Shown here: piece by piece, positions 1-64,000 of the stretch
Numbering within the stretch: the first letter of the stretch is position 1
Layout of the letters: each line of letters starts with the position of its first letter
DNA from: Rhynchopus sp. YZ270_cl-10
Taxonomy: Eukaryota
Length of the DNA stretch: 64,000 nucleotides
Assembly (NCBI GenBank): GCA_964035575.1
Contig: OZ037837.1
Location: 806,001-870,000, forward strand
Direction: 5' to 3'
Notes under the pieces: generated by a model
Told to the model about the DNA's origin: nothing
Databases searched by the model: none
What the model saw: only the letters and a program-made list of their open reading frames with translations
Made by a program: the position numbers and the translations under genes

Positions 1-416
1 TGAGGGTGGGTGCGGTAATCGTTGTTCAGCTTCTGCACCAGTCATCACCCCCCCTATATTCCTATAGTATACCCCCCATGTTCTCCCCCATATTCGATGA
101 AAGACCATATGGGCCGATATGTTGTGTCCCAGAGAACCTAACACCCGTGAGGCGTGTGGATCTTGCTAGCGCCGCCACCACAAACCCCAGGACTGAAGCA
201 AAAGGGGCTCAAAAGCTATGACCTCATGAGCAGTGCACACCTGATGCCACATTGTGCGTGCAACAGCGTGCATCTATGGAAATAGAGCACAGCAATACGT
301 CATTAATTCATTCATGAAACGGAGGATGACGTGGCACCACAGCGCTCACAGTACGCAATGAAACGGTACAATCGCAGCCTTGCCCACTCGAATTCCCTTC
401 CCCACCCCAAAGCCTT

Positions 417-2183
417 CTACTCACAGTTGTCCCTGCCCACAGCAGTCGTGCATGCCAAGGCCACACTCAGAAGCCCGCCCTTGACTGTCGAGGGATGCAC
501 GTTCAAAGGGCTCCGTTCACAAGGACAACCCTGTGCAGCGTCTTCAACCGCTGCTGCAGACACATCGCCTTTCAGGTACTTCCGCACTGCTGTGTTGTAG
601 TTCTCCCACTTCTTGTTCCCGATCTGGTACATCCATTCTTCGGTTTCATGCTCACCTTCTTCGTTGCCAGGCAGAAGCTCGGCAACCACTTCAGGTATGT
701 AAGAGGTTGCAGACACTTCCACCTTGCACGGAATCAGGCGCATCTCGTGTTCGCACTCAGCATCGCTGAAGCACATACGGTTGCAGAGCACGTCGCAGCC
801 AAGGATACGTCCTGCACGTTCCATCCCATGCACGTCACGCACAAGTGTGCCCACCATGCTGAAGCGGCGCATCACTTCACACCCCATCTCACCACGCAGC
901 ACCTTCCCAGTTGCAACACCGATGTTCACCTGTGACAGCTTCAGCCCCTTGAAGAGCATTGTTGCTGTGTGCAGTGCTGAGGTGGCGTGGTTTGCACACT
1001 GCCTTGACGTGTTGAATGAGCAGTGCACCCTGTCACCGACAAACACGTCCACCATCCCACGGTGTAACTCTGTTGCCTGCAACGTCTTCAGAAGAAGAGT
1101 TGTGAAGAAGGAGGAGAAGTGTGCACTGTCCTGCTCCACCAGACGCAACGTGTCTTTGATGTTCACCGTCAGCAGAGTCGCCTTCACAGACGTGAGCCCC
1201 AAAGCAACGTGTCGTACAATTGCAGCAGGTAAACTTCCATTTGTGGAACTCTCAGAAGATGCTGTTTGCTCTGCACAATCTTGTTCTGTACCTTCTGAAC
1301 TGACGTCTTCAGCGCACTCAACTTCGCTGTCTTCATCCACAAGCAGACACGTCAGTGGCAGGTACGCTTTGTACGACCGCAGGTTCTTCTCCAACGCACG
1401 CAGTGCCACCGTCATCCCCTCAGGCAGCTCATGTTCATGCTCCTCCAGCAGCTCCGCCACCTTCTCCACGTCGTACCTTGCCAGGAGTGAGGCGATCTCC
1501 TGCACTGCGTTGATCGTCCGCTCCATTGATGCTTGCTCCTTCAGTACGTCACGTGCGAAACCACGCGTCACGATGAAGTCAATCACAAACACAGACAATG
1601 ACGTTATGAGGGGAGATGAAGGGAACGGTGTTGGGCACGGCAGCGTTTCACAGACAAACTTCTCCTTTGAGTAATACAGCCGTCCGTACTCACCCTCCTG
1701 TTCAGGCACCCCGGGGATCTCGAACAGACCAAACCTGAAGCTCTCCTCAACACCAAGCAGCACTAACCACATGATAATGAAACCCACAAGCCCGAGACTG
1801 TACCGTGCGGGCACCTGCATCACAAGCAGCATGTCGATGACGAGCACGAGGAGAGGCCACTGATGCATGAAGATCGTTCTTGCATTCAAATCCCACAACA
1901 GTACCCCAAATGTCATCATGTACAGCGTGCCCACCACCACCTTTGTTGTCAACGGAACCCTGCACAGCACTGCACAGATCACAGTGCTGAGCGTAACCAT
2001 GACCACCAGTGTTCCTGCTATGTTCATGGGGGTGTGATAGGTATCGAAATTGAACACCAGATCCAGTACATTACCCCACCAACCCACACAGGCAGCGATG
2101 AAGACCTGTGTGCGCAGCTCCTTCCCTTTCCTGCTCAGTGTCCCATCCAAGGAGAGCACGCCATTGAGACACTGCATCCCCAT
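417..2183 (-). CDS. Multi-TM class III nucleotide (adenylyl/guanylyl) cyclase-like protein, copy 1; catalytic motifs degenerate
   Basis: 588-aa ORF with several N-terminal hydrophobic helices, then cyclase-fold motifs GMVDVFVGDRVHCSFN, VNIGVATGKVLRGEMG and RFSMVGTLV. The true N-terminus may lie further upstream (frameshift near 2187). Confidence 0.75.
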   Translation of the reverse strand: MGMQCLNGVLSLDGTLSRKGKELRTQVFIAACVGWWGNVLDLVFNFDTYHTPMNIAGTLVVMVTLSTVICAVLCRVPLTTKVVVGTLYMMTFGVLLWDLNARTIFMHQWPLLVLVIDMLLVMQVPARYSLGLVGFIIMWLVLLGVEESFRFGLFEIPGVPEQEGEYGRLYYSKEKFVCETLPCPTPFPSSPLITSLSVFVIDFIVTRGFARDVLKEQASMERTINAVQEIASLLARYDVEKVAELLEEHEHELPEGMTVALRALEKNLRSYKAYLPLTCLLVDEDSEVECAEDVSSEGTEQDCAEQTASSESSTNGSLPAAIVRHVALGLTSVKATLLTVNIKDTLRLVEQDSAHFSSFFTTLLLKTLQATELHRGMVDVFVGDRVHCSFNTSRQCANHATSALHTATMLFKGLKLSQVNIGVATGKVLRGEMGCEVMRRFSMVGTLVRDVHGMERAGRILGCDVLCNRMCFSDAECEHEMRLIPCKVEVSATSYIPEVVAELLPGNEEGEHETEEWMYQIGNKKWENYNTAVRKYLKGDVSAAAVEDAAQGCPCERSPLNVHPSTVKGGLLSVALACTTAVGRDNCE

Positions 2184-2790
2184 CTCCTCCCGTCAGGTAT
2201 CCTGTGTTCTTGTGGAGGAGTGGTTGGGTCAGAAATGATAAAGAGAACTCACGTGGTTGGATAGAAAAAGAACTGAACTGAAGCTGCCGGTATGATACTC
2301 TTTCGGAGGGGACACACTGCGAGACGAAGTCTTGCTTGCACATCGCGCAACACTTCCAGAAGGAGTCGTGGGGATGTTGTGAGGAAGACCGAACGATGGC
2401 TGTGTCCGGTATGTGGCTGGCGCACAACAAGTGCTCTCTCTAGACCCACAGCACCATGTTAATGCTGTCACTCTGCACTACTCTCAAGAACTAGGCGACA
2501 CAGTTCTGATTCTAAATGCTGAGAAAAGTTGTTTCAGTATAGAACCTCAACACCCCTCAGGTGTGTGGATCTTGCTCGCGTTCACCACAAAACCCAAGAC
2601 TGAAGAAAGAGGCAAAAGCTACGCCCTCATGAGCAGTGCACACCTGATGCCACATTGTGCGTGCAACAGCGTGCATCTATGGAAATAGAGCACAGCAATA
2701 CGCTATGAATACATTCATGAAACGGAGGATGACGTGGCACCACAGCGCTCACAGTACGCAATAAAACGGTACAATCGCAGCCTTGCCCAC

Positions 2791-4593
2791 TCAGATTCCC
2801 TTCCCCACCCCAAAGCCTTCGACTGGGTTGTCCCCTGTACCCCCCAGCAACGGTCGTGCCAAGGCCACACTCAGAAGCCCGCCCTTGACTGTCGAAGGAT
2901 GCACGTTCAAAGGGCTCCGTTCACAAGGACAACCCTGTGCAGCGTCTTCAACAGCTGCTGCAGACACATCGCCTTTCAGGTACTTCCGCACTGCTGTGTT
3001 GTAGTTCTCCCACTTCTTGTTCTTCCCGATCTGGTACATCCATTCTTCGGTTTCATGTTCGGCTTCTTCGTTGCCAGGCAGAAGCTCGGCAACCACTTCA
3101 GGTGTGTAAGAGGTTGCAGACACTTCCACCTTGCACGGAATCAGGCGCATCTCGTGTTCGCACTCAGCATCGCTGAAGCACATACGGTTGCAGAGCACGT
3201 CGCAGCCAAGGATACGTCCTGCACGTTCCATCCCATGCACGTCACGCACAAGTGTGCCCACCATGCTGAAGCGGCGCATCACGTCACATCCCATCTCACC
3301 ACGCAGCACCTTCCCAGTTGCAACACCGATGTTCACCTGCGACAGCTTCAGCCCCTTGAAGAGCATCGTTGCTGTGTGCAGTGCTGAGGTGGCGTGGTTT
3401 GCACACTGCCTTGACGTGTTGAATGAGCAGTGCACCCTGTCACCGACGAACACGTCCACCATCCCACGGTGTGACTCTGTTGCCTGCAACGTCTTCAGAA
3501 GAAGAGTTGTGAAGAAGGAGGAGAAGTGTGCACTGTCCTGCTCCACCATACGCAACGTGTCTTTGATGTTCACCGTCAGCAGAGTCGCCTTCACAGACGT
3601 GAGCCCCAAAGCAACGTGTCGTACAATTGCAGCAGGTAAACTTCTATTTGTGGAACTCTCAGAAGATGCTGTTTGCTCTGCACAATCTTGTTCTGTACCT
3701 TCTGAACTGACGTCTTCAGCACACTCAACTTCGCTGTCTTCATCCACAAGCAGACACGTCAGTGGCAGGTACGCTTTGTACGACCGCAGGTTCTTCTCCA
3801 ACGCACGCAGTGCCACCGTCATCCCCTCAGGCAGCTCATGTTCATGCTCCTCCAGCAGCTCCGCCACCTTCTCCACGTCGTACCTCGCCAGGAGTGAGGC
3901 GATCTCCTGCACAGTGTTGATCGTCCGCTCCATTGATGCTTGCTCCTTCAGTACCTCACGTGCGAAACCACGCGTCACGATGAAGTCAATCGCAAACACA
4001 GACACTGCACTTAATAGGGGAGGAGAAGGGAACGATCTTGGGCACGGCAGCGTTTCACAGACAAACTTCTCCTTCAAGTAATACAGCCGTCCGTACTCAC
4101 CCTTCTGCTCTGACAACCCGGGCATCTCGAACAGACCAAACCTGAAGCTCTCCTCAACACCAAGCAGCACTAACCACATGATAATGAAACAGACAAGACC
4201 CAGACTGTACACCTTGGGCACCTGCATCACAAGCAGCATGTCGATGACGAGCACGAGGAGAGGCCACTGATGCATGAAGATCGTTCTTGCATTCAAATCC
4301 CACAACAGTACCCCAAATGTCATCATGTACAGCGTGCCCACCACCACCTTTGTTGTCAACGGAACCCTGCACAGCACCGCACAGATCGCCATGCTGAGCG
4401 TCAGCATAAGCACCAGTGTTCCTGCTAAGATGATGGGTGTGCTTCTCTGTGAATCAAAATTCACCACCAGAGCAAGTGCATTAACGCACCATCCCACACA
4501 GGAAGCGATGAAGAACTGTGTGCGCATCTCCTTCCTTTTGCTGCTCAGTGTCCCGTCCAAGGAGAGCACGCCATTGAGACACTGCATCCCCAT
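2791..4593 (-). CDS. Multi-TM class III nucleotide cyclase-like protein, copy 2 (tandem duplicate)
   Basis: 600-aa ORF nearly identical to 417-2183 in the cyclase half, more diverged in the TM region, with a different C-terminal tail. Confidence 0.75.
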   Translation of the reverse strand: MGMQCLNGVLSLDGTLSSKRKEMRTQFFIASCVGWCVNALALVVNFDSQRSTPIILAGTLVLMLTLSMAICAVLCRVPLTTKVVVGTLYMMTFGVLLWDLNARTIFMHQWPLLVLVIDMLLVMQVPKVYSLGLVCFIIMWLVLLGVEESFRFGLFEMPGLSEQKGEYGRLYYLKEKFVCETLPCPRSFPSPPLLSAVSVFAIDFIVTRGFAREVLKEQASMERTINTVQEIASLLARYDVEKVAELLEEHEHELPEGMTVALRALEKNLRSYKAYLPLTCLLVDEDSEVECAEDVSSEGTEQDCAEQTASSESSTNRSLPAAIVRHVALGLTSVKATLLTVNIKDTLRMVEQDSAHFSSFFTTLLLKTLQATESHRGMVDVFVGDRVHCSFNTSRQCANHATSALHTATMLFKGLKLSQVNIGVATGKVLRGEMGCDVMRRFSMVGTLVRDVHGMERAGRILGCDVLCNRMCFSDAECEHEMRLIPCKVEVSATSYTPEVVAELLPGNEEAEHETEEWMYQIGKNKKWENYNTAVRKYLKGDVSAAAVEDAAQGCPCERSPLNVHPSTVKGGLLSVALARPLLGGTGDNPVEGFGVGKGI

Positions 4594-6129
4594 CTCCCCT
4601 CCCGTCAGGTATCCTGTGTTCTTGTGGAGGGGTGGTTTGGATAGCTATGTATTCCCGATACTCATAAACACTTTACGCCTGGAGGGGTACGGTGCCACGA
4701 GGCAGAGGCACGAGGGTGGTTTTGGTAGGGGGATCTCCCTCAGAGGGCACCAGAGTGAGAGTCTCAGCAATTTCGAGCAAGACTCACAATAAGGAGGAGG
4801 GGAAGAGGTTAACGTCTTCTTGAGGAACACCTTCGTTCAGAAGAGCAGTCGTCTCCCTTGCGTTCCGGTACAGTTGTCCTCTTGTATGTTCGCAACTCTG
4901 CCACACAGGACGCAAACCCTTCCCCCCTACCTGTCAACAAAAGGGTTTGTGCACCCAGTAACCCTCCCCTAAGAACTGTGATTCCCCTCCGCTCCCTTAA
5001 CACCATTGACCCCTCTGTGCCCATGCACCCCCTCTTACGTAACCTACTTCCCGTTTGAGTTGTGTTAACCCAAAGGTCATACAGAAAGCCTGTGTACAGC
5101 ATGCAGACAACTCTAGCGGCGCCCCTACCTGGCTAGTGTGTGTAGTAACATACAGCACTGCATCGAAGGGGTTGTCCAAATGACACACAACGCACGCTCT
5201 TGCTTGTTGCCTTTACGTATTTACAGACCTGCACGAACAACGATGAGGATCATTGCTGCACTGCATCGAAGGGTTGCACAACTGGGGAATGCGTATGCGT
5301 ACCCTGCTTGACGACATCCTAAACCAAATAATCAGCGATACCATCCCAACGTGCAAAGTCTCAACCCAGGACCTCATCCCAAAACACTCAAGGTGTTTGG
5401 ATCTTTGCGCCACGACACAGCGACAGTATTGCTTAGACAACAACTGCTGCACAGTCACAATAGTCGCTGTGCACAAAGGGGGCAAGAAGTGAAGCAGGAA
5501 AATAGTTCAGGTATGGGTAGTGACGTGAAGGGTTTTGGAGAGAAAAATTAAATTTGGTTGGTTCTTCATTGGTTTGCTCTGGATTTATGTTTTGTGCTTT
5601 TTATTTTGAAAACTTGATTTTATTTAGCGTAGACACCCGAGGATGTACACCACTGCACCAACCGCTATAAAGTAACCTCATGAACACGGTGACATCTCTC
5701 CCTATTTGTTTGCTTGAAAAATAAAAGGTATTTTTTGTCTACAGTCAATGTTTTGGTCTTGTTGGACCTGAGAAAACGCGTGCATGTTGATCATACACAC
5801 GAACCATTGACACACTCCAACGAACTTCACATCGCGGGAAATGGGTTGACAAAAACTAGACGATATCACCCGCCAACTGATCTTGATAACAATAAAAATA
5901 TAACAGTGTTTTTCGTTGAACGCAGCCAAATAGGGGTAAAAATCTGTTTGGCGCAAGGTGAAAGGAATCAAGGGGAAATACTGTTATTGGTGCTCCTGAA
6001 AACCCCATTTTGCGTACTTATTGTGTACTTGCTGCGTACTTGTTGCGCACTTTGTGCACGAAAAATATATCCGTTTCGCTTGATCAGATCTCGACCGTTT
6101 GTTGCATTGCACGCTTCCACCTGCCGACA

Positions 6130-6213
<84 letters not shown>

Positions 6214-6555
6214 AAAAAATTGATTGTTTCCAGCACACGCGGACTGTGTCAGTGTGTGATGGTATATGATTATTGCCTGAAGTACAGAAAATGGGAGTGT
6301 CGGTGGCGGAGCACAAAAGAGGTAAAATGAGAAACATATCGGGTGGGGTCTCTGATCTAATCTGTGCGACGAATATATTTCCCCTAACACGCCATGTTTG
6401 GCCAGGGCCTCTCCAGCGCGTCAGTTGCAAAATATATCCGTTTCGCTTGATCAGATCTCGACCGTTTGTTGCATTGCACGCTTCCACTCAGGACCCTAAG
6501 GACCCTCGGATCGAAGGGACGCCGCGCGAACGATGAATGGGATTACGCTCCGCTG

Positions 6556-9081
6556 CTAAACCGGTAGTGTGATCGGGTAGTCTGCCACCACGCCTCTCGT
6601 GTACTTGTCTGCTTTTTGCTCCAACGTCGGTACCCATTCACATGCGACTTGGATGCGGGCGCCGGCCGCTAGGGTGAAAAGTTCGGCGATCACGAAATTT
6701 GAGCGGTAGTCTGAAGAGTGGCCCCTCTGGAGGCTGTGTACAGCCGGGAGGTTGTCGACCATCAGCCTGAGTCGCGTAGTATGTACCGATCTTGCCGCAA
6801 GTGCTACGGCCTGCTTTGCCGCGTAAAGTTCCTTCCTGTATATATGCCAGTGTTCCTGCTCGTTAGAGAAATCCGCCTGTGACACCTGCTGCGGTTCTGA
6901 CTCAAGGATCGCCGCCCACGCCTTCGAGGAAGCATCGGACCATGCTGTGATAGATGATGTTGGTCCCCGTTCAATCCATGGATTTTCCTTAATACGTATC
7001 GTCCTCTCCTTTACTTCCTTCACCACCGAAGGGCGCACTGCTGTAGGCGTGTCCCATGCAGCCGTGTTGTATAAGTCTCGAGCGATGTCTCTCATGAAGC
7101 TCAGTGTCGCGGGTAGGAAACATAGAAAAGAGTTTGTAATATATGAGTGCCACACCATGCCCCCGACCACCTTGTAGATTTCCCTAGGGGTTGCCATCCC
7201 TCCGGTTACCTTCGCGTGTGCACTATTCGCTAAAAATTTCTTAATCCACTCCGGGTCTGAACGATAAATATGGTGTCTGAGGTCGAAAGAGACGCCGAAA
7301 GTTTCAAAAAGTTGTGTGGGTACCCCGTAGCCTTTCTCGTCCAAAGTCATCTTCGCGTCCACAGCGTTGCATCGGGAGAGGAATTTTTGAAACTGCTTGG
7401 TCGCCTCATCCTCCGTGTCTGCGGTGACAATGAAGTTGTCAACCCACGTGACGCCCTCTGACGGTGGCAACAGTACTCTCGCCGCTCGGTTCGCAATGCA
7501 CGGGGCGAACTTCCACCCCATGCACAGAGCTTTTAGTCTTGTGGTCACGAACTCTCCTCGCTGTGGTGCTACTTTTACCCCGAAGAAGTCCCTGATGTCT
7601 GGGTGCACCGGAAACTGGTAAAACCAGCTCTTCCCGTCTGTATTCACCACCCAGTTGGCTTGTAGAATTTGATGTATCACCTGGGGCATTCGCGGGAGCC
7701 ACATGTCCGGTGGGTGCCGCATGCAGTCGTTTAGCTTTCTGCCATCCAGAACAAACCTTCTCCCTCCCGACTTCTTCTCCACTGTGAATCCGTGCAGTAC
7801 GACGGTGGGTTCCTGATCCACTTCCTCCAACACGTTATAGTCCTTCAGCGCTTTTAGGTGGTGCATGAGATTTCGTGAGATCTTTTTCCGGAAATGTGTG
7901 TCGTATCTTACGTTCTCTAGAGCCCCTTCCAGGAACTGCGTGTAAAAGCTTTTTGGATCTGTGATCAGATCAATCACTCCCTGCAGTTCACCTGTCACGT
8001 CCAACTCCTGCAGCTTTCGCATGTCCATGAAACCGGCGCATATTGGCGCGATGTAGTCGTCTTCTGGAATACCGCGCACACGGGGTGGTCTGCACAGCTT
8101 TCCATTCACCGACACTGCGAGGACATCGTTGTATAGCGCCTCCAAACCCGGCCCCATGTCTTTTTCGTCCTCTGGATTGTAGCGTGTCTTTTCCCCTGGG
8201 ATCCATGGTACGCCAGGTATCTTCCCCTGGAGCAAGTACTTCACATGGCTGCCTGCAGCTGCTGCGACATGGTTGCCGTCACGTCCACCCTCTGTAGTCC
8301 CGCTTCTGCGACGTATCGGATCAGAGACTCCGTTGTTTGGTGGCGGGTGAGGAGGCATATTTCGTCGAGGGGCACCTTCTGTTTCAGGAGGAACTGCGCA
8401 GCCCCTCTTCTCAGTGAGTGCGACGACAGCTCCCTGTTGACTCTCTGTAGTGCGGCTCCGAGTTGGTGCGATGTTATCCCTGGTGGGAAAACCAAACCTT
8501 GCTGATCGCGGACAGCTTGCAGTCGTTGTACTAAAATTTCCTGCGCTGTTTTTGTGAGATGGTGGCCCGTGAAGCGTCCCAGCTGGAAAGGATCTCCTTT
8601 GGTCTCCCTCCAATGCACTGCCACCACTCCGTCTGGTCTGATGGTGATCTCCTGCTTCTTGAGTCGCAGCACGTCCGACGCCCTCCCCGCCGTCACCCAA
8701 CACATAGCCAGTGCTAAACGTATCAACGGCTTCTTCTCCAGCTCGATCGCCGATGCGACTTCGGAGGGACGTGCTGGCTTGGCCTGCTTGCCCGGCATCA
8801 GTGCTCCCATCCTTCGCAGACTCCGACGATAATCCTGCACCATTTGGGACTCCGCCAGGCGTGCGTCCCCTGTCCGCCGTAACGCCGCCGCCACGTCCAT
8901 CGTATATTGCAGCGCCGAACTCTCCGTGACTCCGTCTAAAGACCTTTTCTTTTCCACCCAATATATGAGCGCCACTTCGTGTGAGATTGTGCATGTGTGT
9001 TTCTCCTCCCAAGCGTTTTTGAATTCGAAGTATCGCCGACACGTGCTTTGGAGGCTCTTCCAGGAGGACTCCGCTAAGCAT
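6556..9081 (-). CDS. Reverse transcriptase-RNase H (ORF3), DIRS-group; real start uncertain, RT-like sequence begins near ~8200
   Basis: RT motifs FTVEKKSGGRRFVLDGRKLN, DGKSWFYQ, LCMGWKFAP, WVDN; RNase H motifs WSDAS, ELYAA, VDNL, WVPTLEQKADKYTR. Confidence 0.92.
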   Translation of the reverse strand: MLSGVLLEEPPKHVSAILRIQKRLGGETHMHNLTRSGAHILGGKEKVFRRSHGEFGAAIYDGRGGGVTADRGRTPGGVPNGAGLSSESAKDGSTDAGQAGQASTSLRSRIGDRAGEEAVDTFSTGYVLGDGGEGVGRAATQEAGDHHQTRRSGGSALEGDQRRSFPAGTLHGPPSHKNSAGNFSTTTASCPRSARFGFPTRDNIAPTRSRTTESQQGAVVALTEKRGCAVPPETEGAPRRNMPPHPPPNNGVSDPIRRRSGTTEGGRDGNHVAAAAGSHVKYLLQGKIPGVPWIPGEKTRYNPEDEKDMGPGLEALYNDVLAVSVNGKLCRPPRVRGIPEDDYIAPICAGFMDMRKLQELDVTGELQGVIDLITDPKSFYTQFLEGALENVRYDTHFRKKISRNLMHHLKALKDYNVLEEVDQEPTVVLHGFTVEKKSGGRRFVLDGRKLNDCMRHPPDMWLPRMPQVIHQILQANWVVNTDGKSWFYQFPVHPDIRDFFGVKVAPQRGEFVTTRLKALCMGWKFAPCIANRAARVLLPPSEGVTWVDNFIVTADTEDEATKQFQKFLSRCNAVDAKMTLDEKGYGVPTQLFETFGVSFDLRHHIYRSDPEWIKKFLANSAHAKVTGGMATPREIYKVVGGMVWHSYITNSFLCFLPATLSFMRDIARDLYNTAAWDTPTAVRPSVVKEVKERTIRIKENPWIERGPTSSITAWSDASSKAWAAILESEPQQVSQADFSNEQEHWHIYRKELYAAKQAVALAARSVHTTRLRLMVDNLPAVHSLQRGHSSDYRSNFVIAELFTLAAGARIQVACEWVPTLEQKADKYTRGVVADYPITLPV

Positions 9082-9191
9082 CGGGCGAGGGTTGTCTGAG
9101 TCGATTGAATTATTGTATTTTCCTGTTTGTTTGTGAGGGGGGTCTCGTGTTGTCGTTTTCTGCCTCTTTCGCTGGGGGGAGGAAAGAGCAT
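8241..9191 (-). CDS. Tyrosine recombinase (ORF2)
   Basis: Catalytic motifs GRASD (R), HSLRRG (HxxR), TRH (H) and LIRYV (Y) are intact. Confidence 0.92.
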   Translation of the reverse strand: MLFPPPSERGRKRQHETPLTNKQENTIIQSTQTTLARCLAESSWKSLQSTCRRYFEFKNAWEEKHTCTISHEVALIYWVEKKRSLDGVTESSALQYTMDVAAALRRTGDARLAESQMVQDYRRSLRRMGALMPGKQAKPARPSEVASAIELEKKPLIRLALAMCWVTAGRASDVLRLKKQEITIRPDGVVAVHWRETKGDPFQLGRFTGHHLTKTAQEILVQRLQAVRDQQGLVFPPGITSHQLGAALQRVNRELSSHSLRRGAAQFLLKQKVPLDEICLLTRHQTTESLIRYVAEAGLQRVDVTATMSQQLQAAM

Positions 9192-9206
9192 CTGCGCGTA
9201 GGGCAG

Positions 9207-10253
9207 TCAGTTCTTCCCCCCGCGTCCCCCCTTTCCCTGGTTCTCGGTGCGTCGGTCGCTGGTACGGTCGTAGTCCCTCTTCCTGTCGTTTTGGTTTGTG
9301 TCCCCTCGGTAACCCCCCGTGGTGCCTCGGTCGTTGTTTCGGTTGTACTCCTTCTTTTTATTCTTCCCCGCCTCTACCAGCTGCTCCAACATACGCGTCT
9401 GCAGCTGCACGGTGAAAGCTTCGGGGAGATAGCCGTTTGCCCTCTTCTCGTACGTCAGACGGATGTTCCTGCCGTATATGCCCAGATGGGTGGAGGCGGA
9501 CATGGTCACCACTACCCTGTGCAACACCGCCATCGTCCCCCCGTTGTCTGCTGGGTTTGGTTTTAAAGCGTTTAGAGTGGTGTCGAGGAAATCGAAATTG
9601 CGTCTCATCTCTACCTCGTGCTCGCGGGCCACATCAAGGTTTGCAGGAAGTGCGTATTCTTTGAATACTTTGCTGACTTCCGTCCTGATCAGTGTCTTCA
9701 CCTGGGGTACGTGTACGTTTTTCCATGTCCCGACCACCTCTGCATGGAAACCCTGGGGTAGTGCGAGGTTTCGCTGTTCCTCCAACGCCGTCATCCTGCC
9801 GTTCAACGCAACCATCTGGTCCCTCATCTGCATCAGGATCACCATCATGTCCTGCTGTTGTGGTGCGTTCTGTGGTTGTTGCTGCTGTTGTGCTGCGTTC
9901 TGCTGTGCTGGGATATCCGGTGCCGGGTCAGAAGCGTTGCTCACGGCGTCGTCCAGTGGGATCGCGAAAGCGCGTATCCACTCACACACTGGACACGACC
10001 ACCCCAACTCCAGAATGCCATCCGTGAACTCCGTGCGTGTTTGGCCCTGCGGGAGTACGTTGCGGATGCATGTCACCGTAGTTCGGTGGCCGCAGCGCCA
10101 GCAGTTTGCGCCTCCTCCGTGCACCGTGGCGCAGCTCGGGAACACGCATCCCGCCGCCGCCTCTGCCGGCTGCCCCTCTGCTCTGCCCACCTCCACCTGC
10201 GCCCACTCAACGTCGTGCGCGTTGGCGGGGAAGTCGTCCCGGGTAAGGGCCAT
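9207..10253 (-). CDS. gag-like ORF1 of the YR retrotransposon
   Basis: 348 aa: N-terminal Cys cluster (CVFPSC..CWRC..TC..WSCPVC), Q-rich linker, coiled coil, basic R/G-rich tail. First ORF of the element. Confidence 0.75.
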   Translation of the reverse strand: MALTRDDFPANAHDVEWAQVEVGRAEGQPAEAAAGCVFPSCATVHGGGANCWRCGHRTTVTCIRNVLPQGQTRTEFTDGILELGWSCPVCEWIRAFAIPLDDAVSNASDPAPDIPAQQNAAQQQQQPQNAPQQQDMMVILMQMRDQMVALNGRMTALEEQRNLALPQGFHAEVVGTWKNVHVPQVKTLIRTEVSKVFKEYALPANLDVAREHEVEMRRNFDFLDTTLNALKPNPADNGGTMAVLHRVVVTMSASTHLGIYGRNIRLTYEKRANGYLPEAFTVQLQTRMLEQLVEAGKNKKKEYNRNNDRGTTGGYRGDTNQNDRKRDYDRTSDRRTENQGKGGRGGKN

Positions 10254-10298
10254 GTTGACGGTTTGAAAAAAGGGCTCGTGGTCCCTGGCTCCTCTCTG

Positions 10299-10586
10299 GG
10301 CTCGTAGTCCCTGCTTTTGCTTTTTACTTCTGTATCCTTTTAGAGTATGGCTCGTAGTCCCTGCTTTTGCTTTTTACTTCTGTATCCTTTTAGAGTATGG
10401 CTCGTAGTCCCTGCTTTTGCTTTTTACTTCTGTATCCTTTTAGAGTATGGCTCGTAGTCCCTGCTTTTGCTTTTTACTTCTGTATCCTTTTAGAGTATGG
10501 CTCGTAGTCCCTGCTTTTGCTTTTTACTTCTGTATCCTTTTAGAGTATGGCTCGTAGTCCCTGCTTTTGCTTTTTCTTCTGTATCT
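10299..10586. repeat. 50-bp tandem repeat (~5.7 copies) in the 5' leader of the YR element
   Basis: Unit ggctcgtagtccctgcttttgctttttacttctgtatccttttagagtat at 10299, 10349, 10399, 10449, 10499 and partially at 10549. Confidence 0.95.
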
Positions 10587-10636
10587 CCCCTGCTTTTTCT
10601 GTTTCTGTATTGTTTCTGAAAATATTTTTTTTTTTT

Positions 10637-12809
10637 GGGGAATAGTCAGTTATGCCCTACCCTTTTTTTGAAATGGTCAGAGATACCCGAAAATAAGTTC
10701 AGATATTGGTCAGAGATACCCGAAAATAAGTTCAGATATTGGTCAGAGATGCCCCATTTTCAAAAATAGGGCATAACTGACCAATATCTGAACTTATTTT
10801 CGGGTATTTCGGGTATCTCTGACCATTTCTCAACTTATTTTCGGGCATGTCTGACCATATCGCCAACTTTTTTCGGGTACCCCAAAAAAGTTGGTTTTCG
10901 GGTATACCCAGATACCCAGATACCCAGGTACCCAGGTACCCAGGTCCAGGAACAGGTACCCAGGAACAGGAAAAAAGTCGTGAAAGAGCAACCACAGCTC
11001 CACATGACAAACACAAAAGTGTCCAGTCACGTGGGGCATTCATGCACTGAGGAGATAATGTTCCAACAATTTACAAGAAAGATTACTTAACCTACTGCTG
11101 GAAATTGCCAGGTCGTAGTAACACACAAAGTGTGCCTCCGTTCGGGAAGACCGGATATTCTAGAGACCAGAAAGGCCTCAAGAATATCTTCCGGTAGTCA
11201 AGGTAGAACCGAGTGAACGGCCCAAGACCCCCGTGGAGAAGTTAAATGTTGTAATGCTATCAGGTAGAAACTGCGACCACTGTCTTACCCTCCTCAATGC
11301 ATGGTGGTTGATGTCTTCCACAACAAATTTCCTGTACCCAGGTACCCAGGTTCCCAGACCCACGCAGTACCACGTCGCAGTACTACGCAAAATTTACCAC
11401 CAGACCCTGTCTTCGTGCACCTGAAGTACAACGCCGCAGACAGGCCAAACATGCGTTGGACTCAGAGGAATGCCCGCTGTGCAGGTATCATGAGAACCAA
11501 CTCCCAGCAACAAGGGGCGCCTTTTGGCGGGCGTTGTTGAGGGTGTTTGGGGTGCAAAGTTTTCCACAATTTTGATGCGCGGGTACAGAAGTGTTATCTT
11601 GTTCTTTCATCTCTAGGAATGTAAATGTCAATCGCGTTTAACTACCACTAGGGCTTGTTCAGTGAACCCACGAGGGGTCGAAGGGGGTTGGTTATCCCGT
11701 ATCTATCAAAGGTTGTGTCGACCAGGCGAATCCACTATGTTACGCTGTACGTTGTTAAATCCGAAGAAATAACACTTTAGCAGCCGCAGGAAGTTTGCTA
11801 AAAAGAGTGCCTCACGCTACACAAACCACCACCCGCGATTGACTTAGATGTTATAACAAAGAGAATTCAGAACAAAACAACACCCTGCCCCATACACACT
11901 AAATTGTCATGCTTCGAGAGCATGCCTGGGCCAAAATTACTTGACAAAAAAGGCAACAAGACCACCCACAAGGAGTGTGAAATGTGCACTGGTTTTCTGG
12001 GGGAACGCAATATTTTCTTGTGCCTCGTCCTCCGTAAGCAGAGGACAGACTTTCCGGAAGGTTTCCAAAGTCGAATTTCTTGCACTAGCTATGCTCCCTG
12101 GGTTAATGGCTATAGCAGTGACTGACAAAGTGTTCCCACCCCCAGGTCTTCGTCCACAAACAAATCTAGAATAGATTGATTTGGGTGAAGCCTTGTATTT
12201 TGAGTTGTTGAATGTCGGAGAGCGGCGCTCATCGTAAATCACGGATGCAGTTCAGATTTCACGATCCTGTGATGAGTGTAAATGTGGGGTGTGATTAAGT
12301 ATGGTGTACAAACGCAGTAGTCGGGAAGGGTGGGGTTAATGAAAAAAGTGGTAATAACTATGTATTTCCGCGAAATAAGGTAGCCTTTTTTCACGCTACA
12401 GAGAGTTTCCTGCTGCACTAATGGTTCCCAAGCGAAGCGAGGGACCATGTATAAGGGTTTGCGGGTTTGCGGGTATTTACCCCCACTAAAAGTAACTGTG
12501 TGTGGGGTAGAGGGGTGAAAATCATACCATGCTGCTTCAATACTGTCTCTGCTGTCGCATTCCCTCATGGTGGGTCACTCACCCACTGGGCAAAAAATCA
12601 AAGGGGGTACCCCCAAATAAGTGGGTACCCCAAATAAGTTCAGAGATACCCGAAAAAAGTTCAGATATACCCGAAAATAAGTTCAAATACCCGAAAATAA
12701 GTTCAGATATAGTCAGTTATGCCCTATTTCTGGTTTTCGGGTATATCTGAACTTATTTTCGGGTATCTCTGACCATTTCAAAAAAAGGGTAGGGTATAAC
12801 TGACTATTC

Positions 12810-12812
<3 letters not shown>
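10637..12812. mobile_element. Non-autonomous TIR element inserted in the poly-T tract adjoining A1
   Basis: ~70-bp TIR GGGGAATAGTCAGTTAT(G/A)CCCTACCCTTTTTTTGAAATGGTCAGAGATACCCGAAAATAAGTTCAGATA; subterminal repeats of cccgaaaataagttcag; poly-T on both flanks. Confidence 0.88.
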
Positions 12813-12867
<55 letters not shown>

Positions 12868-13158
12868 AAAAAATTGATTGTTTCCAGCACACGCGGACTG
12901 TGTCAGTGTGTGATGGTATATGATTATTGCCTGAAGTACAGAAAATGGGAGTGTCGGTGGCGGAGCACAAAAGAGGTAAAATGAGAAACATATCGGGTGG
13001 GGTCTCTGATCTAATCTGTGCGACGAATATATTTCCCCTAACACGCCATGTTTGGCCAGGGCCTCTCCAGCGCGTCAGTTGCAAAAAAAATACAGGAATA
13101 CCCTATTTTGCGTACTTGTTGCGTACTTAGTGAGTACTTAGTGCGTAGTTGTTGCGTA

Positions 13159-13511
13159 AAGGGGCCCCCCGAATAAGTTCCCCCCCAAATAATAGGCATT
13201 TTCCCAAATAACTTCTTTTTTTTCCAGATTTTAGGTGCCGAAAAAGTTACCGAATAACTTCGCCCCCTTCCACTTCCTTGTTTATTTTTCAAAAATTTCC
13301 TCCAAACTGATAGTGTACTCAGTACTACTGTATATTTTTTTTGCGGAGCAAAAAAAAAGCAGAAAAAAATGGCGCCGCAGGCGAAAAAAAATTATGGTAC
13401 GGTGTTTTTTGCCCAAATAACTTCCCCCCCAAATAACTTCGATTCCAAATAACTTCTTTTATTCTTCGAGCAACCACCCCCCAAATAAAGAACTTATTCG
13501 GGGGGCCCCTT
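13159..13511. mobile_element. MITE with TA TSD
   Basis: Perfect TIR AAGGGGCCCCCCGAATAAGTTC; removing it restores the host motif gttgcgTActtgg. Confidence 0.85.
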
Positions 13512-13895
13512 TACTTGGTATTTTTTATTTCAGGAGCACCAGTTATACAAGATCTGAACGTTGGATTTCTTTTTGTCTAGTTTCTAATGAAAACAAAACC
13601 AATTTAGTGGACACACTTCTGATCCCAAGAAGGACCCCACCCTCACCTTCCCTCACCCAAACCCCAAAGAAATGCTCTGTTGTTCACAACACCCAGCCAA
13701 CCCTCTCAAATCCTCCCAATTGTTTCGTATGACTCATCCCAACAAACCCCACCTCACTCTGTCACCACCTCCCAAAAATAATAAAGAAGCACACCTCAGC
13801 ACAGTGCAGAGCAGCCGTCGTGCAGCTGACCACACAGTGCGAGGGGTGAAGATGCACAACAACAACTGCTGAAAAAGTGAACGCTTTCTTGCTTC

Positions 13896-15491
13896 TCACT
13901 GTCGTAAGTGTTGTGGTAGCTTGCTGAGTACAGCCTTGCTGCACTTGTCCTTTCCACGTAAGGTCTTCAATGATGTGCACCCTTGGAGGAAGTTCCATCC
14001 TATTTCGGTGACAGCTCGGAATCCACTCAAGTCAACTGTGGACAAGGATGTGCACCCGGTGAGGAACAAATCTCCAATCGAGGTGACAGCTTGTAATCCA
14101 CTCAAGTCGACTTTCGTCAAAGCTTTGCAGTCACGAAGGAACTCGGTATGAATAACAGTCACAGCAGACGCACGACTGAGATCAATGCACGTCACTGTAG
14201 TTCCTTTCAAGAAGCTGTATGGAATCGCAGTCGCAACTTGTGCCTGCAGGAGCAAGCAAGCCACCTTCGGATCACGCACATACTCTAACCTTTGTGATGT
14301 AAGTGTTGTCTCACCCAACGCAACTAGTGCTGCAATGGCATCCTGCTTCGTCCTCTCTGTGTTAGAATGCGTTACAACAACCCTGTGACCCCTCAGCTGC
14401 ACCACGTCCTCTCCTTCTGCAATCACTTCATCTCTGAAAGTCATGTCGAAGCAGCCTTCACGCAACCCCACTGCAGACGCCACCTTCCGAAGCAAGTCCT
14501 TGCCCGTGTCATCCACACTCACCTCAATCTCGTGTTCCACTCCATCCAACCCCTGCACAAGGACAGGCACAAAAAGCGCAGACATCTGGGCAAGGGCGTC
14601 GTGCACGTTCGAAATAGGCAGATTCAGGGAAAACGTTGCGTGTGGGTCTGCAGCACCCACAAGGCGGTGGCGGTCTCCACTCGGTGCCATGCTGTTGATG
14701 CTCCGCACAACGGCCTGCGACTCTGTGACCGCACGCAGCACCTGGTCGTCCCCAAGCTGGCACACCGCCTCGCACTCAGCAATCATGTGTCCTGCCTTCG
14801 CAACAAACATCTTCAGCGCACACACCTCCCCTTCACGACTGAGTGCCTGTGTGAGGAATCTCCGTGCCAACTCCTCCTTACACACGACTTCGCTGCGCGA
14901 CACATCCTCACGCATCACGAGGTGCCCGACGTGTGTCTGCAGGAGAAGGTCTTTGTACCTCTCCTCCGTGAGTGGGAGTGCCTCAAGCACACGGCACTTC
15001 TCCTCTGCAGCAGTCCGCTGTGCTGCCAGGTCTGCCACGTGCGAGTGGAGGATGTTGCGCTGGCGTTTCATGTAGTCCGTGATGTCAACTGTCTTGTGCC
15101 CCGCATGTGTGTCGCACTGGTCACAACGCATGCAGATCAACACGTCTCCACACGCAGGGTCTTCACAGACGAGGGACAGCTCTTCTCCTGGGTGATGTGC
15201 ACACTTCGACGACGTCCCGTACGCAGTCACAGAAGCGCGATGTGCTTCACGGTCACGTGGCCTTGGGTGGCAAGCGTCATAGCACGCAGGTGTGTCGCAG
15301 AAGAACAGCTCCACGCACATCCCGCACTGCAGCTGTGCAGGCACGCCACAGTTCTCACAGCTCGGCATCTGTGGTGCGGTGGGCTGCGTGTCAGACCCCA
15401 TGTTGTGTGTTTCGAAGAGGTGGGAGGGTGCAGGGCCGTCCACCCGGGCCTTCTTTGTGGTGGGGGACTCACTCACGGAGGAACGCTTCAT
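13896..15491 (-). CDS. B-box/B-box/coiled-coil/ubiquitin-like/LRR protein, copy A (2 core LRRs)
   Basis: Zn-finger motifs CENC..CGMC..CD..C..CH and CAHH..CEDPAC..C..C..H..H; UBL VPVLVQGLDGVEHEIEVSVDDTG; 25-aa CxxLxxVDLSGxxxVTxIGxxFLxx repeats. Confidence 0.88.
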   Translation of the reverse strand: MKRSSVSESPTTKKARVDGPAPSHLFETHNMGSDTQPTAPQMPSCENCGVPAQLQCGMCVELFFCDTPACYDACHPRPRDREAHRASVTAYGTSSKCAHHPGEELSLVCEDPACGDVLICMRCDQCDTHAGHKTVDITDYMKRQRNILHSHVADLAAQRTAAEEKCRVLEALPLTEERYKDLLLQTHVGHLVMREDVSRSEVVCKEELARRFLTQALSREGEVCALKMFVAKAGHMIAECEAVCQLGDDQVLRAVTESQAVVRSINSMAPSGDRHRLVGAADPHATFSLNLPISNVHDALAQMSALFVPVLVQGLDGVEHEIEVSVDDTGKDLLRKVASAVGLREGCFDMTFRDEVIAEGEDVVQLRGHRVVVTHSNTERTKQDAIAALVALGETTLTSQRLEYVRDPKVACLLLQAQVATAIPYSFLKGTTVTCIDLSRASAVTVIHTEFLRDCKALTKVDLSGLQAVTSIGDLFLTGCTSLSTVDLSGFRAVTEIGWNFLQGCTSLKTLRGKDKCSKAVLSKLPQHLRQ

Positions 15492-15591
15492 TTTTTTCTG
15501 TGTTTTCTGGGAAAATGTGTGTGGATCGTGAGTGTGATATTATCTGTCATTGACACGTGGTCAATACCATTCAGATTATTGGTCATTTCAC

Positions 15592-15755
15592 TTTTTTCAA
15601 ACCCAAAGTGATGAAAAAACTCCGAAAACCCGTGTCCTGAAGTACTGGGGAGAGGTGGAGCACAAAAGGGGGGAGGGGGAAAACGGTAAGACTCATGACA
15701 ACCGAAGAGCACGTCTTTCATTTGCAGACGTATTGCATACTCGTACAAAATGAAA
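15592..15755 (-). mobile_element. Solo, diverged A repeat of the second YR element family
   Basis: Similar to 22204-22361 (tcctgaagtac..ggagaggtggagcacaaaagggggg..gcatactcgtacaaaatgaaa); absent at the paralogous positions ~48735 and ~53315. Confidence 0.8.
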
Positions 15756-17228
15756 CTAACGTCACTTGCCACCTATCTTTGTGCCACTCCCAGGACTCTG
15801 GTGCCACTACGGCAAGCCGAGGTGCCAGACATGCACGAAAGCACCCCATGGCTGGGCACGTCCCTGTTCCACCCCAGCATCACCACAACGACGGACGGGA
15901 AGCGGCAATGCGCCTCTGCACCACAACACAACCCACAGCTCCCCAACCTCGTCCCCAAGACAAAGCATTTCATCACTTTTCGCCTTTCTTTCAACTACTC
16001 TCGAGGGGCAAAGCTCCCCTTTCTAGTTGTGAGGAAATGTGTGAAGATGTGTGAGGATGCGTGAAGATGTGTCATCAGGAAAAGAACAGAAAACACAAAG
16101 CTTTGCAAGACGAACCTGAGACTCGCATGATAATCACCTGAAAAGGAGAGGGGGTGCCTCTTGGGGTGTGTGCTTTTTTATTTGAGATCGGTTTTCTTGT
16201 ATCGACAATGACCACAAAAGAGGTGGGGCTTTTTTTTGTGGTGTTTTTTTGTTGTTTTTTTTGCTGTTTTTCCATCGACGACTGCCCAAGGAAAGCCACA
16301 ATGTATAATTGCGTACAGTGTTTCTGATAGGACGCTCACATAACGGTAGATATGAAAGCAACCGCCACATGGCATCTGACACATGCTTTATTGATGGTCG
16401 TCTACTTGCTGCCACCTGTTGCATAGGTGCGTCTTTTCGTTTCATGAGGGCAGTTTGTTACAAAGTGAAAATTGAACCCACACTCCTACTTTTCCTTTTT
16501 ATGTTTTTCCCCCAACCCCCGCAAACAACAAAGCAATGGAAACAATAAAGATTTTAAAGGAGAGGTTGTGGCGAAACGCACACATCTCGACCTGTCGGTG
16601 AGGTCTGGCTCTACTCCAACCCACCCCTGATTTCATTTCCTTTTAGCATTGCATGGAATCATAAATAAAACAAATACTTAACAAACACAATGTGTAGTCA
16701 CGCACCTTCCGTCAATTCTATTTCCTCTTGTCCATGTTTGGTATTTGTGGGTTTATGGCTGCCAACATGCACCGATGCAACGGTGCCCCACACTACAGCG
16801 GACACAGCAGCTTCATGACACACAATGCCAACAAGACCCCGTTTGCAGGTTGTATCTACAATCACTTTGCCGCAACTTACTCAATATCGGCCAAAGCCTT
16901 GGGCTAATGCAGAAGGTATAGACACAGATCGTCCTCAACCCTTCAGAGTTTCTTCACAGATTTCACTATTTTTCCAACTTCGCGGGTGTAGGTGGTTGCC
17001 GGTTACACAAAGGTTTTTGCCCTGAGGTAAATAAGAACCGAGGTAGAGAGGGGAAGAAGGGAGGGTCGAAGAAAAGGCAAGTAAATATGTTACAACTGAT
17101 CAGCCGCAGAGCCTTGGTATGACTTCTGCTTGGTTAGATAGCTCGCAAGGGAGGTGTCGCCACTCACCTGTCCGAGGACTGCTGCCCATTTAAAGTGTGT
17201 AAACCAATTATGCGGTGTAGGGGAGGGA

Positions 17229-17313
17229 CACGACGGGACCCAGTGGCAAGTGACAAGTGGCAAGTGGCAAGTGAAATCACATATTATTTCATTTGTCAAT
17301 GGGTCCCGTCGTG
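17229..17313. mobile_element. 85-bp mini-MITE with CACGACGG termini
   Basis: 14-bp IR CACGACGGGACCCA / TGGGTCCCGTCGTG; internal caagtg repeats; TSD not preserved. Confidence 0.55.
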
Positions 17314-18855
17314 GGGGGGTATTAACGAGGGGGGTGGGAGGGGAGGGTTGGATCACTAACCAGCACACAGACACCATGCTTCCAGTACGTCAGCTCTCGG
17401 AACTCCAGTCGTAGCATCACCCATTTGAGGAGCACATCACATTATTCCGACATCGTCACATCGTCTGTCTCCTGCACGCATGACCGTTCACGTACTAGTA
17501 TGAGCGTTGGCACGTACCTCGGCAGCATCGCTAGTGTCTTTGGACTGTAGGGGGAAGGGTACGCAACTGCCACCTCTGCACACATCGAGAGGACCGCCGC
17601 TAATGTCCTGTAAAACAATTCTTCTCCTCCACAGGAATGATGCATTATATATTGTATTTGAGTGGAAACAATAAAACATTCCTTCTCGAGGTTTCCTACA
17701 CAAATGACTACATCGTATTCATCACGTTGACAAAAGAATAGACAGTATTTACTTCAGAATTGCTAAAATTTTAAACTTTCGACCCGAAAGAGCGCGTTGC
17801 TTTCGGTGTATATTACTCCCAAACAACCACTGCGTTGTGGTCTGCAAAACGCAAATTGATATTACCACGTACGCCACTATAAAGCAGTGCATCCCATAGA
17901 CGTAAACCATCTTGTCACAAACGGAGAAAACAAAAACACAAAAACAAAGACTGATGCCAAGCCCTAGCCTCATAGAGGCGTCTGTGCTAGGGTGAAGCGC
18001 AAACCAGACTGGGCCAAAGTCTCAACTCCACTCAGTATCACACGACGGGAAAGAAAAGAGGGTCAGTTCTCCACGAATCCGTAGAGATACAAAACACCTG
18101 CTTGAAACCCACAGCAGTGTTCCAAACATCCAAAACTCAAAAAATAAAAACCAATTTGGTGGACACACTTCTGATCCCAAGAAGGACCCCACCCTCACCT
18201 TCCCTCACCCAAACCCCAAAGAAATGCTCTGTTGTTCACAACACCCAGCCAACCCTCTCAAATCCTCCCAATTGTTTCGTATGACTCATCCCAACAAACC
18301 CCACCTCACTCTGGGGTGGCATCAAAACAAAAAACGCGGACAATGTCCGCGTTTTGGGGGGGGGAGGGGGGGGGGGTCTGAAATTCCAGAAAACGCGGAC
18401 ATTTTGGGGTTTTTTTTTCTCGAATAATTTTTTTCTTCACCGGGGTTGTACACGATTTTGACCAAAATTTATACACTTGGTCCTGAGTTTTTGTCCAAAC
18501 TGGGTATTTTTTTAAATAAAGAACAACTATTCAAAACCGTAAAATTCTTGCTTTAATTGATTTTTCTGGTAAAACCTATCTACACACAAAAAAATTCGAG
18601 CAGATTCGTTGAGTGCCTAAAACCCAATCGCCCATAGACAGAGAGACCCAAAACGGTGGTTTTCCCTGTAATTCCTTAAGGATTGCCTTTGCCATTTGCA
18701 AAAATATTATGACCGCAAAAATGGCAACATGTAATCTGTGGTGCTCAAAAGTGCAAAATTCTTGCTCCAATGGATTCTCCGGGTATATATTGTACCTGGA
18801 GAATATGGTCAGATCACTCTTCAGACCATCTGGGGTATGGTCACACACAGGTAGC

Positions 18856-19581
18856 ATACACAGTATACACAGTATACACAGTATACACAGTATACACAGT
18901 ATACACAGTATACACAGTATACACAGTATACACAGTATACACAGTATACACAGTATACACAGTATACACAGTATACACAGTATACACAGTATACACAGTA
19001 TACACAGTATACACAGTATACACAGTATACACAGTATACACAGTATACACAGTATACACAGTATACACAGTATACACAGTATACACAGTATACACAGTAT
19101 ACACAGTATACACAGTATACACAGTATACACAGTATACACAGTATACACAGTATACACAGTATACACAGTATACACAGTATACACAGTATACACAGTATA
19201 CACAGTATACACAGTATACACAGTATACACAGTATACACAGTATACACAACATACACAATACAGTACAGTACAGTACAGTACAGTACAGTACAGTACAGT
19301 ACAGTACAGTACAGTACAGTACAGTACAGTACAGTACAGTACAGTACAGTACAGTACAGTACAGTACAGTACAGTACAGTACAGTACAGTACAGTACAGT
19401 ACAGTACAGTACAGTACAGTACAGTACAGTACAGTACAGTACAGTACAGTACAGTACAGTACAGTACAGTACAGTACAGTACAGTACAGTACAGTACAGT
19501 ACAGTACAGTACAGTACAGTACAGTACAGTACAGTACAGTACAGTACAGTACAGTACAGTACAGTACAGTACAGTACAGTA
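18856..19581. repeat. Compound satellite (CAGTATACA)n followed by (CAGTA)n
   Basis: 9-mer array 18856-19249, 5-mer array 19261-19581. Confidence 0.97.
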
Positions 19582-20170
19582 CTTGTGTGCTGGGAAGCAT
19601 GCCACCAGTGTTACAATTTTACAAGGTAAAGATGACCGATGTACGTACGTATGTGAGGAAGAAGGCTGAGTGGGCAGAGAGTGCCACAAAATATCAGGAA
19701 GCCATGCAGTCCCCTGTCCGGTTGTCCAGTACCCAGTACCCAGTACCAAAAAATCAAAATCAATTTGATTCACAACTCTTCACAACAGTTCACAACGCCA
19801 CTATGTTAACCGTGATGTTACCATGGTTGTGAACATTTGTGAACATTTGTGTTCAGGTACCCCCCCGTATAGTACCAACCGTCGTGTATTTGGGGTGCCC
19901 CCCAAAGGGTACGTTGCACCACAACCGAGTATGAGCAATGACAAGGGAGTATGACGAGTTACATTACAATATTAAATAATGACAAGACCCCTGTCAAATA
20001 ACAAGGCCTAACGCCACTCATTACAGGGGTCTTGTCGTTAGTTGGTCTTGTAAAACGACTAGAAAGACACGAAAACGAAACCAGAAAAAAACTTCACCAT
20101 TGGACGATTCTGGGTTCCGAGCTTCCAACACAAAATTTTTGTATTTTTTTTTCGCGATTTTTGAAAACTT

Positions 20171-21736
20171 GGTTGTATTAGTGTAGCCACCCTAGAGTGT
20201 GCTCCACTATACTAAACATTTTTATGTCACCGCAGACGAGCGCGATGATCTCTCTTGTGTGGCAGATGTCACACTGATGTCGCTGATACTACTACCCACC
20301 GGGCCATCATCAGATGGGGGTGGCGGAGCGGAGGGGGGGGCATTGATGGCGGATTTCTTCCGTTTTTTGGCAGTTTTGTCGCATGCTCTGGGAGAAGACG
20401 AGCGTTTTCTTTTTGAAGTACGTGTTGATGGATTCTGTTTACGGGAGGGGGGAGAAACAGAACGCTTTAGTTTTAAACTACGGTTGGGCTCAGGGTCACC
20501 CTCAGCAGGCGGCACGTCATTCTCGGCAGGCCGATCTCCTGTTGCGAGGACGTCGTCGATCATGTCACCCTCCGATGTGTCAGCAGAGGAAGTTGGAGGT
20601 GAAGACCACCTAGATGCTCTAGCTGATATGCTAGGGCCATAGGCATCGAGTGGTGCAGTTCCCCATACCGCGTCAGCAAGCCATCGGACGGACCGTGACA
20701 GCTGTGACCTGATAACAGCGATGCTATCGACACCAAGACGGGCACGCGGCGAGTGCCCACCCGCTACCTGGGGTGCACCAATGGGACGTAGGCTGTACAC
20801 GGTTTTGACACTGTTACCGGGCAGTGGGCACGTAATCTTGAGGTTCGTGCAGTGCTTCCGGAACCAACGAAGCCAGATGCCCATAGCTTTTCCGCGTTCT
20901 CGTGCAGACCATCCCGTGTTATCAGGTGCTCGCTCGTGCTGTAGGAGGAGGCCAGAGAAGACCTCGAAGTCGATACCAAGTTCAATGTTGCTGATGGAGC
21001 TCTTGTTGTCGTCCACAAACTCCAAAGACTTCAACCATTCCAAGAACGCAGTATGTCGCACAAGGCCATACTTCCAAGAGGAGGGTGGTGTAGAAGGTAA
21101 TTTGCTCCAGTCAAAGGTGATCGGGATCGTTGGTGTGACAGCGGCCTTGTCCCAGGGGAGACGTGCAGCTTCCTTGAGAAACTTAACACGATTAAGCCGC
21201 CAACGCTCTAAGATGATGCTCCCCATTAGCGTGTGGAGCGCAGACACATCGACTTTGCAGTTGAGGGGGACAACACCCCAGTTCACAAGGCACGGTTTCC
21301 ATGATGTACGGTCAGCAGAGGTAATCGCGTTAAACCTTGCGTCGCTTCGGATCTCGTTGAAAGCTGAGCACCTCCAGAAAATGTGTTCGTTGGTGTCTTC
21401 TTCCTGCGCCTCGCAGTGGGGGCAGTGGCTGGAGTGAGCAAGAGTACCTACGGCCTTGTCGTCCGAGGAGTCGCAGTCGTAATCGGAGCTGCTGTCAGCC
21501 TCCGAGCTTTCTGTGGCACCGTCGCCGGTGTCGGACTCATCGTCGCAGGCGTCACTGTCGTTGGCGGTGGGTGCAAGGATCGTCGGACGCTGGTTCGCCC
21601 TGTACACACCACCTGAGATGACTGCCGTCAACGCATTGGATAGGTCGGTGTTTCCCTTTGCGAGTCGGGTCGCGTTGGTTCTTTTGGTGTCAATACCATT
21701 TTCAATACCTTCGTAGGAGGGACGTGCAATGGCCAG
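20171..21736 (-). mobile_element. 5'-truncated non-LTR retrotransposon (C-terminal part of ORF2)
   Basis: ORF 20222-21631 stays open up to the truncation point; CCHC finger CPHC..EHIFWRC typical of LINE C-termini; ~20-bp imperfect TSD ttcgcgattttt(gaa/ttt)aactt at 20151-20170 and 21737-21756. Confidence 0.75.
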
Positions 21737-22439
21737 TTCGCGATTTTTTTTAACTTAGCACTGCATGTGCTTAGAAAACCCGAATTTTTTACCCTTCAAA
21801 ATTGCATTTGAGGAACTCACAACGCATCAAAACGAAAAGGTCGTTTTTGGCACTTTTAAAACCGGGCTCCGCTGAGTTCACCATATTTTTGGTCGATTTA
21901 TTTAGTGGAGTAACTAATTAGTAATCGCATTTTCGGACAAAAACTCGGGACGAGGTGATAAAAACTCGTCCATTTCGGCAAATTGACCCCACCACAGAAC
22001 CGGCGGATTCAGGAAATGCAAATGCCGGTGTTTTCGGGCAAAATGAAATACTCCCCCCTTCTTTATTTATTCGTTGTTTGTTGTTTGTTGATCGCATCCA
22101 TCCTCGTCCGTACTTCAGGAAAAGCACACAGCACTTTTGGTGGTATTGAAATGCCCTTTGTGAAAACCGTCCGCACTTCTTTTTTTTTTTTTTTTTTTTT
22201 TTTCAAACCCCAAAAGTCCCGAAAACCCCGAAAAACCCGCGTCCTGAAGTACGGGGGAGAGGTGGAGCACAAAAGGGGGGAAGGGGAAACGGTAAGACTC
22301 ATGGCAACCGAAGAACGCGTCTTTCATTTCCAGACGTATTGCATACTCGTACAAAATGAAATACTCCCCCCTTCTTTATTTATTCGTTGTTTGTTGTTTG
22401 TTGATCGCATCCATCAGGACCCTTAATAGGGACGCGCAG

Positions 22440-24240
22440 CGCTCTCGAAGAGAGAAGTGATCGCCTGTGGTTGTTCGTTTTCCTTCGATTTGTCTCCTCT
22501 GGTGTATTTGTCTTCTCTCTGCTGTTTTGTCCCCACGCTGAACGCACCTCCGGGTCATCCCTTTCTGCTTTGTCGTCGCAAACATTTCCGACAGAATGGC
22601 GTTCGCCGCGTAGTTGCTGCTGTCCCCGCTCAATGCAGAGTTGTCGACCTTCATGTGTACAGTGCACGCGCTGGTGTATTTTGCCGCCAATAGTACAGAC
22701 TTAGCCGCCGCATACAGCTCCTCAGGAAAATTGAGGTGTCCTGTCCCGCGCCGACCGTTCCCTGCGCTACCTTTCTCTCGTCTTCGTTGACTTCCAAGAT
22801 GCTACCCATTCTGCTTTTGGGGCGTCAGACCACACTATGAGTGTCTTAGTGGGGGGTTGTTGGATCCAGTAGTTCGTCGTCATCAGCGATACCCGCTTTC
22901 GCACTTCGGAAATCACGCTGCAATTTAGGCCAAAAAATTTTCTCAAAATCCGGGTTTGTAGTATTGACTTCACCTTCTGTTACCCGTAGTGACCGCTATT
23001 CTGCTTCATTATCGTACCACCCTGCTTGTAGGTGTGTTTGCCAGTCACCCAAATTATCATGAAACTCTCGCGAGAGAGGTTTTTAAAAAAGCTAGTGCAA
23101 GAAATTCGCTTTGTAATCCGGAAATTCTGTCCCGCTTGCAGAGGTTCAAAAAGTATGCTTCTGTCTATTTCTTTTTGATCGTTCTTGTATTGCAGCGTGA
23201 TTCCAAACTCCTCGGTACGCGCACGTGAACAACGTTGTGCGATCGCAGGAGCGAACGGCCATCCCATCGCCAAAAAATAATAAAAAACCCCTATCATCTT
23301 TTGTTAAGTTGGTACGCTACCCACGTCATACGCCGATCTCCTGCGGTGTTGACTCCAAAAAACAAAGAACTGTTGAATGTTATTGTCTTCTTTGACATTT
23401 GCGGTGGCGGACCCCTCGACCTTTTCAGTTTTCTGCCATCCACGAATCGTAAGCTCCCCGACTTTTTCTCCACAGTGAAGGCATGCAGAATCACTTCTTG
23501 GGGGCTTGCAGATGTTCGCGACAGGACGCCGAAGTCGATGAGGGTATCCAGATGTTGATCCATGTGGCGCGAGGTACCTCTCCTTATCCCTGCTTGCTTG
23601 TCCCAACCCTCCTTCAGGTGTGATACGAACGTTTCTCTCTTTCGGATGATCTGCAGAATGTCTTCCAGCTCGTTCTCCTTGTCGAGGCTCACCAGTGTGT
23701 CTAGATGTCGCCGCAATGTAGTCCTGGTCGGTTTCTCCTGCATGCGCCTCGGCGGGCCGAGCGTTTGTGGCGCTGCTTCGTCGGTACGCATAGGGAGTTG
23801 TCGTAAAGGCTCCGTGTCGTGTCGCGTGATCATCTGGATCTGTTCCAACGGTACCCTCTTGTCGTTGAGGTGGTGCGCCGCTCCTCGCCTTAGGGAGTGA
23901 GGGGTGAGGTTCTGCTTCACTCTTTTGGCTCAAAATAGGTTTGTAACGCTGCTGATGGGAACATGTGTTCCAGTGTTCGCTTCTCTAAACACAGAATGAT
24001 CGCCTCGTCGTAACCTAGCTCTGTCTTCATGTGGTACTCCCAGTTTGTCTTGAATTCATTCAGGCGGCCGCACACTTCGCAGCTCCCTCATGTAAGAAAC
24101 CCGATAGCGCCCGTGACAGAGTGTGCTGCGCCTTCGCCAGCTTGCTCTGCGGTGAGTGGCAGTTTCCTTCTCCCGAGATACGTAGGAAGTCTTTCGTCCA
24201 GCAAACGCTCAGGCTGCGGGGTCGGCTCGTGGTAAGATAT
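22440..24240 (-). pseudogene. Frameshifted and deleted YR and RT-RNaseH remnants
   Basis: Motifs are scattered over ORFs 23294-23920, 22980-23297, 22767-22973 and 22376-22690. Confidence 0.8.
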
Positions 24241-24249
24241 GCGTGCGTA

Positions 24250-25666
24250 TCTCCTCGTTTGTTGGTTACCTCGTTTATATTTCCCCTCGTTTATTTGTCT
24301 CCTCATTTGTTTATCTCCACGTATGTTTGTCTCCTCATTTGTTTATCTCCACGTATGTTTGTCTCCTCGTTTGTTTGTCTCCTCATTTGTTTATCTCCAC
24401 GTATGTTTGTCTCCTCATTTGTTTGTCTCCTCATTTGTTTATCTCCACGTATGTTTGTCTCCTCGTTTGTTTATATCCTCATTTGTTTATCTCCTCGTGT
24501 ACTGGACCACCATCAGAAACAGGCAACCACCGACTGCAAACACACTCAGGGCAAGCTCCACCAGACACCACAGACCACAACGGCAACAAATAACCCAAAA
24601 CTCCCCAAACAATCAACAACCAACTGATCTCTTTTTTAGTGTGACTTGATACACAACAGCCCTCTCGTGAACAGTGCACCTTGGTACACTCTTACGTGAC
24701 CGCTGCACCGGGCTGGACCCAACCATGAAGTCCTACATCCATTTCGTCATTTCGGGAGGAGGTGTCGGAACTCTGCTCTGTTGTTGAGGTGGATTGCAGG
24801 CAGCAAGGGCGCAGGGGATGTCTCTTTGCACGCAGTCTGGGGGGTCTGTGGAGCTTCGTGTTCTGTGGCGGATGTGTGAAGAGAGTGATGAGCACAACAA
24901 CGTTGACAACAGCAGCATGTGGCAAGCAGCTTGCAGCACGACACAATACGTGCAGGGGAAAGACACGTTCATCATTCTTCGGTTGTGGCATGTCGTCATT
25001 GTGCGTGTCTCCGTCGCTTCTGGCTTTGCTCGGGGGATTCGTCTCTGCTTCGTTTCGGACGTGCTTCAACCACAAGCTTCCTCCTCGTTTGTTTATCTCC
25101 TCTTATGTTTGTCTCCTCATTTGTTTATCTCCTTGTTTATTTGTCTCCTTGTTTATTTTTCTCCTCGTTTGTTTGTCACCTCGTATGTTTGTCTCCTCGT
25201 TTGTTTTGTCTCCTCGTTTGTTTTGTCTCCTTGTTTATTTGTCTCCTTGTTTGTTTTGTCTCCTTGTTTATTTTTCTCCTCGTTTGTTTGTCACCTCGTT
25301 TACTTGTCTCCTCGTTTGTTTTGTCTCCTCGTTTGTTTTGTCTCCTCGTTTGTTTTGTCTCCTTGTTTATTTTTCTCCTCGTTTGTTTGTCACCTCGTAT
25401 GTTTGTCTCCTCGTTTGTTTTGTCTCCTCGTTTGTTTTGTCTCCTTGTTTATTTGTCTCCTTGTTTATTTTTTCTCCTCGTTTGTTTTGTCTCCTCGTAT
25501 GTTTGTCTCCTCGTTTGTTTTGTCTCCTCGTTTGTTTTGTCTCCTTGTTTATTTTTCTCCTCGTTTGTTTGTCACCTCGTATGTTTGTCTCCTCGTTTGT
25601 TTTGTCTCCTCGTTTGTTTTGTCTCCTTGTTTATTTGTCTCCTCGTTTGTTTTTCTCCTCGTTTGT
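24250..25666. repeat. Two degenerate minisatellite blocks (24250-24497, 25080-25666) of ~14-19-bp ttgtctcctcgttt units
   Basis: Directly visible; lie inside the decayed YR element. Confidence 0.9.
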
Positions 25667-27097
25667 CGCCCTTAATATCCTTTGTTTTCTTCTTTGTCGC
25701 CATGATACGTCTTTGGATTGTCCTCTCGTCCCCTGTCAGTCAACGTCCGACCCCTGTGTTCCCTCTTCCCAGCTTACCCGTGTTGCTCCAGTAGTCTCGG
25801 TCGCGGCCGCTCATCTCGACACCTCCCCTGTCTCGGTCGTCTCCCCTCATTGACGCCCTCCTAGACTCCAGGACACCTCGTCACCTATCTGACCTTGCTA
25901 AACGTGTTGACGAAGCCGGCGATACACTGCCTATACTGTCCAGTCATCTCCATTCTGAAGGCATCCATCTCGTCGATGAGGCGGATGGCGTACACCTCAC
26001 ATGGCTTGTGTCCCCCGTGCACTGAAAGCATCTCCCCAATGATCTGGGCAGCAGAATTGCGGAGGCACGACTGCATTTCCTCCTATCACCTATCTATCAA
26101 ACATAAGTTTGGCGGATTTGAAGATAATTTTCTTGTAATGTGACGCCTTCTTTACGCCATATGTACGACTGTGTTCTTATTATTAGGTATTAGGCCTACC
26201 GTGGCCGTTCTTCCCATGAGAGCCGTATCCAAACGTCGTAGATATCTTGACTGTCTGCCTTCCCCCTGACCATCGTTTTCAATGAAGCACAGATTTTTTT
26301 TTTTTTTTTTTTCAAACCCCAAAAGTCCCGAAAACCCCGAAAAACCCGCGTCCTGAAGTACGGGGGAGAGGTGGAGCACAAAAGGGGGGAAGGGGAAACG
26401 GTAAGACTCATGGCAACCGAAGAACGCGTCTTTCATTTCCAGACGTATTGCATACTCGTACAAAATAAAAAATACAAGATGCCCGCGTCTTTTTTGCAAA
26501 ATGTACACGCATGGGGGGCCCTAAAACCCCTGCTTCCATGTGTTTCTACAGGCAAACACTTGGACCCCTTTACCTTACACTGATGGGTTTTGACCAAAAT
26601 CAAGAACTTGGCCATTTCGTCAAATTGACCCACCACAGAACGGACGGATTCCGGAAATGCAAATGCCGGTGTTTTTGCGCATTTTCATGGTTTCAGCATC
26701 AGAGAGAGAAAATCTGCGTTGTGGGATTTACCTTGGCCCCTTTACCTTACACTCATTTTGACCAAAACCAAGAACTTGGCCATTTCGGCAAATTGACCCC
26801 ACCACAGCGCGGACAGATTCCGGAAATGCCAATCGCGGCATGTTTTGGGGCTGAAAAATTTTCACCAGAAAATTTTTTTCAGCAGCATTTTTTGGCCGAA
26901 AATGGGCCCCACGTATTAGTGACCGGGCTCATATTTTTAAAAATTTAAGTGGTCAAAAAATTGTCCAATTTTCGAGATTGACCCCACCACTTTCTGGACG
27001 GATTCCGGAAATGCCAAAAAACTGTGTTTTGGGCCACGAATTTGCACCCCGTCACCCAAAAACCAGCAAAAAATAGGGGGAAAAAAAACCAAAAATG

Positions 27098-27326
27098 CAC
27101 GACGGTGAAGTAACGGGTGTTACAAGTGGAGTTACAAGTGAGTTACATGTAACTTTTGTTACATGTAACTCACTTGTAACTCACTTGTAACCCACCAGTT
27201 ACAACCTGATTTTGCCTGTAATTCATGTATCCCACTTGTAACTCACTTGTAACTCACTTGTAACGGTTTTTCACTTGTAACGTTACATGTAACTTCACTT
27301 GTAATGTACTATACTTCACCGTCGTG
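27098..27326. mobile_element. CACTA/CMC-like MITE (CACGA ends, 2-bp TSD)
   Basis: TIR CACGACGGTGAAGTA; TSD TG; subterminal gttacaagtg/cacttgtaac repeats; removal restores aatgtccgcg. Confidence 0.82.
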
Positions 27327-27360
27327 TGTCCGCGTTTTTGGGGGGGGGGGGGGGGGGATA

Positions 27361-28550
27361 GGGTCTATCAAAAGGGTACTAAAAAGGGTGGCAAAAAGTC
27401 ATTTTTTTAAAAAAACCCCAACTACGGCTTTCATAGTGTTTCTGACCATACCAACCCACCCACACACCCCCAAAAACCGTCTCAGGCCCCGAGTTTACCC
27501 TTTTTTGGCACTTCGGTGGCCCTGATTTTAAAAATTCAGGAAAAAAAAATGGGTGTCCATGACTTCGTACCTTTTCACCCCCCCTCTGTTCCCACATTTA
27601 TTTAAAATTCAGTTTCCTCTTCTGCTTTGGGCGAGTACTGCTGGATGAAACCAGAAAATATGTCCATTGGGACCCCAAAAATCGAATTCCGCCCGGTTTT
27701 GAGCACTTTTGACCACTTCTGAGCGACTTTTTTGCATTTTTTCAAAAGTGACCACCAACTTGTACCTGCCCACCCCCCCGTAGGTAGAGCAACTCACACA
27801 TTCATCACGCCTCGCAGTGAGCCAGGGGCCAGAAAAGCCCCCAAAGCCACATATTTTCACCCCAGAACCTATCCCGAGGGGTACCCAGGCGGTTTCGGGG
27901 TGTTTAGAGGGACTTGGTGGAACTTAGAACCATGTTTCAAAAAGGGTACAAGTACTTGGTCCCTTGGGAGGGCAAACCCTTGGTACGAGTTCATGGACAC
28001 TTTTTGAAACATGGTTCTAAGTTCCACCAAGTCCCTCTAAACACCCCGAAACCGCCTGGGTACCCCTCGGGATAGGTTCTGGGGTGAAAATATGTGGCTT
28101 TGGGGGCTTTTTTGGCCCCTGGCTCACTGCGAGGCGTGATGAATGTGTGAGTTGCTCTACCTACAAGTTGGTGGTCACTTTTGAAAAATGCAAAAAAGTC
28201 GCTCAGAAGTGGTCAAAAGTGCTCAAAACCGGGCGGAATTCGATTTTTGGGGTCCCAATGGACATATTTTCTGGTTTCATCCAGCAGTACTCGCCCAAAG
28301 CAGAAGAGGAAACTGAATTTTAAATAAATGTGGGAACAGAGGGGGGGTGAAAAGGTACGAAGTCATGGACACCCATTTTTTTTTTTGAATTTTTAAAATC
28401 AGGGCCACTAAAGTGCCAAAAAAGGGTAAACTCGGGGCCTGAGACGGTTTTGGGGGGGGTGTGGGTGGGTTGGTATGGTCAGAAACACTATGAAAGCCGT
28501 GGTTGGGGTTTCTTAAAAAATGACGTTTGCCACTAGCTTTTGATAGACCC
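27361..28550. mobile_element. Foldback element: ~1.19-kb near-perfect palindrome
   Basis: Arms 27361-27944 and 28000-28550 are reverse complements with small indels; flanked by TA. Confidence 0.88.
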
Positions 28551-28771
28551 TAGCCTAGGGGGGGGGGGAGGGGGGGGTCTGAAATTCCCCAAAAACGCGG
28601 ACATTGTCCGCGTTTTTTGTTTTGATGCCACCCCTCTGTCACCACCTCCCAAAAATAATAAAGAAGCACACCTCAGCACAGTGCAGAGCAGCCGTCGTGC
28701 AGCTGACCACACAGTGCGAGGAGTGAAGATGCACAACAACAACTGCTGCAAAGTAAACGCTTTCTTGCTTC

Positions 28772-30412
28772 TCACTCGCGTAAGTGTTGTGGTATCTTGC
28801 TGAGTACATCATTGCTGCACTTGTCCTTTCCATGCAAGGTCTTCAATAATGTGCACCCGTCAAGGAAAGCATACCCAACGGCCGTGACACGTTGCAATGC
28901 ACTCAAGTCAACTGTGGACAGGGATGTGCACCCTTGGAGGAACTGGTTCCCGATCGTGGTGACACCTTGCAATCCACTCAAGTCGACTGACAATAAAGAT
29001 GTGCACCCGAAGAGGAAGTGGTTCCCAATCGAGGTTACACCTTGTAATCCACTCAGGTCGACCTTGGTCAAAGCACTGCAGCCACAAAGTACCTGGTTCC
29101 CAATCGCAGTCACAGCAGACGTATGACTGAGATCAATGCACGTCACTGCAGTTCTTGCCAAGAAGTTGTCTGGAATCGCATTCACAACTAGTGCCTGCAG
29201 GAGCAAGCAAGCCACCTTCGGATCAGTCACCTGCTTCAATCTTGCTTCCGTAAATTTTGTCTCACCCAACACCTGAGATGCTGCAATGGCAACGTACTTC
29301 CTCTGTGTGTTCGTCTGCGTTACAACAACCCTGTGACCCCTCAGCTGCACCACGTCCTCTCCTTCTGCAATCACTTCATCTCTGAAAGTCATGTCGAAGC
29401 AGCCTTCACGCAACCCCACTGCAGACGCAACCTTCCGAAGCAAGTCCTTGCCCGTGTCATCCACACTCACCTCAATCTCGTGTTCCACTCCATCCAACCC
29501 CTGCACAAAGACAGGCACAAAAAGCGCAGACATCTGGGTAAGGGCGTCGTGCACGTTCGAAACAGGCAGCTTCAGGGAAAACGTTGCATGTAGGTGTGCA
29601 GCACCCACAAGGCGGTGGCGGTCTCCACTCGCTGCCATGCTGTTGATGCTCCGCACAACGGCCTGCGACTCTGTGACCGCACGCAGCACCTGGTCATTCC
29701 CAAGCTGGCACACCGCCTCGCACTCAGCAATCATGTGTCCTGCCTTCGCAACAAACGTCTTCAGCGCACACACCTCCCCTTCACGACTGAGTGCCTGTGT
29801 GAGGAATCTGCGTGTCACCTCCTCCTCACACACGACTTCGCTGCGCGACACATCCTCACGCATCACGAGGTGATCGACGTGTGTCTGCAGGAGAAGGTCT
29901 TTGTACCTGTCCTCCGTGGGTGGGAGTGCCTCAAGCACACGGCACTTCTCCTCTGAAGCAGTCCGCTGTGTTGTCAGGTCTGCCACGTGTGAGTGGAGGG
30001 TGTCACGCTGGCGTTTCACGTAGTCTGTGATGTCAACTGTCTTGTGTCCCGCATGTGTGTCGCACCTGTCACAGCGCATGCAGATCAACGCGTCTCCACA
30101 CGCAGGGTCTTCACAGACGAGGCACAGCTCTTGGCCTGGGTGATGTGCACACTTCGACGACGTCCCGTACGCAGTCACAGAAGCGCGATGTGCCTCACGG
30201 TCACGTGGCCTTGTGTGGCAAGCGTCATAGCACGCAGGTGAGTCGCAGAAGAACAGCTCCACGCACATCCCGCACTGCAGCTGTGCAGGCTTGTCACAGT
30301 TCTCACAGCTCGGCATCTGTGGTGTGGTGGGCTGCGTGTCAGACCCCATGTTGTGTGTTTCGAAGAGGTGGGAGGGTGCAGGGGTGTCTGGAAGGGGTTG
30401 GGTGGGTGGCAT
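28772..30412 (-). CDS. B-box/CC/UBL/LRR protein, copy B (3 core LRRs)
   Basis: Paralogue of copy A; first ATG gives MPPTQPLPD. Confidence 0.88.
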   Translation of the reverse strand: MPPTQPLPDTPAPSHLFETHNMGSDTQPTTPQMPSCENCDKPAQLQCGMCVELFFCDSPACYDACHTRPRDREAHRASVTAYGTSSKCAHHPGQELCLVCEDPACGDALICMRCDRCDTHAGHKTVDITDYVKRQRDTLHSHVADLTTQRTASEEKCRVLEALPPTEDRYKDLLLQTHVDHLVMREDVSRSEVVCEEEVTRRFLTQALSREGEVCALKTFVAKAGHMIAECEAVCQLGNDQVLRAVTESQAVVRSINSMAASGDRHRLVGAAHLHATFSLKLPVSNVHDALTQMSALFVPVFVQGLDGVEHEIEVSVDDTGKDLLRKVASAVGLREGCFDMTFRDEVIAEGEDVVQLRGHRVVVTQTNTQRKYVAIAASQVLGETKFTEARLKQVTDPKVACLLLQALVVNAIPDNFLARTAVTCIDLSHTSAVTAIGNQVLCGCSALTKVDLSGLQGVTSIGNHFLFGCTSLLSVDLSGLQGVTTIGNQFLQGCTSLSTVDLSALQRVTAVGYAFLDGCTLLKTLHGKDKCSNDVLSKIPQHLRE

Positions 30413-30908
30413 GGGATGGAAACAGAGTGTGCGTTCAAGACTGCAGCACACAGGAAAGGTGAGTGAGAGGCTGGTGTGTAGATGAGGATGCAGCTGGGTC
30501 AGGGATCAGGGATGCTTGACGTCCTGGCACCGAGGCTGACTCAGAGATGCGCTGCACAGTGTATGTGGGGTGTGGGGAAGTGGAACATCAGGTGAGGCAT
30601 GTGGGGTTGCTTTGTTTTTGGTCTTTTCCTTACCACCTGTTGTCAGAGGTGGGTCTTTTTTTTCATACGCTCAGTTTGTTACAACGTTGTTAAAACAAAT
30701 AACCGCTAATCCCCTCCCCCGTTTTCCCGAAAAACAGAACATTTTTGTCTACAGTTAACATAATATTATTGGTCTTGTCGGACCTGAGAAAACGCGTGCA
30801 TGTTGCATACACATGCACACTTACACCCAACGATGAGGTTCATTGATACATTGCAACGAAGTTCACATTGTGGGAAATGTGGTGACAAAAAGAGCGAAAA
30901 AAATAATA

Positions 30909-31663
30909 CCGTAGACGGAAAAATGTTGCAACGGAATAATGTTGTAACGCTGGAAAAAATGGCCCAGCGTTACAACATTATTCCGTTACAACATTTTTTT
31001 GGGGTTTATTTTTGTCTTAGGGATTTTTGCTGGTGCGGGGGTGGTTTTTGAAAAGAAAAATCTTGTGCCTCTGACGGTGGTGAAAAAAGGGCGGGGGGCG
31101 GGGGGATGATGTTTTTTTTTTTTTTTTGGTGTTGTTCAACTTAGCCGTAGGCTCGACTTTTTTTGTTCCACATCAAACTGGACAGGGCAAGGGGGGGTAC
31201 GTTTACTATCCTTTCCCGCTCGCGTGCTGCTTGCAGCGCTGACCTCATTTGCGACAGCACGAGATGTGCTGTCGTCTAGCCCCACTGCGCTTGCGGCGCT
31301 ACCAGCAAGGAACGCCAGGTTGGGGGCATCTCCTCCTTCCGAAACAGGCTCGTGGGGATTGCGGCGCTTGCAGAATTGGGCTAATCCCATTTGTTTCATT
31401 TTTTATTTGGGTGAGGGGTGGGGGAGGACGTCGAAAAACCTGAAACACTAATTATCGGCTTGAAATTGGGGTGTGGTGTGTGAGGTTGGGGATTATGCCG
31501 ACTGTTCCAAAAAAAATCCCTAAGACAAAGTTCACCCCAGTCATAAAAATGTTGTAACGGAATAAAGTTACAACTTCCCGCGATCCGCAGCGTTACAACA
31601 TTATTCCGTTACAACATTTTTACGTTCCAACATTTTTACGTTGCAACATTTTTCCGAATACGG
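30909..31663. mobile_element. Tc1/pogo-like non-autonomous element (TA TSD)
   Basis: TA|CCGTA(GA/TT)CGGAAAAATGTTGCAACG TIR. Confidence 0.85.
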
Positions 31664-31860
31664 TAATTGTTTCATGTACAACTATTCTACTGAATAGATG
31701 GTATAATAGGGTGCACTAAATGTACCCAAACTTTAATGATAAGAAATTGCTAAGAAAAAACTGGGGTGCTGTGAATATGGGGGGAGTGCGCTCCTGGAAT
31801 TCCACCTTGCAGAAATCCCGGACATTACAGGAACAAACCTGTTACAAGGGTTTTGATATA

Positions 31861-32802
31861 TCAGTCAATAATTGAGCCACCGGGACTTTTTTCCGTTTTT
31901 GTACAGAAAAATTTTTAATTTCTACTCGTCAAAAAAAATTGTCCGACCCCGCAATTAAAAGATATCGACTCGGAAACCCATCCCCGCTGGGTTTTGAAAA
32001 CTTTTGATGTCGTTGGTTCACCTCAGATGTGTGAGGGCCTCGACCAAAATCAGTTTTTCCAGTTTTCAGGTATAAGCCTGGGCGGTAGTATTTTACAAAA
32101 AAATCCTCAAAATTCAAAAAAAACTGTTCGAATGGATTCAGATCGTGCAAAACAGTCAAAATATCACTTTTGACAAAGAAAAAAAAGTGATCCTCACTGT
32201 TACGCAGCCACCCTCCTGACCCCCCTGGAACCTGGTTTTTGTGTGGGGGGCTCCCTGTACAAAGTCTTAAGGGAAGTCTGAAGGGGTACTGGTTGGTGGC
32301 CATTTTTTGCCTACAAAAAATCAGGAAAAAAAAATTTTTTTTTCGGTTCTCGGGAGTCTGTGCGTGCTGTGATGGCGTCACTTTGCGCTCAGAAATGAGT
32401 ATTTTTGACCTAAAATGCATGTGTCAGTTTAGACTGGCTGTACGCCGTTTTCCACGGTGTACAGCCACAACTACCCATGTACAGAAGAATTTTTAACTTC
32501 TACTCATTTCCAGAAATCGTGCGACCCCGCAATTAAAAGATATCGACTCGGAAATCCATCCCCGCAGGGTTTTAATTTTTTTTAAAAATTTCGGTGCGTC
32601 GCATTCATGCAATTCATTTCCGACTTTTTGGGATTCACCAATCTGGAGCTCAAAAAAAATTTTTTTTTATTTTTATTTTTATTTCTTTGCATTCCGCTGC
32701 TCAAAATCTTTCAATTGCGGGGTCGGACAATTTTTTTTGACGATCAGTTTTTTGTTCAACGAACCTTGGGAGAAAAGTCCCGGTGGTTCAGTTATTGACT
32801 GA
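31861..32802. mobile_element. Non-autonomous TIR element (TA TSD)
   Basis: TIR TCAGTCAATAA(T/C)TGA(G/A)CCACCGGGACTTTT; empty site ttttgatatatttgagtgg at 38701. Confidence 0.88.
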
Positions 32803-33494
32803 TATTCGAGTGGAACTCAAATTGATACCACCACGTACGCCACTACAATAGTGCACCCTATCGACGTAAACCATCTTGTCACAAACGGAGAAAACAAAAA
32901 CTGTAAAAAACAAAGACTGATGCCAAGCCCTAGCCTCATAGATCACCCCCCCTGAAAAAATCAACAAAATCGTGAGAGGGGGTGAAACCCCACCCTCACC
33001 CTCAGAAAAAACAAAACTCTGGTTTCGACAATCACCTGCCCGAGGATGGGTTCTGTACACAAGGTCGCCCGAAGGCTAATGCGTTGCAAAGGTGTAGATG
33101 CTGTTCATCATCAACACAAAGAAATCTCTTTTTAGTTTTCCTTTTAAATAAAACAAGTGTGGCTCTACTCCAACCCGCCCCGGATTAGAAAAATGGAAAA
33201 AGGATGGGAGTAGGGTACGGTGTTCAATTTCCTTTTAGCACTGCATGTAATCATAAAAAACTAGGGGGTTCCTAGCAACGTAACTTCCTTCACAAACCCC
33301 TGTCGGGGGGGGGGGAAATGTGGGGAAGAATAAAACATCATGAAAAAAGCTCGTTGCGTTCCCACTATCGTTTCCGCTGCGCTCTCACTAGCGTTCCCAC
33401 TCCATTCGGTTTTCTCTTACTTAGTAAAGTCTTCTAAAAAAAAAATGTCTTTATAAATTTTTTTTTTTTTTTTTTTTTTTTTTATCATATTTTC

Positions 33495-34369
33495 TCAGGC
33501 CTTTTGCTAACCATCATGCCATCATGCCACGTTTTTGGGCGTTTTTTATTTTTTTTTCCATCATGCCACCATCATGCCACGGGGGGTGGTGGGGCAGGGC
33601 TTTCGCTCTCCATCACCTGGGGATTTCCCCCCAGATGGCATGATGGCATGATGGCATGATGGCATGATGGCATGATGGCATGATGGCATGATGGCATGAT
33701 GGCATGATGGCATGATGGCATGATGGCATGATGGCATGATGGCATGATGGCATGATGGCATGATGGCATGATGGCATGATGGCATGATGGCATGATGGCA
33801 TGATGGCATGATGGCATGATGGCATGATGGCATGATGGCATGATGGCATGATGGCATGATGGCCTGAAAATATTTCTGCTCGCTGCGCTCGCGGAGGTAT
33901 ACCTAAAAAAAAAATTCCCGCTCGCTTCGCTCGCGCTGTACGCCTATTTTCTTCCTGCCTACGGTGCCATTTTACAATGTCTAAGGGGATTCCCTTGCAT
34001 TTTGCAGCCAGAAATGAAACTTGACCCAAGCTGCAAAAATTTGACCATTGTTATTTCAAAATGACCCAACCGTTGCAACAGCCCCTGCTTCTGGAAGACG
34101 TAGTGATTTTGTACGGTTAGTGTACGTAAGGCGCAAGACCAAGCACCGTTAAACAAGGATTAGATTCTGTTTTTTTTTTTTTTTGTTATCTTGCAAAGCT
34201 GACCCTTCGCCTCTCCACCCTGTGGCTGTCAGGGAGGCGCGCGCGAAGCGCGCGACGACCGCTTTTACCAGGTGGGAAAGCTCGGAATGTACTTTTTTTC
34301 CAGGAAATTATTTTTTTTTGACCATCATGCCATTCCTGGGGAAAATCCCAAAGTTAGCAAAAGGCCTGA
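33495..34369. mobile_element. hAT-like MITE (8-bp TSD)
   Basis: TIR TCAGGCCTTTTGCTAAC; TSD ATATTTTC at 33487-33494 and 34370-34377. Confidence 0.85.
33634..33863. repeat. (GATGGCAT)n satellite
   Basis: ~28 perfect 8-mers inside the hAT-like MITE. Confidence 0.97.
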
Positions 34370-34789
34370 ATATTTTCTTTTTCCTTTTGACTCCGTGGTT
34401 AACCTCGTGTGAGGTTGCGCGGAGTTCGCAGTCAGGCCAGGGAGCCACGTAACAAGGCTCGACTGCCACATAGTGGGGGGAGATCTGTGCAGCCTGTATG
34501 TTCCCCCCGATTTTCGTGGTAAATGGGGAGGCGCTTCCGTTTAACGGCAACCCACAAGAGTAGAACAACAACCAAACTTTTGAGAAACAGACGCCAATGA
34601 GACCTAGAGTCTCTCTTCTTACTTGTGTGCTACAGACAAACATGACAACGCTAACCACGACTGCCACGGCAGAGCGGGGTCCCAAACGGTTCACTGGGGG
34701 GGATCCACATAGATAAAGAAAACAAAAAATACGAAAGCAAGGAAGAAAACCAGTAAAAAAAAAAAAAAAAAAAAAAAATGTGTTTTGGA

Positions 34790-35843
34790 CAGGCCTGTTT
34801 CTAAATCCGGTCCCCGTCCCCAGATTTGGGAAAATAAATTTTTTTCCCGCACTTTTTTTCCCGCCGTCTCTACTGCGTTTTAGGGGTTCACAGGGGCTCA
34901 GAGGAGCCCGAGAAAAAATACCACGTGTCTGGATGAGACCGCTCATGCAAAATAACCAGTTTTTGGGGGAGGGAAAAAAAAGTGGGGGAGGGGTGCCGAA
35001 TCCAGAACGGCCCCCCACCATCACCAAGCCCCCCTGTGGTTGAACGGGAGTACCTTGGGGAAGTGGGTTGCTGATCGCACCATCCAGGCTGTACCTCAAA
35101 ATTTTTTTGCCTGCGGCGCCATTTTTCATTTTTTGCTCGCAAAAAAGGGTTCGTTGAGTGACTCTGTGGTGTAAAAAGCTAGATTTTTACACCGTGCCCT
35201 AATTTTTTTTTTGCCTGCGGCGCCATTTTTTTTTGTATTTTTTTTGCTACGCAAAAAAAAATACAGTCCATCTGTTCCCAATGTCTTCCCTGGTCAGCAG
35301 CGCCAAAAATTATCTCATGGACCACACTTCGCTGAGGCGGTGCACGAACCAATGGTTCATTTTCTTTCAAGTCTGCCTCGATAAAGAAATCTCTGAAACT
35401 CATACAGAAAACAGTGGTAGTTTTTCCGAGAGACCACAAAGTGAGGTGGGCAAACGCCACTTTCGGAGGATTACTGCAGCCCTGGCCAACCTGGAGCCCT
35501 CCATCACCCTCGTCGAGGCACAAGTACCCCTCCACCATTCTTCCACACTATCCGTGAGGACGATTTTGCGCTGCGTATGAGCAAGGGGCCAGCCCATATC
35601 AGCTTTGTCTACAAATCCCTCCACCCATCACCCAAATATGGCCCAGATTGTGTTCAAATGGGTCAAATTTTCACAGCGCTTCCCAAATTTGTCATGGAGG
35701 CGGGCGCAAAGCGCAAAAAAACCCCGACAAAGGGCACAAAAATCACACAAAAAAGACGCGAAAAGGGCGGGAAAAGCGCGGGAAAAAAACCGGTCCCCAG
35801 CCGAAAAAACCCCGGAAAATAGGCCCGTCACGGTTCAGGCCTG
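34790..35843. mobile_element. hAT-like non-autonomous element (8-bp TSD)
   Basis: CAGGCCTG termini; TSD GTTTTGGA at 34782-34789 and 35844-35851; possible dimerisation-domain remnant VEEWW..RLARAA..LPTS at ~35400-35560. Confidence 0.78.
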
Positions 35844-35942
35844 GTTTTGGAGCACTTCCGTGTGTTTTCGAGTACTTAGGCATATTTTTTTTTTTTTTAA
35901 TTATAGTTTTTCCGACAGAGCTTTGCTGTAGCTAGGATCCCC

Positions 35943-37775
35943 CTAGTACGGTAGCTTGTTGAGTACATCACTGCTGCACTTGTCCTCTCCATGCAAGGTC
36001 AAACGGTGGCACCCGCGGAGGAACGCGGGCCCCATGCTGGTGACACCTTGTAATCCACTAAGATCAACAGTCGACAAAGATGTGCATCCCCATAGGCACG
36101 AGTGTCCAATACTGGTGACACGTTTTAATCCACTGAAGTCTATTGCAGACAGTGACGTGCACTGGTGGAGAAAGCATTCTCTAATGGTGGTGACAGAGTG
36201 TAATCCACTCAAGTCAACTGTCAACAACGATGTGCACAGGCTGAGGGAGTGGCTCCCAACTGAGGTGACAGCTTGGAGTCCACTTAGATCAAGTGTAGAC
36301 AATGATTCGCACCTGCTGAGGAACCCATCCCCAATCGAGGTGACAGCTTGCAATCCACTCAAGTCCACTGTGGACAATGATGTGCACCCCCAGAGGAACC
36401 CATCCCCAAGCGAGGTGACAGCTTGGAGTCCACTTAGGGAAACTGTGGACAAGGATGTGCACTCCATGAGGAAGTTGTTCCCAATCGAGGTGACACCTTG
36501 CAATCCACTCAAGTCCACTGTATACAATGATTCGCACCGACTGAGGAAATAGTCCCCAAGCGTGGTAACATATTGTAATCCACTCAAGTCGACTTCGGAC
36601 AAATACATGCAGCCACATAGGAAGTCCTTCCCAATCTCAGTCACAGCAGACGCATGACTGAGATCAATGCACTCCACATCAGTTCTCGAGAAGAAGTCGT
36701 CTGGGATCGCAGTCGCAACTCCTGCCTGCAGGAGCAAGCAAGCCACCTCCGGATCAGTCACCCGATAGAACCTTTTTGTTGTAATTTTTGTCTCACCCAA
36801 CGCACGAAGTGCTGCAATGGCGTCCCGCTTCCTCCTCTCTATCTGGGAATGTGTTACAACAACCCTGTGACCCCTCAGCTGCACCACGGTCTCTCCTTCT
36901 GCAATCACTTCACCTCTGAACCTCATGTCGAAGCAGCCTTCACGCAACCCCATTGCAGACGCCACCTTCCGAAGCAAGTCCCTGCCCGTGTCATCCACAC
37001 TCACCTCAATCTCGTGTTCCACTCCATCCAACCCCTGCACAAGGACAGGCACAACAAGAGCCGACATCTGGGCAAGGGCGTCGTGCACGCTCGAAACAGG
37101 CAGCTTCTGGGAAAACGTTGCGTGTGGGTCTGCAGCACCCACAAGGCGGTGGCGGTCTCCACTCGCTGCCATGCTGTTGATGCTCCGCACAATGGCCTGC
37201 GACTCTGTGACCGCACGCAGCACCTGGTCGTCCCCAAGCTGGCACACCGCCTTGCACTCAGCAATCATGTGTCCTGCCTTCGCAACAAACGTCTTCAGCC
37301 CACACATCTGCTCCTCTGCAGCAGTCTGCTGTGTTGTCAGGTCTGCCACATGCGAGTGGAGGATATTGCGCTGGCGCTTCATGTAGTCCGTGATGACAAC
37401 TGTCTTGTGTCCCGCATGTGTGTCGCACTTGGCACAGCACATGCAGATCAACACGTCTCCACACGCAGGGTCTTCACAGACGAGGGACAGCTCTTGGCCT
37501 GGGTGATGTGCACACTTCGACGACGCTCCAAACGAAGTCACAGAAGCGCGATGTGCCTCACGGTCACGTGGCCTTGGGTGGCAAGCGTCATAGCACGCAG
37601 GTGTGTCGCAGAAGAACAGCTCCTTGCACATCCCGCACTGCAGCTGTGCAGGCACGCCACAGTTCTCACAGCTCGGCATCTGTGGTGCGGTGGGCTGTGT
37701 GTCAGACACCATGTTGTGTGTTTCGAAGAGGTGGGAGGGTGCAGGGGTGTCTGGAAGGGGTTGGGTGGGTGGCAT
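35943..37775 (-). CDS. B-box/CC/UBL/LRR protein, copy C (8 core LRRs, in-frame coiled-coil deletion)
   Basis: Paralogue; AAEEQMCGLKTF replaces a ~65-aa longer segment found in the other copies. Confidence 0.88.
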   Translation of the reverse strand: MPPTQPLPDTPAPSHLFETHNMVSDTQPTAPQMPSCENCGVPAQLQCGMCKELFFCDTPACYDACHPRPRDREAHRASVTSFGASSKCAHHPGQELSLVCEDPACGDVLICMCCAKCDTHAGHKTVVITDYMKRQRNILHSHVADLTTQQTAAEEQMCGLKTFVAKAGHMIAECKAVCQLGDDQVLRAVTESQAIVRSINSMAASGDRHRLVGAADPHATFSQKLPVSSVHDALAQMSALVVPVLVQGLDGVEHEIEVSVDDTGRDLLRKVASAMGLREGCFDMRFRGEVIAEGETVVQLRGHRVVVTHSQIERRKRDAIAALRALGETKITTKRFYRVTDPEVACLLLQAGVATAIPDDFFSRTDVECIDLSHASAVTEIGKDFLCGCMYLSEVDLSGLQYVTTLGDYFLSRCESLYTVDLSGLQGVTSIGNNFLMECTSLSTVSLSGLQAVTSLGDGFLWGCTSLSTVDLSGLQAVTSIGDGFLSRCESLSTLDLSGLQAVTSVGSHSLSLCTSLLTVDLSGLHSVTTIRECFLHQCTSLSAIDFSGLKRVTSIGHSCLWGCTSLSTVDLSGLQGVTSMGPAFLRGCHRLTLHGEDKCSSDVLNKLPY

Positions 37776-38266
37776 GGGATGGAAACAGAGTGTGCGTTCA
37801 AGACTGCAGCACACAGGAAAGGTGAGTGAGAGGCTGGTGTGTAGATGAGGATGCAGCTGGGTCAGGGATCAGGGATGCTCGACGTCCTGGCACCGAGGCT
37901 GACTCAGAGATGCGCTGCACAGTGTATGTGGGGTGTGGGGAAGTGGAACATCAGGTGAGGCATGTGGGGTTGCTTTGTTTTTGGTCTTTTCCTTACCACC
38001 TGTTGTCAGAGGTGGGTCTCTTTTTCATACACTCAGTTTGTTACAAAGTTGTTAAAACAAAACACCGCTAATCCCCTCCCACCGTTTTCCCCGAAAAATA
38101 GCACATTTTTGTCAACAGTTAACGTATTGGTCTTGTCGGACCTGAGAAAACGCGTGCATGTTGCATACACATGCACACTTACACCCAACGATGAGGCTCA
38201 TTGACACATTCCAACGAACTTCGCATTGTGGGAAATGTGGTGACAAAAAGAGCGAAAAAAATAATA

Positions 38267-38514
38267 CCGTAATCGTAAGAATTCTGGGGCGTAAAATTTT
38301 TGGGACGTAAATATTCTGGGACGTAACAAAACTGGGACATTTTGGACTTTTTTTAACTTGGGACATTTTTACGTCCCAGAATATTTACGTCCCAGAATTG
38401 TCTGTGTGACCTTCCCCCCTCCCTCACCCATGCACTTCGGTGCAAACCCAAACACAATGGGGGAAAATCTGAAACTTAGGACATTTTTACGCCCCAGAAT
38501 TTTTACGATTACGG
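38267..38514. mobile_element. Tc1/pogo-like MITE (TA TSD)
   Basis: TA|CCGTAATCGTAA(G/A)AATTCTGGGGCGTAAAA TIR. Confidence 0.87.
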
Positions 38515-40054
38515 TAATTGTTTCATATACCAACTATTCTACTGAATAGATGGTATAATAGGGTGCACTAAATGTACTCAACCTTTAATGATAAGAAATT
38601 GCTAAGAAAAAACTGGTGCTGTGAATATGGGGGGAGTGCGCTCCTGGAATTCCACCTTGCAGAAATTCCGGACATTACAGGAACAAACCTGTTACAAGGG
38701 TTTTGATATATTTGAGTGGAACTCAAATTGATATCACCACGTACACCACTACAATAGTGCACCCTATCGACGTAAACCATCTTGTCACAAACGGAGAAAA
38801 CAAAAACGCAAAAACGCAAAAACAAAGACTGATGCCAAGCCCTAGCCTCATAGATCACCCCCCCTGAAAAAATCAACAAAATCGTGAGAGGGGGTGAAAC
38901 CCCACCCTCACCCTCAGAAAAAACAAAACTCTGGTTTCGACAATCACCTGCCCGAGGATGGGTTCTGTACACAAGGTCGCCCGAAGGCTAATGAGTTGCA
39001 AAGGTGTAGATGCTGTTCACCATCAACACAAAGAAATCTCTTTTTAGTTTTCCTTTTAAATAAAACACGCTGTTTACTTCGCGCAGCGGTAATGAAACAT
39101 GGGAGGGCGGATAGAGTGCCAAAAGTGAGAAAAATGCCACAAAAATCATGAGAAAAAAATTCGATCCTTGGTAGTCTTCTTTGAGAATGACCCACCGAAA
39201 GGAAGATGCAGTACGCACCCGAGAGAGGAACGAGAACAAGAGTGAAACAATACTAAGAAAATGTGCAAACGTTACATAGCTAAATGTATATCGCTCCGCG
39301 AGCTTGATTATTGTGTGTGATGGAAACAGAAAACACAAGCTGGCAAGCACACCTTCTTACTCCCCATTGTCAAATACCTTGAAAAACAAGAAATTATTAC
39401 GCGTCCACTCGACGTTTGGATAAAGAAAACTAGAGATGAAAGGGGGTTTGGGGGGAAGAGTTTAATTCTTGAACGCATCCCCACACTCAGTCACACAATT
39501 GACAATTTTCCTGATGAAGATGTAATGTATGTGTAAGAGATGGGGAGCACGGGAGGGGAAAAACGACTCGTGGATACTGAAAAAATTCACTAGAAATGCA
39601 CGCATGTCTTATAAAAAGAAAAAAATAGAAACTAACGGATGTGAATTTGAATCGACCCCGCTATTGGGTTTCACTTCTCCCTGAATCTCCTGAGGAGGTT
39701 TGTCAGGATGGCAGCTTTTCTGCGCTGTTGTCCTACCAGGAACATTCGTGAAAAGCGTTGCAGAGCTTCATATCTTTCACTTTTTCAAACGCAGTGATCA
39801 GTCTGCTACACTTTCGTCTCTTTATCATTTCAATGTGAAACGGTTAGACTGATAGTGAACGCAAACCAAACACCACATACATTCACGACCCAAAGGCTGC
39901 ACCTTAAGAAGGACGCTTACAATAGGAATATTTCTCCTTTCCCATCGCAAACTCGTAGTTTAATATTTTCACCGCGGGGCTGGCCCACGGATTGCATGCC
40001 TTTGACACAGAGGGTTGGGGTAGTTGGGGTTATTGTAAAGTGTGGGAAGACTGT

Positions 40055-40378
40055 GGAGTGGGAGTGGGAGTGGGAGTGGGAGTGGGAGTGGGAGTGGGAG
40101 TGGGAGTGGGAGTGGGAGTGGGAGTGGGAGTGGGAGTGGGAGTGGGAGTGGGAGTGGGAGTGGGAGTGGGAGTGGGAGTGGGAGTGGGAGTGGGAGTGGG
40201 AGTGGGAGTGGGAGTGGGAGTGGGAGTGGGAGTGGGAGTGGGAGTGGGAGTGGGAGTGGGAGTGGGAGTGGGAGTGGGAGTGGGAGTGGGAGTGGGAGTG
40301 GGAGTGGGAGTGGGAGTGGGAGTGGGAGTGGGAGTGGGAGTGGGAGTGGGAGTGGGAGTGGGAGTGGGAGTGGGAGTG
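40055..40378. repeat. (GGGAGT)n microsatellite
   Basis: ~54 perfect hexamers. Confidence 0.97.
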
Positions 40379-41067
40379 ACAGAATACATAACTTAGAAAA
40401 CTATCACCTGCATTTCGCCTTCTGCACAGTGAAGAGCAGGAGCAAAACGCAGGCGACTTAAAACTTTGCAAAAAGCCTAAAAAATGGGAAGCAGCAACAG
40501 GGAAGTGTTCGCGATCATGTTGATCCTTTTGTTGGAAAGAGAGAAAAAAGCAGTTAAATCTCCTTTGCTCAGACACCCTGACAGTGCCACAAAAACAATC
40601 AACAAATTTTGCATGAGAACAAACACAAAACAACGTGGCATTACTCTAGCGTTCGTTTGGTTTGGAAAATGAGCGTGAGGGCGAGAGCACCGTGGCGAGC
40701 TGTGTCGCTTCGTTTGCTTCAATACTACTACCTGCAGGTTGTGTAACGGAAGGTGATAAATCCAAAAATGGCCCACAACAAGTCAGTATTTGCGGGCCCT
40801 CGAATACAGTATTATTTGAATTTTTGGGACCCCAACCCATTACCCCGCAAAGTCGGAGAAAAGCAAAACGCCCGCAACCGAAAAAGCGCGTTTCATTTAC
40901 ATGCGTATTATCACACTCGTACATAACACATACCGCTCAACACCAGATATTCCACCAGATTGATTCCCACCTGCCCCTTCGCCCTCACCCGCAGTCAATC
41001 AACGGACCCTTCCGAAGTCAGGAGGAGGAGAACCAGACAGTTTCGTTGCGTTCAAGACCCCCTCCCC

Positions 41068-44000
41068 TCACGATGCGATAAGCTCATACTCGTCAGATTC
41101 CTCACCGTGTTCCTTAACACGCGTCCTGCGGTGCAACACCACACCCGCAAGCCCCACAAATGCGAGAACACCCGCCGCAAGCAACACCCACACCCACCAA
41201 CGTGCCCTGCTCTCCTCCCCCCCTAGCAGCGGGGAGCCTGTCTCGGGAGGACCAGTCTCCCTGTCCCGTGCACCGTCAGGTTCACTGTCAGGACCCTCCG
41301 TCTCATTGGCTACGGGAGCCACTGTGGTGCTCGGTGTCGGTGTCGCAACTATAACAGGCGAAGTAGTGCTCGGCATAGGTGTACTAGGGGCAGATGTGGA
41401 AGGTGAAGTAGTGCTCGGCGCTGGTGTACCAGGTGAAGATGTGGAGGGTGAAGCCGTGCTCGGCGCTGGTGTACCAGGTGCAGATGTGGGAGGTGAAGGC
41501 GTGCTCGGCGCCGTAGTGCTAGGCAAGGGTGTGGGCGGTGACAAGGTGCTTGGCGAGGGTGTTAACGGCACGTCTGTCCACGCCGACTCGTTGCATTGGC
41601 GGAGCCTGAAGTATTCAATCGTGTTCGTGTCGGAGAATCTGACAATCCGGTCCACGTGTGTTGGAGAGGAGCAGGCGCCCGCAGTCTCGAGCACACCATT
41701 CACGTACAAATAACACACGTCGTCAAGAGAAACTGCCGCGTGCAGACTGTACGTCGTGTTCATGGGGAACACAGCTCTGCTCCTCACCCCGGTAGATGTC
41801 GTCCCGTGCACCACGTCTAAGTAAAACCCCCCAAAGCGACCATTGTCGTCGTCCCGAGGGTATGTCCCCAAGTTCACCCCTGCCCCACCCTCTCCGTCAG
41901 CGGAGCTGAACAGCGCTGAATCCAGTCGAAACTCCGCCACCGTCACGTTCACATCAATAACAATGCCACCGCCAAAAAACACCTCTTGTGTGTCCTGATC
42001 GGTGTTGAGGTTGGGTGCGTCTAACTCAAGTTCAGTCTCCAATTGACACTGCGGCACTTCCAGTGGCTGCGACGCTGTAGGTGTCACGTTGCATGCATGC
42101 AGGCTGACGTCTGAAATGGTGCCGTCAAAGGGAAGATACGAATCAACGTCGTATCCGATGAAGTTGTAGCGACGTTCCACGTAGGTGGGAACGGGACATT
42201 CCCCGAAGGCATCGAGAACACCGTTGATGTACAGATAGCACTTTCCGACTGTGCTCCACAGGTCACCTCCGGGAACCACAACTGCACGTACGGAGTACTC
42301 CACGTTCGTGTCGATTGTGAATGTACGGCTGGTAATCCCGCGCAGGCTCCACGACCCATGGCTCGTACCAAAGAAGAGCTTGGTGGTGTTGCGGGGTTTG
42401 TACAACTGCACCACGTCGTTGCTGTTTGGGTTTGAAAAGTTCACGATCGCAGCTTCCCTCTCAGAAGAGGACACTGTCACGTTGGCGTGGAGCACCAGCC
42501 CACCACCGAAGAACAGCGGGCGGTTCGGGTCAAAAGAAGCGCTGTTCTCGAACTCAACGACAGTCCGGAGGTTGCACGCAGGTGCCGCTAGTGGTTGCGA
42601 CACAGTCGGTGTCATCTCACACGCTTGGAGGCTGAAGTCTGAGATGGTCCCGGGGAATGGGTTGGCGTTGTCGGACAGGAGGCCGTCACCGATGAAATTC
42701 ACACGCCGCGTCACATTGTTCGGAATGGCGCACGGACCGTTCGCTGACAGCGTACCGTTCACAGTCACAAAACATGCGCCTGTTGTCGGATCCGCACTCC
42801 CGGGGACTGCTGCGATCTCGACTCGGTTCTCTCCCAACGCCAGGCTGGCGTTGATTCCAATGAAACTTCCGCTCACATAAAACGTAAGCGTGCGGGAGTC
42901 GACATACGCACTCACAATGTCGCCTTCGTTTGAGAAGGTAAACGCGTAATGTCTGGCGCCCTCGAAATGTGTGAGATTGACGGTCATCGTAATCACGACC
43001 CCACCACCGAAAAGCAGCGGGCGGTTTGGGTCAAAGGAGGTGCTGTCCTCGAACTCAAGCTCGGTCTTCAGGCTGCACATAGGTTGCATCGGCGTGAATT
43101 TGCAGGCACTCAGGCTCACGCCTGAAATATTTCCCATAAATTGTCTTTCGCCGCCCACCACATCGTTCCCGGTCAAATACGGGCGACGCACCACAAATCC
43201 TGGAAAGGCACATTCACCGACAGCGTCAACCACGTCGTTGATGTAAATATAACACATGACTCTGTTCACAGGATTCGCTGCAACAGTTGCCACCCGCACT
43301 CGGTACAGAACGTTTCTGGACAACGACGTGCTGGAAGCAATGCTTTTGTTGCCAATGCTGAACAAGATATGCCCGTTTTGCCCTTCCTGTAGCGTCACAA
43401 TGTTGCCGGCTGCACCACATGAGAAGTTTGCGATTGTTGCGTTTGTAACGTAAGACACCATGAAGACGTCCAATTCCATCACAATAGCATCACCGAAAAG
43501 GACCCAGGGCACAGTCCCAAACTTTGATCCAGAAAGCGGAACGGTCGTGAGACCGTGGGGGCAGACGGGCTCCCTCGGAGGATGCGTTGCTGTCACATCG
43601 CACGCACGCAGACTGAAGTCGGAAATGCTCCCGCCAAATTTGAAATCGTTAATGGGCATGTAAATACCGCGAACAGCAAGTCCGCGCCCGGCGAGATTAA
43701 AGTTGCGCTCAATGTGGTTCGGAACGGGACACTCGCCAACATTATCAAGCAGACCGTTGATGTAGATGTAACACGCTCCGTCCGCGCTCGGGTCGCTTCC
43801 AGGTACAATTACTATCAGCAGTTGGTAGGAAGGGGAAGAGTAGTAAGAAGCCAACTTGGTTGCACTGTAGAACCAGTTCCAGTCACCATCCACACGGCTT
43901 TTAAGTGTGATCAGTCCGTACCTACCGATAGACAACTCGAGAACGTCGTTCGTGCCGTTGATGGATGAGGTGAAGAGAATCGCATATCTTTCATCGGCCG

Positions 44001-45294
44001 AGGGGAGTACCACAGACACGTTCATCTGCAGCGCAATGCCGCCTCCAAAGAACAGCGGGCGGTTTGGATCAAATGAGCTTTCCTCTGCAAACTCAACCTC
44101 GTTCCGCAGCGTACATGACGGAAGGACCACTGGCTGCGAAACAGTCGGTTCTACCAAACACGCACTCAGATTGAAGTTGGAAATGTTTCCATGAAACTTC
44201 TTCTTGTAGCCAGCTACATCTACTCCATCTTCGCCGAACCGGTTTACTCGGTATTCGACTGCGACATCCGGAATGGGGCATTCTGTGGAACCTTCCCTGA
44301 CACCGTTCACGTACAGGGAACAGTTGCCCTGTGTCGGGTCGTTGCCGGGAACCATTGCAATGTGCAAAGTGTACTCGACGTTTTCCACAAAAACGCTGCG
44401 GCTGTAAATATAAGAACTGCTGGTCCCCACTTTTGTGCTGAAGAAAAGGTAGTGCCTCCTCGTGTAGTCGTCATACGACCCTTCCAAAGAAAAACCATTT
44501 GTTTTAGTAGCCTCGAAAGAAAATATGTTCTCGTTGTCCACCGACCACCACCCGGTTCGTATTAGTTGCATGGTGATCACAACCCCACCACCGAAGATCA
44601 GCGGGCGATTCGCATCAAAAGAATCAACGTTCAAAAATGCAAGATCGCTCTGCAGGTCACACTGTGGTTCCATCGCGGGTAGCGCCACAGTTGATGTCAC
44701 ATCACAAGCACGTAGGGAGAAGTTCGAGACAGTTCCAAGAAAGGGCAAACTATTTGATTTGTACCCCTGTCCAAAGTAAATGTCCTCACGATTCACATAG
44801 CTAGGAGTAGGGCAGTAACCGGAAGCCGTCAGCGAACCGTTTAAGTACATCTTGCACGTTGAGAACGCGTCATATAAAGGAACCGCAACAATTTTCAGGT
44901 TGTTCGTCATTTCATTAAATACGTATGAGGTATCTTTGACGCCGGTAAACGCGTGTGTCGCACTGCTTGTTCCGAAGTATAACTTCTCGTCATAGTCTGT
45001 GCCCATGTTGAGCTGCAGTACATCCTTACCGTTGTCTGAAAAGCTGAAGATCGCAGAACCAGGCCGACTAAAGTCTATATCGTTCTGCGTATAGTTCAGC
45101 TCAATCACAAACCCACCTCCGAAGAACAACGGTCGGTTCGGATTAAAGGCGCCGATCTCGCTAAACTCAAGAACAGTCTGAAGTCTGCAAGCCGGTAGGA
45201 CAACAGCACCGTGAGTTGCAGCAAAACACACACAAATAAGGACACACAGACTTCTCTGCGCAGAGTTGCCCCGGGGGTTTCTGCTGGTGTGCAT
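41068..45294 (-). CDS. Type I membrane protein with 7 LamG/concanavalin-A-like repeats and a mucin-like stalk
   Basis: ATG at 45294; signal-like LCVLICVCFAATHGA; repeats C.L...LEF....FDPNRPLFFGGG...CYLYING...G.C..P...F.G.ISDFSL.AC; P/S/T stalk; TM WWVWVLLAAGVLAFVGLAGVVL; short tail ending YELIAS. Confidence 0.85.
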   Translation of the reverse strand: MHTSRNPRGNSAQRSLCVLICVCFAATHGAVVLPACRLQTVLEFSEIGAFNPNRPLFFGGGFVIELNYTQNDIDFSRPGSAIFSFSDNGKDVLQLNMGTDYDEKLYFGTSSATHAFTGVKDTSYVFNEMTNNLKIVAVPLYDAFSTCKMYLNGSLTASGYCPTPSYVNREDIYFGQGYKSNSLPFLGTVSNFSLRACDVTSTVALPAMEPQCDLQSDLAFLNVDSFDANRPLIFGGGVVITMQLIRTGWWSVDNENIFSFEATKTNGFSLEGSYDDYTRRHYLFFSTKVGTSSSYIYSRSVFVENVEYTLHIAMVPGNDPTQGNCSLYVNGVREGSTECPIPDVAVEYRVNRFGEDGVDVAGYKKKFHGNISNFNLSACLVEPTVSQPVVLPSCTLRNEVEFAEESSFDPNRPLFFGGGIALQMNVSVVLPSADERYAILFTSSINGTNDVLELSIGRYGLITLKSRVDGDWNWFYSATKLASYYSSPSYQLLIVIVPGSDPSADGACYIYINGLLDNVGECPVPNHIERNFNLAGRGLAVRGIYMPINDFKFGGSISDFSLRACDVTATHPPREPVCPHGLTTVPLSGSKFGTVPWVLFGDAIVMELDVFMVSYVTNATIANFSCGAAGNIVTLQEGQNGHILFSIGNKSIASSTSLSRNVLYRVRVATVAANPVNRVMCYIYINDVVDAVGECAFPGFVVRRPYLTGNDVVGGERQFMGNISGVSLSACKFTPMQPMCSLKTELEFEDSTSFDPNRPLLFGGGVVITMTVNLTHFEGARHYAFTFSNEGDIVSAYVDSRTLTFYVSGSFIGINASLALGENRVEIAAVPGSADPTTGACFVTVNGTLSANGPCAIPNNVTRRVNFIGDGLLSDNANPFPGTISDFSLQACEMTPTVSQPLAAPACNLRTVVEFENSASFDPNRPLFFGGGLVLHANVTVSSSEREAAIVNFSNPNSNDVVQLYKPRNTTKLFFGTSHGSWSLRGITSRTFTIDTNVEYSVRAVVVPGGDLWSTVGKCYLYINGVLDAFGECPVPTYVERRYNFIGYDVDSYLPFDGTISDVSLHACNVTPTASQPLEVPQCQLETELELDAPNLNTDQDTQEVFFGGGIVIDVNVTVAEFRLDSALFSSADGEGGAGVNLGTYPRDDDNGRFGGFYLDVVHGTTSTGVRSRAVFPMNTTYSLHAAVSLDDVCYLYVNGVLETAGACSSPTHVDRIVRFSDTNTIEYFRLRQCNESAWTDVPLTPSPSTLSPPTPLPSTTAPSTPSPPTSAPGTPAPSTASPSTSSPGTPAPSTTSPSTSAPSTPMPSTTSPVIVATPTPSTTVAPVANETEGPDSEPDGARDRETGPPETGSPLLGGEESRARWWVWVLLAAGVLAFVGLAGVVLHRRTRVKEHGEESDEYELIAS

Positions 45295-46909
45295 TGTGTC
45301 TGTTGGTATCCCTTTCCTGGAGTTGGCGGTGTTGGGGGTTTTGGGGGTTCCTCTCCTCCGACTAGAAAACAACTGCTGCACAGTCAAAATAGTCTCTGTG
45401 CACAAAGGGGGGCAAGAAGTACAGCAGGAAAATAGTTCAGGTATGGGTAGTGACGTGAAGGGTTTTGGAGAGAAAAATATGTTCGGTTGGTTCTTCTTTG
45501 TTTTGCTCTGGGTTTATGTTTTGTGCTTTTTATTTTGAAAACTTGATTGTATGTATCGTAGACACCCGAGGATGCACACCACTGTACCAACCGCTATTAA
45601 GTAACACCTCATGAACACGGTGATCTCTCTGCCTTTTTTGTTTTCCTCAAAAAAAAGCATCGCGTCTACGTACTGGTTTTGTCGTACCTGAGAAAACGCG
45701 TGCATGTTGCATACACACGCGTCATTGCACCCAACGATGAGGCTCATTGACACACTCCAACGAACTTCACATCCCGGAAAAATGGTATGACGAAAAGAGC
45801 AACAATACAAAAGCGATAAGACAAAAACTAAGCCTACTCTGCTTAGTCACACGTACCTTTTTCATTAAAGGACAGCCATACATGGGGGCACAGACAGCAC
45901 ACCTTCCCCAGGGTGTGGCAGGGTCCCTCGCTGAAAACGTGGGACTCTCACCTCACTTTTCTTTCTTAATCCCAGAACTAGACACGCACACAAACACCCC
46001 TCCCCTACCTTACCCTCCCTCCCCTCTGCCCCTCTGACCAATGAAACGTTAGTAGCCACCCTCATTTATAAAGAAAAGTTTGACATGAAATACACCAGAA
46101 CGATCGTGAACAGTGTACCTTGGTACAACTGGTGTACCGGGTGTACCCCAACCATGCACAGTCCAACATCCATTTTGTGATTTACATCTACAAAGTACAG
46201 GAACAAGAAGGGAAAAAGCAAACAAACACAGACACCCCTCCGAAGGGCCGTTGTTTTCGGTTAATATTACACCCTAACAACCACTGCCTTCTGGTCTGCA
46301 AAACGCAAATTGATATCACCACGTACACCACTATTAAGCAGTGCATCCCATAGACGTAAACCATCTTGTCACAAACGGAGAAAACAAAAACACAAAAACA
46401 AAGACCGATGCCAAGCCCTAGCCTCATAGAGGCGTCTGTGCTAGGGTGAAGCGCAAACCAGACTGGGCCAAAGTCTCAACTCAACTCAGTATCACACGAC
46501 GGGAAAGAAAAGAGGGTCAGTTCTCCACGAATCCGTAGAGATACAAAACACCTGCTTGAAACCCACAGCAGTGTTCCAAACATCCAAAACCCAAAAAATA
46601 AAAACAAAACCAATTTGGTGGACACACTTCTCATCCTAAGAAGGACCCCATCCTCACCTTCCCTCACCCAAACCCCAAAGAAATGCTCTGTTGTTCACAA
46701 CACCCAGCCAACCCCCTCAAATCCTCCCAATTGTTTCGTATGACTCATCCCAACAAACCCCACCTCACTCTGTCACCACCTCCCAAAAATAATAAAGAAG
46801 CACACCTCAGCACAGTGCAGAGCAGCCGTCGTGCAGCTGACCACACAGTGCGAGGGGTGAAGATGCAACAACAACAACTGTTACAAAGTGAACGCTTTCT
46901 TGCTTCTCA

Positions 46910-48652
46910 CTAGCGTAAGTGTTGTGGTAGCTTCATGAGCACAACCTTGCTGCACTTGTCCTTGCCATGCAAGGTCTTCAATGATGTGCACTCGCCGAGG
47001 AAGATCCGCCCAATTGCGGTGACAGATTGTAGTCCACTTAGATCAACTGTGGACAATGATGCGCACCTGAAGAGGAACTGGAACCCAATCGAGGTGACAG
47101 CTTGCAATCCACTCAGATCAACTGTGGACAGGGATGTGCACCCTTGGAGAAAGTAGTTCCCAATCGAGGTGACACCTTGGAATCCACTCAAGTCAACTGT
47201 TGACAATGATGTGCACCTGAAGAAGAACATGTCACCAATCGTGGTGACACCTTGCAATCCACTCAAGTTAACTTTGGTCAAAGCTGTGCAGTTACGAAGG
47301 ACCTCCTTCCCAATCACAGTCACAGCAGACGCATGACTGAGATCAATGCACGTCACATCGGTTTCCGAGAAGAACTCGTCTGCAATCGCAGTCGCAACTC
47401 CTGCCTGCAGGAGCAAGCAAGCCACCTTCGGATCAGTCACCTGGTCCAATCTTGCTTCTGTAAGTGTTGTCTCACCCAACGCACGAAGTGCTGCAATGGC
47501 AGCCTGCTTCCTCCTCTCTGTGTTGACCTGCGTTACAACAACCCTGTGACCCCTCAGCTGCACCACGTCCTCTCCTTCTGCAATCACTTCATCTCTGAAA
47601 GTCATGTCGAAGCAGCCTTCACGCAACCCCACTGCAGACGCCACCTTCCGAAGCAAGTCCCTGCCCGTGTCATCCACACTCACCTCGATCTCGTGTTCCA
47701 CTCCATCCAACCCCTGCACAAGGACAGGCACAACAAGCGCAGACATCTGGGTAAGGGCGTCGTGCACGTTCGAAACAGGCAGCTTCAGGGAAAACGTTGC
47801 ATGTGGGTCTGCAGCACCCACAAGGCGGTGGCGGTCTCCACTCGCTGCTGCCATGCTGTTGATGTTCCGCACAACGGCCTGCGACTCTGTGAATGCACGC
47901 AGCACCTGGTCATTCCCAAGCTGGCACACCGCCTCGCACTCAGCAATCACGTGTCCTGCCTTCGCAACAAACGTCTTCAGCGCACACACCTCCCCTTCAC
48001 GACTGAGTGCCTGTGTGAGGAATCTGCGTGTCACCTCCTCCTCACACATGACTTCGTTGCGCGACACATCCTCACGCATCACGAGGTGCTCGACGTTTGT
48101 CTGCAGGAGAAGATCTTTGTACCTGTCTGTAAGTGGGAGTGCCACAAACACACGGCACTTCTCCTCTGCAGCAGTCCGCTGTGCTGCCAGGTCTGCCACG
48201 TGTGAGCAGAGAGTGTCACGCTGGCGTTTCATGTAGTCCGTGATGTCAACTGTCTTGTGTCCCGCATGTGTGTCGCACTTGTCACAGCGCATGCAGATCA
48301 ACGCGTCTCCACACGCAGGGTCTTCACAGACGAGGCACAGCTCTTGGCCTGGGTGATGTGCACACTTCGACGACGTCCCGTACGCAGTCACAGAAGCACG
48401 ATGTGCCTCACGGTCAAGTGGCCTTGTGTGGCAAGCGTCATAGCACGCAGGTGTGTCGCAGAAGAACAGCTCCTTACACATCCCGCACTGCAGCTGTGCA
48501 GGCACGCCACAGTTCTCACAGCTCGGCATCTGTGGTGCGGTGGGCTGCGTGTCAGACACCATGTTGTGTGTTTCGGAGAGGTGGGAGGGTGCAGGGCCAT
48601 CCACCCGGGCCTTCTTTGTGGTGGGGGACTCACTCACGGAGGAACGCTTCAT
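46910..48652 (-). CDS. B-box/CC/UBL/LRR protein, copy D (4 core LRRs)
   Basis: Paralogue; start placed at MKRSSVSESPTTKKARV by comparison with copies A and E. Confidence 0.88.
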   Translation of the reverse strand: MKRSSVSESPTTKKARVDGPAPSHLSETHNMVSDTQPTAPQMPSCENCGVPAQLQCGMCKELFFCDTPACYDACHTRPLDREAHRASVTAYGTSSKCAHHPGQELCLVCEDPACGDALICMRCDKCDTHAGHKTVDITDYMKRQRDTLCSHVADLAAQRTAAEEKCRVFVALPLTDRYKDLLLQTNVEHLVMREDVSRNEVMCEEEVTRRFLTQALSREGEVCALKTFVAKAGHVIAECEAVCQLGNDQVLRAFTESQAVVRNINSMAAASGDRHRLVGAADPHATFSLKLPVSNVHDALTQMSALVVPVLVQGLDGVEHEIEVSVDDTGRDLLRKVASAVGLREGCFDMTFRDEVIAEGEDVVQLRGHRVVVTQVNTERRKQAAIAALRALGETTLTEARLDQVTDPKVACLLLQAGVATAIADEFFSETDVTCIDLSHASAVTVIGKEVLRNCTALTKVNLSGLQGVTTIGDMFFFRCTSLSTVDLSGFQGVTSIGNYFLQGCTSLSTVDLSGLQAVTSIGFQFLFRCASLSTVDLSGLQSVTAIGRIFLGECTSLKTLHGKDKCSKVVLMKLPQHLR

Positions 48653-49380
48653 TTTTTCTGTGTTTTCTGAGATCTGTGTGTGGATCGTGAGTGTGATATT
48701 GTCTGTCATTGACACGTGGTCAAAACCAGTCAGGTAAGTGACAAGTGAATTACTTGTCGCTTCGCTTGTCAAAGAAATGACGAGTGACATCACTTGCCAC
48801 CTATCGTTGGCCGTGTCGTGCATCGGTTGCCTCCTCCGAAGCATGCACAACCGCTGCTGCGATGCCTTCCCAAGACAAAGCATTTCATCACTTTTCGCCT
48901 TTCTTTCAACTACTCCCGAGGGGCCAAGCTCCCCTTTCTAGTTGTGCGGAAATGTGTGAAGATGTGTGAAGATGTGTCATCAAGAAAAGAACACAAAACA
49001 CAAAGCTTTGCAAGACGAACCTGAGCCTCGCATGATAATCACCTGAAAAGGAGAGGGGGTGCCTCTTGGGGTGTGTGCTTTTTTATTTGAGATCGGTTTT
49101 CTTCTATCGACAATGACCCACAAAAGAGGGGCTTTTTCGGGGGATTGTTTTTTCCATCAACAACTGCCCAGGGAAAGGCACAATATATTATTGGGTACAG
49201 TGCTAGCTTCCTCAAAGAGACGTGTAGCGGGTGGTATGCAGTACTCAAAATGTATTTGGCATCCAACAAAAGTCCACAAAATTAGTACAAAAATCACCAA
49301 ATTGGTATAGCTGTAAAGGGGTGATTCACTTCAAAACAACATAGCTGCACTTTTCCTTTCCATGCAAGGTCGTCAACGCT

Positions 49381-49995
49381 ATATTAAACTTGAAAAACGT
49401 GATCCACCCCGCAAAAAGAAAAAGCAGCAAAAGGGAAGGATGGCACCACGGTGTGCCAGAGAGTGGCTTGATCCCATTTGCTGACTTATACCCAACAAAG
49501 ACGACACCTAAGTGAACAGGGGCCGTATACCACCGCTGGTGGCCTAGGTCAGTATATAAGCCAGTTCAAGGCCCGCACTCTGGCAGCGTCAAAAGAAATA
49601 AACAACAATAAAACCACCAGTCATTCCAATGGGAGGAACGAATGACTGGCATCTCCTAATTCTCTAAACTGCGGTGAGTGGAACACCCAACTGATGCAAA
49701 CCACTGCCGCAGGTTAGCACCTACAAAAAGCAAAGAAAAGCAAAGAAAAGAAAAGCAAAAGCTCTGCATGGTAGTAAAGTAGGTGCAGGGTCGCTTAAAT
49801 CCCTGAGGGCACAAAAAGCCCAGCATACACCTCCTCCAGTTGCTTTGGACCCTCCAGTATCATGTGCCCGGGTTTGCAAAAGTGCAATGCAACCATCCCA
49901 CGCGTGGCCTTCGTTCACTCAAAAAAAAAAGAGATTATATCCGGGGACGCCAGGGCAAAAATGCCGGGGGGCAGCCACCTCACGTTTTTGTCCCC
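49381..49995 (-). mobile_element. 615-bp short non-autonomous retroposon
   Basis: 17-bp TSD gcaaggtcgtcaacg(c/a)t at 49364-49380 and 49996-50012; no TIRs; 5' ribozyme fold. Confidence 0.85.
49904..49995 (-). ncRNA. HDV-like self-cleaving ribozyme
   Basis: P1 GGGGAC/GUCCCC, P2 GUGGCU/GGCCAC, P3 GCC/GGC, P1.1 CC/GG, weak P4 CUC/GAG, J4/2 CGAA; starts at nucleotide 1 of the insertion. Confidence 0.8.
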
Positions 49996-51082
49996 GCAAG
50001 GTCGTCAACGATGTGCACCAGTGGAGGAAGTGCTGCCCAGCGGCCGTGACAGCTTGCAACCCACTTAGATCAACTTTTTTTCATACACTCAGTTTGTTAA
50101 AACAAATAACCGCTAATCCCCTCCCCCCGTCTTCCGAAAAACAGAACATTTTTGCCTACAGTTCACATATTGGTCTTGTCGGACCTGAGAAAACGCGTGC
50201 ATGTTGCATACACATGCACACTTACACCCAACGATGAGGCTCATTGACACATTGCAACGAACTTCACATCCCGGGAAAATGCTATGACGAAAAGAGCGAC
50301 AAAAATACAAAAACGAGAAGACAAAACTAAGCCTATTGTGCTTAGGCACACGTATTTTTCCATTAAAGGACACACATGGGGGCAGAGACAGCACACCTTC
50401 CCAGGGTGTGGCAGGGTCCTTTGCTGAAAGCACGGGACTCTGGCCTCACTTTTCTTTCTTTATCCCAGAACTAGACACACACACAAACACCCCTACCCTC
50501 CCCTCCCCTCTGCTCCCCTCACCAATGAAACGTTAGTAACCACCCTCATTTATAAAGAAAACAAAGACTGATGCCAAGCCCTAGCCTCATAGAGGCGTCT
50601 GTGCTAGGGTGAAGCGCAAACCAGACTGGGCCAAAGTCTCAACTCCATTCAGTATCACACGACGGGAAAGAAAAGAGGGTCAGTTCTCCACGAATCCGTA
50701 GAGATACAAAACACCTGCGTGAAACCCACAGCAGTGTTCCAAACATCCAAAACTCAAAAATGAAAACAAAACTAATTTAGTGGACACACTTCTGATCCTA
50801 AGAAGGACCCCACCCTCACCTTCCCTCACCCAAACCCCAAAGAAATGCTCTGTTGTTCACAACACCCAGCCAACCCTCTCAAATCCTCCCAACTGTTTCG
50901 TATGACTCATCCCAACAAACCCCACCTCACTCTGTCACCACCTCCCAAAAATAATAAAGAAGCACACCTCAGCACAGTGCAGAGCAGCCGTCGTGCAGCT
51001 CACCACACAGTGCGAGGGGTGAAGATGCACAACAACAACTGCTCCAAAAGTGAACGCTTTCTTGCTTGTCACTCGCGTAAGT

Positions 51083-51337
51083 CCACCTGTCGCGCATGAT
51101 CTTTCTTTCCCCCCACCCCACCCCCTTGTCTTTGCTTCCCTCCACCCCCTCCTCCTCCTCCCTAGTTCGTCCTCAAGGGCATCTCCCCTGTCGTGCACCG
51201 CTTAGTGGTGTCCTTCCGTAATTATCCAAAGTATTGTTTTCCCCACCCCCCACCCCGTTGCTTTAACTTTGCTTGCACATCCCGCCCCCCCGTCCCCTAT
51301 CAAAAAAGGAAAAGAAGACTATCGCATCAGATAGCTG
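51083..51337. mobile_element. 255-bp insertion with 12-bp TSD at the stop codon of copy E
   Basis: actcgcgtaagt duplicated at 51071-51082 and 51338-51349. Confidence 0.8.
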
Positions 51338-53231
51338 ACTCGCGTAAGTGTTGTGGTAGCTTCTTGAGTACAGCCTTTCTGCACTTGTCCTTTCCATGCA
51401 AGGTCTTCAATAATGTGCACTCGTGGAGGAAGTGCTCCCCAACGGCCTTGACAGCTTGCAATCCAGTTAGATCAACTGTGTGCAATGATGCGCACCCGGT
51501 GAGGAAGTGCCGCCCAATCGAGGTGACACCTTGTAATCCACTCAAATCAACTGTGGACAAGGATGTGCACCCGAGGAGAAACTGGTGCCCAATCGATGTG
51601 ACGCATTGCAATCCACTCAAATCAACTGTTGACAAGGATGTGCACTGTTGGAGGAACTGTGCCCTGATCCTGGTGACACCTTGGAATGCACTCAGATCAA
51701 CCGTCGACAATGATGTGCACCCGGCGAGGAAGCCGTCCGCAATCGAGCTGACAGCTTGGAATCCACTTAGATCAGCTGTGGGCAACGACGCACACCCGCT
51801 GAGGAACATACACCCAATCGTGGTGACAGCTTGCAATCCACTCAGGTCGACGTTGGTCAAAGCTGTGCAGTTATAAAGTACGAAGTTCCCAATCGCAGTC
51901 ACAGCAGACGCATGACTGAGATCAATGCACGTCACTGTAGTTTTCCAGAAGAAGTTGTCTGGAATCGCAGTCGCAACTTGTGCCTGCAGGAGCAAGCAAG
52001 CCACCTTCGGATCAGTCACCTGCTTCAATCTTGCTTCTGTAAGTGTTGTCTCACCCAACGCACGAAGTGCTGCAATGGCATCCTGCTTCCTCCTCTGTGC
52101 ATTTGTCTGCTTTACAACAACCCTGTGACCCCTCAGCTGCACCACGTCCTCTCCTTCTGCAATCACTTCATCTCTGAAAGTCATGTCGAAGCCGTCTTCA
52201 CGCAACCCCACTGCAGACGCCACCTTCCGAAGCAAGTCCCTGCCCGTGTCAGCCACACGGACCTCAATCTCGTGTTCCACTCCATCCAACCCCTGCACAA
52301 GGACAGGCACAAAAAGCGCAGACACCTGGGCAAGGGCGTCGTGCACGTTCGAAACAGGCAGATTCAGGGAAAACGTTGCGTGTGGGTCTGCAGCACCCAC
52401 AAGGCGGTGGCGGTCTCCACTCGCTGCCATGCTGTTGATGTTCCGCACAACGGCCTGCAACTCTGGGACCGCACGCAGCACCTGGTCGTCCCCAAGCTGG
52501 CACACCGCCTCGCACTCAGCAATCATGTGTCCTGCCTTCGCAACAAACATCTTCAGCGCACACACCTCCCCTTCACGACTGAGTGCCTGTGTGAGGAATC
52601 TCCGTGCCAACTCCTCCTCACACACGACTTCGCTGCGCGACACATCCTCACGCATCACGAAATGCCCGACGTGTGTCTGCAGGAGAAGGTCTTTGTACCT
52701 GTCCTCCGTGAGTGGGAGTGCCTCAAACACACGGCACTTCTCCTCTGCAGCAGTCCGCTGTGCTGCCAGGTCTGCCACGTGTGAGTGGAGGGTGTCACGC
52801 TGGCGTTTCATGTAGTCCGTGATGTCAACTGTCTTGTGTCCCGCATGTGTGTCGCACTTGTCACAACGCATGCAGATCAACACGTCTCCACACGCAGGGT
52901 CTTCACAGACGAGGGACAGCTCTTGGCCTGGGTGATGTGCACACTTCGACGACGTCCCGTACGCAGTCACAGAAGCACGATGTGCCTCACGGTCACGTGG
53001 CCTTGGGTGGCAAGCGTCATAGCACGCAGGTGTGTCGCAGAAGAACAGCTCCTTGCAGATCCCGCACTGCAGCTGTGCAGGCACGCCACAGTTCTCACAG
53101 CTCGGCATCTGTGGTGCGGTGGGCTGCGTGTCAGACACCATGTTGTGTGTTTCGGAGAGGTGGGAGGGTGCAGGGCCGTCCACCCGGGCCTTCTTTGTGG
53201 TGGGGGACTCACTCACGGAGGAACGCTTCAT
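51327..53231 (-). CDS. B-box/CC/UBL/LRR protein, copy E (6 core LRRs)
   Basis: 634-aa ORF; the last residues SAI* are supplied by the insertion. Confidence 0.88.
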   Translation of the reverse strand: MKRSSVSESPTTKKARVDGPAPSHLSETHNMVSDTQPTAPQMPSCENCGVPAQLQCGICKELFFCDTPACYDACHPRPRDREAHRASVTAYGTSSKCAHHPGQELSLVCEDPACGDVLICMRCDKCDTHAGHKTVDITDYMKRQRDTLHSHVADLAAQRTAAEEKCRVFEALPLTEDRYKDLLLQTHVGHFVMREDVSRSEVVCEEELARRFLTQALSREGEVCALKMFVAKAGHMIAECEAVCQLGDDQVLRAVPELQAVVRNINSMAASGDRHRLVGAADPHATFSLNLPVSNVHDALAQVSALFVPVLVQGLDGVEHEIEVRVADTGRDLLRKVASAVGLREDGFDMTFRDEVIAEGEDVVQLRGHRVVVKQTNAQRRKQDAIAALRALGETTLTEARLKQVTDPKVACLLLQAQVATAIPDNFFWKTTVTCIDLSHASAVTAIGNFVLYNCTALTNVDLSGLQAVTTIGCMFLSGCASLPTADLSGFQAVSSIADGFLAGCTSLSTVDLSAFQGVTRIRAQFLQQCTSLSTVDLSGLQCVTSIGHQFLLGCTSLSTVDLSGLQGVTSIGRHFLTGCASLHTVDLTGLQAVKAVGEHFLHECTLLKTLHGKDKCRKAVLKKLPQHLRESAI

Positions 53232-53877
53232 TTTTTTTCTGTGTTTTCTGAGATCTGTGTGTGGATCGTGAGTGTAATATTGTCTGTCATTGACACGTGG
53301 TCAATACCATTCAGGTAAGTGACAAGTAAATTACTTGTCGTTTCCCTTGTCAAAGAAATGACAAGTGACATCACCTATCGTTGGCCGTGTCGTGCATCGG
53401 TTGCCTCCTCCGAAGCATGCACAACCGCTGCTGCGATGCCTTCCCAAGACAAAGCATTTCATCACTTTTCGCCGTTCTTTCAACTACTCCCGAGGGGCAA
53501 AGCTCCCCTTTCTAGTTGTGCGGAAATGTGTGAAGATGTGTGAAGATGTGTCATCAGGAAAATAATACAAAATACAAAGCTTTGCAAGACGAACCTGAGC
53601 CTCGCATGAAAAGGTGCCTCTTGGGGTGTGTGCTTTTTTATTTGAGATCGGTTTTCTTGCATCGACAATGGCCCACGAAAGAGGTGGGGCTTTTTTCTTT
53701 TTTTTGGGGGGTTGTTTTGTCCATCCACGGCTGCCCAGGGAAAGGCACAATGTATAATTGGGTACAGTGCTAGCTTCCTCAAAGAGACGTGTAGCGGGTG
53801 GTATGCAGTACTCAAAATGTATTTGGCATCCAACAAAAGTCCACAAAATTAGTACAAAAATACCCAAATTGGTATAA

Positions 53878-55244
53878 GGGCAAACAAATTTTTCGTTTGC
53901 GTTCGCGTCCTAAGGGTACCCAGAAAAACCTAGGCAGGCAGGCAAAAAAAAGTTTGTTTCAAAAAAAAGTTTTTTTCAAAATGTGCTTGCTGAACCCGGG
54001 AGTTGACCCTCCGGAGTCGGTTTTTTCTCTTTTTTTTTTCCTGTTGACACTGGTTTTGACTATTTTCTCATATTTCCCAAAATGGAACCACCTAAAGTTA
54101 TATTATAAAATAGCAGGTGAGCACTTTTTCCCCGGATGAGTACCCAGGCCACAGGCCACAGTACGGTGGTGCTGGTGAAGCTTTTAACGCCGGCATTTGC
54201 ATTTTCGGAATCCGTCCGTCCAGTGGTGGGGTCAATTTGCTGAAATGGACAAGTTCTCGTTTTTGATCAATTTCCTCACAGTATACACAGTATACACAGT
54301 ATACACAGTATACACAGTATACACAGTATACACAGTATACACAGTATACACAGTATACACAGTATACACAGTATACACAGTATACACAGTATACACAGTA
54401 TACACAGTATACACAGTATACACAGTATACACAGTATACACAGTATACACAGTATACACAGTATACACAGTATACACAGTATACACAGTATACACAGTAT
54501 ACACAGTATACACAGTATACACAGACGGAAATTTCCCAGGGTCGGGAGATGAGCAGGGGAGGGAAGAATGTTAACTCACAGCCCAGGGTGTCTCCTAATT
54601 CTGGAAATTTTTCAAAATTCCGACATCCGGAAGCAATTTTTTTCCCTGGAAAAAAAGTGGGTTTGCAGCCCCAAAACATACTGCGATTGGCATTTCCGGA
54701 ATCCGTCCGCGCTGTGGTGGGGTCACTTTGCCGAAATAGCCAAGTTCTTGGTTTTGGACAAAATGAGTGTAAGGTAAAGGGGGTAGGTAAATCCCACAAC
54801 CCAGATTTTCTCCCTGATCCTGAAAACATGAAAATGCCCGAAAACACCGGCATTTGCATTTTCGGAATCCGTCCGGCCAGTGGTGGGGTCAATTTGCCAA
54901 AATGGACAAGTTCTTGCTTGTGGTCAAAACCCGTCAGCGTAACGTAAAGGGGGCTAAGTGTTTGCCTGTAGAAACTGGTAGGAACAGACAGCGCCGCAGG
55001 CGCACGGTACCCAACATACTTTTTTCGGGAAAATACCAAAACATAAGCACTTTAAACACGTCCCTAATTTTTCCGCAAACTTTTTCCCTGGCAATTTTTT
55101 TCCAAAGACCGGAAGCGGAAGCAAATTAGGAAACACCCTGACACAGCCTCAACACAAAAAAATTGAAAAAAACTTTTTTCCCCAAAAATCTCAAAAAAAC
55201 CTAGGCAGGCAGGACGCGAACGCATAAAAAAAGTTTGTTTGCCC
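53878..55244. mobile_element. PIF/Harbinger-like non-autonomous element (TAA TSD) with nested repeat
   Basis: TAA|GGGCAAACAAA..TGCGTTCGCGTCC TIR; empty site ggtataacttgaaagggg at ~62421. Confidence 0.85.
54277..54524. repeat. (CAGTATACA)n satellite
   Basis: ~27 perfect 9-mers. Confidence 0.97.
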
Positions 55245-56130
55245 TAACTGAAAAGGGGTGATTCACTTCTTCCCCACTTTTTGCGCCCCCATTCAGCCAC
55301 ACCACAAATCTGCTTTATTTGGACACAGGTATTTGGACCCTTTACCTGAAAACAATAAGAAGAGACGAAAAGAAGACGTCAATACAAACAGAAAAGCGGC
55401 ACACGGTCTTCGTCTGCACACCCATACCCACACAACGCTCCCTCTTGCTTGTTGCCTTTACGTATTTACAGACCTGCACGAACAACGACGGGGCGCATGG
55501 ACACACTCCTACTAGCTTTACATCGCAGGAAATGGAGTGACAAAAAGAAGAAAAGATAGAAATGAGTTTTTTGAGTGTTGATGATTGAGTGTTGCGAAAA
55601 GTTGATGAGACAAAACTAAGCCTATTGTGCTTAGTCACACGTACCTTTTTCATTAAAGGACAGCCATACATGGGGGCACAGACAGCACACCTTCCCAGGG
55701 TGTGGCAGGGTCCTTCGCTGAAAGCACGGGACTCTGGCCTCACTTTTCTTTCTTTATCCCAGAACTAGACACACAAACACCCCTGCCCTACCTACCCTCT
55801 GCACCCCTCACCAATGAAACGTTCGTAGCCACCCTCATTTATAAAGAAAACAAAGACTGATGCCAAGCCCTAGCCTCATAGAGGCATCTGTGCTAGGGTG
55901 AAGCGCAAATCTACCTTCCTTCACCCAAACCCCAAAGAAATGCTCTGTTGTTCACAACACCCAGCCAACCCTCTAATCCTCCCAATTGTATCGTATGACT
56001 CATCCTAACAAACCCCACCTCACTCTGTCACCAGCTTGACTGTTGACTGCCGTGGTGCAGCTGACCACACAGTGCGAGGGGTGAAGATGCACAACAACAA
56101 GTGTTGCACGCGTAAGATTTTTCTTGCTTC

Positions 56131-57798
56131 TCAATTGAGCAAGCTTCGGGGTAGACTCAGACTTATAGTTTTGAAAACAACATAGCTGCACTTTTCCTTT
56201 CCCTGCAAGGTCGTCAACGCTGTGCACCAGTGGAGGAAGTGCTGCCCAACGGCCGTGACAGCTTGCAACCCACTTAGATCAACTGTGGACAATGATGCGC
56301 ACCCAAAGAGGAAGTTGTTCCCAATCGAGGTGACAGCATGGAATCCACTCAAGTCAACTGTCGATAATGATGTGCACCCGAAAAGGAAGTTGCTCCCAAT
56401 CGAGGTGACACCTTGCAATCCACCCAATTCGACTTTGGTCAAAGCTGTGCAGTCACGAAGGAAGTCGTTCCCGATCACAGTCACAGCAGACGCATGACTG
56501 AGATCAATGCACGTCACTGCAGAACTCGAGAAGAAGTAGTCTGGAATCGCAGTCGCAACTTGTGCCTGCAGGAGCAAGCAAGCCACCTTCGGATCAGTCA
56601 CCTGCTTCAATCTTGCTTCTGCAAATATTGTCTCACCCAACGCACGAAGTTCTGCAATGGCATCATCCTTCCTCTGTGTGTTGACCTGCGTTACAACAAC
56701 CCTGTGACCCCTCAGCTGCACCACGTCCTCTCCTTTTGCAATCACTTCATCTCTGAAAGTCATGTCGAAGCCGTCTTCACGCAACCTCACTGCAGACGCC
56801 ACCTTCCGAAGCAAGTCCCTGCCCGTGTCATCCACACTCACCTCAATCTCGTGTTCCACTCCATCCAACCCCTGCACAAAGACAGGCACAAAAAGCGCAG
56901 ACACCTGGGCAAGGGCGTCGTGCACGTTCGAAACAGGCAGATTCAGGGAAAACTTTGCGTGTGGGTCTGCAGCACCCACAAGGCGGTGGCGGTCTCCACT
57001 TGGCGCTGCCATGCTGTTGATGTTCCGCACAACGGCCTGCGACTCTGTGAATGCACGCAGCACCTGGTCATTCCCAAGCTGGCACACCGCCTCACACTCA
57101 GCAATCATGTGTCCTGCCTTCGCAACAAACGTCTTCAGCGCACACACCTCCCCTTCACGACTGAGTGCCTGTGTGAGGAAGCTCCGTGCCAACTCCTCCT
57201 CACACACGACTTCGCTGCGCGACACATCCTCACGCATCACGAGGTGCCCGACGTGTGTCTGCAGGAGAAGGTCTTTGTATCTGTCTTTGTACCTGTCCTC
57301 CGTGGGTGGGAGTGCCTCAAGCACATGGCACTTCTCCTCTGCAGCAGTCCGCTGTGCTTCCAGGTCTGCCACGTGTGAGCAGAGGGTGTCACGCTGGCGT
57401 TTCATGTAGTCCGTGATGTCAACTGTCTTGTGTCCCGCATGTGTGTCGCACTTGTCACAGCGCATGCAGATCAACGCGTCTCCACACGCAGGGTCTTCAC
57501 AGACGAGGCACAGCTCTTGGCCTGGGTGATGTGCACACTTCGACGACGCTCCGAACGAAGTCACAGAAGCGCGATGTGCCTCACGGTCACGTGGCCTTGG
57601 GTGGCAAGCGTCATAGCACGCAGGTGTGTCGCAGAAGAACAGCTCCACGCACATCCCGCACTGCAGCTGTGCAAGCACGCCACAGTTCTCACAGCTCGGC
57701 ATCTGTGGTGCGGTGGGCTGCGTGTCAGACCCCATGTTGTGTGTTTTGAAGAGGTGGGAGGGTGCAGGGGTGTCTGGAAGGGGTTGGGTGGGTGGCAT
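56131..57798 (-). CDS. B-box/CC/UBL/LRR protein, copy F (3 core LRRs, variant C-terminus)
   Basis: Paralogue; DRYK micro-duplication; tail KCSYVVFKTISLSLPRSLLN. Confidence 0.88.
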   Translation of the reverse strand: MPPTQPLPDTPAPSHLFKTHNMGSDTQPTAPQMPSCENCGVLAQLQCGMCVELFFCDTPACYDACHPRPRDREAHRASVTSFGASSKCAHHPGQELCLVCEDPACGDALICMRCDKCDTHAGHKTVDITDYMKRQRDTLCSHVADLEAQRTAAEEKCHVLEALPPTEDRYKDRYKDLLLQTHVGHLVMREDVSRSEVVCEEELARSFLTQALSREGEVCALKTFVAKAGHMIAECEAVCQLGNDQVLRAFTESQAVVRNINSMAAPSGDRHRLVGAADPHAKFSLNLPVSNVHDALAQVSALFVPVFVQGLDGVEHEIEVSVDDTGRDLLRKVASAVRLREDGFDMTFRDEVIAKGEDVVQLRGHRVVVTQVNTQRKDDAIAELRALGETIFAEARLKQVTDPKVACLLLQAQVATAIPDYFFSSSAVTCIDLSHASAVTVIGNDFLRDCTALTKVELGGLQGVTSIGSNFLFGCTSLSTVDLSGFHAVTSIGNNFLFGCASLSTVDLSGLQAVTAVGQHFLHWCTALTTLQGKEKCSYVVFKTISLSLPRSLLN

Positions 57799-59757
57799 GG
57801 GATGGAAACAGAGTATGCGTTCAAGACTGCAGCACACAGGAAAGGTGAGTGAGAGGCTGGTGTGTAGATGAGGATGCAGCTGGGTCAGGGATCAGGGATG
57901 CTCGACGTCCTGGCACCGAGGCTGACTCAGAGATGCGCTGCACAGTGTATGGGGTGTGGGGAAGTGGAACATCAGGTGAGGCATGTGGGGTTGCTTTGTT
58001 TTTGGTCTTTTCCTTACCACCTGTTGTCAGAGGTGGGTCTTTTTTTCATACACTCAGTTTGTTCCAAAGTCGATACAACAAATAACCGCTAATCCCCTCC
58101 CCCGTTTTCCCGAAAAACACAACATTTTTGTCTACAGTTAACATATTGGTCTTGTCGGACCTGAGAAAACGCGTGCATGTTGCATACACATGCACACTTA
58201 CACCCAACGATGAGGCTCATTGATACACTGCAATGCACGAACTTCACATCCCGGGAAAATGCTATGACGAAAAGAGCGACAAAAATACAAAAACGAGAAG
58301 ACAAAACTAAGCCTATTGTGCTTAGTCACACGTATTTTTTCATTAAAGGACACACATGGGGGCACAGACAGCACACCTTCCCCAGGGTGTGGCAGGGTCC
58401 TTTGCTGAAAGCGCGGGACTCTGGCCTCACTTTTCTTTGCTATTCCCAGAACTAGACACACAAACACCCCTCCCCTCCCCTACCCTCCCCTCTGCACCCC
58501 TCACCAATGAAACGTTAGTAGCCACCCTCATTTATAAAGAAAACAAAGACTGATGCCAAGCCCTAGCCTCATAGAGGCGTCTGTGCTAGGGTGAAGCGCA
58601 AACCAGACTGGGCCAAAGTCTCAACTCCACTCAGTATCACACGACGGGAAAGAAAAGAGGGTCAGTTCTCCACGAATCCGTAGAGATACAAAACACCTGC
58701 GTGAAACCCACAGCAGTGTTCCAAACATCCAAAACTCAAAAATGAAAACAAAACCAATTTAGCGGACACACTTCTGATCCTAAGAAGGACCCCATCCTCA
58801 CCTTCCCTCACCCAAACCCCAAAGAAATGCTCTGGTGTTCACAACACCCAGCCAACCCTCTCAAATCCTCCCAATTGTTTCGTATGGCTCATCCCAACAA
58901 ACCCCACCTCACTCTGTCACCACCTCCCAAAAATAATAAAGAAGCACACCTCAGCACAGTGCAGAGCAGCCGTCGTGCAAGCTGACCACACAGTGCGAGG
59001 GGTGAAGATGCACAACAACAAAATCCTGCAAAAGTCAACATTTCTGGTTTCTCACTGGCGTAAGTGTTGTGGTAGCTTGCTGAGTACAGCCTTGCTGCAC
59101 TTGTCCTTTCCATGCAAGGTCTTCAATGATGTGCACCCGTCAAGGAAAGCATACCCAACGGCCGTGACACGTTGCAATGCACTCAAGTCCACTGTGGACA
59201 AGGATGTGCAACCGTGGAGGAAGAAGTTCCCAATCGAGGTGGCAGCTTTGAATCCACTCAAGTCAACCGTCGACAATGATGTGCACCCGAAGAGGAACTG
59301 GTGCCCAATCGAGGTGACAGTTTTGAATCCACTTAGATCAACTGTGGACAAGGATGTACACCCTTGGAGAAAGCTGTTCCCAATCGAGGTGACAGCTTGT
59401 AATCCACTCAAGTCAACCGTCGACAAGGATGTGCACCTAAAGAGGAAGTGGCTCCCAATCGAGGTGACACCTTGCAATCCACTCAAGTCAACTGTGGACA
59501 AGGATGTGCACCCCAAGAGGAACCCGTCACCAATCGTGGTGACAGCTTGTAATCCACTCAAGTTAACTTTGGTCAAAGCTGTGCAGTCACGAAGGAACTC
59601 GTTCCCAATCACAGTCACAGCAGACGCATGACTGAGATCAATGCACGTCACTGTAGTTCCTTTCAAGAAGAACTCGTCTGCAATCGCAGTCGCAACTCCT
59701 GCCTGCAGGAGCAAGCAAGCCACCTTCGGATCAGTCACCTGCTTCAATCTTGCTTCT

Positions 59758-60359
59758 ATAAACGTTTTTAAAAATAGGATGGAACACCCCGTTCCGAAGA
59801 GGAATGCAGCCACCCCGAAAAAGTGGGGGTGTGTCGCCAGTCTGCGGTGAGAAACTCCTCCCTGAGTCAAAACTGCCGCTGGTTAGCGCTGGCTAAGGTT
59901 CCCTTTTCACCCGGTCACAATCGAGTCTCGCTCCGTCGGCGTTGACTGCACTGCAAAGCCCCTTGGTCCACCGTCGTAAAAAGACACCACAAAAAGCGTA
60001 GGTAGGTGGGGGACCGGCAGGTTACAGACAGAGGCAGTACGGAGCTAAGGTGTCGGCGGTCGCGGGTTGCCGTGGAGGCCTGCCCCCCGTGGAGGTCTTG
60101 CGATCTGGGAGTTGTGGAAGTGATCGGCTCAGAGTACCCTGCATTCCATGCACGACTCGAGCTCCTTGTGGTAGGATATTGGGGTCCCGGGAAGCACCCT
60201 TCGCCCCGAGGTCCCACCACCCCAGACAGTTTGTAGGTCTAAAAGCACAACGTACTTGTCCAGGACCTGGCCGCTCTTGGGTTCTCTCGAAAAAAAGATA
60301 CTAATCCCGTACGCCCGTGCACCGCAAAAATGTGCTATGGGGGGCGGTCCGCCGTCGGG
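59758..60359 (-). mobile_element. 602-bp short non-autonomous retroposon
   Basis: Perfect 19-bp TSD ctgcttcaatcttgcttct at 59739-59757 and 60360-60378; its 5' ~97 nt resemble the ribozyme at 49904-49995. Confidence 0.88.
60263..60359 (-). ncRNA. Putative variant HDV-like ribozyme
   Basis: Shares GCCCCCC..GCA..UUUUUGC..GGCGU..GGAU..AUCUUUUUUU..GAG.GAAC with the first; possible P2 GGACC/GGUCC; P1 imperfect. Confidence 0.5.
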
Positions 60360-62805
60360 CTGCTTCAATCTTGCTTCTGTAAGTGTTGTCTCACCCAACG
60401 CATGAAGTGCTCCAATGGCATCCTGCTTCCTCCTCTCTGTGTTGGTCTGCTTTACAACAACCCTGTGACCCCTCAGCTGCACCACGTCCTCTCCTTCTGC
60501 AATCACTTCATCTCTGAAAGTCATGTCGAAGCCGTCTTCACGCAACCCCACTGCAGACGCCACCTTCCGAAGCAAGTCCCTGCCCGTGTCATCCACACTC
60601 ACCTCAATCTCGTGTTCCACTCCATCCAACCCCTGCACAAGGACAGGCACAAAAAGCGCAGACATCTGGGCAAGGGCGTCGTGCACGTTCGAAACAGGCA
60701 GATTCAGGGAAAAGGTTGCGTGTGGGTCTGCAGCACCCACAAGGCGGTGGCGGTCTCCACTCGCTGCCATGCTGTTGATGTTCCGCACAACGGCCTGCAA
60801 CTCTGGGACCGCACGCAGCACCTGGTTGTCCCCAAGCCGGCACACCGCCTTGCACTCAGCAATCATGTGTCCTGCCTTCGCAACAAACGTCTTCAGCGCA
60901 CACACCTCCCCTTCACGACTGAGTGCCTGTGTGAGGAAGCTCCGTGCCACCTCCTCCTCACACACGACTTCGCTGCGCGACACATCCTCACGCATCACGA
61001 GGTGCCCGACGTGTGTCTGCAGGAGAAGGTCTTTGTACCTGTCCTCCGTGGGTGGGAGTGCCTCAAGCACACGGCACTTCTCCTCTGCAGCAGTCCGCTG
61101 TGATGTCAGGTCTGCCACGTGTGAGTGGAGGGTGTCACGCTGGTGTTTCATGTAGTCCGTGATGTCAACTGTCTTGTGTCCCGCATGTGTGTCGCACTTG
61201 TCACAACGCATGCAGATCAACGCGTCTCCACACGCAGGGTCTTCACAGACGACGCACAGCTCTTGGCCTGGGTGAAGTGCACACTTCGACGACGCTCCGA
61301 ACGAAGTCACAGAAGCACGATGTGCCTCACGGTCACGTGGCCTTGTGTGGCAAGCGTCATAACACGCAGGTGTGTCGCAGAAGAACAGCTCCACGCACAT
61401 CCCGCACTGCAGCTGTGCAGGCACGCCACAGTTCTCACAGCTCGGCATCTGTGGTGCGGTGGGCTGCGTGTCAGACCCCATGTTGTGTGTTTCGAAGAGG
61501 TGGGAGGGTGCAGGGGTGTCTGGAAGGGGTTGGGTGGGTGGCATGGGATGGAAACAGAGTGTGCGTTCAAGACTGCAGCACACAGGAAAGGTGAGTGAGA
61601 GGCTGGTGATCCTTGTCAAGCTTCTGCACCACTCATCACCACAGAAGTGACAGCGTTCTTTGTGCCCCCTCTTCCCTCCCTCCCCCGACTCCTCTTCTTC
61701 CTCCACATCGGTTGCCTCCTCCGAAGCATGCACAACCGCTGCTGCGATCCCACCCCCACCCACTGCCTCTCCCCCTCCTCCCACACACCCCGCTGCCCCT
61801 CTACCACTCCCAGGACTCTGGTGCCACTACGGCAAGCCGAGGTGCCAGACATGCACGAAAGTACCCCTTGGCTGGGCACGTCCCTGTTCCACCCCAACAT
61901 CACCACAACGACGGCCGGGAAGCGGCAATGCGCCTCTGCACCACAACACAACCCACAGCTCCCAACCTCGTCCCCAAGACAAAGCATTTCATCACGTTTT
62001 GGCGCTTTTCTTTCAACTACTCCCGAGGGGCAAAGCTCCCCTTTCGAGTTGCGCGGAAATGTGTGAAGATGTGTGAAGATGTGTCATCAGTAAAACAACA
62101 CAAAACACAAAGCTTTGCGAGACGAACCTGAGCCTCACATGATAATCACCTGAAAAGGAGAGGGGATGCCTCTTGGGGTGTGTGCTTTTTTATTTGAGAT
62201 CGGTTTTCTTGCATCGACAATGACCCACCAAAGAGGTGGGATTATTCATTTTTTGGGGGAGTTGTTTTTAGCATCCACGACTGCCCAGGGAAAGGCACAA
62301 TGGTTAATTGGGTACAGTGCTAGCTTCCCCAAAGAGACGTGTAGCGGGTGGTATGCAGTACTCAAAATGTATTTGGCATCCAACAAAAGTCCACAAAATT
62401 AGTACAAAAATACCCAAATTGGTATAACTTGAAAGGGGTGATTCACTTCTTGCCCACTTTTTGCGCCCCCATTCAGCCACACCACAAATCTGCTTTATTT
62501 GGACGCAGGTATTTGGACCCTGTACCTGAAAACCAGGAAATGGGGTGACAAAAAGAAGAAAAAGATAGAATTGAGTGTTGCGAAAAGTTAATGAGACAAA
62601 ACTAAGCCTATTGTGCTTAGTCACACGTACCTTTTTCATTAAAGGACAGCCATACATGGGGGCACAGACAGCACACCTTCCCCAGGGTGTGGCAGGGTCC
62701 TTTGCTGAAAGCGCGGGACTCTGGCCTCACTTTTCTTTGCTAATCCCAGAACTAGACATGCACGTACACAAACACCCCTCCCCTCCCCTCCCCTCTGCAC
62801 CCCTC

Positions 62806-64000
62806 ACACGGTGGCTTGGTCAGGTGACTGACCAGGCTTTTAGCCTGGTCAAAATGACCAGGTCCCCCCTTGGTCATGACCAAGCCCCCCCTTGGTCATG
62901 ACCGAGGGGGGGGCCTGGTCATGACCAAGGGGGGGCTTGGTCAGACCAGGCCCCCCCTTGGTCATGACGGGTAAAAATGCACGGTGGGGGGTTTGAAAAC
63001 CCTGCAAAAAACACAAAATAAGAGCACAAAGCATGTATACTGTGTATACTGTGTATACTGTGTATACTGTGTATACTGTGTATACTGTGTATACTGTGTA
63101 TACTGTGTATACTGTGTATACTGTGTATACTGTGTATACTGTGTATACTGTGTATACTGTGTATACTGTGTATACTGTGTATACTGTGTATACTGTGTAT
63201 ACTGTGAATACTGTGAACACAGGTACACAGGTACCCACGCAGTGGCACATGACTTCAAGTGTGAGTGACTCACACTTGAATTGAGGGAATGTGACACGCA
63301 AAAATATCGGGTCTTTTGTTTGTGCGCTCAAAGCCGGGCCGTATTTACAACAAGTAACTAAGAGTGGACATGCCACCCCACGTGGACAAGTCACTGAGCG
63401 TTACAACAATTCACTAAGCGTGGACACGCCACCTCCTCTCAACGAGGTTGACATGAAGGCCTTCAACAAACCCTCAGCTTGTAGTGGTGAGACTTCTCCC
63501 AACGTCAAGCTGTAACAAGCGCATAGTGCTCTGAAGCGAGAAGATGCCTACTGCCATCGTTTTTGAACCTGCAAAAACTTGGTTATCCATGTTGTTTGTG
63601 CGCTCCAAGCCGGAAAACAATAAGGTGAAAAAATGTGTTAACCCTTTAGACCCCAGATACCCATATATGGGTAGCAGAATGGCGCCATACAATTAGGAAT
63701 ATTCTACTCAAAATGGGAAAAACATTTTTTACATTTTGAAAGATTTTGCGCCGATCTTTCAAAAGAAGCAAGAATCGAAAAGTTTTGTGCATCTAATATT
63801 TTTTTGGATGCTGGGGGGAAAGCGGAGCTGCCACGGAAAATCATGTTTTTTGACCAACACCCCCTGAAATAACCCTCCTAATACCACTAGGCTATTACTG
63901 GGGTTCTACTCAGTTTCAGAAAAACATTTTTTTATATTTTGAAAGATTTTTCACCGATCTTTCAAAATACGCCATCTAAGAACACTTTTATGCATCTGAG
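62806..64000. mobile_element. Left part of an insertion with ggtcatgacc subterminal repeats and a (TGTATACTG)n satellite (63034-63215)
   Basis: Homology to the conserved intergenic module (ccctcaccaatgaaacg) breaks at ~62806; the other end is not visible in the window. Confidence 0.55.

What the first reader, a model, noticed from the sequence alone, without database searches (positions are those of the whole stretch)
13896..61544. Array of RING-less TRIM-like genes with a constant B-box/CC/UBL body and hypervariable LRR heads: candidate diversified intracellular receptor system
Seen: 7 paralogues are nearly identical across both B-boxes, the coiled coil and the ubiquitin-like domain. Their 25-aa (75-bp) LRR arrays differ in number (2, 3, 8, 4, 6, 3, 6). 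Variation is concentrated at the same positions, G-x-x-F-L-x-x (e.g. DL/TG, WN/QG, NH/FG, YA/DG, FQ/FR, RI/GE, QH/HW), while the CxSLSTVDLSG scaffold is fixed. Known: B-box plus coiled coil plus a variable C-terminal recognition domain is the TRIM layout, and LRR hypervariability marks NLR and VLR immune receptors. Inference: a recognition module coupled to proteasome targeting through the UBL, under diversifying selection, possibly protist anti-viral or anti-symbiont immunity. I do not recognise this domain combination as a described family.
Basis: partly seen in the sequence, partly recalled or inferred. Interest (0 to 1): 0.85.

Follow-up and report, generated by a model that had tools for sequence, protein, structure and literature searches.

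The report
RING-less TRIM-like receptors with hypervariable repeats
A tandem family of single-exon genes in a likely single-celled eukaryote joins a TRIM-like zinc-finger and coiled-coil body to shuffled leucine-rich repeats whose four variable residues are under positive selection, so it is likely a diversified set of sensors for foreign proteins inside the cell.

Summary
Observation confirmed with corrections. Seven minus-strand paralogues carry 2, 3, 8, 4, 6, 3 and 6 LRR units; one is broken by a 602-bp insertion, one lacks 57 coiled-coil residues. A confident model shows B-box1, B-box2, a coiled coil (closest to TRIM5), a ubiquitin fold and BspA/TpLRR-class repeats; there is no RING. Unit positions 20, 21, 24 (and 25) are positively selected: omega about 4 against background, far outside 42 neutral simulations, 28 of them with recombination, and synonymous change is not locally raised. 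The 'constant' body is young and recombining (omega 1.1), not strongly constrained, though its 16 zinc ligands are kept. Two searches gave 130 family proteins, apparently from one assembly; 38 have the full layout. The proteasome-targeting idea is weak: the ubiquitin-like domain lacks Ile44, and 14 LRR-bearing members give no UBL hit. Best reading: an intracellular non-self recognition repertoire, convergent with fish finTRIMs and fungal het-d/het-e. Ligand, expression and downstream effector are untested. B-box plus LRR-like repeats has precedent (Dictyostelium AreA; B-box/DUF285 clusters), so this is a new variant, not a new category.

The parts
13896..15491 (-). Copy 1: intact ORF, 531 aa, 2 LRR units, KR-rich N-terminus
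28772..30412 (-). Copy 2: intact ORF, 546 aa, 3 LRR units
35943..37775 (-). Copy 3: ORF of 610 aa, 8 LRR units, in-frame 57-aa deletion in the coiled coil
46910..48652 (-). Copy 4: intact ORF, 580 aa, 4 LRR units, KR-rich N-terminus
49982..50074 (-). LRR remnant without a body (relic)
51327..53231 (-). Copy 5: intact ORF, 634 aa, 6 LRR units, KR-rich N-terminus (reference copy)
52956..53099 (-). Copy 5 B-box type 1 (8 Cys/His ligands)
52818..52955 (-). Copy 5 B-box type 2 (8 Cys/His ligands), closest solved match TRIM5
52422..52817 (-). Copy 5 coiled-coil region
52110..52313 (-). Copy 5 ubiquitin-like domain, Thr at the Ile44 position
51870..52109 (-). Copy 5 helical linker, cap and first irregular repeat; omega 2.55 across copies
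51420..51869 (-). Copy 5 six 75-bp BspA/TpLRR-class units
56131..57798 (-). Copy 6: intact ORF, 555 aa, 3 LRR units
59052..61544 (-). Copy 7: 6 LRR units, interrupted in the linker; the body frame stops inside the insertion
59758..60359 (.). 602-bp insertion flanked by a 19-bp target-site duplication (59739-59757 and 60360-60378)
   Evidence: the same insert-derived tail occurs in P0030 on another contig

Best explanation
These genes encode soluble RING-less B-box/B-box/coiled-coil proteins with a positively selected LRR head, and they likely act as a diversified set of intracellular sensors or adaptors for foreign proteins of a virus, symbiont or parasite. Shown: domain layout, repeat-number variation, mosaic copies, positive selection at four positions per repeat, gene birth and decay. 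Inferred: equivalent positions stack along the solenoid into one binding strip; point mutation makes new residues and unequal crossing-over or conversion deals units among copies; the coiled coil would dimerise and the B-boxes would build higher-order assemblies on a repetitive target, as in TRIM5 and pyrin (recalled). With no RING, output would need a partner (an E3 ligase, the autophagy machinery or plain sequestration); the UBL is an optional interaction module, not an obligatory proteasome tag.
For: Fold: model pLDDT 84.8; best VIA matches mini-TRIM5 B-box2 (Z 13.3, rmsd 3.3, 134 aligned), PcpA (Z 12.9, rmsd 3.1, 123 aligned) and ubiquitin (Z 12.2, rmsd 1.4, 70 aligned). Selection: omega 3.7-6.8 at positions 20/21/24 on three trees, 2dlnL 58-108; M2a vs M1a 46.5 and M8 vs M8a 44.7; 42 neutral simulations reached at most omega 1.69 and 2dlnL 9.5; against the sites' own synonymous rate omega 3.98, p 8e-6, for the four named positions; synonymous mismatch there 0.245 against 0.281 in the scaffold. 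The variable sites hold 356 distinct triplets in 446 units and are 23.5% F/W/Y/H against 1.1% at other non-core positions. Middle units are no closer within than between genes (0.201 vs 0.178); bodies are mosaic (p 0.0002). The 16 zinc ligands are kept in 54-55 of 55 members while 44 of 209 other columns are that conserved. No signal peptide or membrane segment by hydropathy in the six intact copies. The same body also carries WD40 or another head.
Against: No ligand or phenotype is known. The own-site test on the 32 window units alone, at three positions, is borderline (p 0.052, 0.13, 0.041), and the raw pairwise ratio pN/pS within those codons is 1.02 (0.8-1.34). Three site sets were tried (p 0.028, 8e-6, 5e-5). 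The body's mean omega is 1.10 (p 0.60), and 22 of the 81 body-type proteins have fewer than two LRR units, so many copies may be dead. This genome expands other families too (425 hits for a neighbouring membrane protein), so copy number alone says little. The variable positions lie outside the LxxLxL strand that binds ligand in most LRR classes; that they form the concave face rests on a recalled paper.
Confidence: 0.55

Rival explanations
1. Nuclear or intragenomic surveillance: the heads recognise proteins or nucleic acids of the host's own mobile elements or other selfish genes, or products of a different strain (allorecognition, as in fungal het-d/het-e).
For: Three of seven window copies start with a KR-rich, NLS-like stretch (motif reading recalled) and 22 of 49 UBL-LRR relatives end in one. 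The window holds tyrosine-recombinase retroelements. Repeat exchange plus four selected residues per repeat is the het-d/het-e pattern (PMC1805685, abstract).
Against: Four of seven window copies lack the KR-rich start; no NTPase or cell-death domain was found; 15 of 49 relatives end in a CaaX-like motif, pointing to membranes instead.
Confidence: 0.15
2. Proteasome shuttle: the LRR binds a target and the UBL docks it on the proteasome.
For: True ubiquitin fold, also matching Rad23 and Dsk2 UBLs (Z 10.4-11.0); UBL-LRR is the commonest layout of the family (49 of 130).
Against: Ile44 is replaced by Ser, Thr or Cys in 88 of 99; Arg42 is mostly Asp and Lys48 mostly Glu. 14 LRR-bearing members give no UBL hit; of 12 junctions seen, 9 are clean in-frame losses and 3 partial. 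The UBL is internal in the B-box forms.
Confidence: 0.1
3. Relaxed birth-and-death expansion: tandem duplication and conversion of a tolerant repeat gene, with no present selected function.
For: Body omega 1.10, mean dS 0.046 and dN 0.050; one of seven copies broken, one deleted, one relic; many truncated relatives; the genome expands other families.
Against: Omega well above 1 at the variable sites under site models and simulations; zinc ligands kept; six of seven frames open; 47% of body sites fit omega near 0.01.
Confidence: 0.1
4. Offensive or surface role: adhesins or effectors acting on prey or a host, like BspA proteins of Trichomonas and Entamoeba.
For: Same LRR class; Trichomonas has 911 BspA-like genes and a CAAX-bearing Entamoeba BspA is reported on the cell surface (PMC2843621, abstract and passages); 15 of 49 relatives here end in CaaX-like motifs.
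Against: No signal peptide or membrane segment in the window copies; B-boxes and UBLs are intracellular domains (general knowledge).
Confidence: 0.1

Closest known systems
TRIM5alpha and RING-less B-box/coiled-coil proteins such as pyrin
   Same: B-box2 followed by a coiled coil matches TRIM5 structures (5va4 E 6.9e-5; 5eiu Z 13.3); variable C-terminal head.
   Different: No RING; an internal UBL; TpLRR head instead of PRY-SPRY; single-exon genes; the coiled coil is broken by a proline hinge and tolerates a 57-aa deletion. Pyrin comparison is recalled.
Teleost finTRIMs (PMC2657112, abstract seen)
   Same: Clustered multigene family with nearly identical N-terminal regions and a positively selected C-terminal recognition domain.
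   Different: finTRIMs have a RING and a B30.2 domain and are virus-induced; here no RING, LRR head with variable repeat number, induction untested.
Fungal het-d/het-e WD-repeat family (PMC1805685, abstract seen)
   Same: Repeat units exchanged within and between paralogues; four residues per repeat under positive selection.
   Different: WD40 repeats in an allorecognition family of 10 genes; here LRRs on a B-box/coiled-coil body with no NTPase found.
BspA/TpLRR proteins (Pfam LRR_5; PcpA 4cp6, TpLRR 6mlx; Trichomonas BspA, PMC2843621)
   Same: Repeat class by sequence and fold; large protist expansion.
   Different: Known members are mostly surface proteins; 'B-box', 'ubiquitin' and 'zinc finger' do not occur in the main text of PMC2843621. 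Units here are 25 aa.
B-box plus LRR-like repeat proteins: Dictyostelium AreA (B-box + FNIP; PMC4554924, passages seen) and ESM Atlas B-box/DUF285 clusters
   Same: RING-less B-box joined to short repeats; AreA binds Atg101 and modulates autophagy; Atlas clusters score 0.87-0.88.
   Different: FNIP or DUF285 repeats, no UBL reported in the passages seen; Atlas scores under 0.9 are leads only; homology to this family was not shown.

Membership tests
TRIM (RBCC) | N-terminal RING finger | tested here: not met
   No RING family in Pfam scans; a RING pattern found nothing in six frames of the window and one hit in 130 proteins, which spans the two B-boxes
TRIM (RBCC) | One or two B-boxes with full zinc ligand sets | tested here: met
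   16 Cys/His kept in 54-55 of 55 members; B-box2 matches TRIM5; Pfam scores are below the curated cut-off; B-box1 rests on ligand spacing and a weak ANCHR-like hit
TRIM (RBCC) | Coiled coil directly after the B-box | tested here: met
   Long helices 98-132, 136-152, 166-205, 209-227 in the model, aligned to TRIM5 B-box/coiled-coil entries
TRIM (RBCC) | Antiparallel coiled-coil dimer and B-box-driven higher-order assembly | not tested
BspA/TpLRR class | LxxLxL...IGxxAFxxC-type repeat, Pfam LRR_5, two short strands per turn | tested here: met
   LRR_5 above cut-off in 6 of 7 arrays; best PDB hits 4gt6, 4fs7, 4h09, 6mlx, 4cp6; two strands per unit
BspA/TpLRR class | Flipped curvature, with the non-strand face concave (recalled from Takkouche et al. 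2023) | not testable with these tools
   Model coordinates are not returned; the paper was not held; only its citation was seen
BspA-like surface proteins | Signal peptide, membrane segment or lipid anchor | tested here: not met
   Highest 19-residue hydropathy 1.47-1.64 in the six intact copies; no CaaX end in them
UBL proteasome shuttles (Rad23/Dsk2 type) | Beta-grasp fold | tested here: met
   rmsd 1.4-2.5 over about 70 residues
UBL proteasome shuttles (Rad23/Dsk2 type) | Leu8/Ile44 hydrophobic patch and a UBA domain | tested here: not met
   Ile44 position Ser/Thr/Cys in 88 of 99; no UBA in Pfam scans
NLR / NWD receptors | Central NACHT or NB-ARC NTPase | tested here: not met
   No such family in Pfam scans; the model leaves no room for one

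The most novel reading that the evidence does not exclude
A protist has independently built a TRIM-like non-self receptor repertoire: a modular TpLRR paratope with four selected residues per turn, shuffled among more than a hundred genes and mounted on B-box/coiled-coil, prenylated and nuclear chassis, so that it surveys cytosol, membranes and nucleus without a RING or an NTPase.
Probability: 0.3. Interest if true: 0.85.

Novelty: new variant of a known kind. Interest (0 to 1): 0.62.

Why it matters
How single-celled eukaryotes recognise viruses and intracellular bacteria is largely open. This family offers named, cloneable, single-exon candidates with a measured arms-race signature, so ligand screens and infection tests are direct. 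It would show that the TRIM strategy (B-box/coiled-coil body plus fast-evolving head) and the het-e strategy (repeat shuffling plus four selected residues) arose again in a distant lineage. The regular 25-aa unit with a few free positions is also a natural binder scaffold.

Tried and rejected
No whole genome was held, so copy counts come from protein searches limited to about 8000 scored candidates and clustered at 90%; they are lower bounds. The profile search of 50%-identity representatives and the complex predictor were not available, so distant relatives in other species and the dimer are untested. No relatives in viral contigs (3 pattern matches, none confirmed) or metagenome contigs (417 pattern matches, none confirmed). 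Expression: no RNA holder listed; run X7, guessed to be RNA, also covers intergenic repeats at low depth, so it says nothing on transcription. Summed contig depths were not used as copy numbers. The significant M2a result for the body (2dlnL 24) is not trusted, since the seven copies recombine and that case was not simulated. Rfam gave 0 matches in the window. A canonical GT-AG intron reading of the copy-7 insertion fails on inspection of its ends; a non-canonical intron is not excluded, as removing it with one duplicate leaves the frame intact (621 bases). Lineage was not determined: all non-window hits are unnamed ENA records, and the Diplonema papillatum genome paper has none of six searched terms (PMC10161547); a euglenozoan origin is my guess only. 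Literature searches for this combination found 0 papers; searches listed nothing on it; supplements were not read. Earlier findings of the scan: nothing.
Full report
Observation. Six-frame translation and tblastn find seven minus-strand copies between 13896 and 61544 and a small LRR relic near 50000. Six frames are open. Copy 3 lacks 57 coiled-coil residues. Copy 7 is cut in the linker by a 602-bp insertion with a 19-bp target-site duplication; the same insert-derived tail occurs in P0030 on another contig behind a different flank. Two N-termini occur, one KR-rich (copies 1, 4, 5) and one not.

Anatomy. Pfam gives BspA-type LRR_5 above cut-off in 6 of 7 arrays, and weak B-box and ubiquitin-fold hits. 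A model built on 108 aligned relatives has mean pLDDT 84.8 and shows two B-boxes, long helices, a beta-grasp domain, a helical linker and a beta-solenoid. Its best structural matches are mini-TRIM5 B-box2 (Z 13.3, rmsd 3.3, 134 aligned), pneumococcal PcpA (Z 12.9, rmsd 3.1, 123 aligned) and ubiquitin (Z 12.2, rmsd 1.4, 70 aligned); Foldseek also lists TRIM5 and ubiquitin entries. The 16 zinc ligands are kept in 54-55 of 55 members with both B-boxes, whereas 44 of 209 other columns are that conserved. There is no RING in the window or in the 130 family proteins, and no signal peptide or membrane segment in the six intact copies by hydropathy.

Selection. Positions 20, 21 and 24 are the most variable in the window and in three sets of relatives outside it. 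On 32 units, a codon model gives omega 3.99, 6.80 and 3.70 at these sites against background synonymous rate on three trees (2dlnL 58, 108, 70). M2a beats M1a by 46.5 and M8 beats M8a by 44.7, with sites 20, 21, 24 at posterior 1.0 and 14, 17, 25 weaker. In 42 neutral simulations, 28 with heavy recombination, omega never passed 1.69 nor 2dlnL 9.5. A tree-free ratio of pN at these sites to scaffold pS is 1.77 (1.3-2.7), but against pS inside the same codons it is 1.02 (0.8-1.34), and the own-site likelihood test on the window units alone is borderline (p 0.04-0.13). Selection is therefore a better reading than local hypermutation. Across 129 proteins, 446 units show 356 distinct triplets, led by S, D, G, Y, N, H, with 23.5% F/W/Y/H against 1.1% at other non-core positions, a make-up typical of binding sites (general knowledge).

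The body. From B-box1 to the UBL omega is 1.10 (p 0.60), with mean dS 0.046; a neighbouring gene pair gives 0.49 (p 0.004) by a pairwise version of the same model. Of the pairs among 43 informative sites, 51% are incompatible, and neighbours are more compatible than chance (p 0.0002). The copies are young and exchange sequence. Middle LRR units are no closer within a gene than between genes (0.201 vs 0.178), which fits unit exchange among paralogues. The linker and cap also evolve fast (omega 2.55, p 9e-5).

Family. Two searches gave 130 proteins, 7 from the window and the rest unnamed ENA records. Contig lengths shared with a neighbouring family suggest one assembly (inference). Of 79 with a body, 33 lie on the window's contig, 15 and 12 on two others. 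Of 130, 38 have the full layout with 2-11 units, 14 have LRRs but no UBL hit, 49 are UBL-LRR without B-box or coiled coil, and 22 have fewer than two LRR units. One body carries WD40 repeats and three carry another head. Among the 49, 15 end in a CaaX-like motif and 22 in a KR-rich tail (motif meanings recalled).

The UBL. Aligned to ubiquitin, Ile44 falls on Thr in copy 5, Arg42 on Asp and Lys48 on Glu; the Ile44 column is Ser, Thr or Cys in 88 of 99 members. With 9 clean and 3 partial in-frame losses among 12 junctions seen, obligatory proteasome docking is unlikely.

Mechanism. Most likely (0.55) these are intracellular sensors or adaptors for foreign proteins. Shown: layout, selection, mosaicism, turnover. 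Inferred: stacking of equivalent positions into one strip, dimerisation and avidity through the coiled coil and B-boxes, output through a partner. The variable positions follow the second short strand of each turn, outside the LxxLxL strand. In TpLRR proteins the curvature is reported to be flipped, which would put them on the concave face; this is recalled from Takkouche et al. 2023, whose citation alone I saw. Rivals: intragenomic or strain recognition (0.15), proteasome shuttle (0.1), relaxed expansion (0.1), surface or offensive role (0.1).

Comparison. It works like finTRIMs (PMC2657112, abstract) and diversifies like het-d/het-e (PMC1805685, abstract). It is not a TRIM member by the RING test, nor an NLR. 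B-box plus short LRR-like repeats has precedent in Dictyostelium AreA (PMC4554924, passages) and in Atlas B-box/DUF285 clusters at 0.87-0.88 (leads only); the UBL-LRR part alone gave only generic LRR_5 clusters at 0.76-0.77. Searches for this exact combination found no paper; most subscription papers and all supplements were not seen.

Verdict. A real, positively selected family with an apparently undescribed domain combination; a new variant of a known kind, function untested. Interest 0.62.

Noticed in passing
window 420-2192 and 2794-4644, minus strand: Two copies of a membrane protein whose cytosolic part recalls a degenerate class III nucleotide cyclase (from memory); no Pfam or PDB match; 425 homologues listed by count; pair omega 0.49.
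   Followed up: partly
window 6559-10373, minus strand: Tyrosine-recombinase retroelement (DIRS/Ngaro-like): gag-like ORF, recombinase and RT-RNase H in overlapping frames; a decayed relative seems to lie near 23297-23984.
   Followed up: partly
window 41071-45513, minus strand: Large single-exon surface protein with repeated LamG/concanavalin-like domains, a Pro/Ser/Thr stalk and a membrane anchor, inside the array.
   Followed up: partly
window 59758-60359: 602-bp insert with a 19-bp target-site duplication; an identical insert-derived peptide follows the homologous site in P0030 on another contig: a site-preferring element, conversion, or a non-canonical intron.
   Followed up: partly
P0074-P0130 (other contigs): Sister family of UBL-LRR proteins without B-boxes, with CaaX-like or KR-rich C-termini and the same variable positions.
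   Followed up: partly
P0056; P0048, P0050, P0052: The same B-box/coiled-coil/UBL body fused to WD40 repeats, or to a short unclassified beta-rich head.
   Followed up: partly
window 20225-21754, minus strand: ORF that looks like the 3' end of a non-LTR retroelement (by eye; no Pfam hit).
   Followed up: no
window 18856-19582, 24250-25666, 33634-33867, 40055-40378, 54277-54524, 63034-63215: Long near-perfect micro- and minisatellites between the genes.
   Followed up: no

Follow-up and report, generated by a model that had tools for sequence, protein, structure and literature searches.

Background

Short, non-coding retroposons that are flanked by target-site duplications (TSDs) and fold into an HDV-like structure from nucleotide 1 are known as NARTc, RIME, TSIDER1 and SIDER (PMC4035085, PMC3185411, PMC3820030; these and the other papers cited by PMC number are drawn on here for part of their text). 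The ribozyme of L1Tc (L1TcRz) cleaves at nucleotide 1 and starts with C, and L1Tc itself has a poly-A (PMC3185411); short elements of the ingi clade have upstream target motifs and a TSD of 12 bp (PMC3820030). RHS genes of trypanosomes constitute insertion hot spots for ingi/RIME and L1Tc (PMC6967402), and a 5' HDV-like ribozyme is also carried by non-autonomous, R2-derived SIDEs (PMC6765202, PMC3774820). Insertion into multicopy sequence characterizes CRE/SLACS, R2, R4, NeSL, Utopia, Tx1 and R1 (PMC4640811, PMC3414825). The target list in the consulted part of PMC4640811 comprises genes (rRNA, snRNA, tRNA and spliced leader) along with transposons, microsatellites and telomeres; it does not name protein repeats.

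The locus analysed here lies within a 64-kb stretch of Rhynchopus sp. YZ270_cl-10 DNA (contig OZ037837.1, positions 806,001 to 870,000; hereafter the window) and harbors a 615-bp element whose closest precedents are, by analogy, trypanosome NARTc/RIME and the RHS hot-spot genes. Like NARTc, RIME, TSIDER1 and SIDER, the element is short, non-coding and TSD-flanked, with an HDV-like fold from nucleotide 1, a conserved target motif upstream and a likely release from polycistronic RNA. Its relative site specificity, with a conserved motif upstream, is similar in kind to that of the ingi clade, but the motif itself is different. Differences from the trypanosomatid L1Tc/ingi clade, whose short elements bear a Pr77 signature of 76-79 bp, concern the TSD, which measures 15-17 bp (about 18 bp inferred at other sites) where the clade has a constant 12 bp, the missing poly(A), the two-pair P1.1 and the 18-nt L3; moreover, the element starts with G, L1TcRz with C. 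As TSD length and tail features disagree, the element is not placed in the ingi clade.

The likeness to RHS targeting lies in a multicopy protein-coding family on which a ribozyme-headed retroposon preferentially lands; unlike RHS, what is targeted here is one codon register of a repeat unit inside the gene, which provides several sites per gene. With R2-derived SIDEs the element shares a (predicted) 5' HDV-like ribozyme on a non-autonomous body, and with the target-specific non-LTR elements an insertion into multicopy sequence, although its specificity is relative (7/9 junctions) rather than strict.

A probable retroposon inserted into an LRR-gene remnant

The insertion, its duplication and the host are laid out as follows.

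49381..49995, minus strand: retroposon, 615 bp, non-coding, without a poly(A) tail; stop-free frames of its own strand shorter than 70 codons
49996..50012, minus strand: 5' copy of the TSD (exact 15 bp at 49996-50010)
49364..49380, minus strand: 3' copy of the TSD (exact 15 bp at 49364-49378)
49996..50075, minus strand: host, LRR-gene remnant upstream of the element (last LRR unit)
49330..49380, minus strand: host, downstream part of the LRR-gene remnant
56171..56284, minus strand: empty paralogous site inside the intact LRR gene 56131-57891, with the 17-mer at 56205-56221
49721..49760, minus strand: polypyrimidine tract ending in TAG, a splice/trans-splice acceptor look-alike by sequence only

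The element (49995-49381) is present once in the window, as judged by similarity comparison, and its minus-strand sequence and start at G49995 agree with the first-pass annotation. The 615-bp insertion with its TSD is genuine: the paralogue at 56284-56171 contains a single 17-mer and no insert, and differs from the element flanks at 2 positions over 80 bp upstream and 2 over 51 bp downstream. The TSD, initially described as 17 bp long, is exact over 15 bp and reaches 17 bp with one mismatch allowed. The host remnant of ~115 bp is what is left of a duplicate of the 56131-57891 gene after deletion, namely its last LRR unit, and the spacer upstream of it (50074-51082) shows 94% identity to 58039-59065; the LRR frame of the host is interrupted by this copy. 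In public sequencing runs, the same element ends occur with other flanks. The TSD, the empty paralogous site and the several insertion sites bear out the original designation as a short retroposon, and the element very probably is one. LTRs, terminal inverted repeats and internal repeats are all absent, leaving a subterminal 10-nt inverted match as the only such feature, and a stop-to-stop frame of 180 codons on the opposite strand overlaps the element.

Two observations concern the element body. The polypyrimidine tract at 49721-49760 is a candidate (trans-)splice acceptor, which could alter processing of the host transcript. The region 49476-49725 (minus strand) contains several strong hairpins and a multibranch domain, without an Rfam match; folding of the whole element is moderately above that of shuffles (z -2.63, 0/20 shuffles as good).

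Predicted HDV-type fold at the element start

The predicted ribozyme is composed of the following parts.

49904..49995, minus strand: predicted HDV-like ribozyme, 92 nt here and 88 nt in other copies; cleavage predicted 5' of G49995
49995-49990/49948-49943, minus strand: P1, 6 Watson-Crick pairs, pair probabilities 0.57-0.97
49978-49973/49909-49904, minus strand: P2 (first pseudoknot), 5 Watson-Crick pairs and one U-G
49972-49970/49951-49949, minus strand: P3, closing L3
49968-49967/49942-49941, minus strand: P1.1, CC with GG
49952..49969, minus strand: L3, 18 nt, with C49969 as the position-20 equivalent and G49964 as the position-25 equivalent
49954..49965, minus strand: L3 hairpin, 4 bp, its 5' arm holding the G25-equivalent
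49914-49940, minus strand: P4, weak
49910..49913, minus strand: J4/2, CGAA, predicted catalytic C at 49913
49980..49989, minus strand: J1/2 stretch, 10 nt, complementary to 49393-49402
49393..49402, minus strand: 3'-end partner of the J1/2 stretch, possible 5'-3' RNA pairing

P1, P2, P3 and P1.1 lie in the correct order for a nested double pseudoknot that begins at element base 1. The catalytic C expected in J4/2 (C-N-R-A) directly before P2' is found in CGAA (49913-49910), and P1, which should span 6-7 bp from the cleavage-site nucleotide, comprises six pairs from G49995. The relaxed HDV-like descriptor, composed with the sequence already known and permitting C as the first L3 base and an L3 of up to 25 nt, yielded a single match over the 128,000 positions of both strands, located precisely at 49995; when the first 130 nt were dinucleotide-shuffled 20,000 times, it yielded none. 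With the catalytic C replaced by A, G or U, there were 1 (same locus, shifted register), 0 and 0 matches, respectively. The full nested double pseudoknot with CGAA that had been proposed for this sequence is recovered with all helices as drawn, and the HDV-type topology at the element start is not chance. No Rfam ribozyme model was hit: Rfam returned 0 matches at the gathering score and 6 weak ones at E up to 10, no ribozyme family among them.

The coincidence of the predicted cleavage site with the element's 5' end, likewise part of the first-pass annotation, agrees with the copies elsewhere. Where contigs contain the element body, they part from the window flank at 49995 (runs X5 and X10) or at 49999 (X3, where four flank letters align).

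The unconstrained folding ensemble is pseudoknot-free and cannot represent the pseudoknots; in it, P1 reaches 0.57-0.97, P3 0.10 and the L3 hairpin 0.18, and a competing UGCC/GGCA hairpin 0.76-0.78. Once P1 and P3 are forced, the pair probability of the L3 hairpin rises to 0.93-1.0. The inverted match between J1/2 and the 3' end, situated 6 and 12 nt inside the element ends, has a duplex energy of -12 kcal/mol; matches of at least 10 nt occurred in 39 of 20,000 shuffles (30-nt end windows), the match having been noticed post hoc. Speculatively, this pairing could form and leave the core intact.

The fold shares with the HDV, CPEB3, drz-Agam and theta ribozymes (PMC4908430, PMC3386971, PMC13635239, PMC10879173) the nested double pseudoknot, G1, a 6-bp P1, a 3-bp P3, a two-pair G-C P1.1 and the catalytic C in J4/2. 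In contrast to them, it has C for U at position 20 and an L3 hairpin that includes the G25-equivalent. Natural insertions described in the consulted parts of the same papers are located in J1/2 and P4. In the literature covered, no report of a diplonemid ribozyme was found, and the main text of the D. papillatum genome paper contains 0 occurrences of 'ribozyme'.

The L3 departure and ribozyme activity

L3 of HDV-like ribozymes usually measures about 8 nt. Here it measures 18 nt, and the U20-G25 trans pair is missing, since position 20 is a C and the G25-equivalent is taken by the L3 hairpin; the pair is not obtained in any register drawn by hand. Two kinds of register were rejected. A 7-bp P1 using the C at -1 does not restore U20, and most copies are without C at -1; P3 shifted to GCU or UGCC does not restore U20 either (all drawn by hand). 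The stem in L3, originally taken as an atypical extra, does form with P1 and P3 forced, but it is no mere extra, as it occupies the G25-equivalent. The 6-bp P1 had been called atypical as well, which is incorrect: according to the consulted part of PMC4908430, P1 comprises 6 or 7 bp in most HDV-like ribozymes.

The position numbering (20, 25) follows PMC3386971 and PMC13635239, the former of which regards the U20-G25 pair as part of the HDV family signature. Among 16 combinations at positions 20/25 of the antigenomic HDV ribozyme, U/G, C/A, U/U, G/G and U/A are active, the four non-U/G variants being 232- to 528-fold slower; C/G is absent from these 5/16 (PMC3386971). In a nematode cellular HDV-like ribozyme, G25A strongly impairs, nearly abolishes, cleavage (PMC13635239); HDV positions 20 and 25 are not addressed in the consulted part of PMC9901934. 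The missing signature makes cleavage more doubtful, and more interesting, than first claimed, and on the model presented here the predicted ribozyme has roughly equal chances of being active or inactive.

Shortening L3 by 10 nt gives a loop of 8 nt in which G stands at position 25. The sequence thereby looks like a canonical loop that has an insert close to its 3' end, which may have arisen by local duplication of the P3 strands, and such a loop could form if the insert bulged out. There are three options: formation of the hairpin with a rebuilt site, a looped-out insert, or a dead ribozyme. The C at -1 of this copy can also lengthen P1 into the P1.1 G, an extension that lowers L1TcRz cleavage (PMC3185411).

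If the element cleaves, it breaks the rule (U20 and G25 invariant, L3 short) on which descriptor searches for HDV-like ribozymes rely, and such searches would miss a class; it would also offer a natural test of rebuilding the catalytic Mg2+ site. If it does not, it would be an ordinary SIDE/SINE with a decayed ribozyme, and the interest rests on targeting alone. Novelty of the L3 hairpin is weakly established: no report of such a hairpin in HDV-like ribozymes was found in the literature covered.

Copies in public sequencing runs

Parts of the element are contained in 18 public runs of 12 studies, one of which runs may be the source sample, and eight of the runs contain half or more of its words. 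Seven runs of six studies were aligned, with X4, X6, X8 and X11-X18 left out. The copies are near-identical across the seven runs (in the first set of runs, the longest element contigs show 4-7 substitutions and 6-7 gap letters relative to the window), so no stem covariation is readable. The U10 run described at the outset is present in the window copy, but is shorter by 4 nt in all seven runs; in X7, about half of the summed depth there has the shortening. One further substitution, shared by 4/4 runs of the second set, is placed at ~49985-49992 from contig boundaries, its letter unread, and could touch P1 or J1/2. Variants of the ribozyme in single contigs consist of a gain or loss of 1 nt in the C-run adjoining the L3 hairpin and of one change after GG. 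Save for these length changes of the C-run, no variant listed for the aligned runs falls in the L3 hairpin.

Sequencing depth of the element exceeds that of its flanks: ~3485 compared to 90-124 for two long flank-bearing contigs in X9, and 2400-2800 compared to ~87-120 for flank-bearing contigs in X2. These ratios suggest some 25-35 copies, with the reservation that depth is not copy number.

No diverged relatives were found in the collections scanned (viral contigs, metagenomes and prokaryote genomes). Pattern scans of viral contigs gave 12, 4 and 0 stretches, and upon inspection the upstream fold was missing from the 12. The metagenome scan, for which the pattern was too loose, reached 25 of 64 parts and yielded 120 stretches out of some 320 estimated. 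None of the 136 scanned loci aligned to the element, and the four of them with a possible P1 resemble, by eye, GC-rich coding sequence; this outcome does not speak for absence. The one match in prokaryote genomes, from an alphaproteobacterial MAG, is coding-like, without P1 or P2', and was set aside as chance.

Two runs contain contigs of a separate kind. In X1 (RNA by guess only; contigs from one study), the element contig stops at 49989, and there are two 3' junctions and no 5' junction. A 634-letter contig of X2 matches the element only at 49623-49717, with 8 substitutions and 5 gaps; its ends come loose at 49616 and 49678, and it perhaps represents a related element family with a common internal module.

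Target sites in LRR units

Junctions were collected from loose-end tables (all 10 rows of one set, the best 12 of 39 of the other), in which rows with a flank resembling that of the window are favoured. Outside the window, one side only of each insertion is visible, and the flanks were translated by hand. There are six distinct 5' flanks and three distinct 3' flanks; among the rows listed, four of the six (X5, X10 and two in X7) and all three (two in X1, one in X2), respectively, lie in LRR units in gene sense.

X5, 5' flank: C-T-S-L-T-S-V
X10, 5' flank: C-T-S-L-T-T-L
X7, first 5' flank: C-T-S-L-T-M
X7, second 5' flank: C-R-S-L-H-T
X1, 3' flanks: L-T-S-I-D-L-S-G and L-T-S-L-D-L-S-G
X2, 3' flank: L-T-S-V-D-L-S

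The four LRR 5' flanks end 23 nt past the start of the Cys codon, and the window copy at 22 nt. Among the rows listed, 7/9 junctions outside the window are LRR-coding and share the orientation and codon register of the window copy, a bias observed in a small sample. Two 5' flanks are off the LRR register, one common to X2, X3 and X9 and one in X2. Restricted to the junctions free of the listing bias (X3, X5 and X10 body contigs, and both X1 flanks from 4/4 X1 contigs), LRR units are hit in 4/5. In-register sites, with 1-nt slop, make up ~8 of 10,000 positions even in the LRR-rich window; 32 of the 35 motif sites there are within LRR genes.

In X9 (8/8 contigs), one shared base at -1 has a depth of 2700 and one shared -1/-2 pair a depth of 2350, the body being at 3485; comparison with X5 and X10 suggests that the shared -1/-2 letters are GA, the start of an Asp codon. 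Over a would-be duplication of ~16 bp, the 5' flank from X5 agrees with the 3' flank from X2, which would fit a second insertion bearing a TSD of its own; the two stem from different runs, and the X2 side is partly derived from aligned letters. Leu-Thr is present at 7/8 LRR junctions (the window included, as well as biased rows), as compared to 81 of 305 units of the host family (59/74 proteins), and this enrichment suggests that the DNA word TTGAC matters.

A real preference for LRR-coding sites is likely. In the titles and abstracts covered, no report of LRR-targeting retroposons was found. In-register landing in a protein repeat would widen target-specific retrotransposition past RNA genes, microsatellites and RHS genes, would point to a LINE endonuclease, so far uncharacterised, whose recognition site is codon-like, and would act as a mutational force on a large LRR family.

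Proposed mechanism and alternative explanations

The reading that we favour is that of a young non-autonomous non-LTR retroposon, freed from read-through transcripts of the host by a predicted 5' HDV-like ribozyme and pasted by the borrowed enzyme of a LINE at a fixed position of the LRR unit; the case for this combination is evenly balanced. Copies in the sense orientation of LRR genes would be co-transcribed with them. The first 88-92 nt of the RNA would fold into the double pseudoknot and be cut 5' of G1, probably slowly or via a rearranged loop, given the C at position 20 and the engagement of G25 in the L3 hairpin. An autonomous LINE would then bind the 3' end of the element and nick a TTGAC-centred site, usually at the Ser/Ala-Leu-Thr codons of a C-x-S-L-x-x-V-D unit, and target-primed reverse transcription would generate the duplication of about 15-18 bp. 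Similarity comparison within the 64-kb window revealed no autonomous partner or LINE with the same 3' end; this counts against the proposal, as does the lack of both a poly(A) and a tandem-repeat tail. Speculatively, the single-stranded J1/2 might pair with the 3' end and keep both RNA ends together. A bolder version, in which an HDV-like ribozyme active without U20-G25 and with an L3 hairpin resides on an LRR-codon-homing retroposon with paired RNA ends, reshuffling the LRR repertoire of a marine protist, seems rather unlikely.

The ribozyme part faces its strongest competitor in an LRR-targeting retroposon whose ribozyme is vestigial or inhibited, an L3 insertion of ~10 nt and the U20-to-C change having occurred in the master copy and the 5' end being supplied by an internal promoter or the machinery of a partner. 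The C at position 20, the sequestered G25 and the dominance of the competing hairpin in the nested ensemble all suit this explanation, and there are precedents: among the Pr77 folds of trypanosomatids, some have been disrupted or lack activity (PMC4035085), and Pr77 doubles as a promoter with the same start base (PMC3185411). The precise 5' end could, by analogy with Pr77, equally reflect an internal promoter. Yet CGAA and each of the four pairings are preserved, and no stem mismatch is listed in the seven runs (the unread 5' substitution could hit P1), and removal of 10 nt leaves an 8-nt L3 with G25, a loop that might form with the insert looped out. A vestigial or inhibited ribozyme is a serious contender, which we rate as somewhat less probable than the proposed mechanism.

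Targeting itself would be dispensable if one or a few LRR insertions had been multiplied by tandem gene duplication and gene conversion in LRR arrays. The window is indeed an array of duplicated LRR genes, with the host remnant itself a deleted duplicate of the 56131-57891 gene, and recurrence of one 5' flank in X2, X3 and X9 indicates that some insertions are common to several samples. However, the LRR flanks diverge within a few bases of the junction and belong to different repeat units, the window TSD copies the distinctive terminal unit hosting the element, the junction moves by 1 nt between sites, and the flank peptides are mostly missing from 76 family proteins (1/7 motifs found, in 2 proteins), which renders multiplication by duplication distinctly improbable. 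Still less credible, to the point of being nearly dismissed, is an element mobile at the DNA level, either MITE-like or derived in non-autonomous form from the tyrosine-recombinase retroelements of the window, with an incidental fold. The 10-nt inverted match between the ends, the missing poly(A) tail and the RT and tyrosine-recombinase elements of the window might hint at it, but the match is not terminal, no similarity of those elements to the one studied here was found, and the fold starts exactly at base 1 (0/20,000 shuffles). Besides, a duplication of 15-17 bp, shifting from site to site, is in keeping with target-primed insertion.

Gene neighbourhood

The window consists of tandem arrays of long open frames, with ~8 copies of a gene of ~550-680 residues ending in BspA-type LRRs. 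These tandem genes (13896-61826, minus strand) encode a Cys/His-rich region (B-box-like by eye), a ubiquitin/FERM-N-like domain and the LRRs, and the family displays variable repeat number, deletions and chimeric copies; for one of its proteins, 74 close relatives were found on long contigs of a protein collection.

A DIRS/Ngaro-like retroelement is located at 6556-10373 (minus strand), comprising a frame of 933 codons that weakly matches RVT_1 (below cut-off), a tyrosine-recombinase frame overlapping it (Phage_integrase, E 3e-7) and, upstream, a gag-like frame; an apparent degraded relative of it is found at ~23294-23984. The 510-codon frame at 20222-21754 (minus strand), with a CxxC...HxxxxC motif, no Pfam match and an Atlas lead to zf-RVT (0.89; a lead only), is probably the 3' part of a truncated LINE; compared with the element ends, it shows no similarity.

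Two tandem membrane proteins of ~600 residues are encoded at 417-2192 and 2791-4644 (minus strand), with no Pfam match and at least 400 relatives; their C-terminal half may be a degenerate nucleotide-cyclase domain. The frame at 41068-45513 (minus strand) corresponds to an intronless surface-type protein of 1481 codons, with repeated Laminin_G_3/ConA-like domains and a Pro/Thr/Ser stalk.
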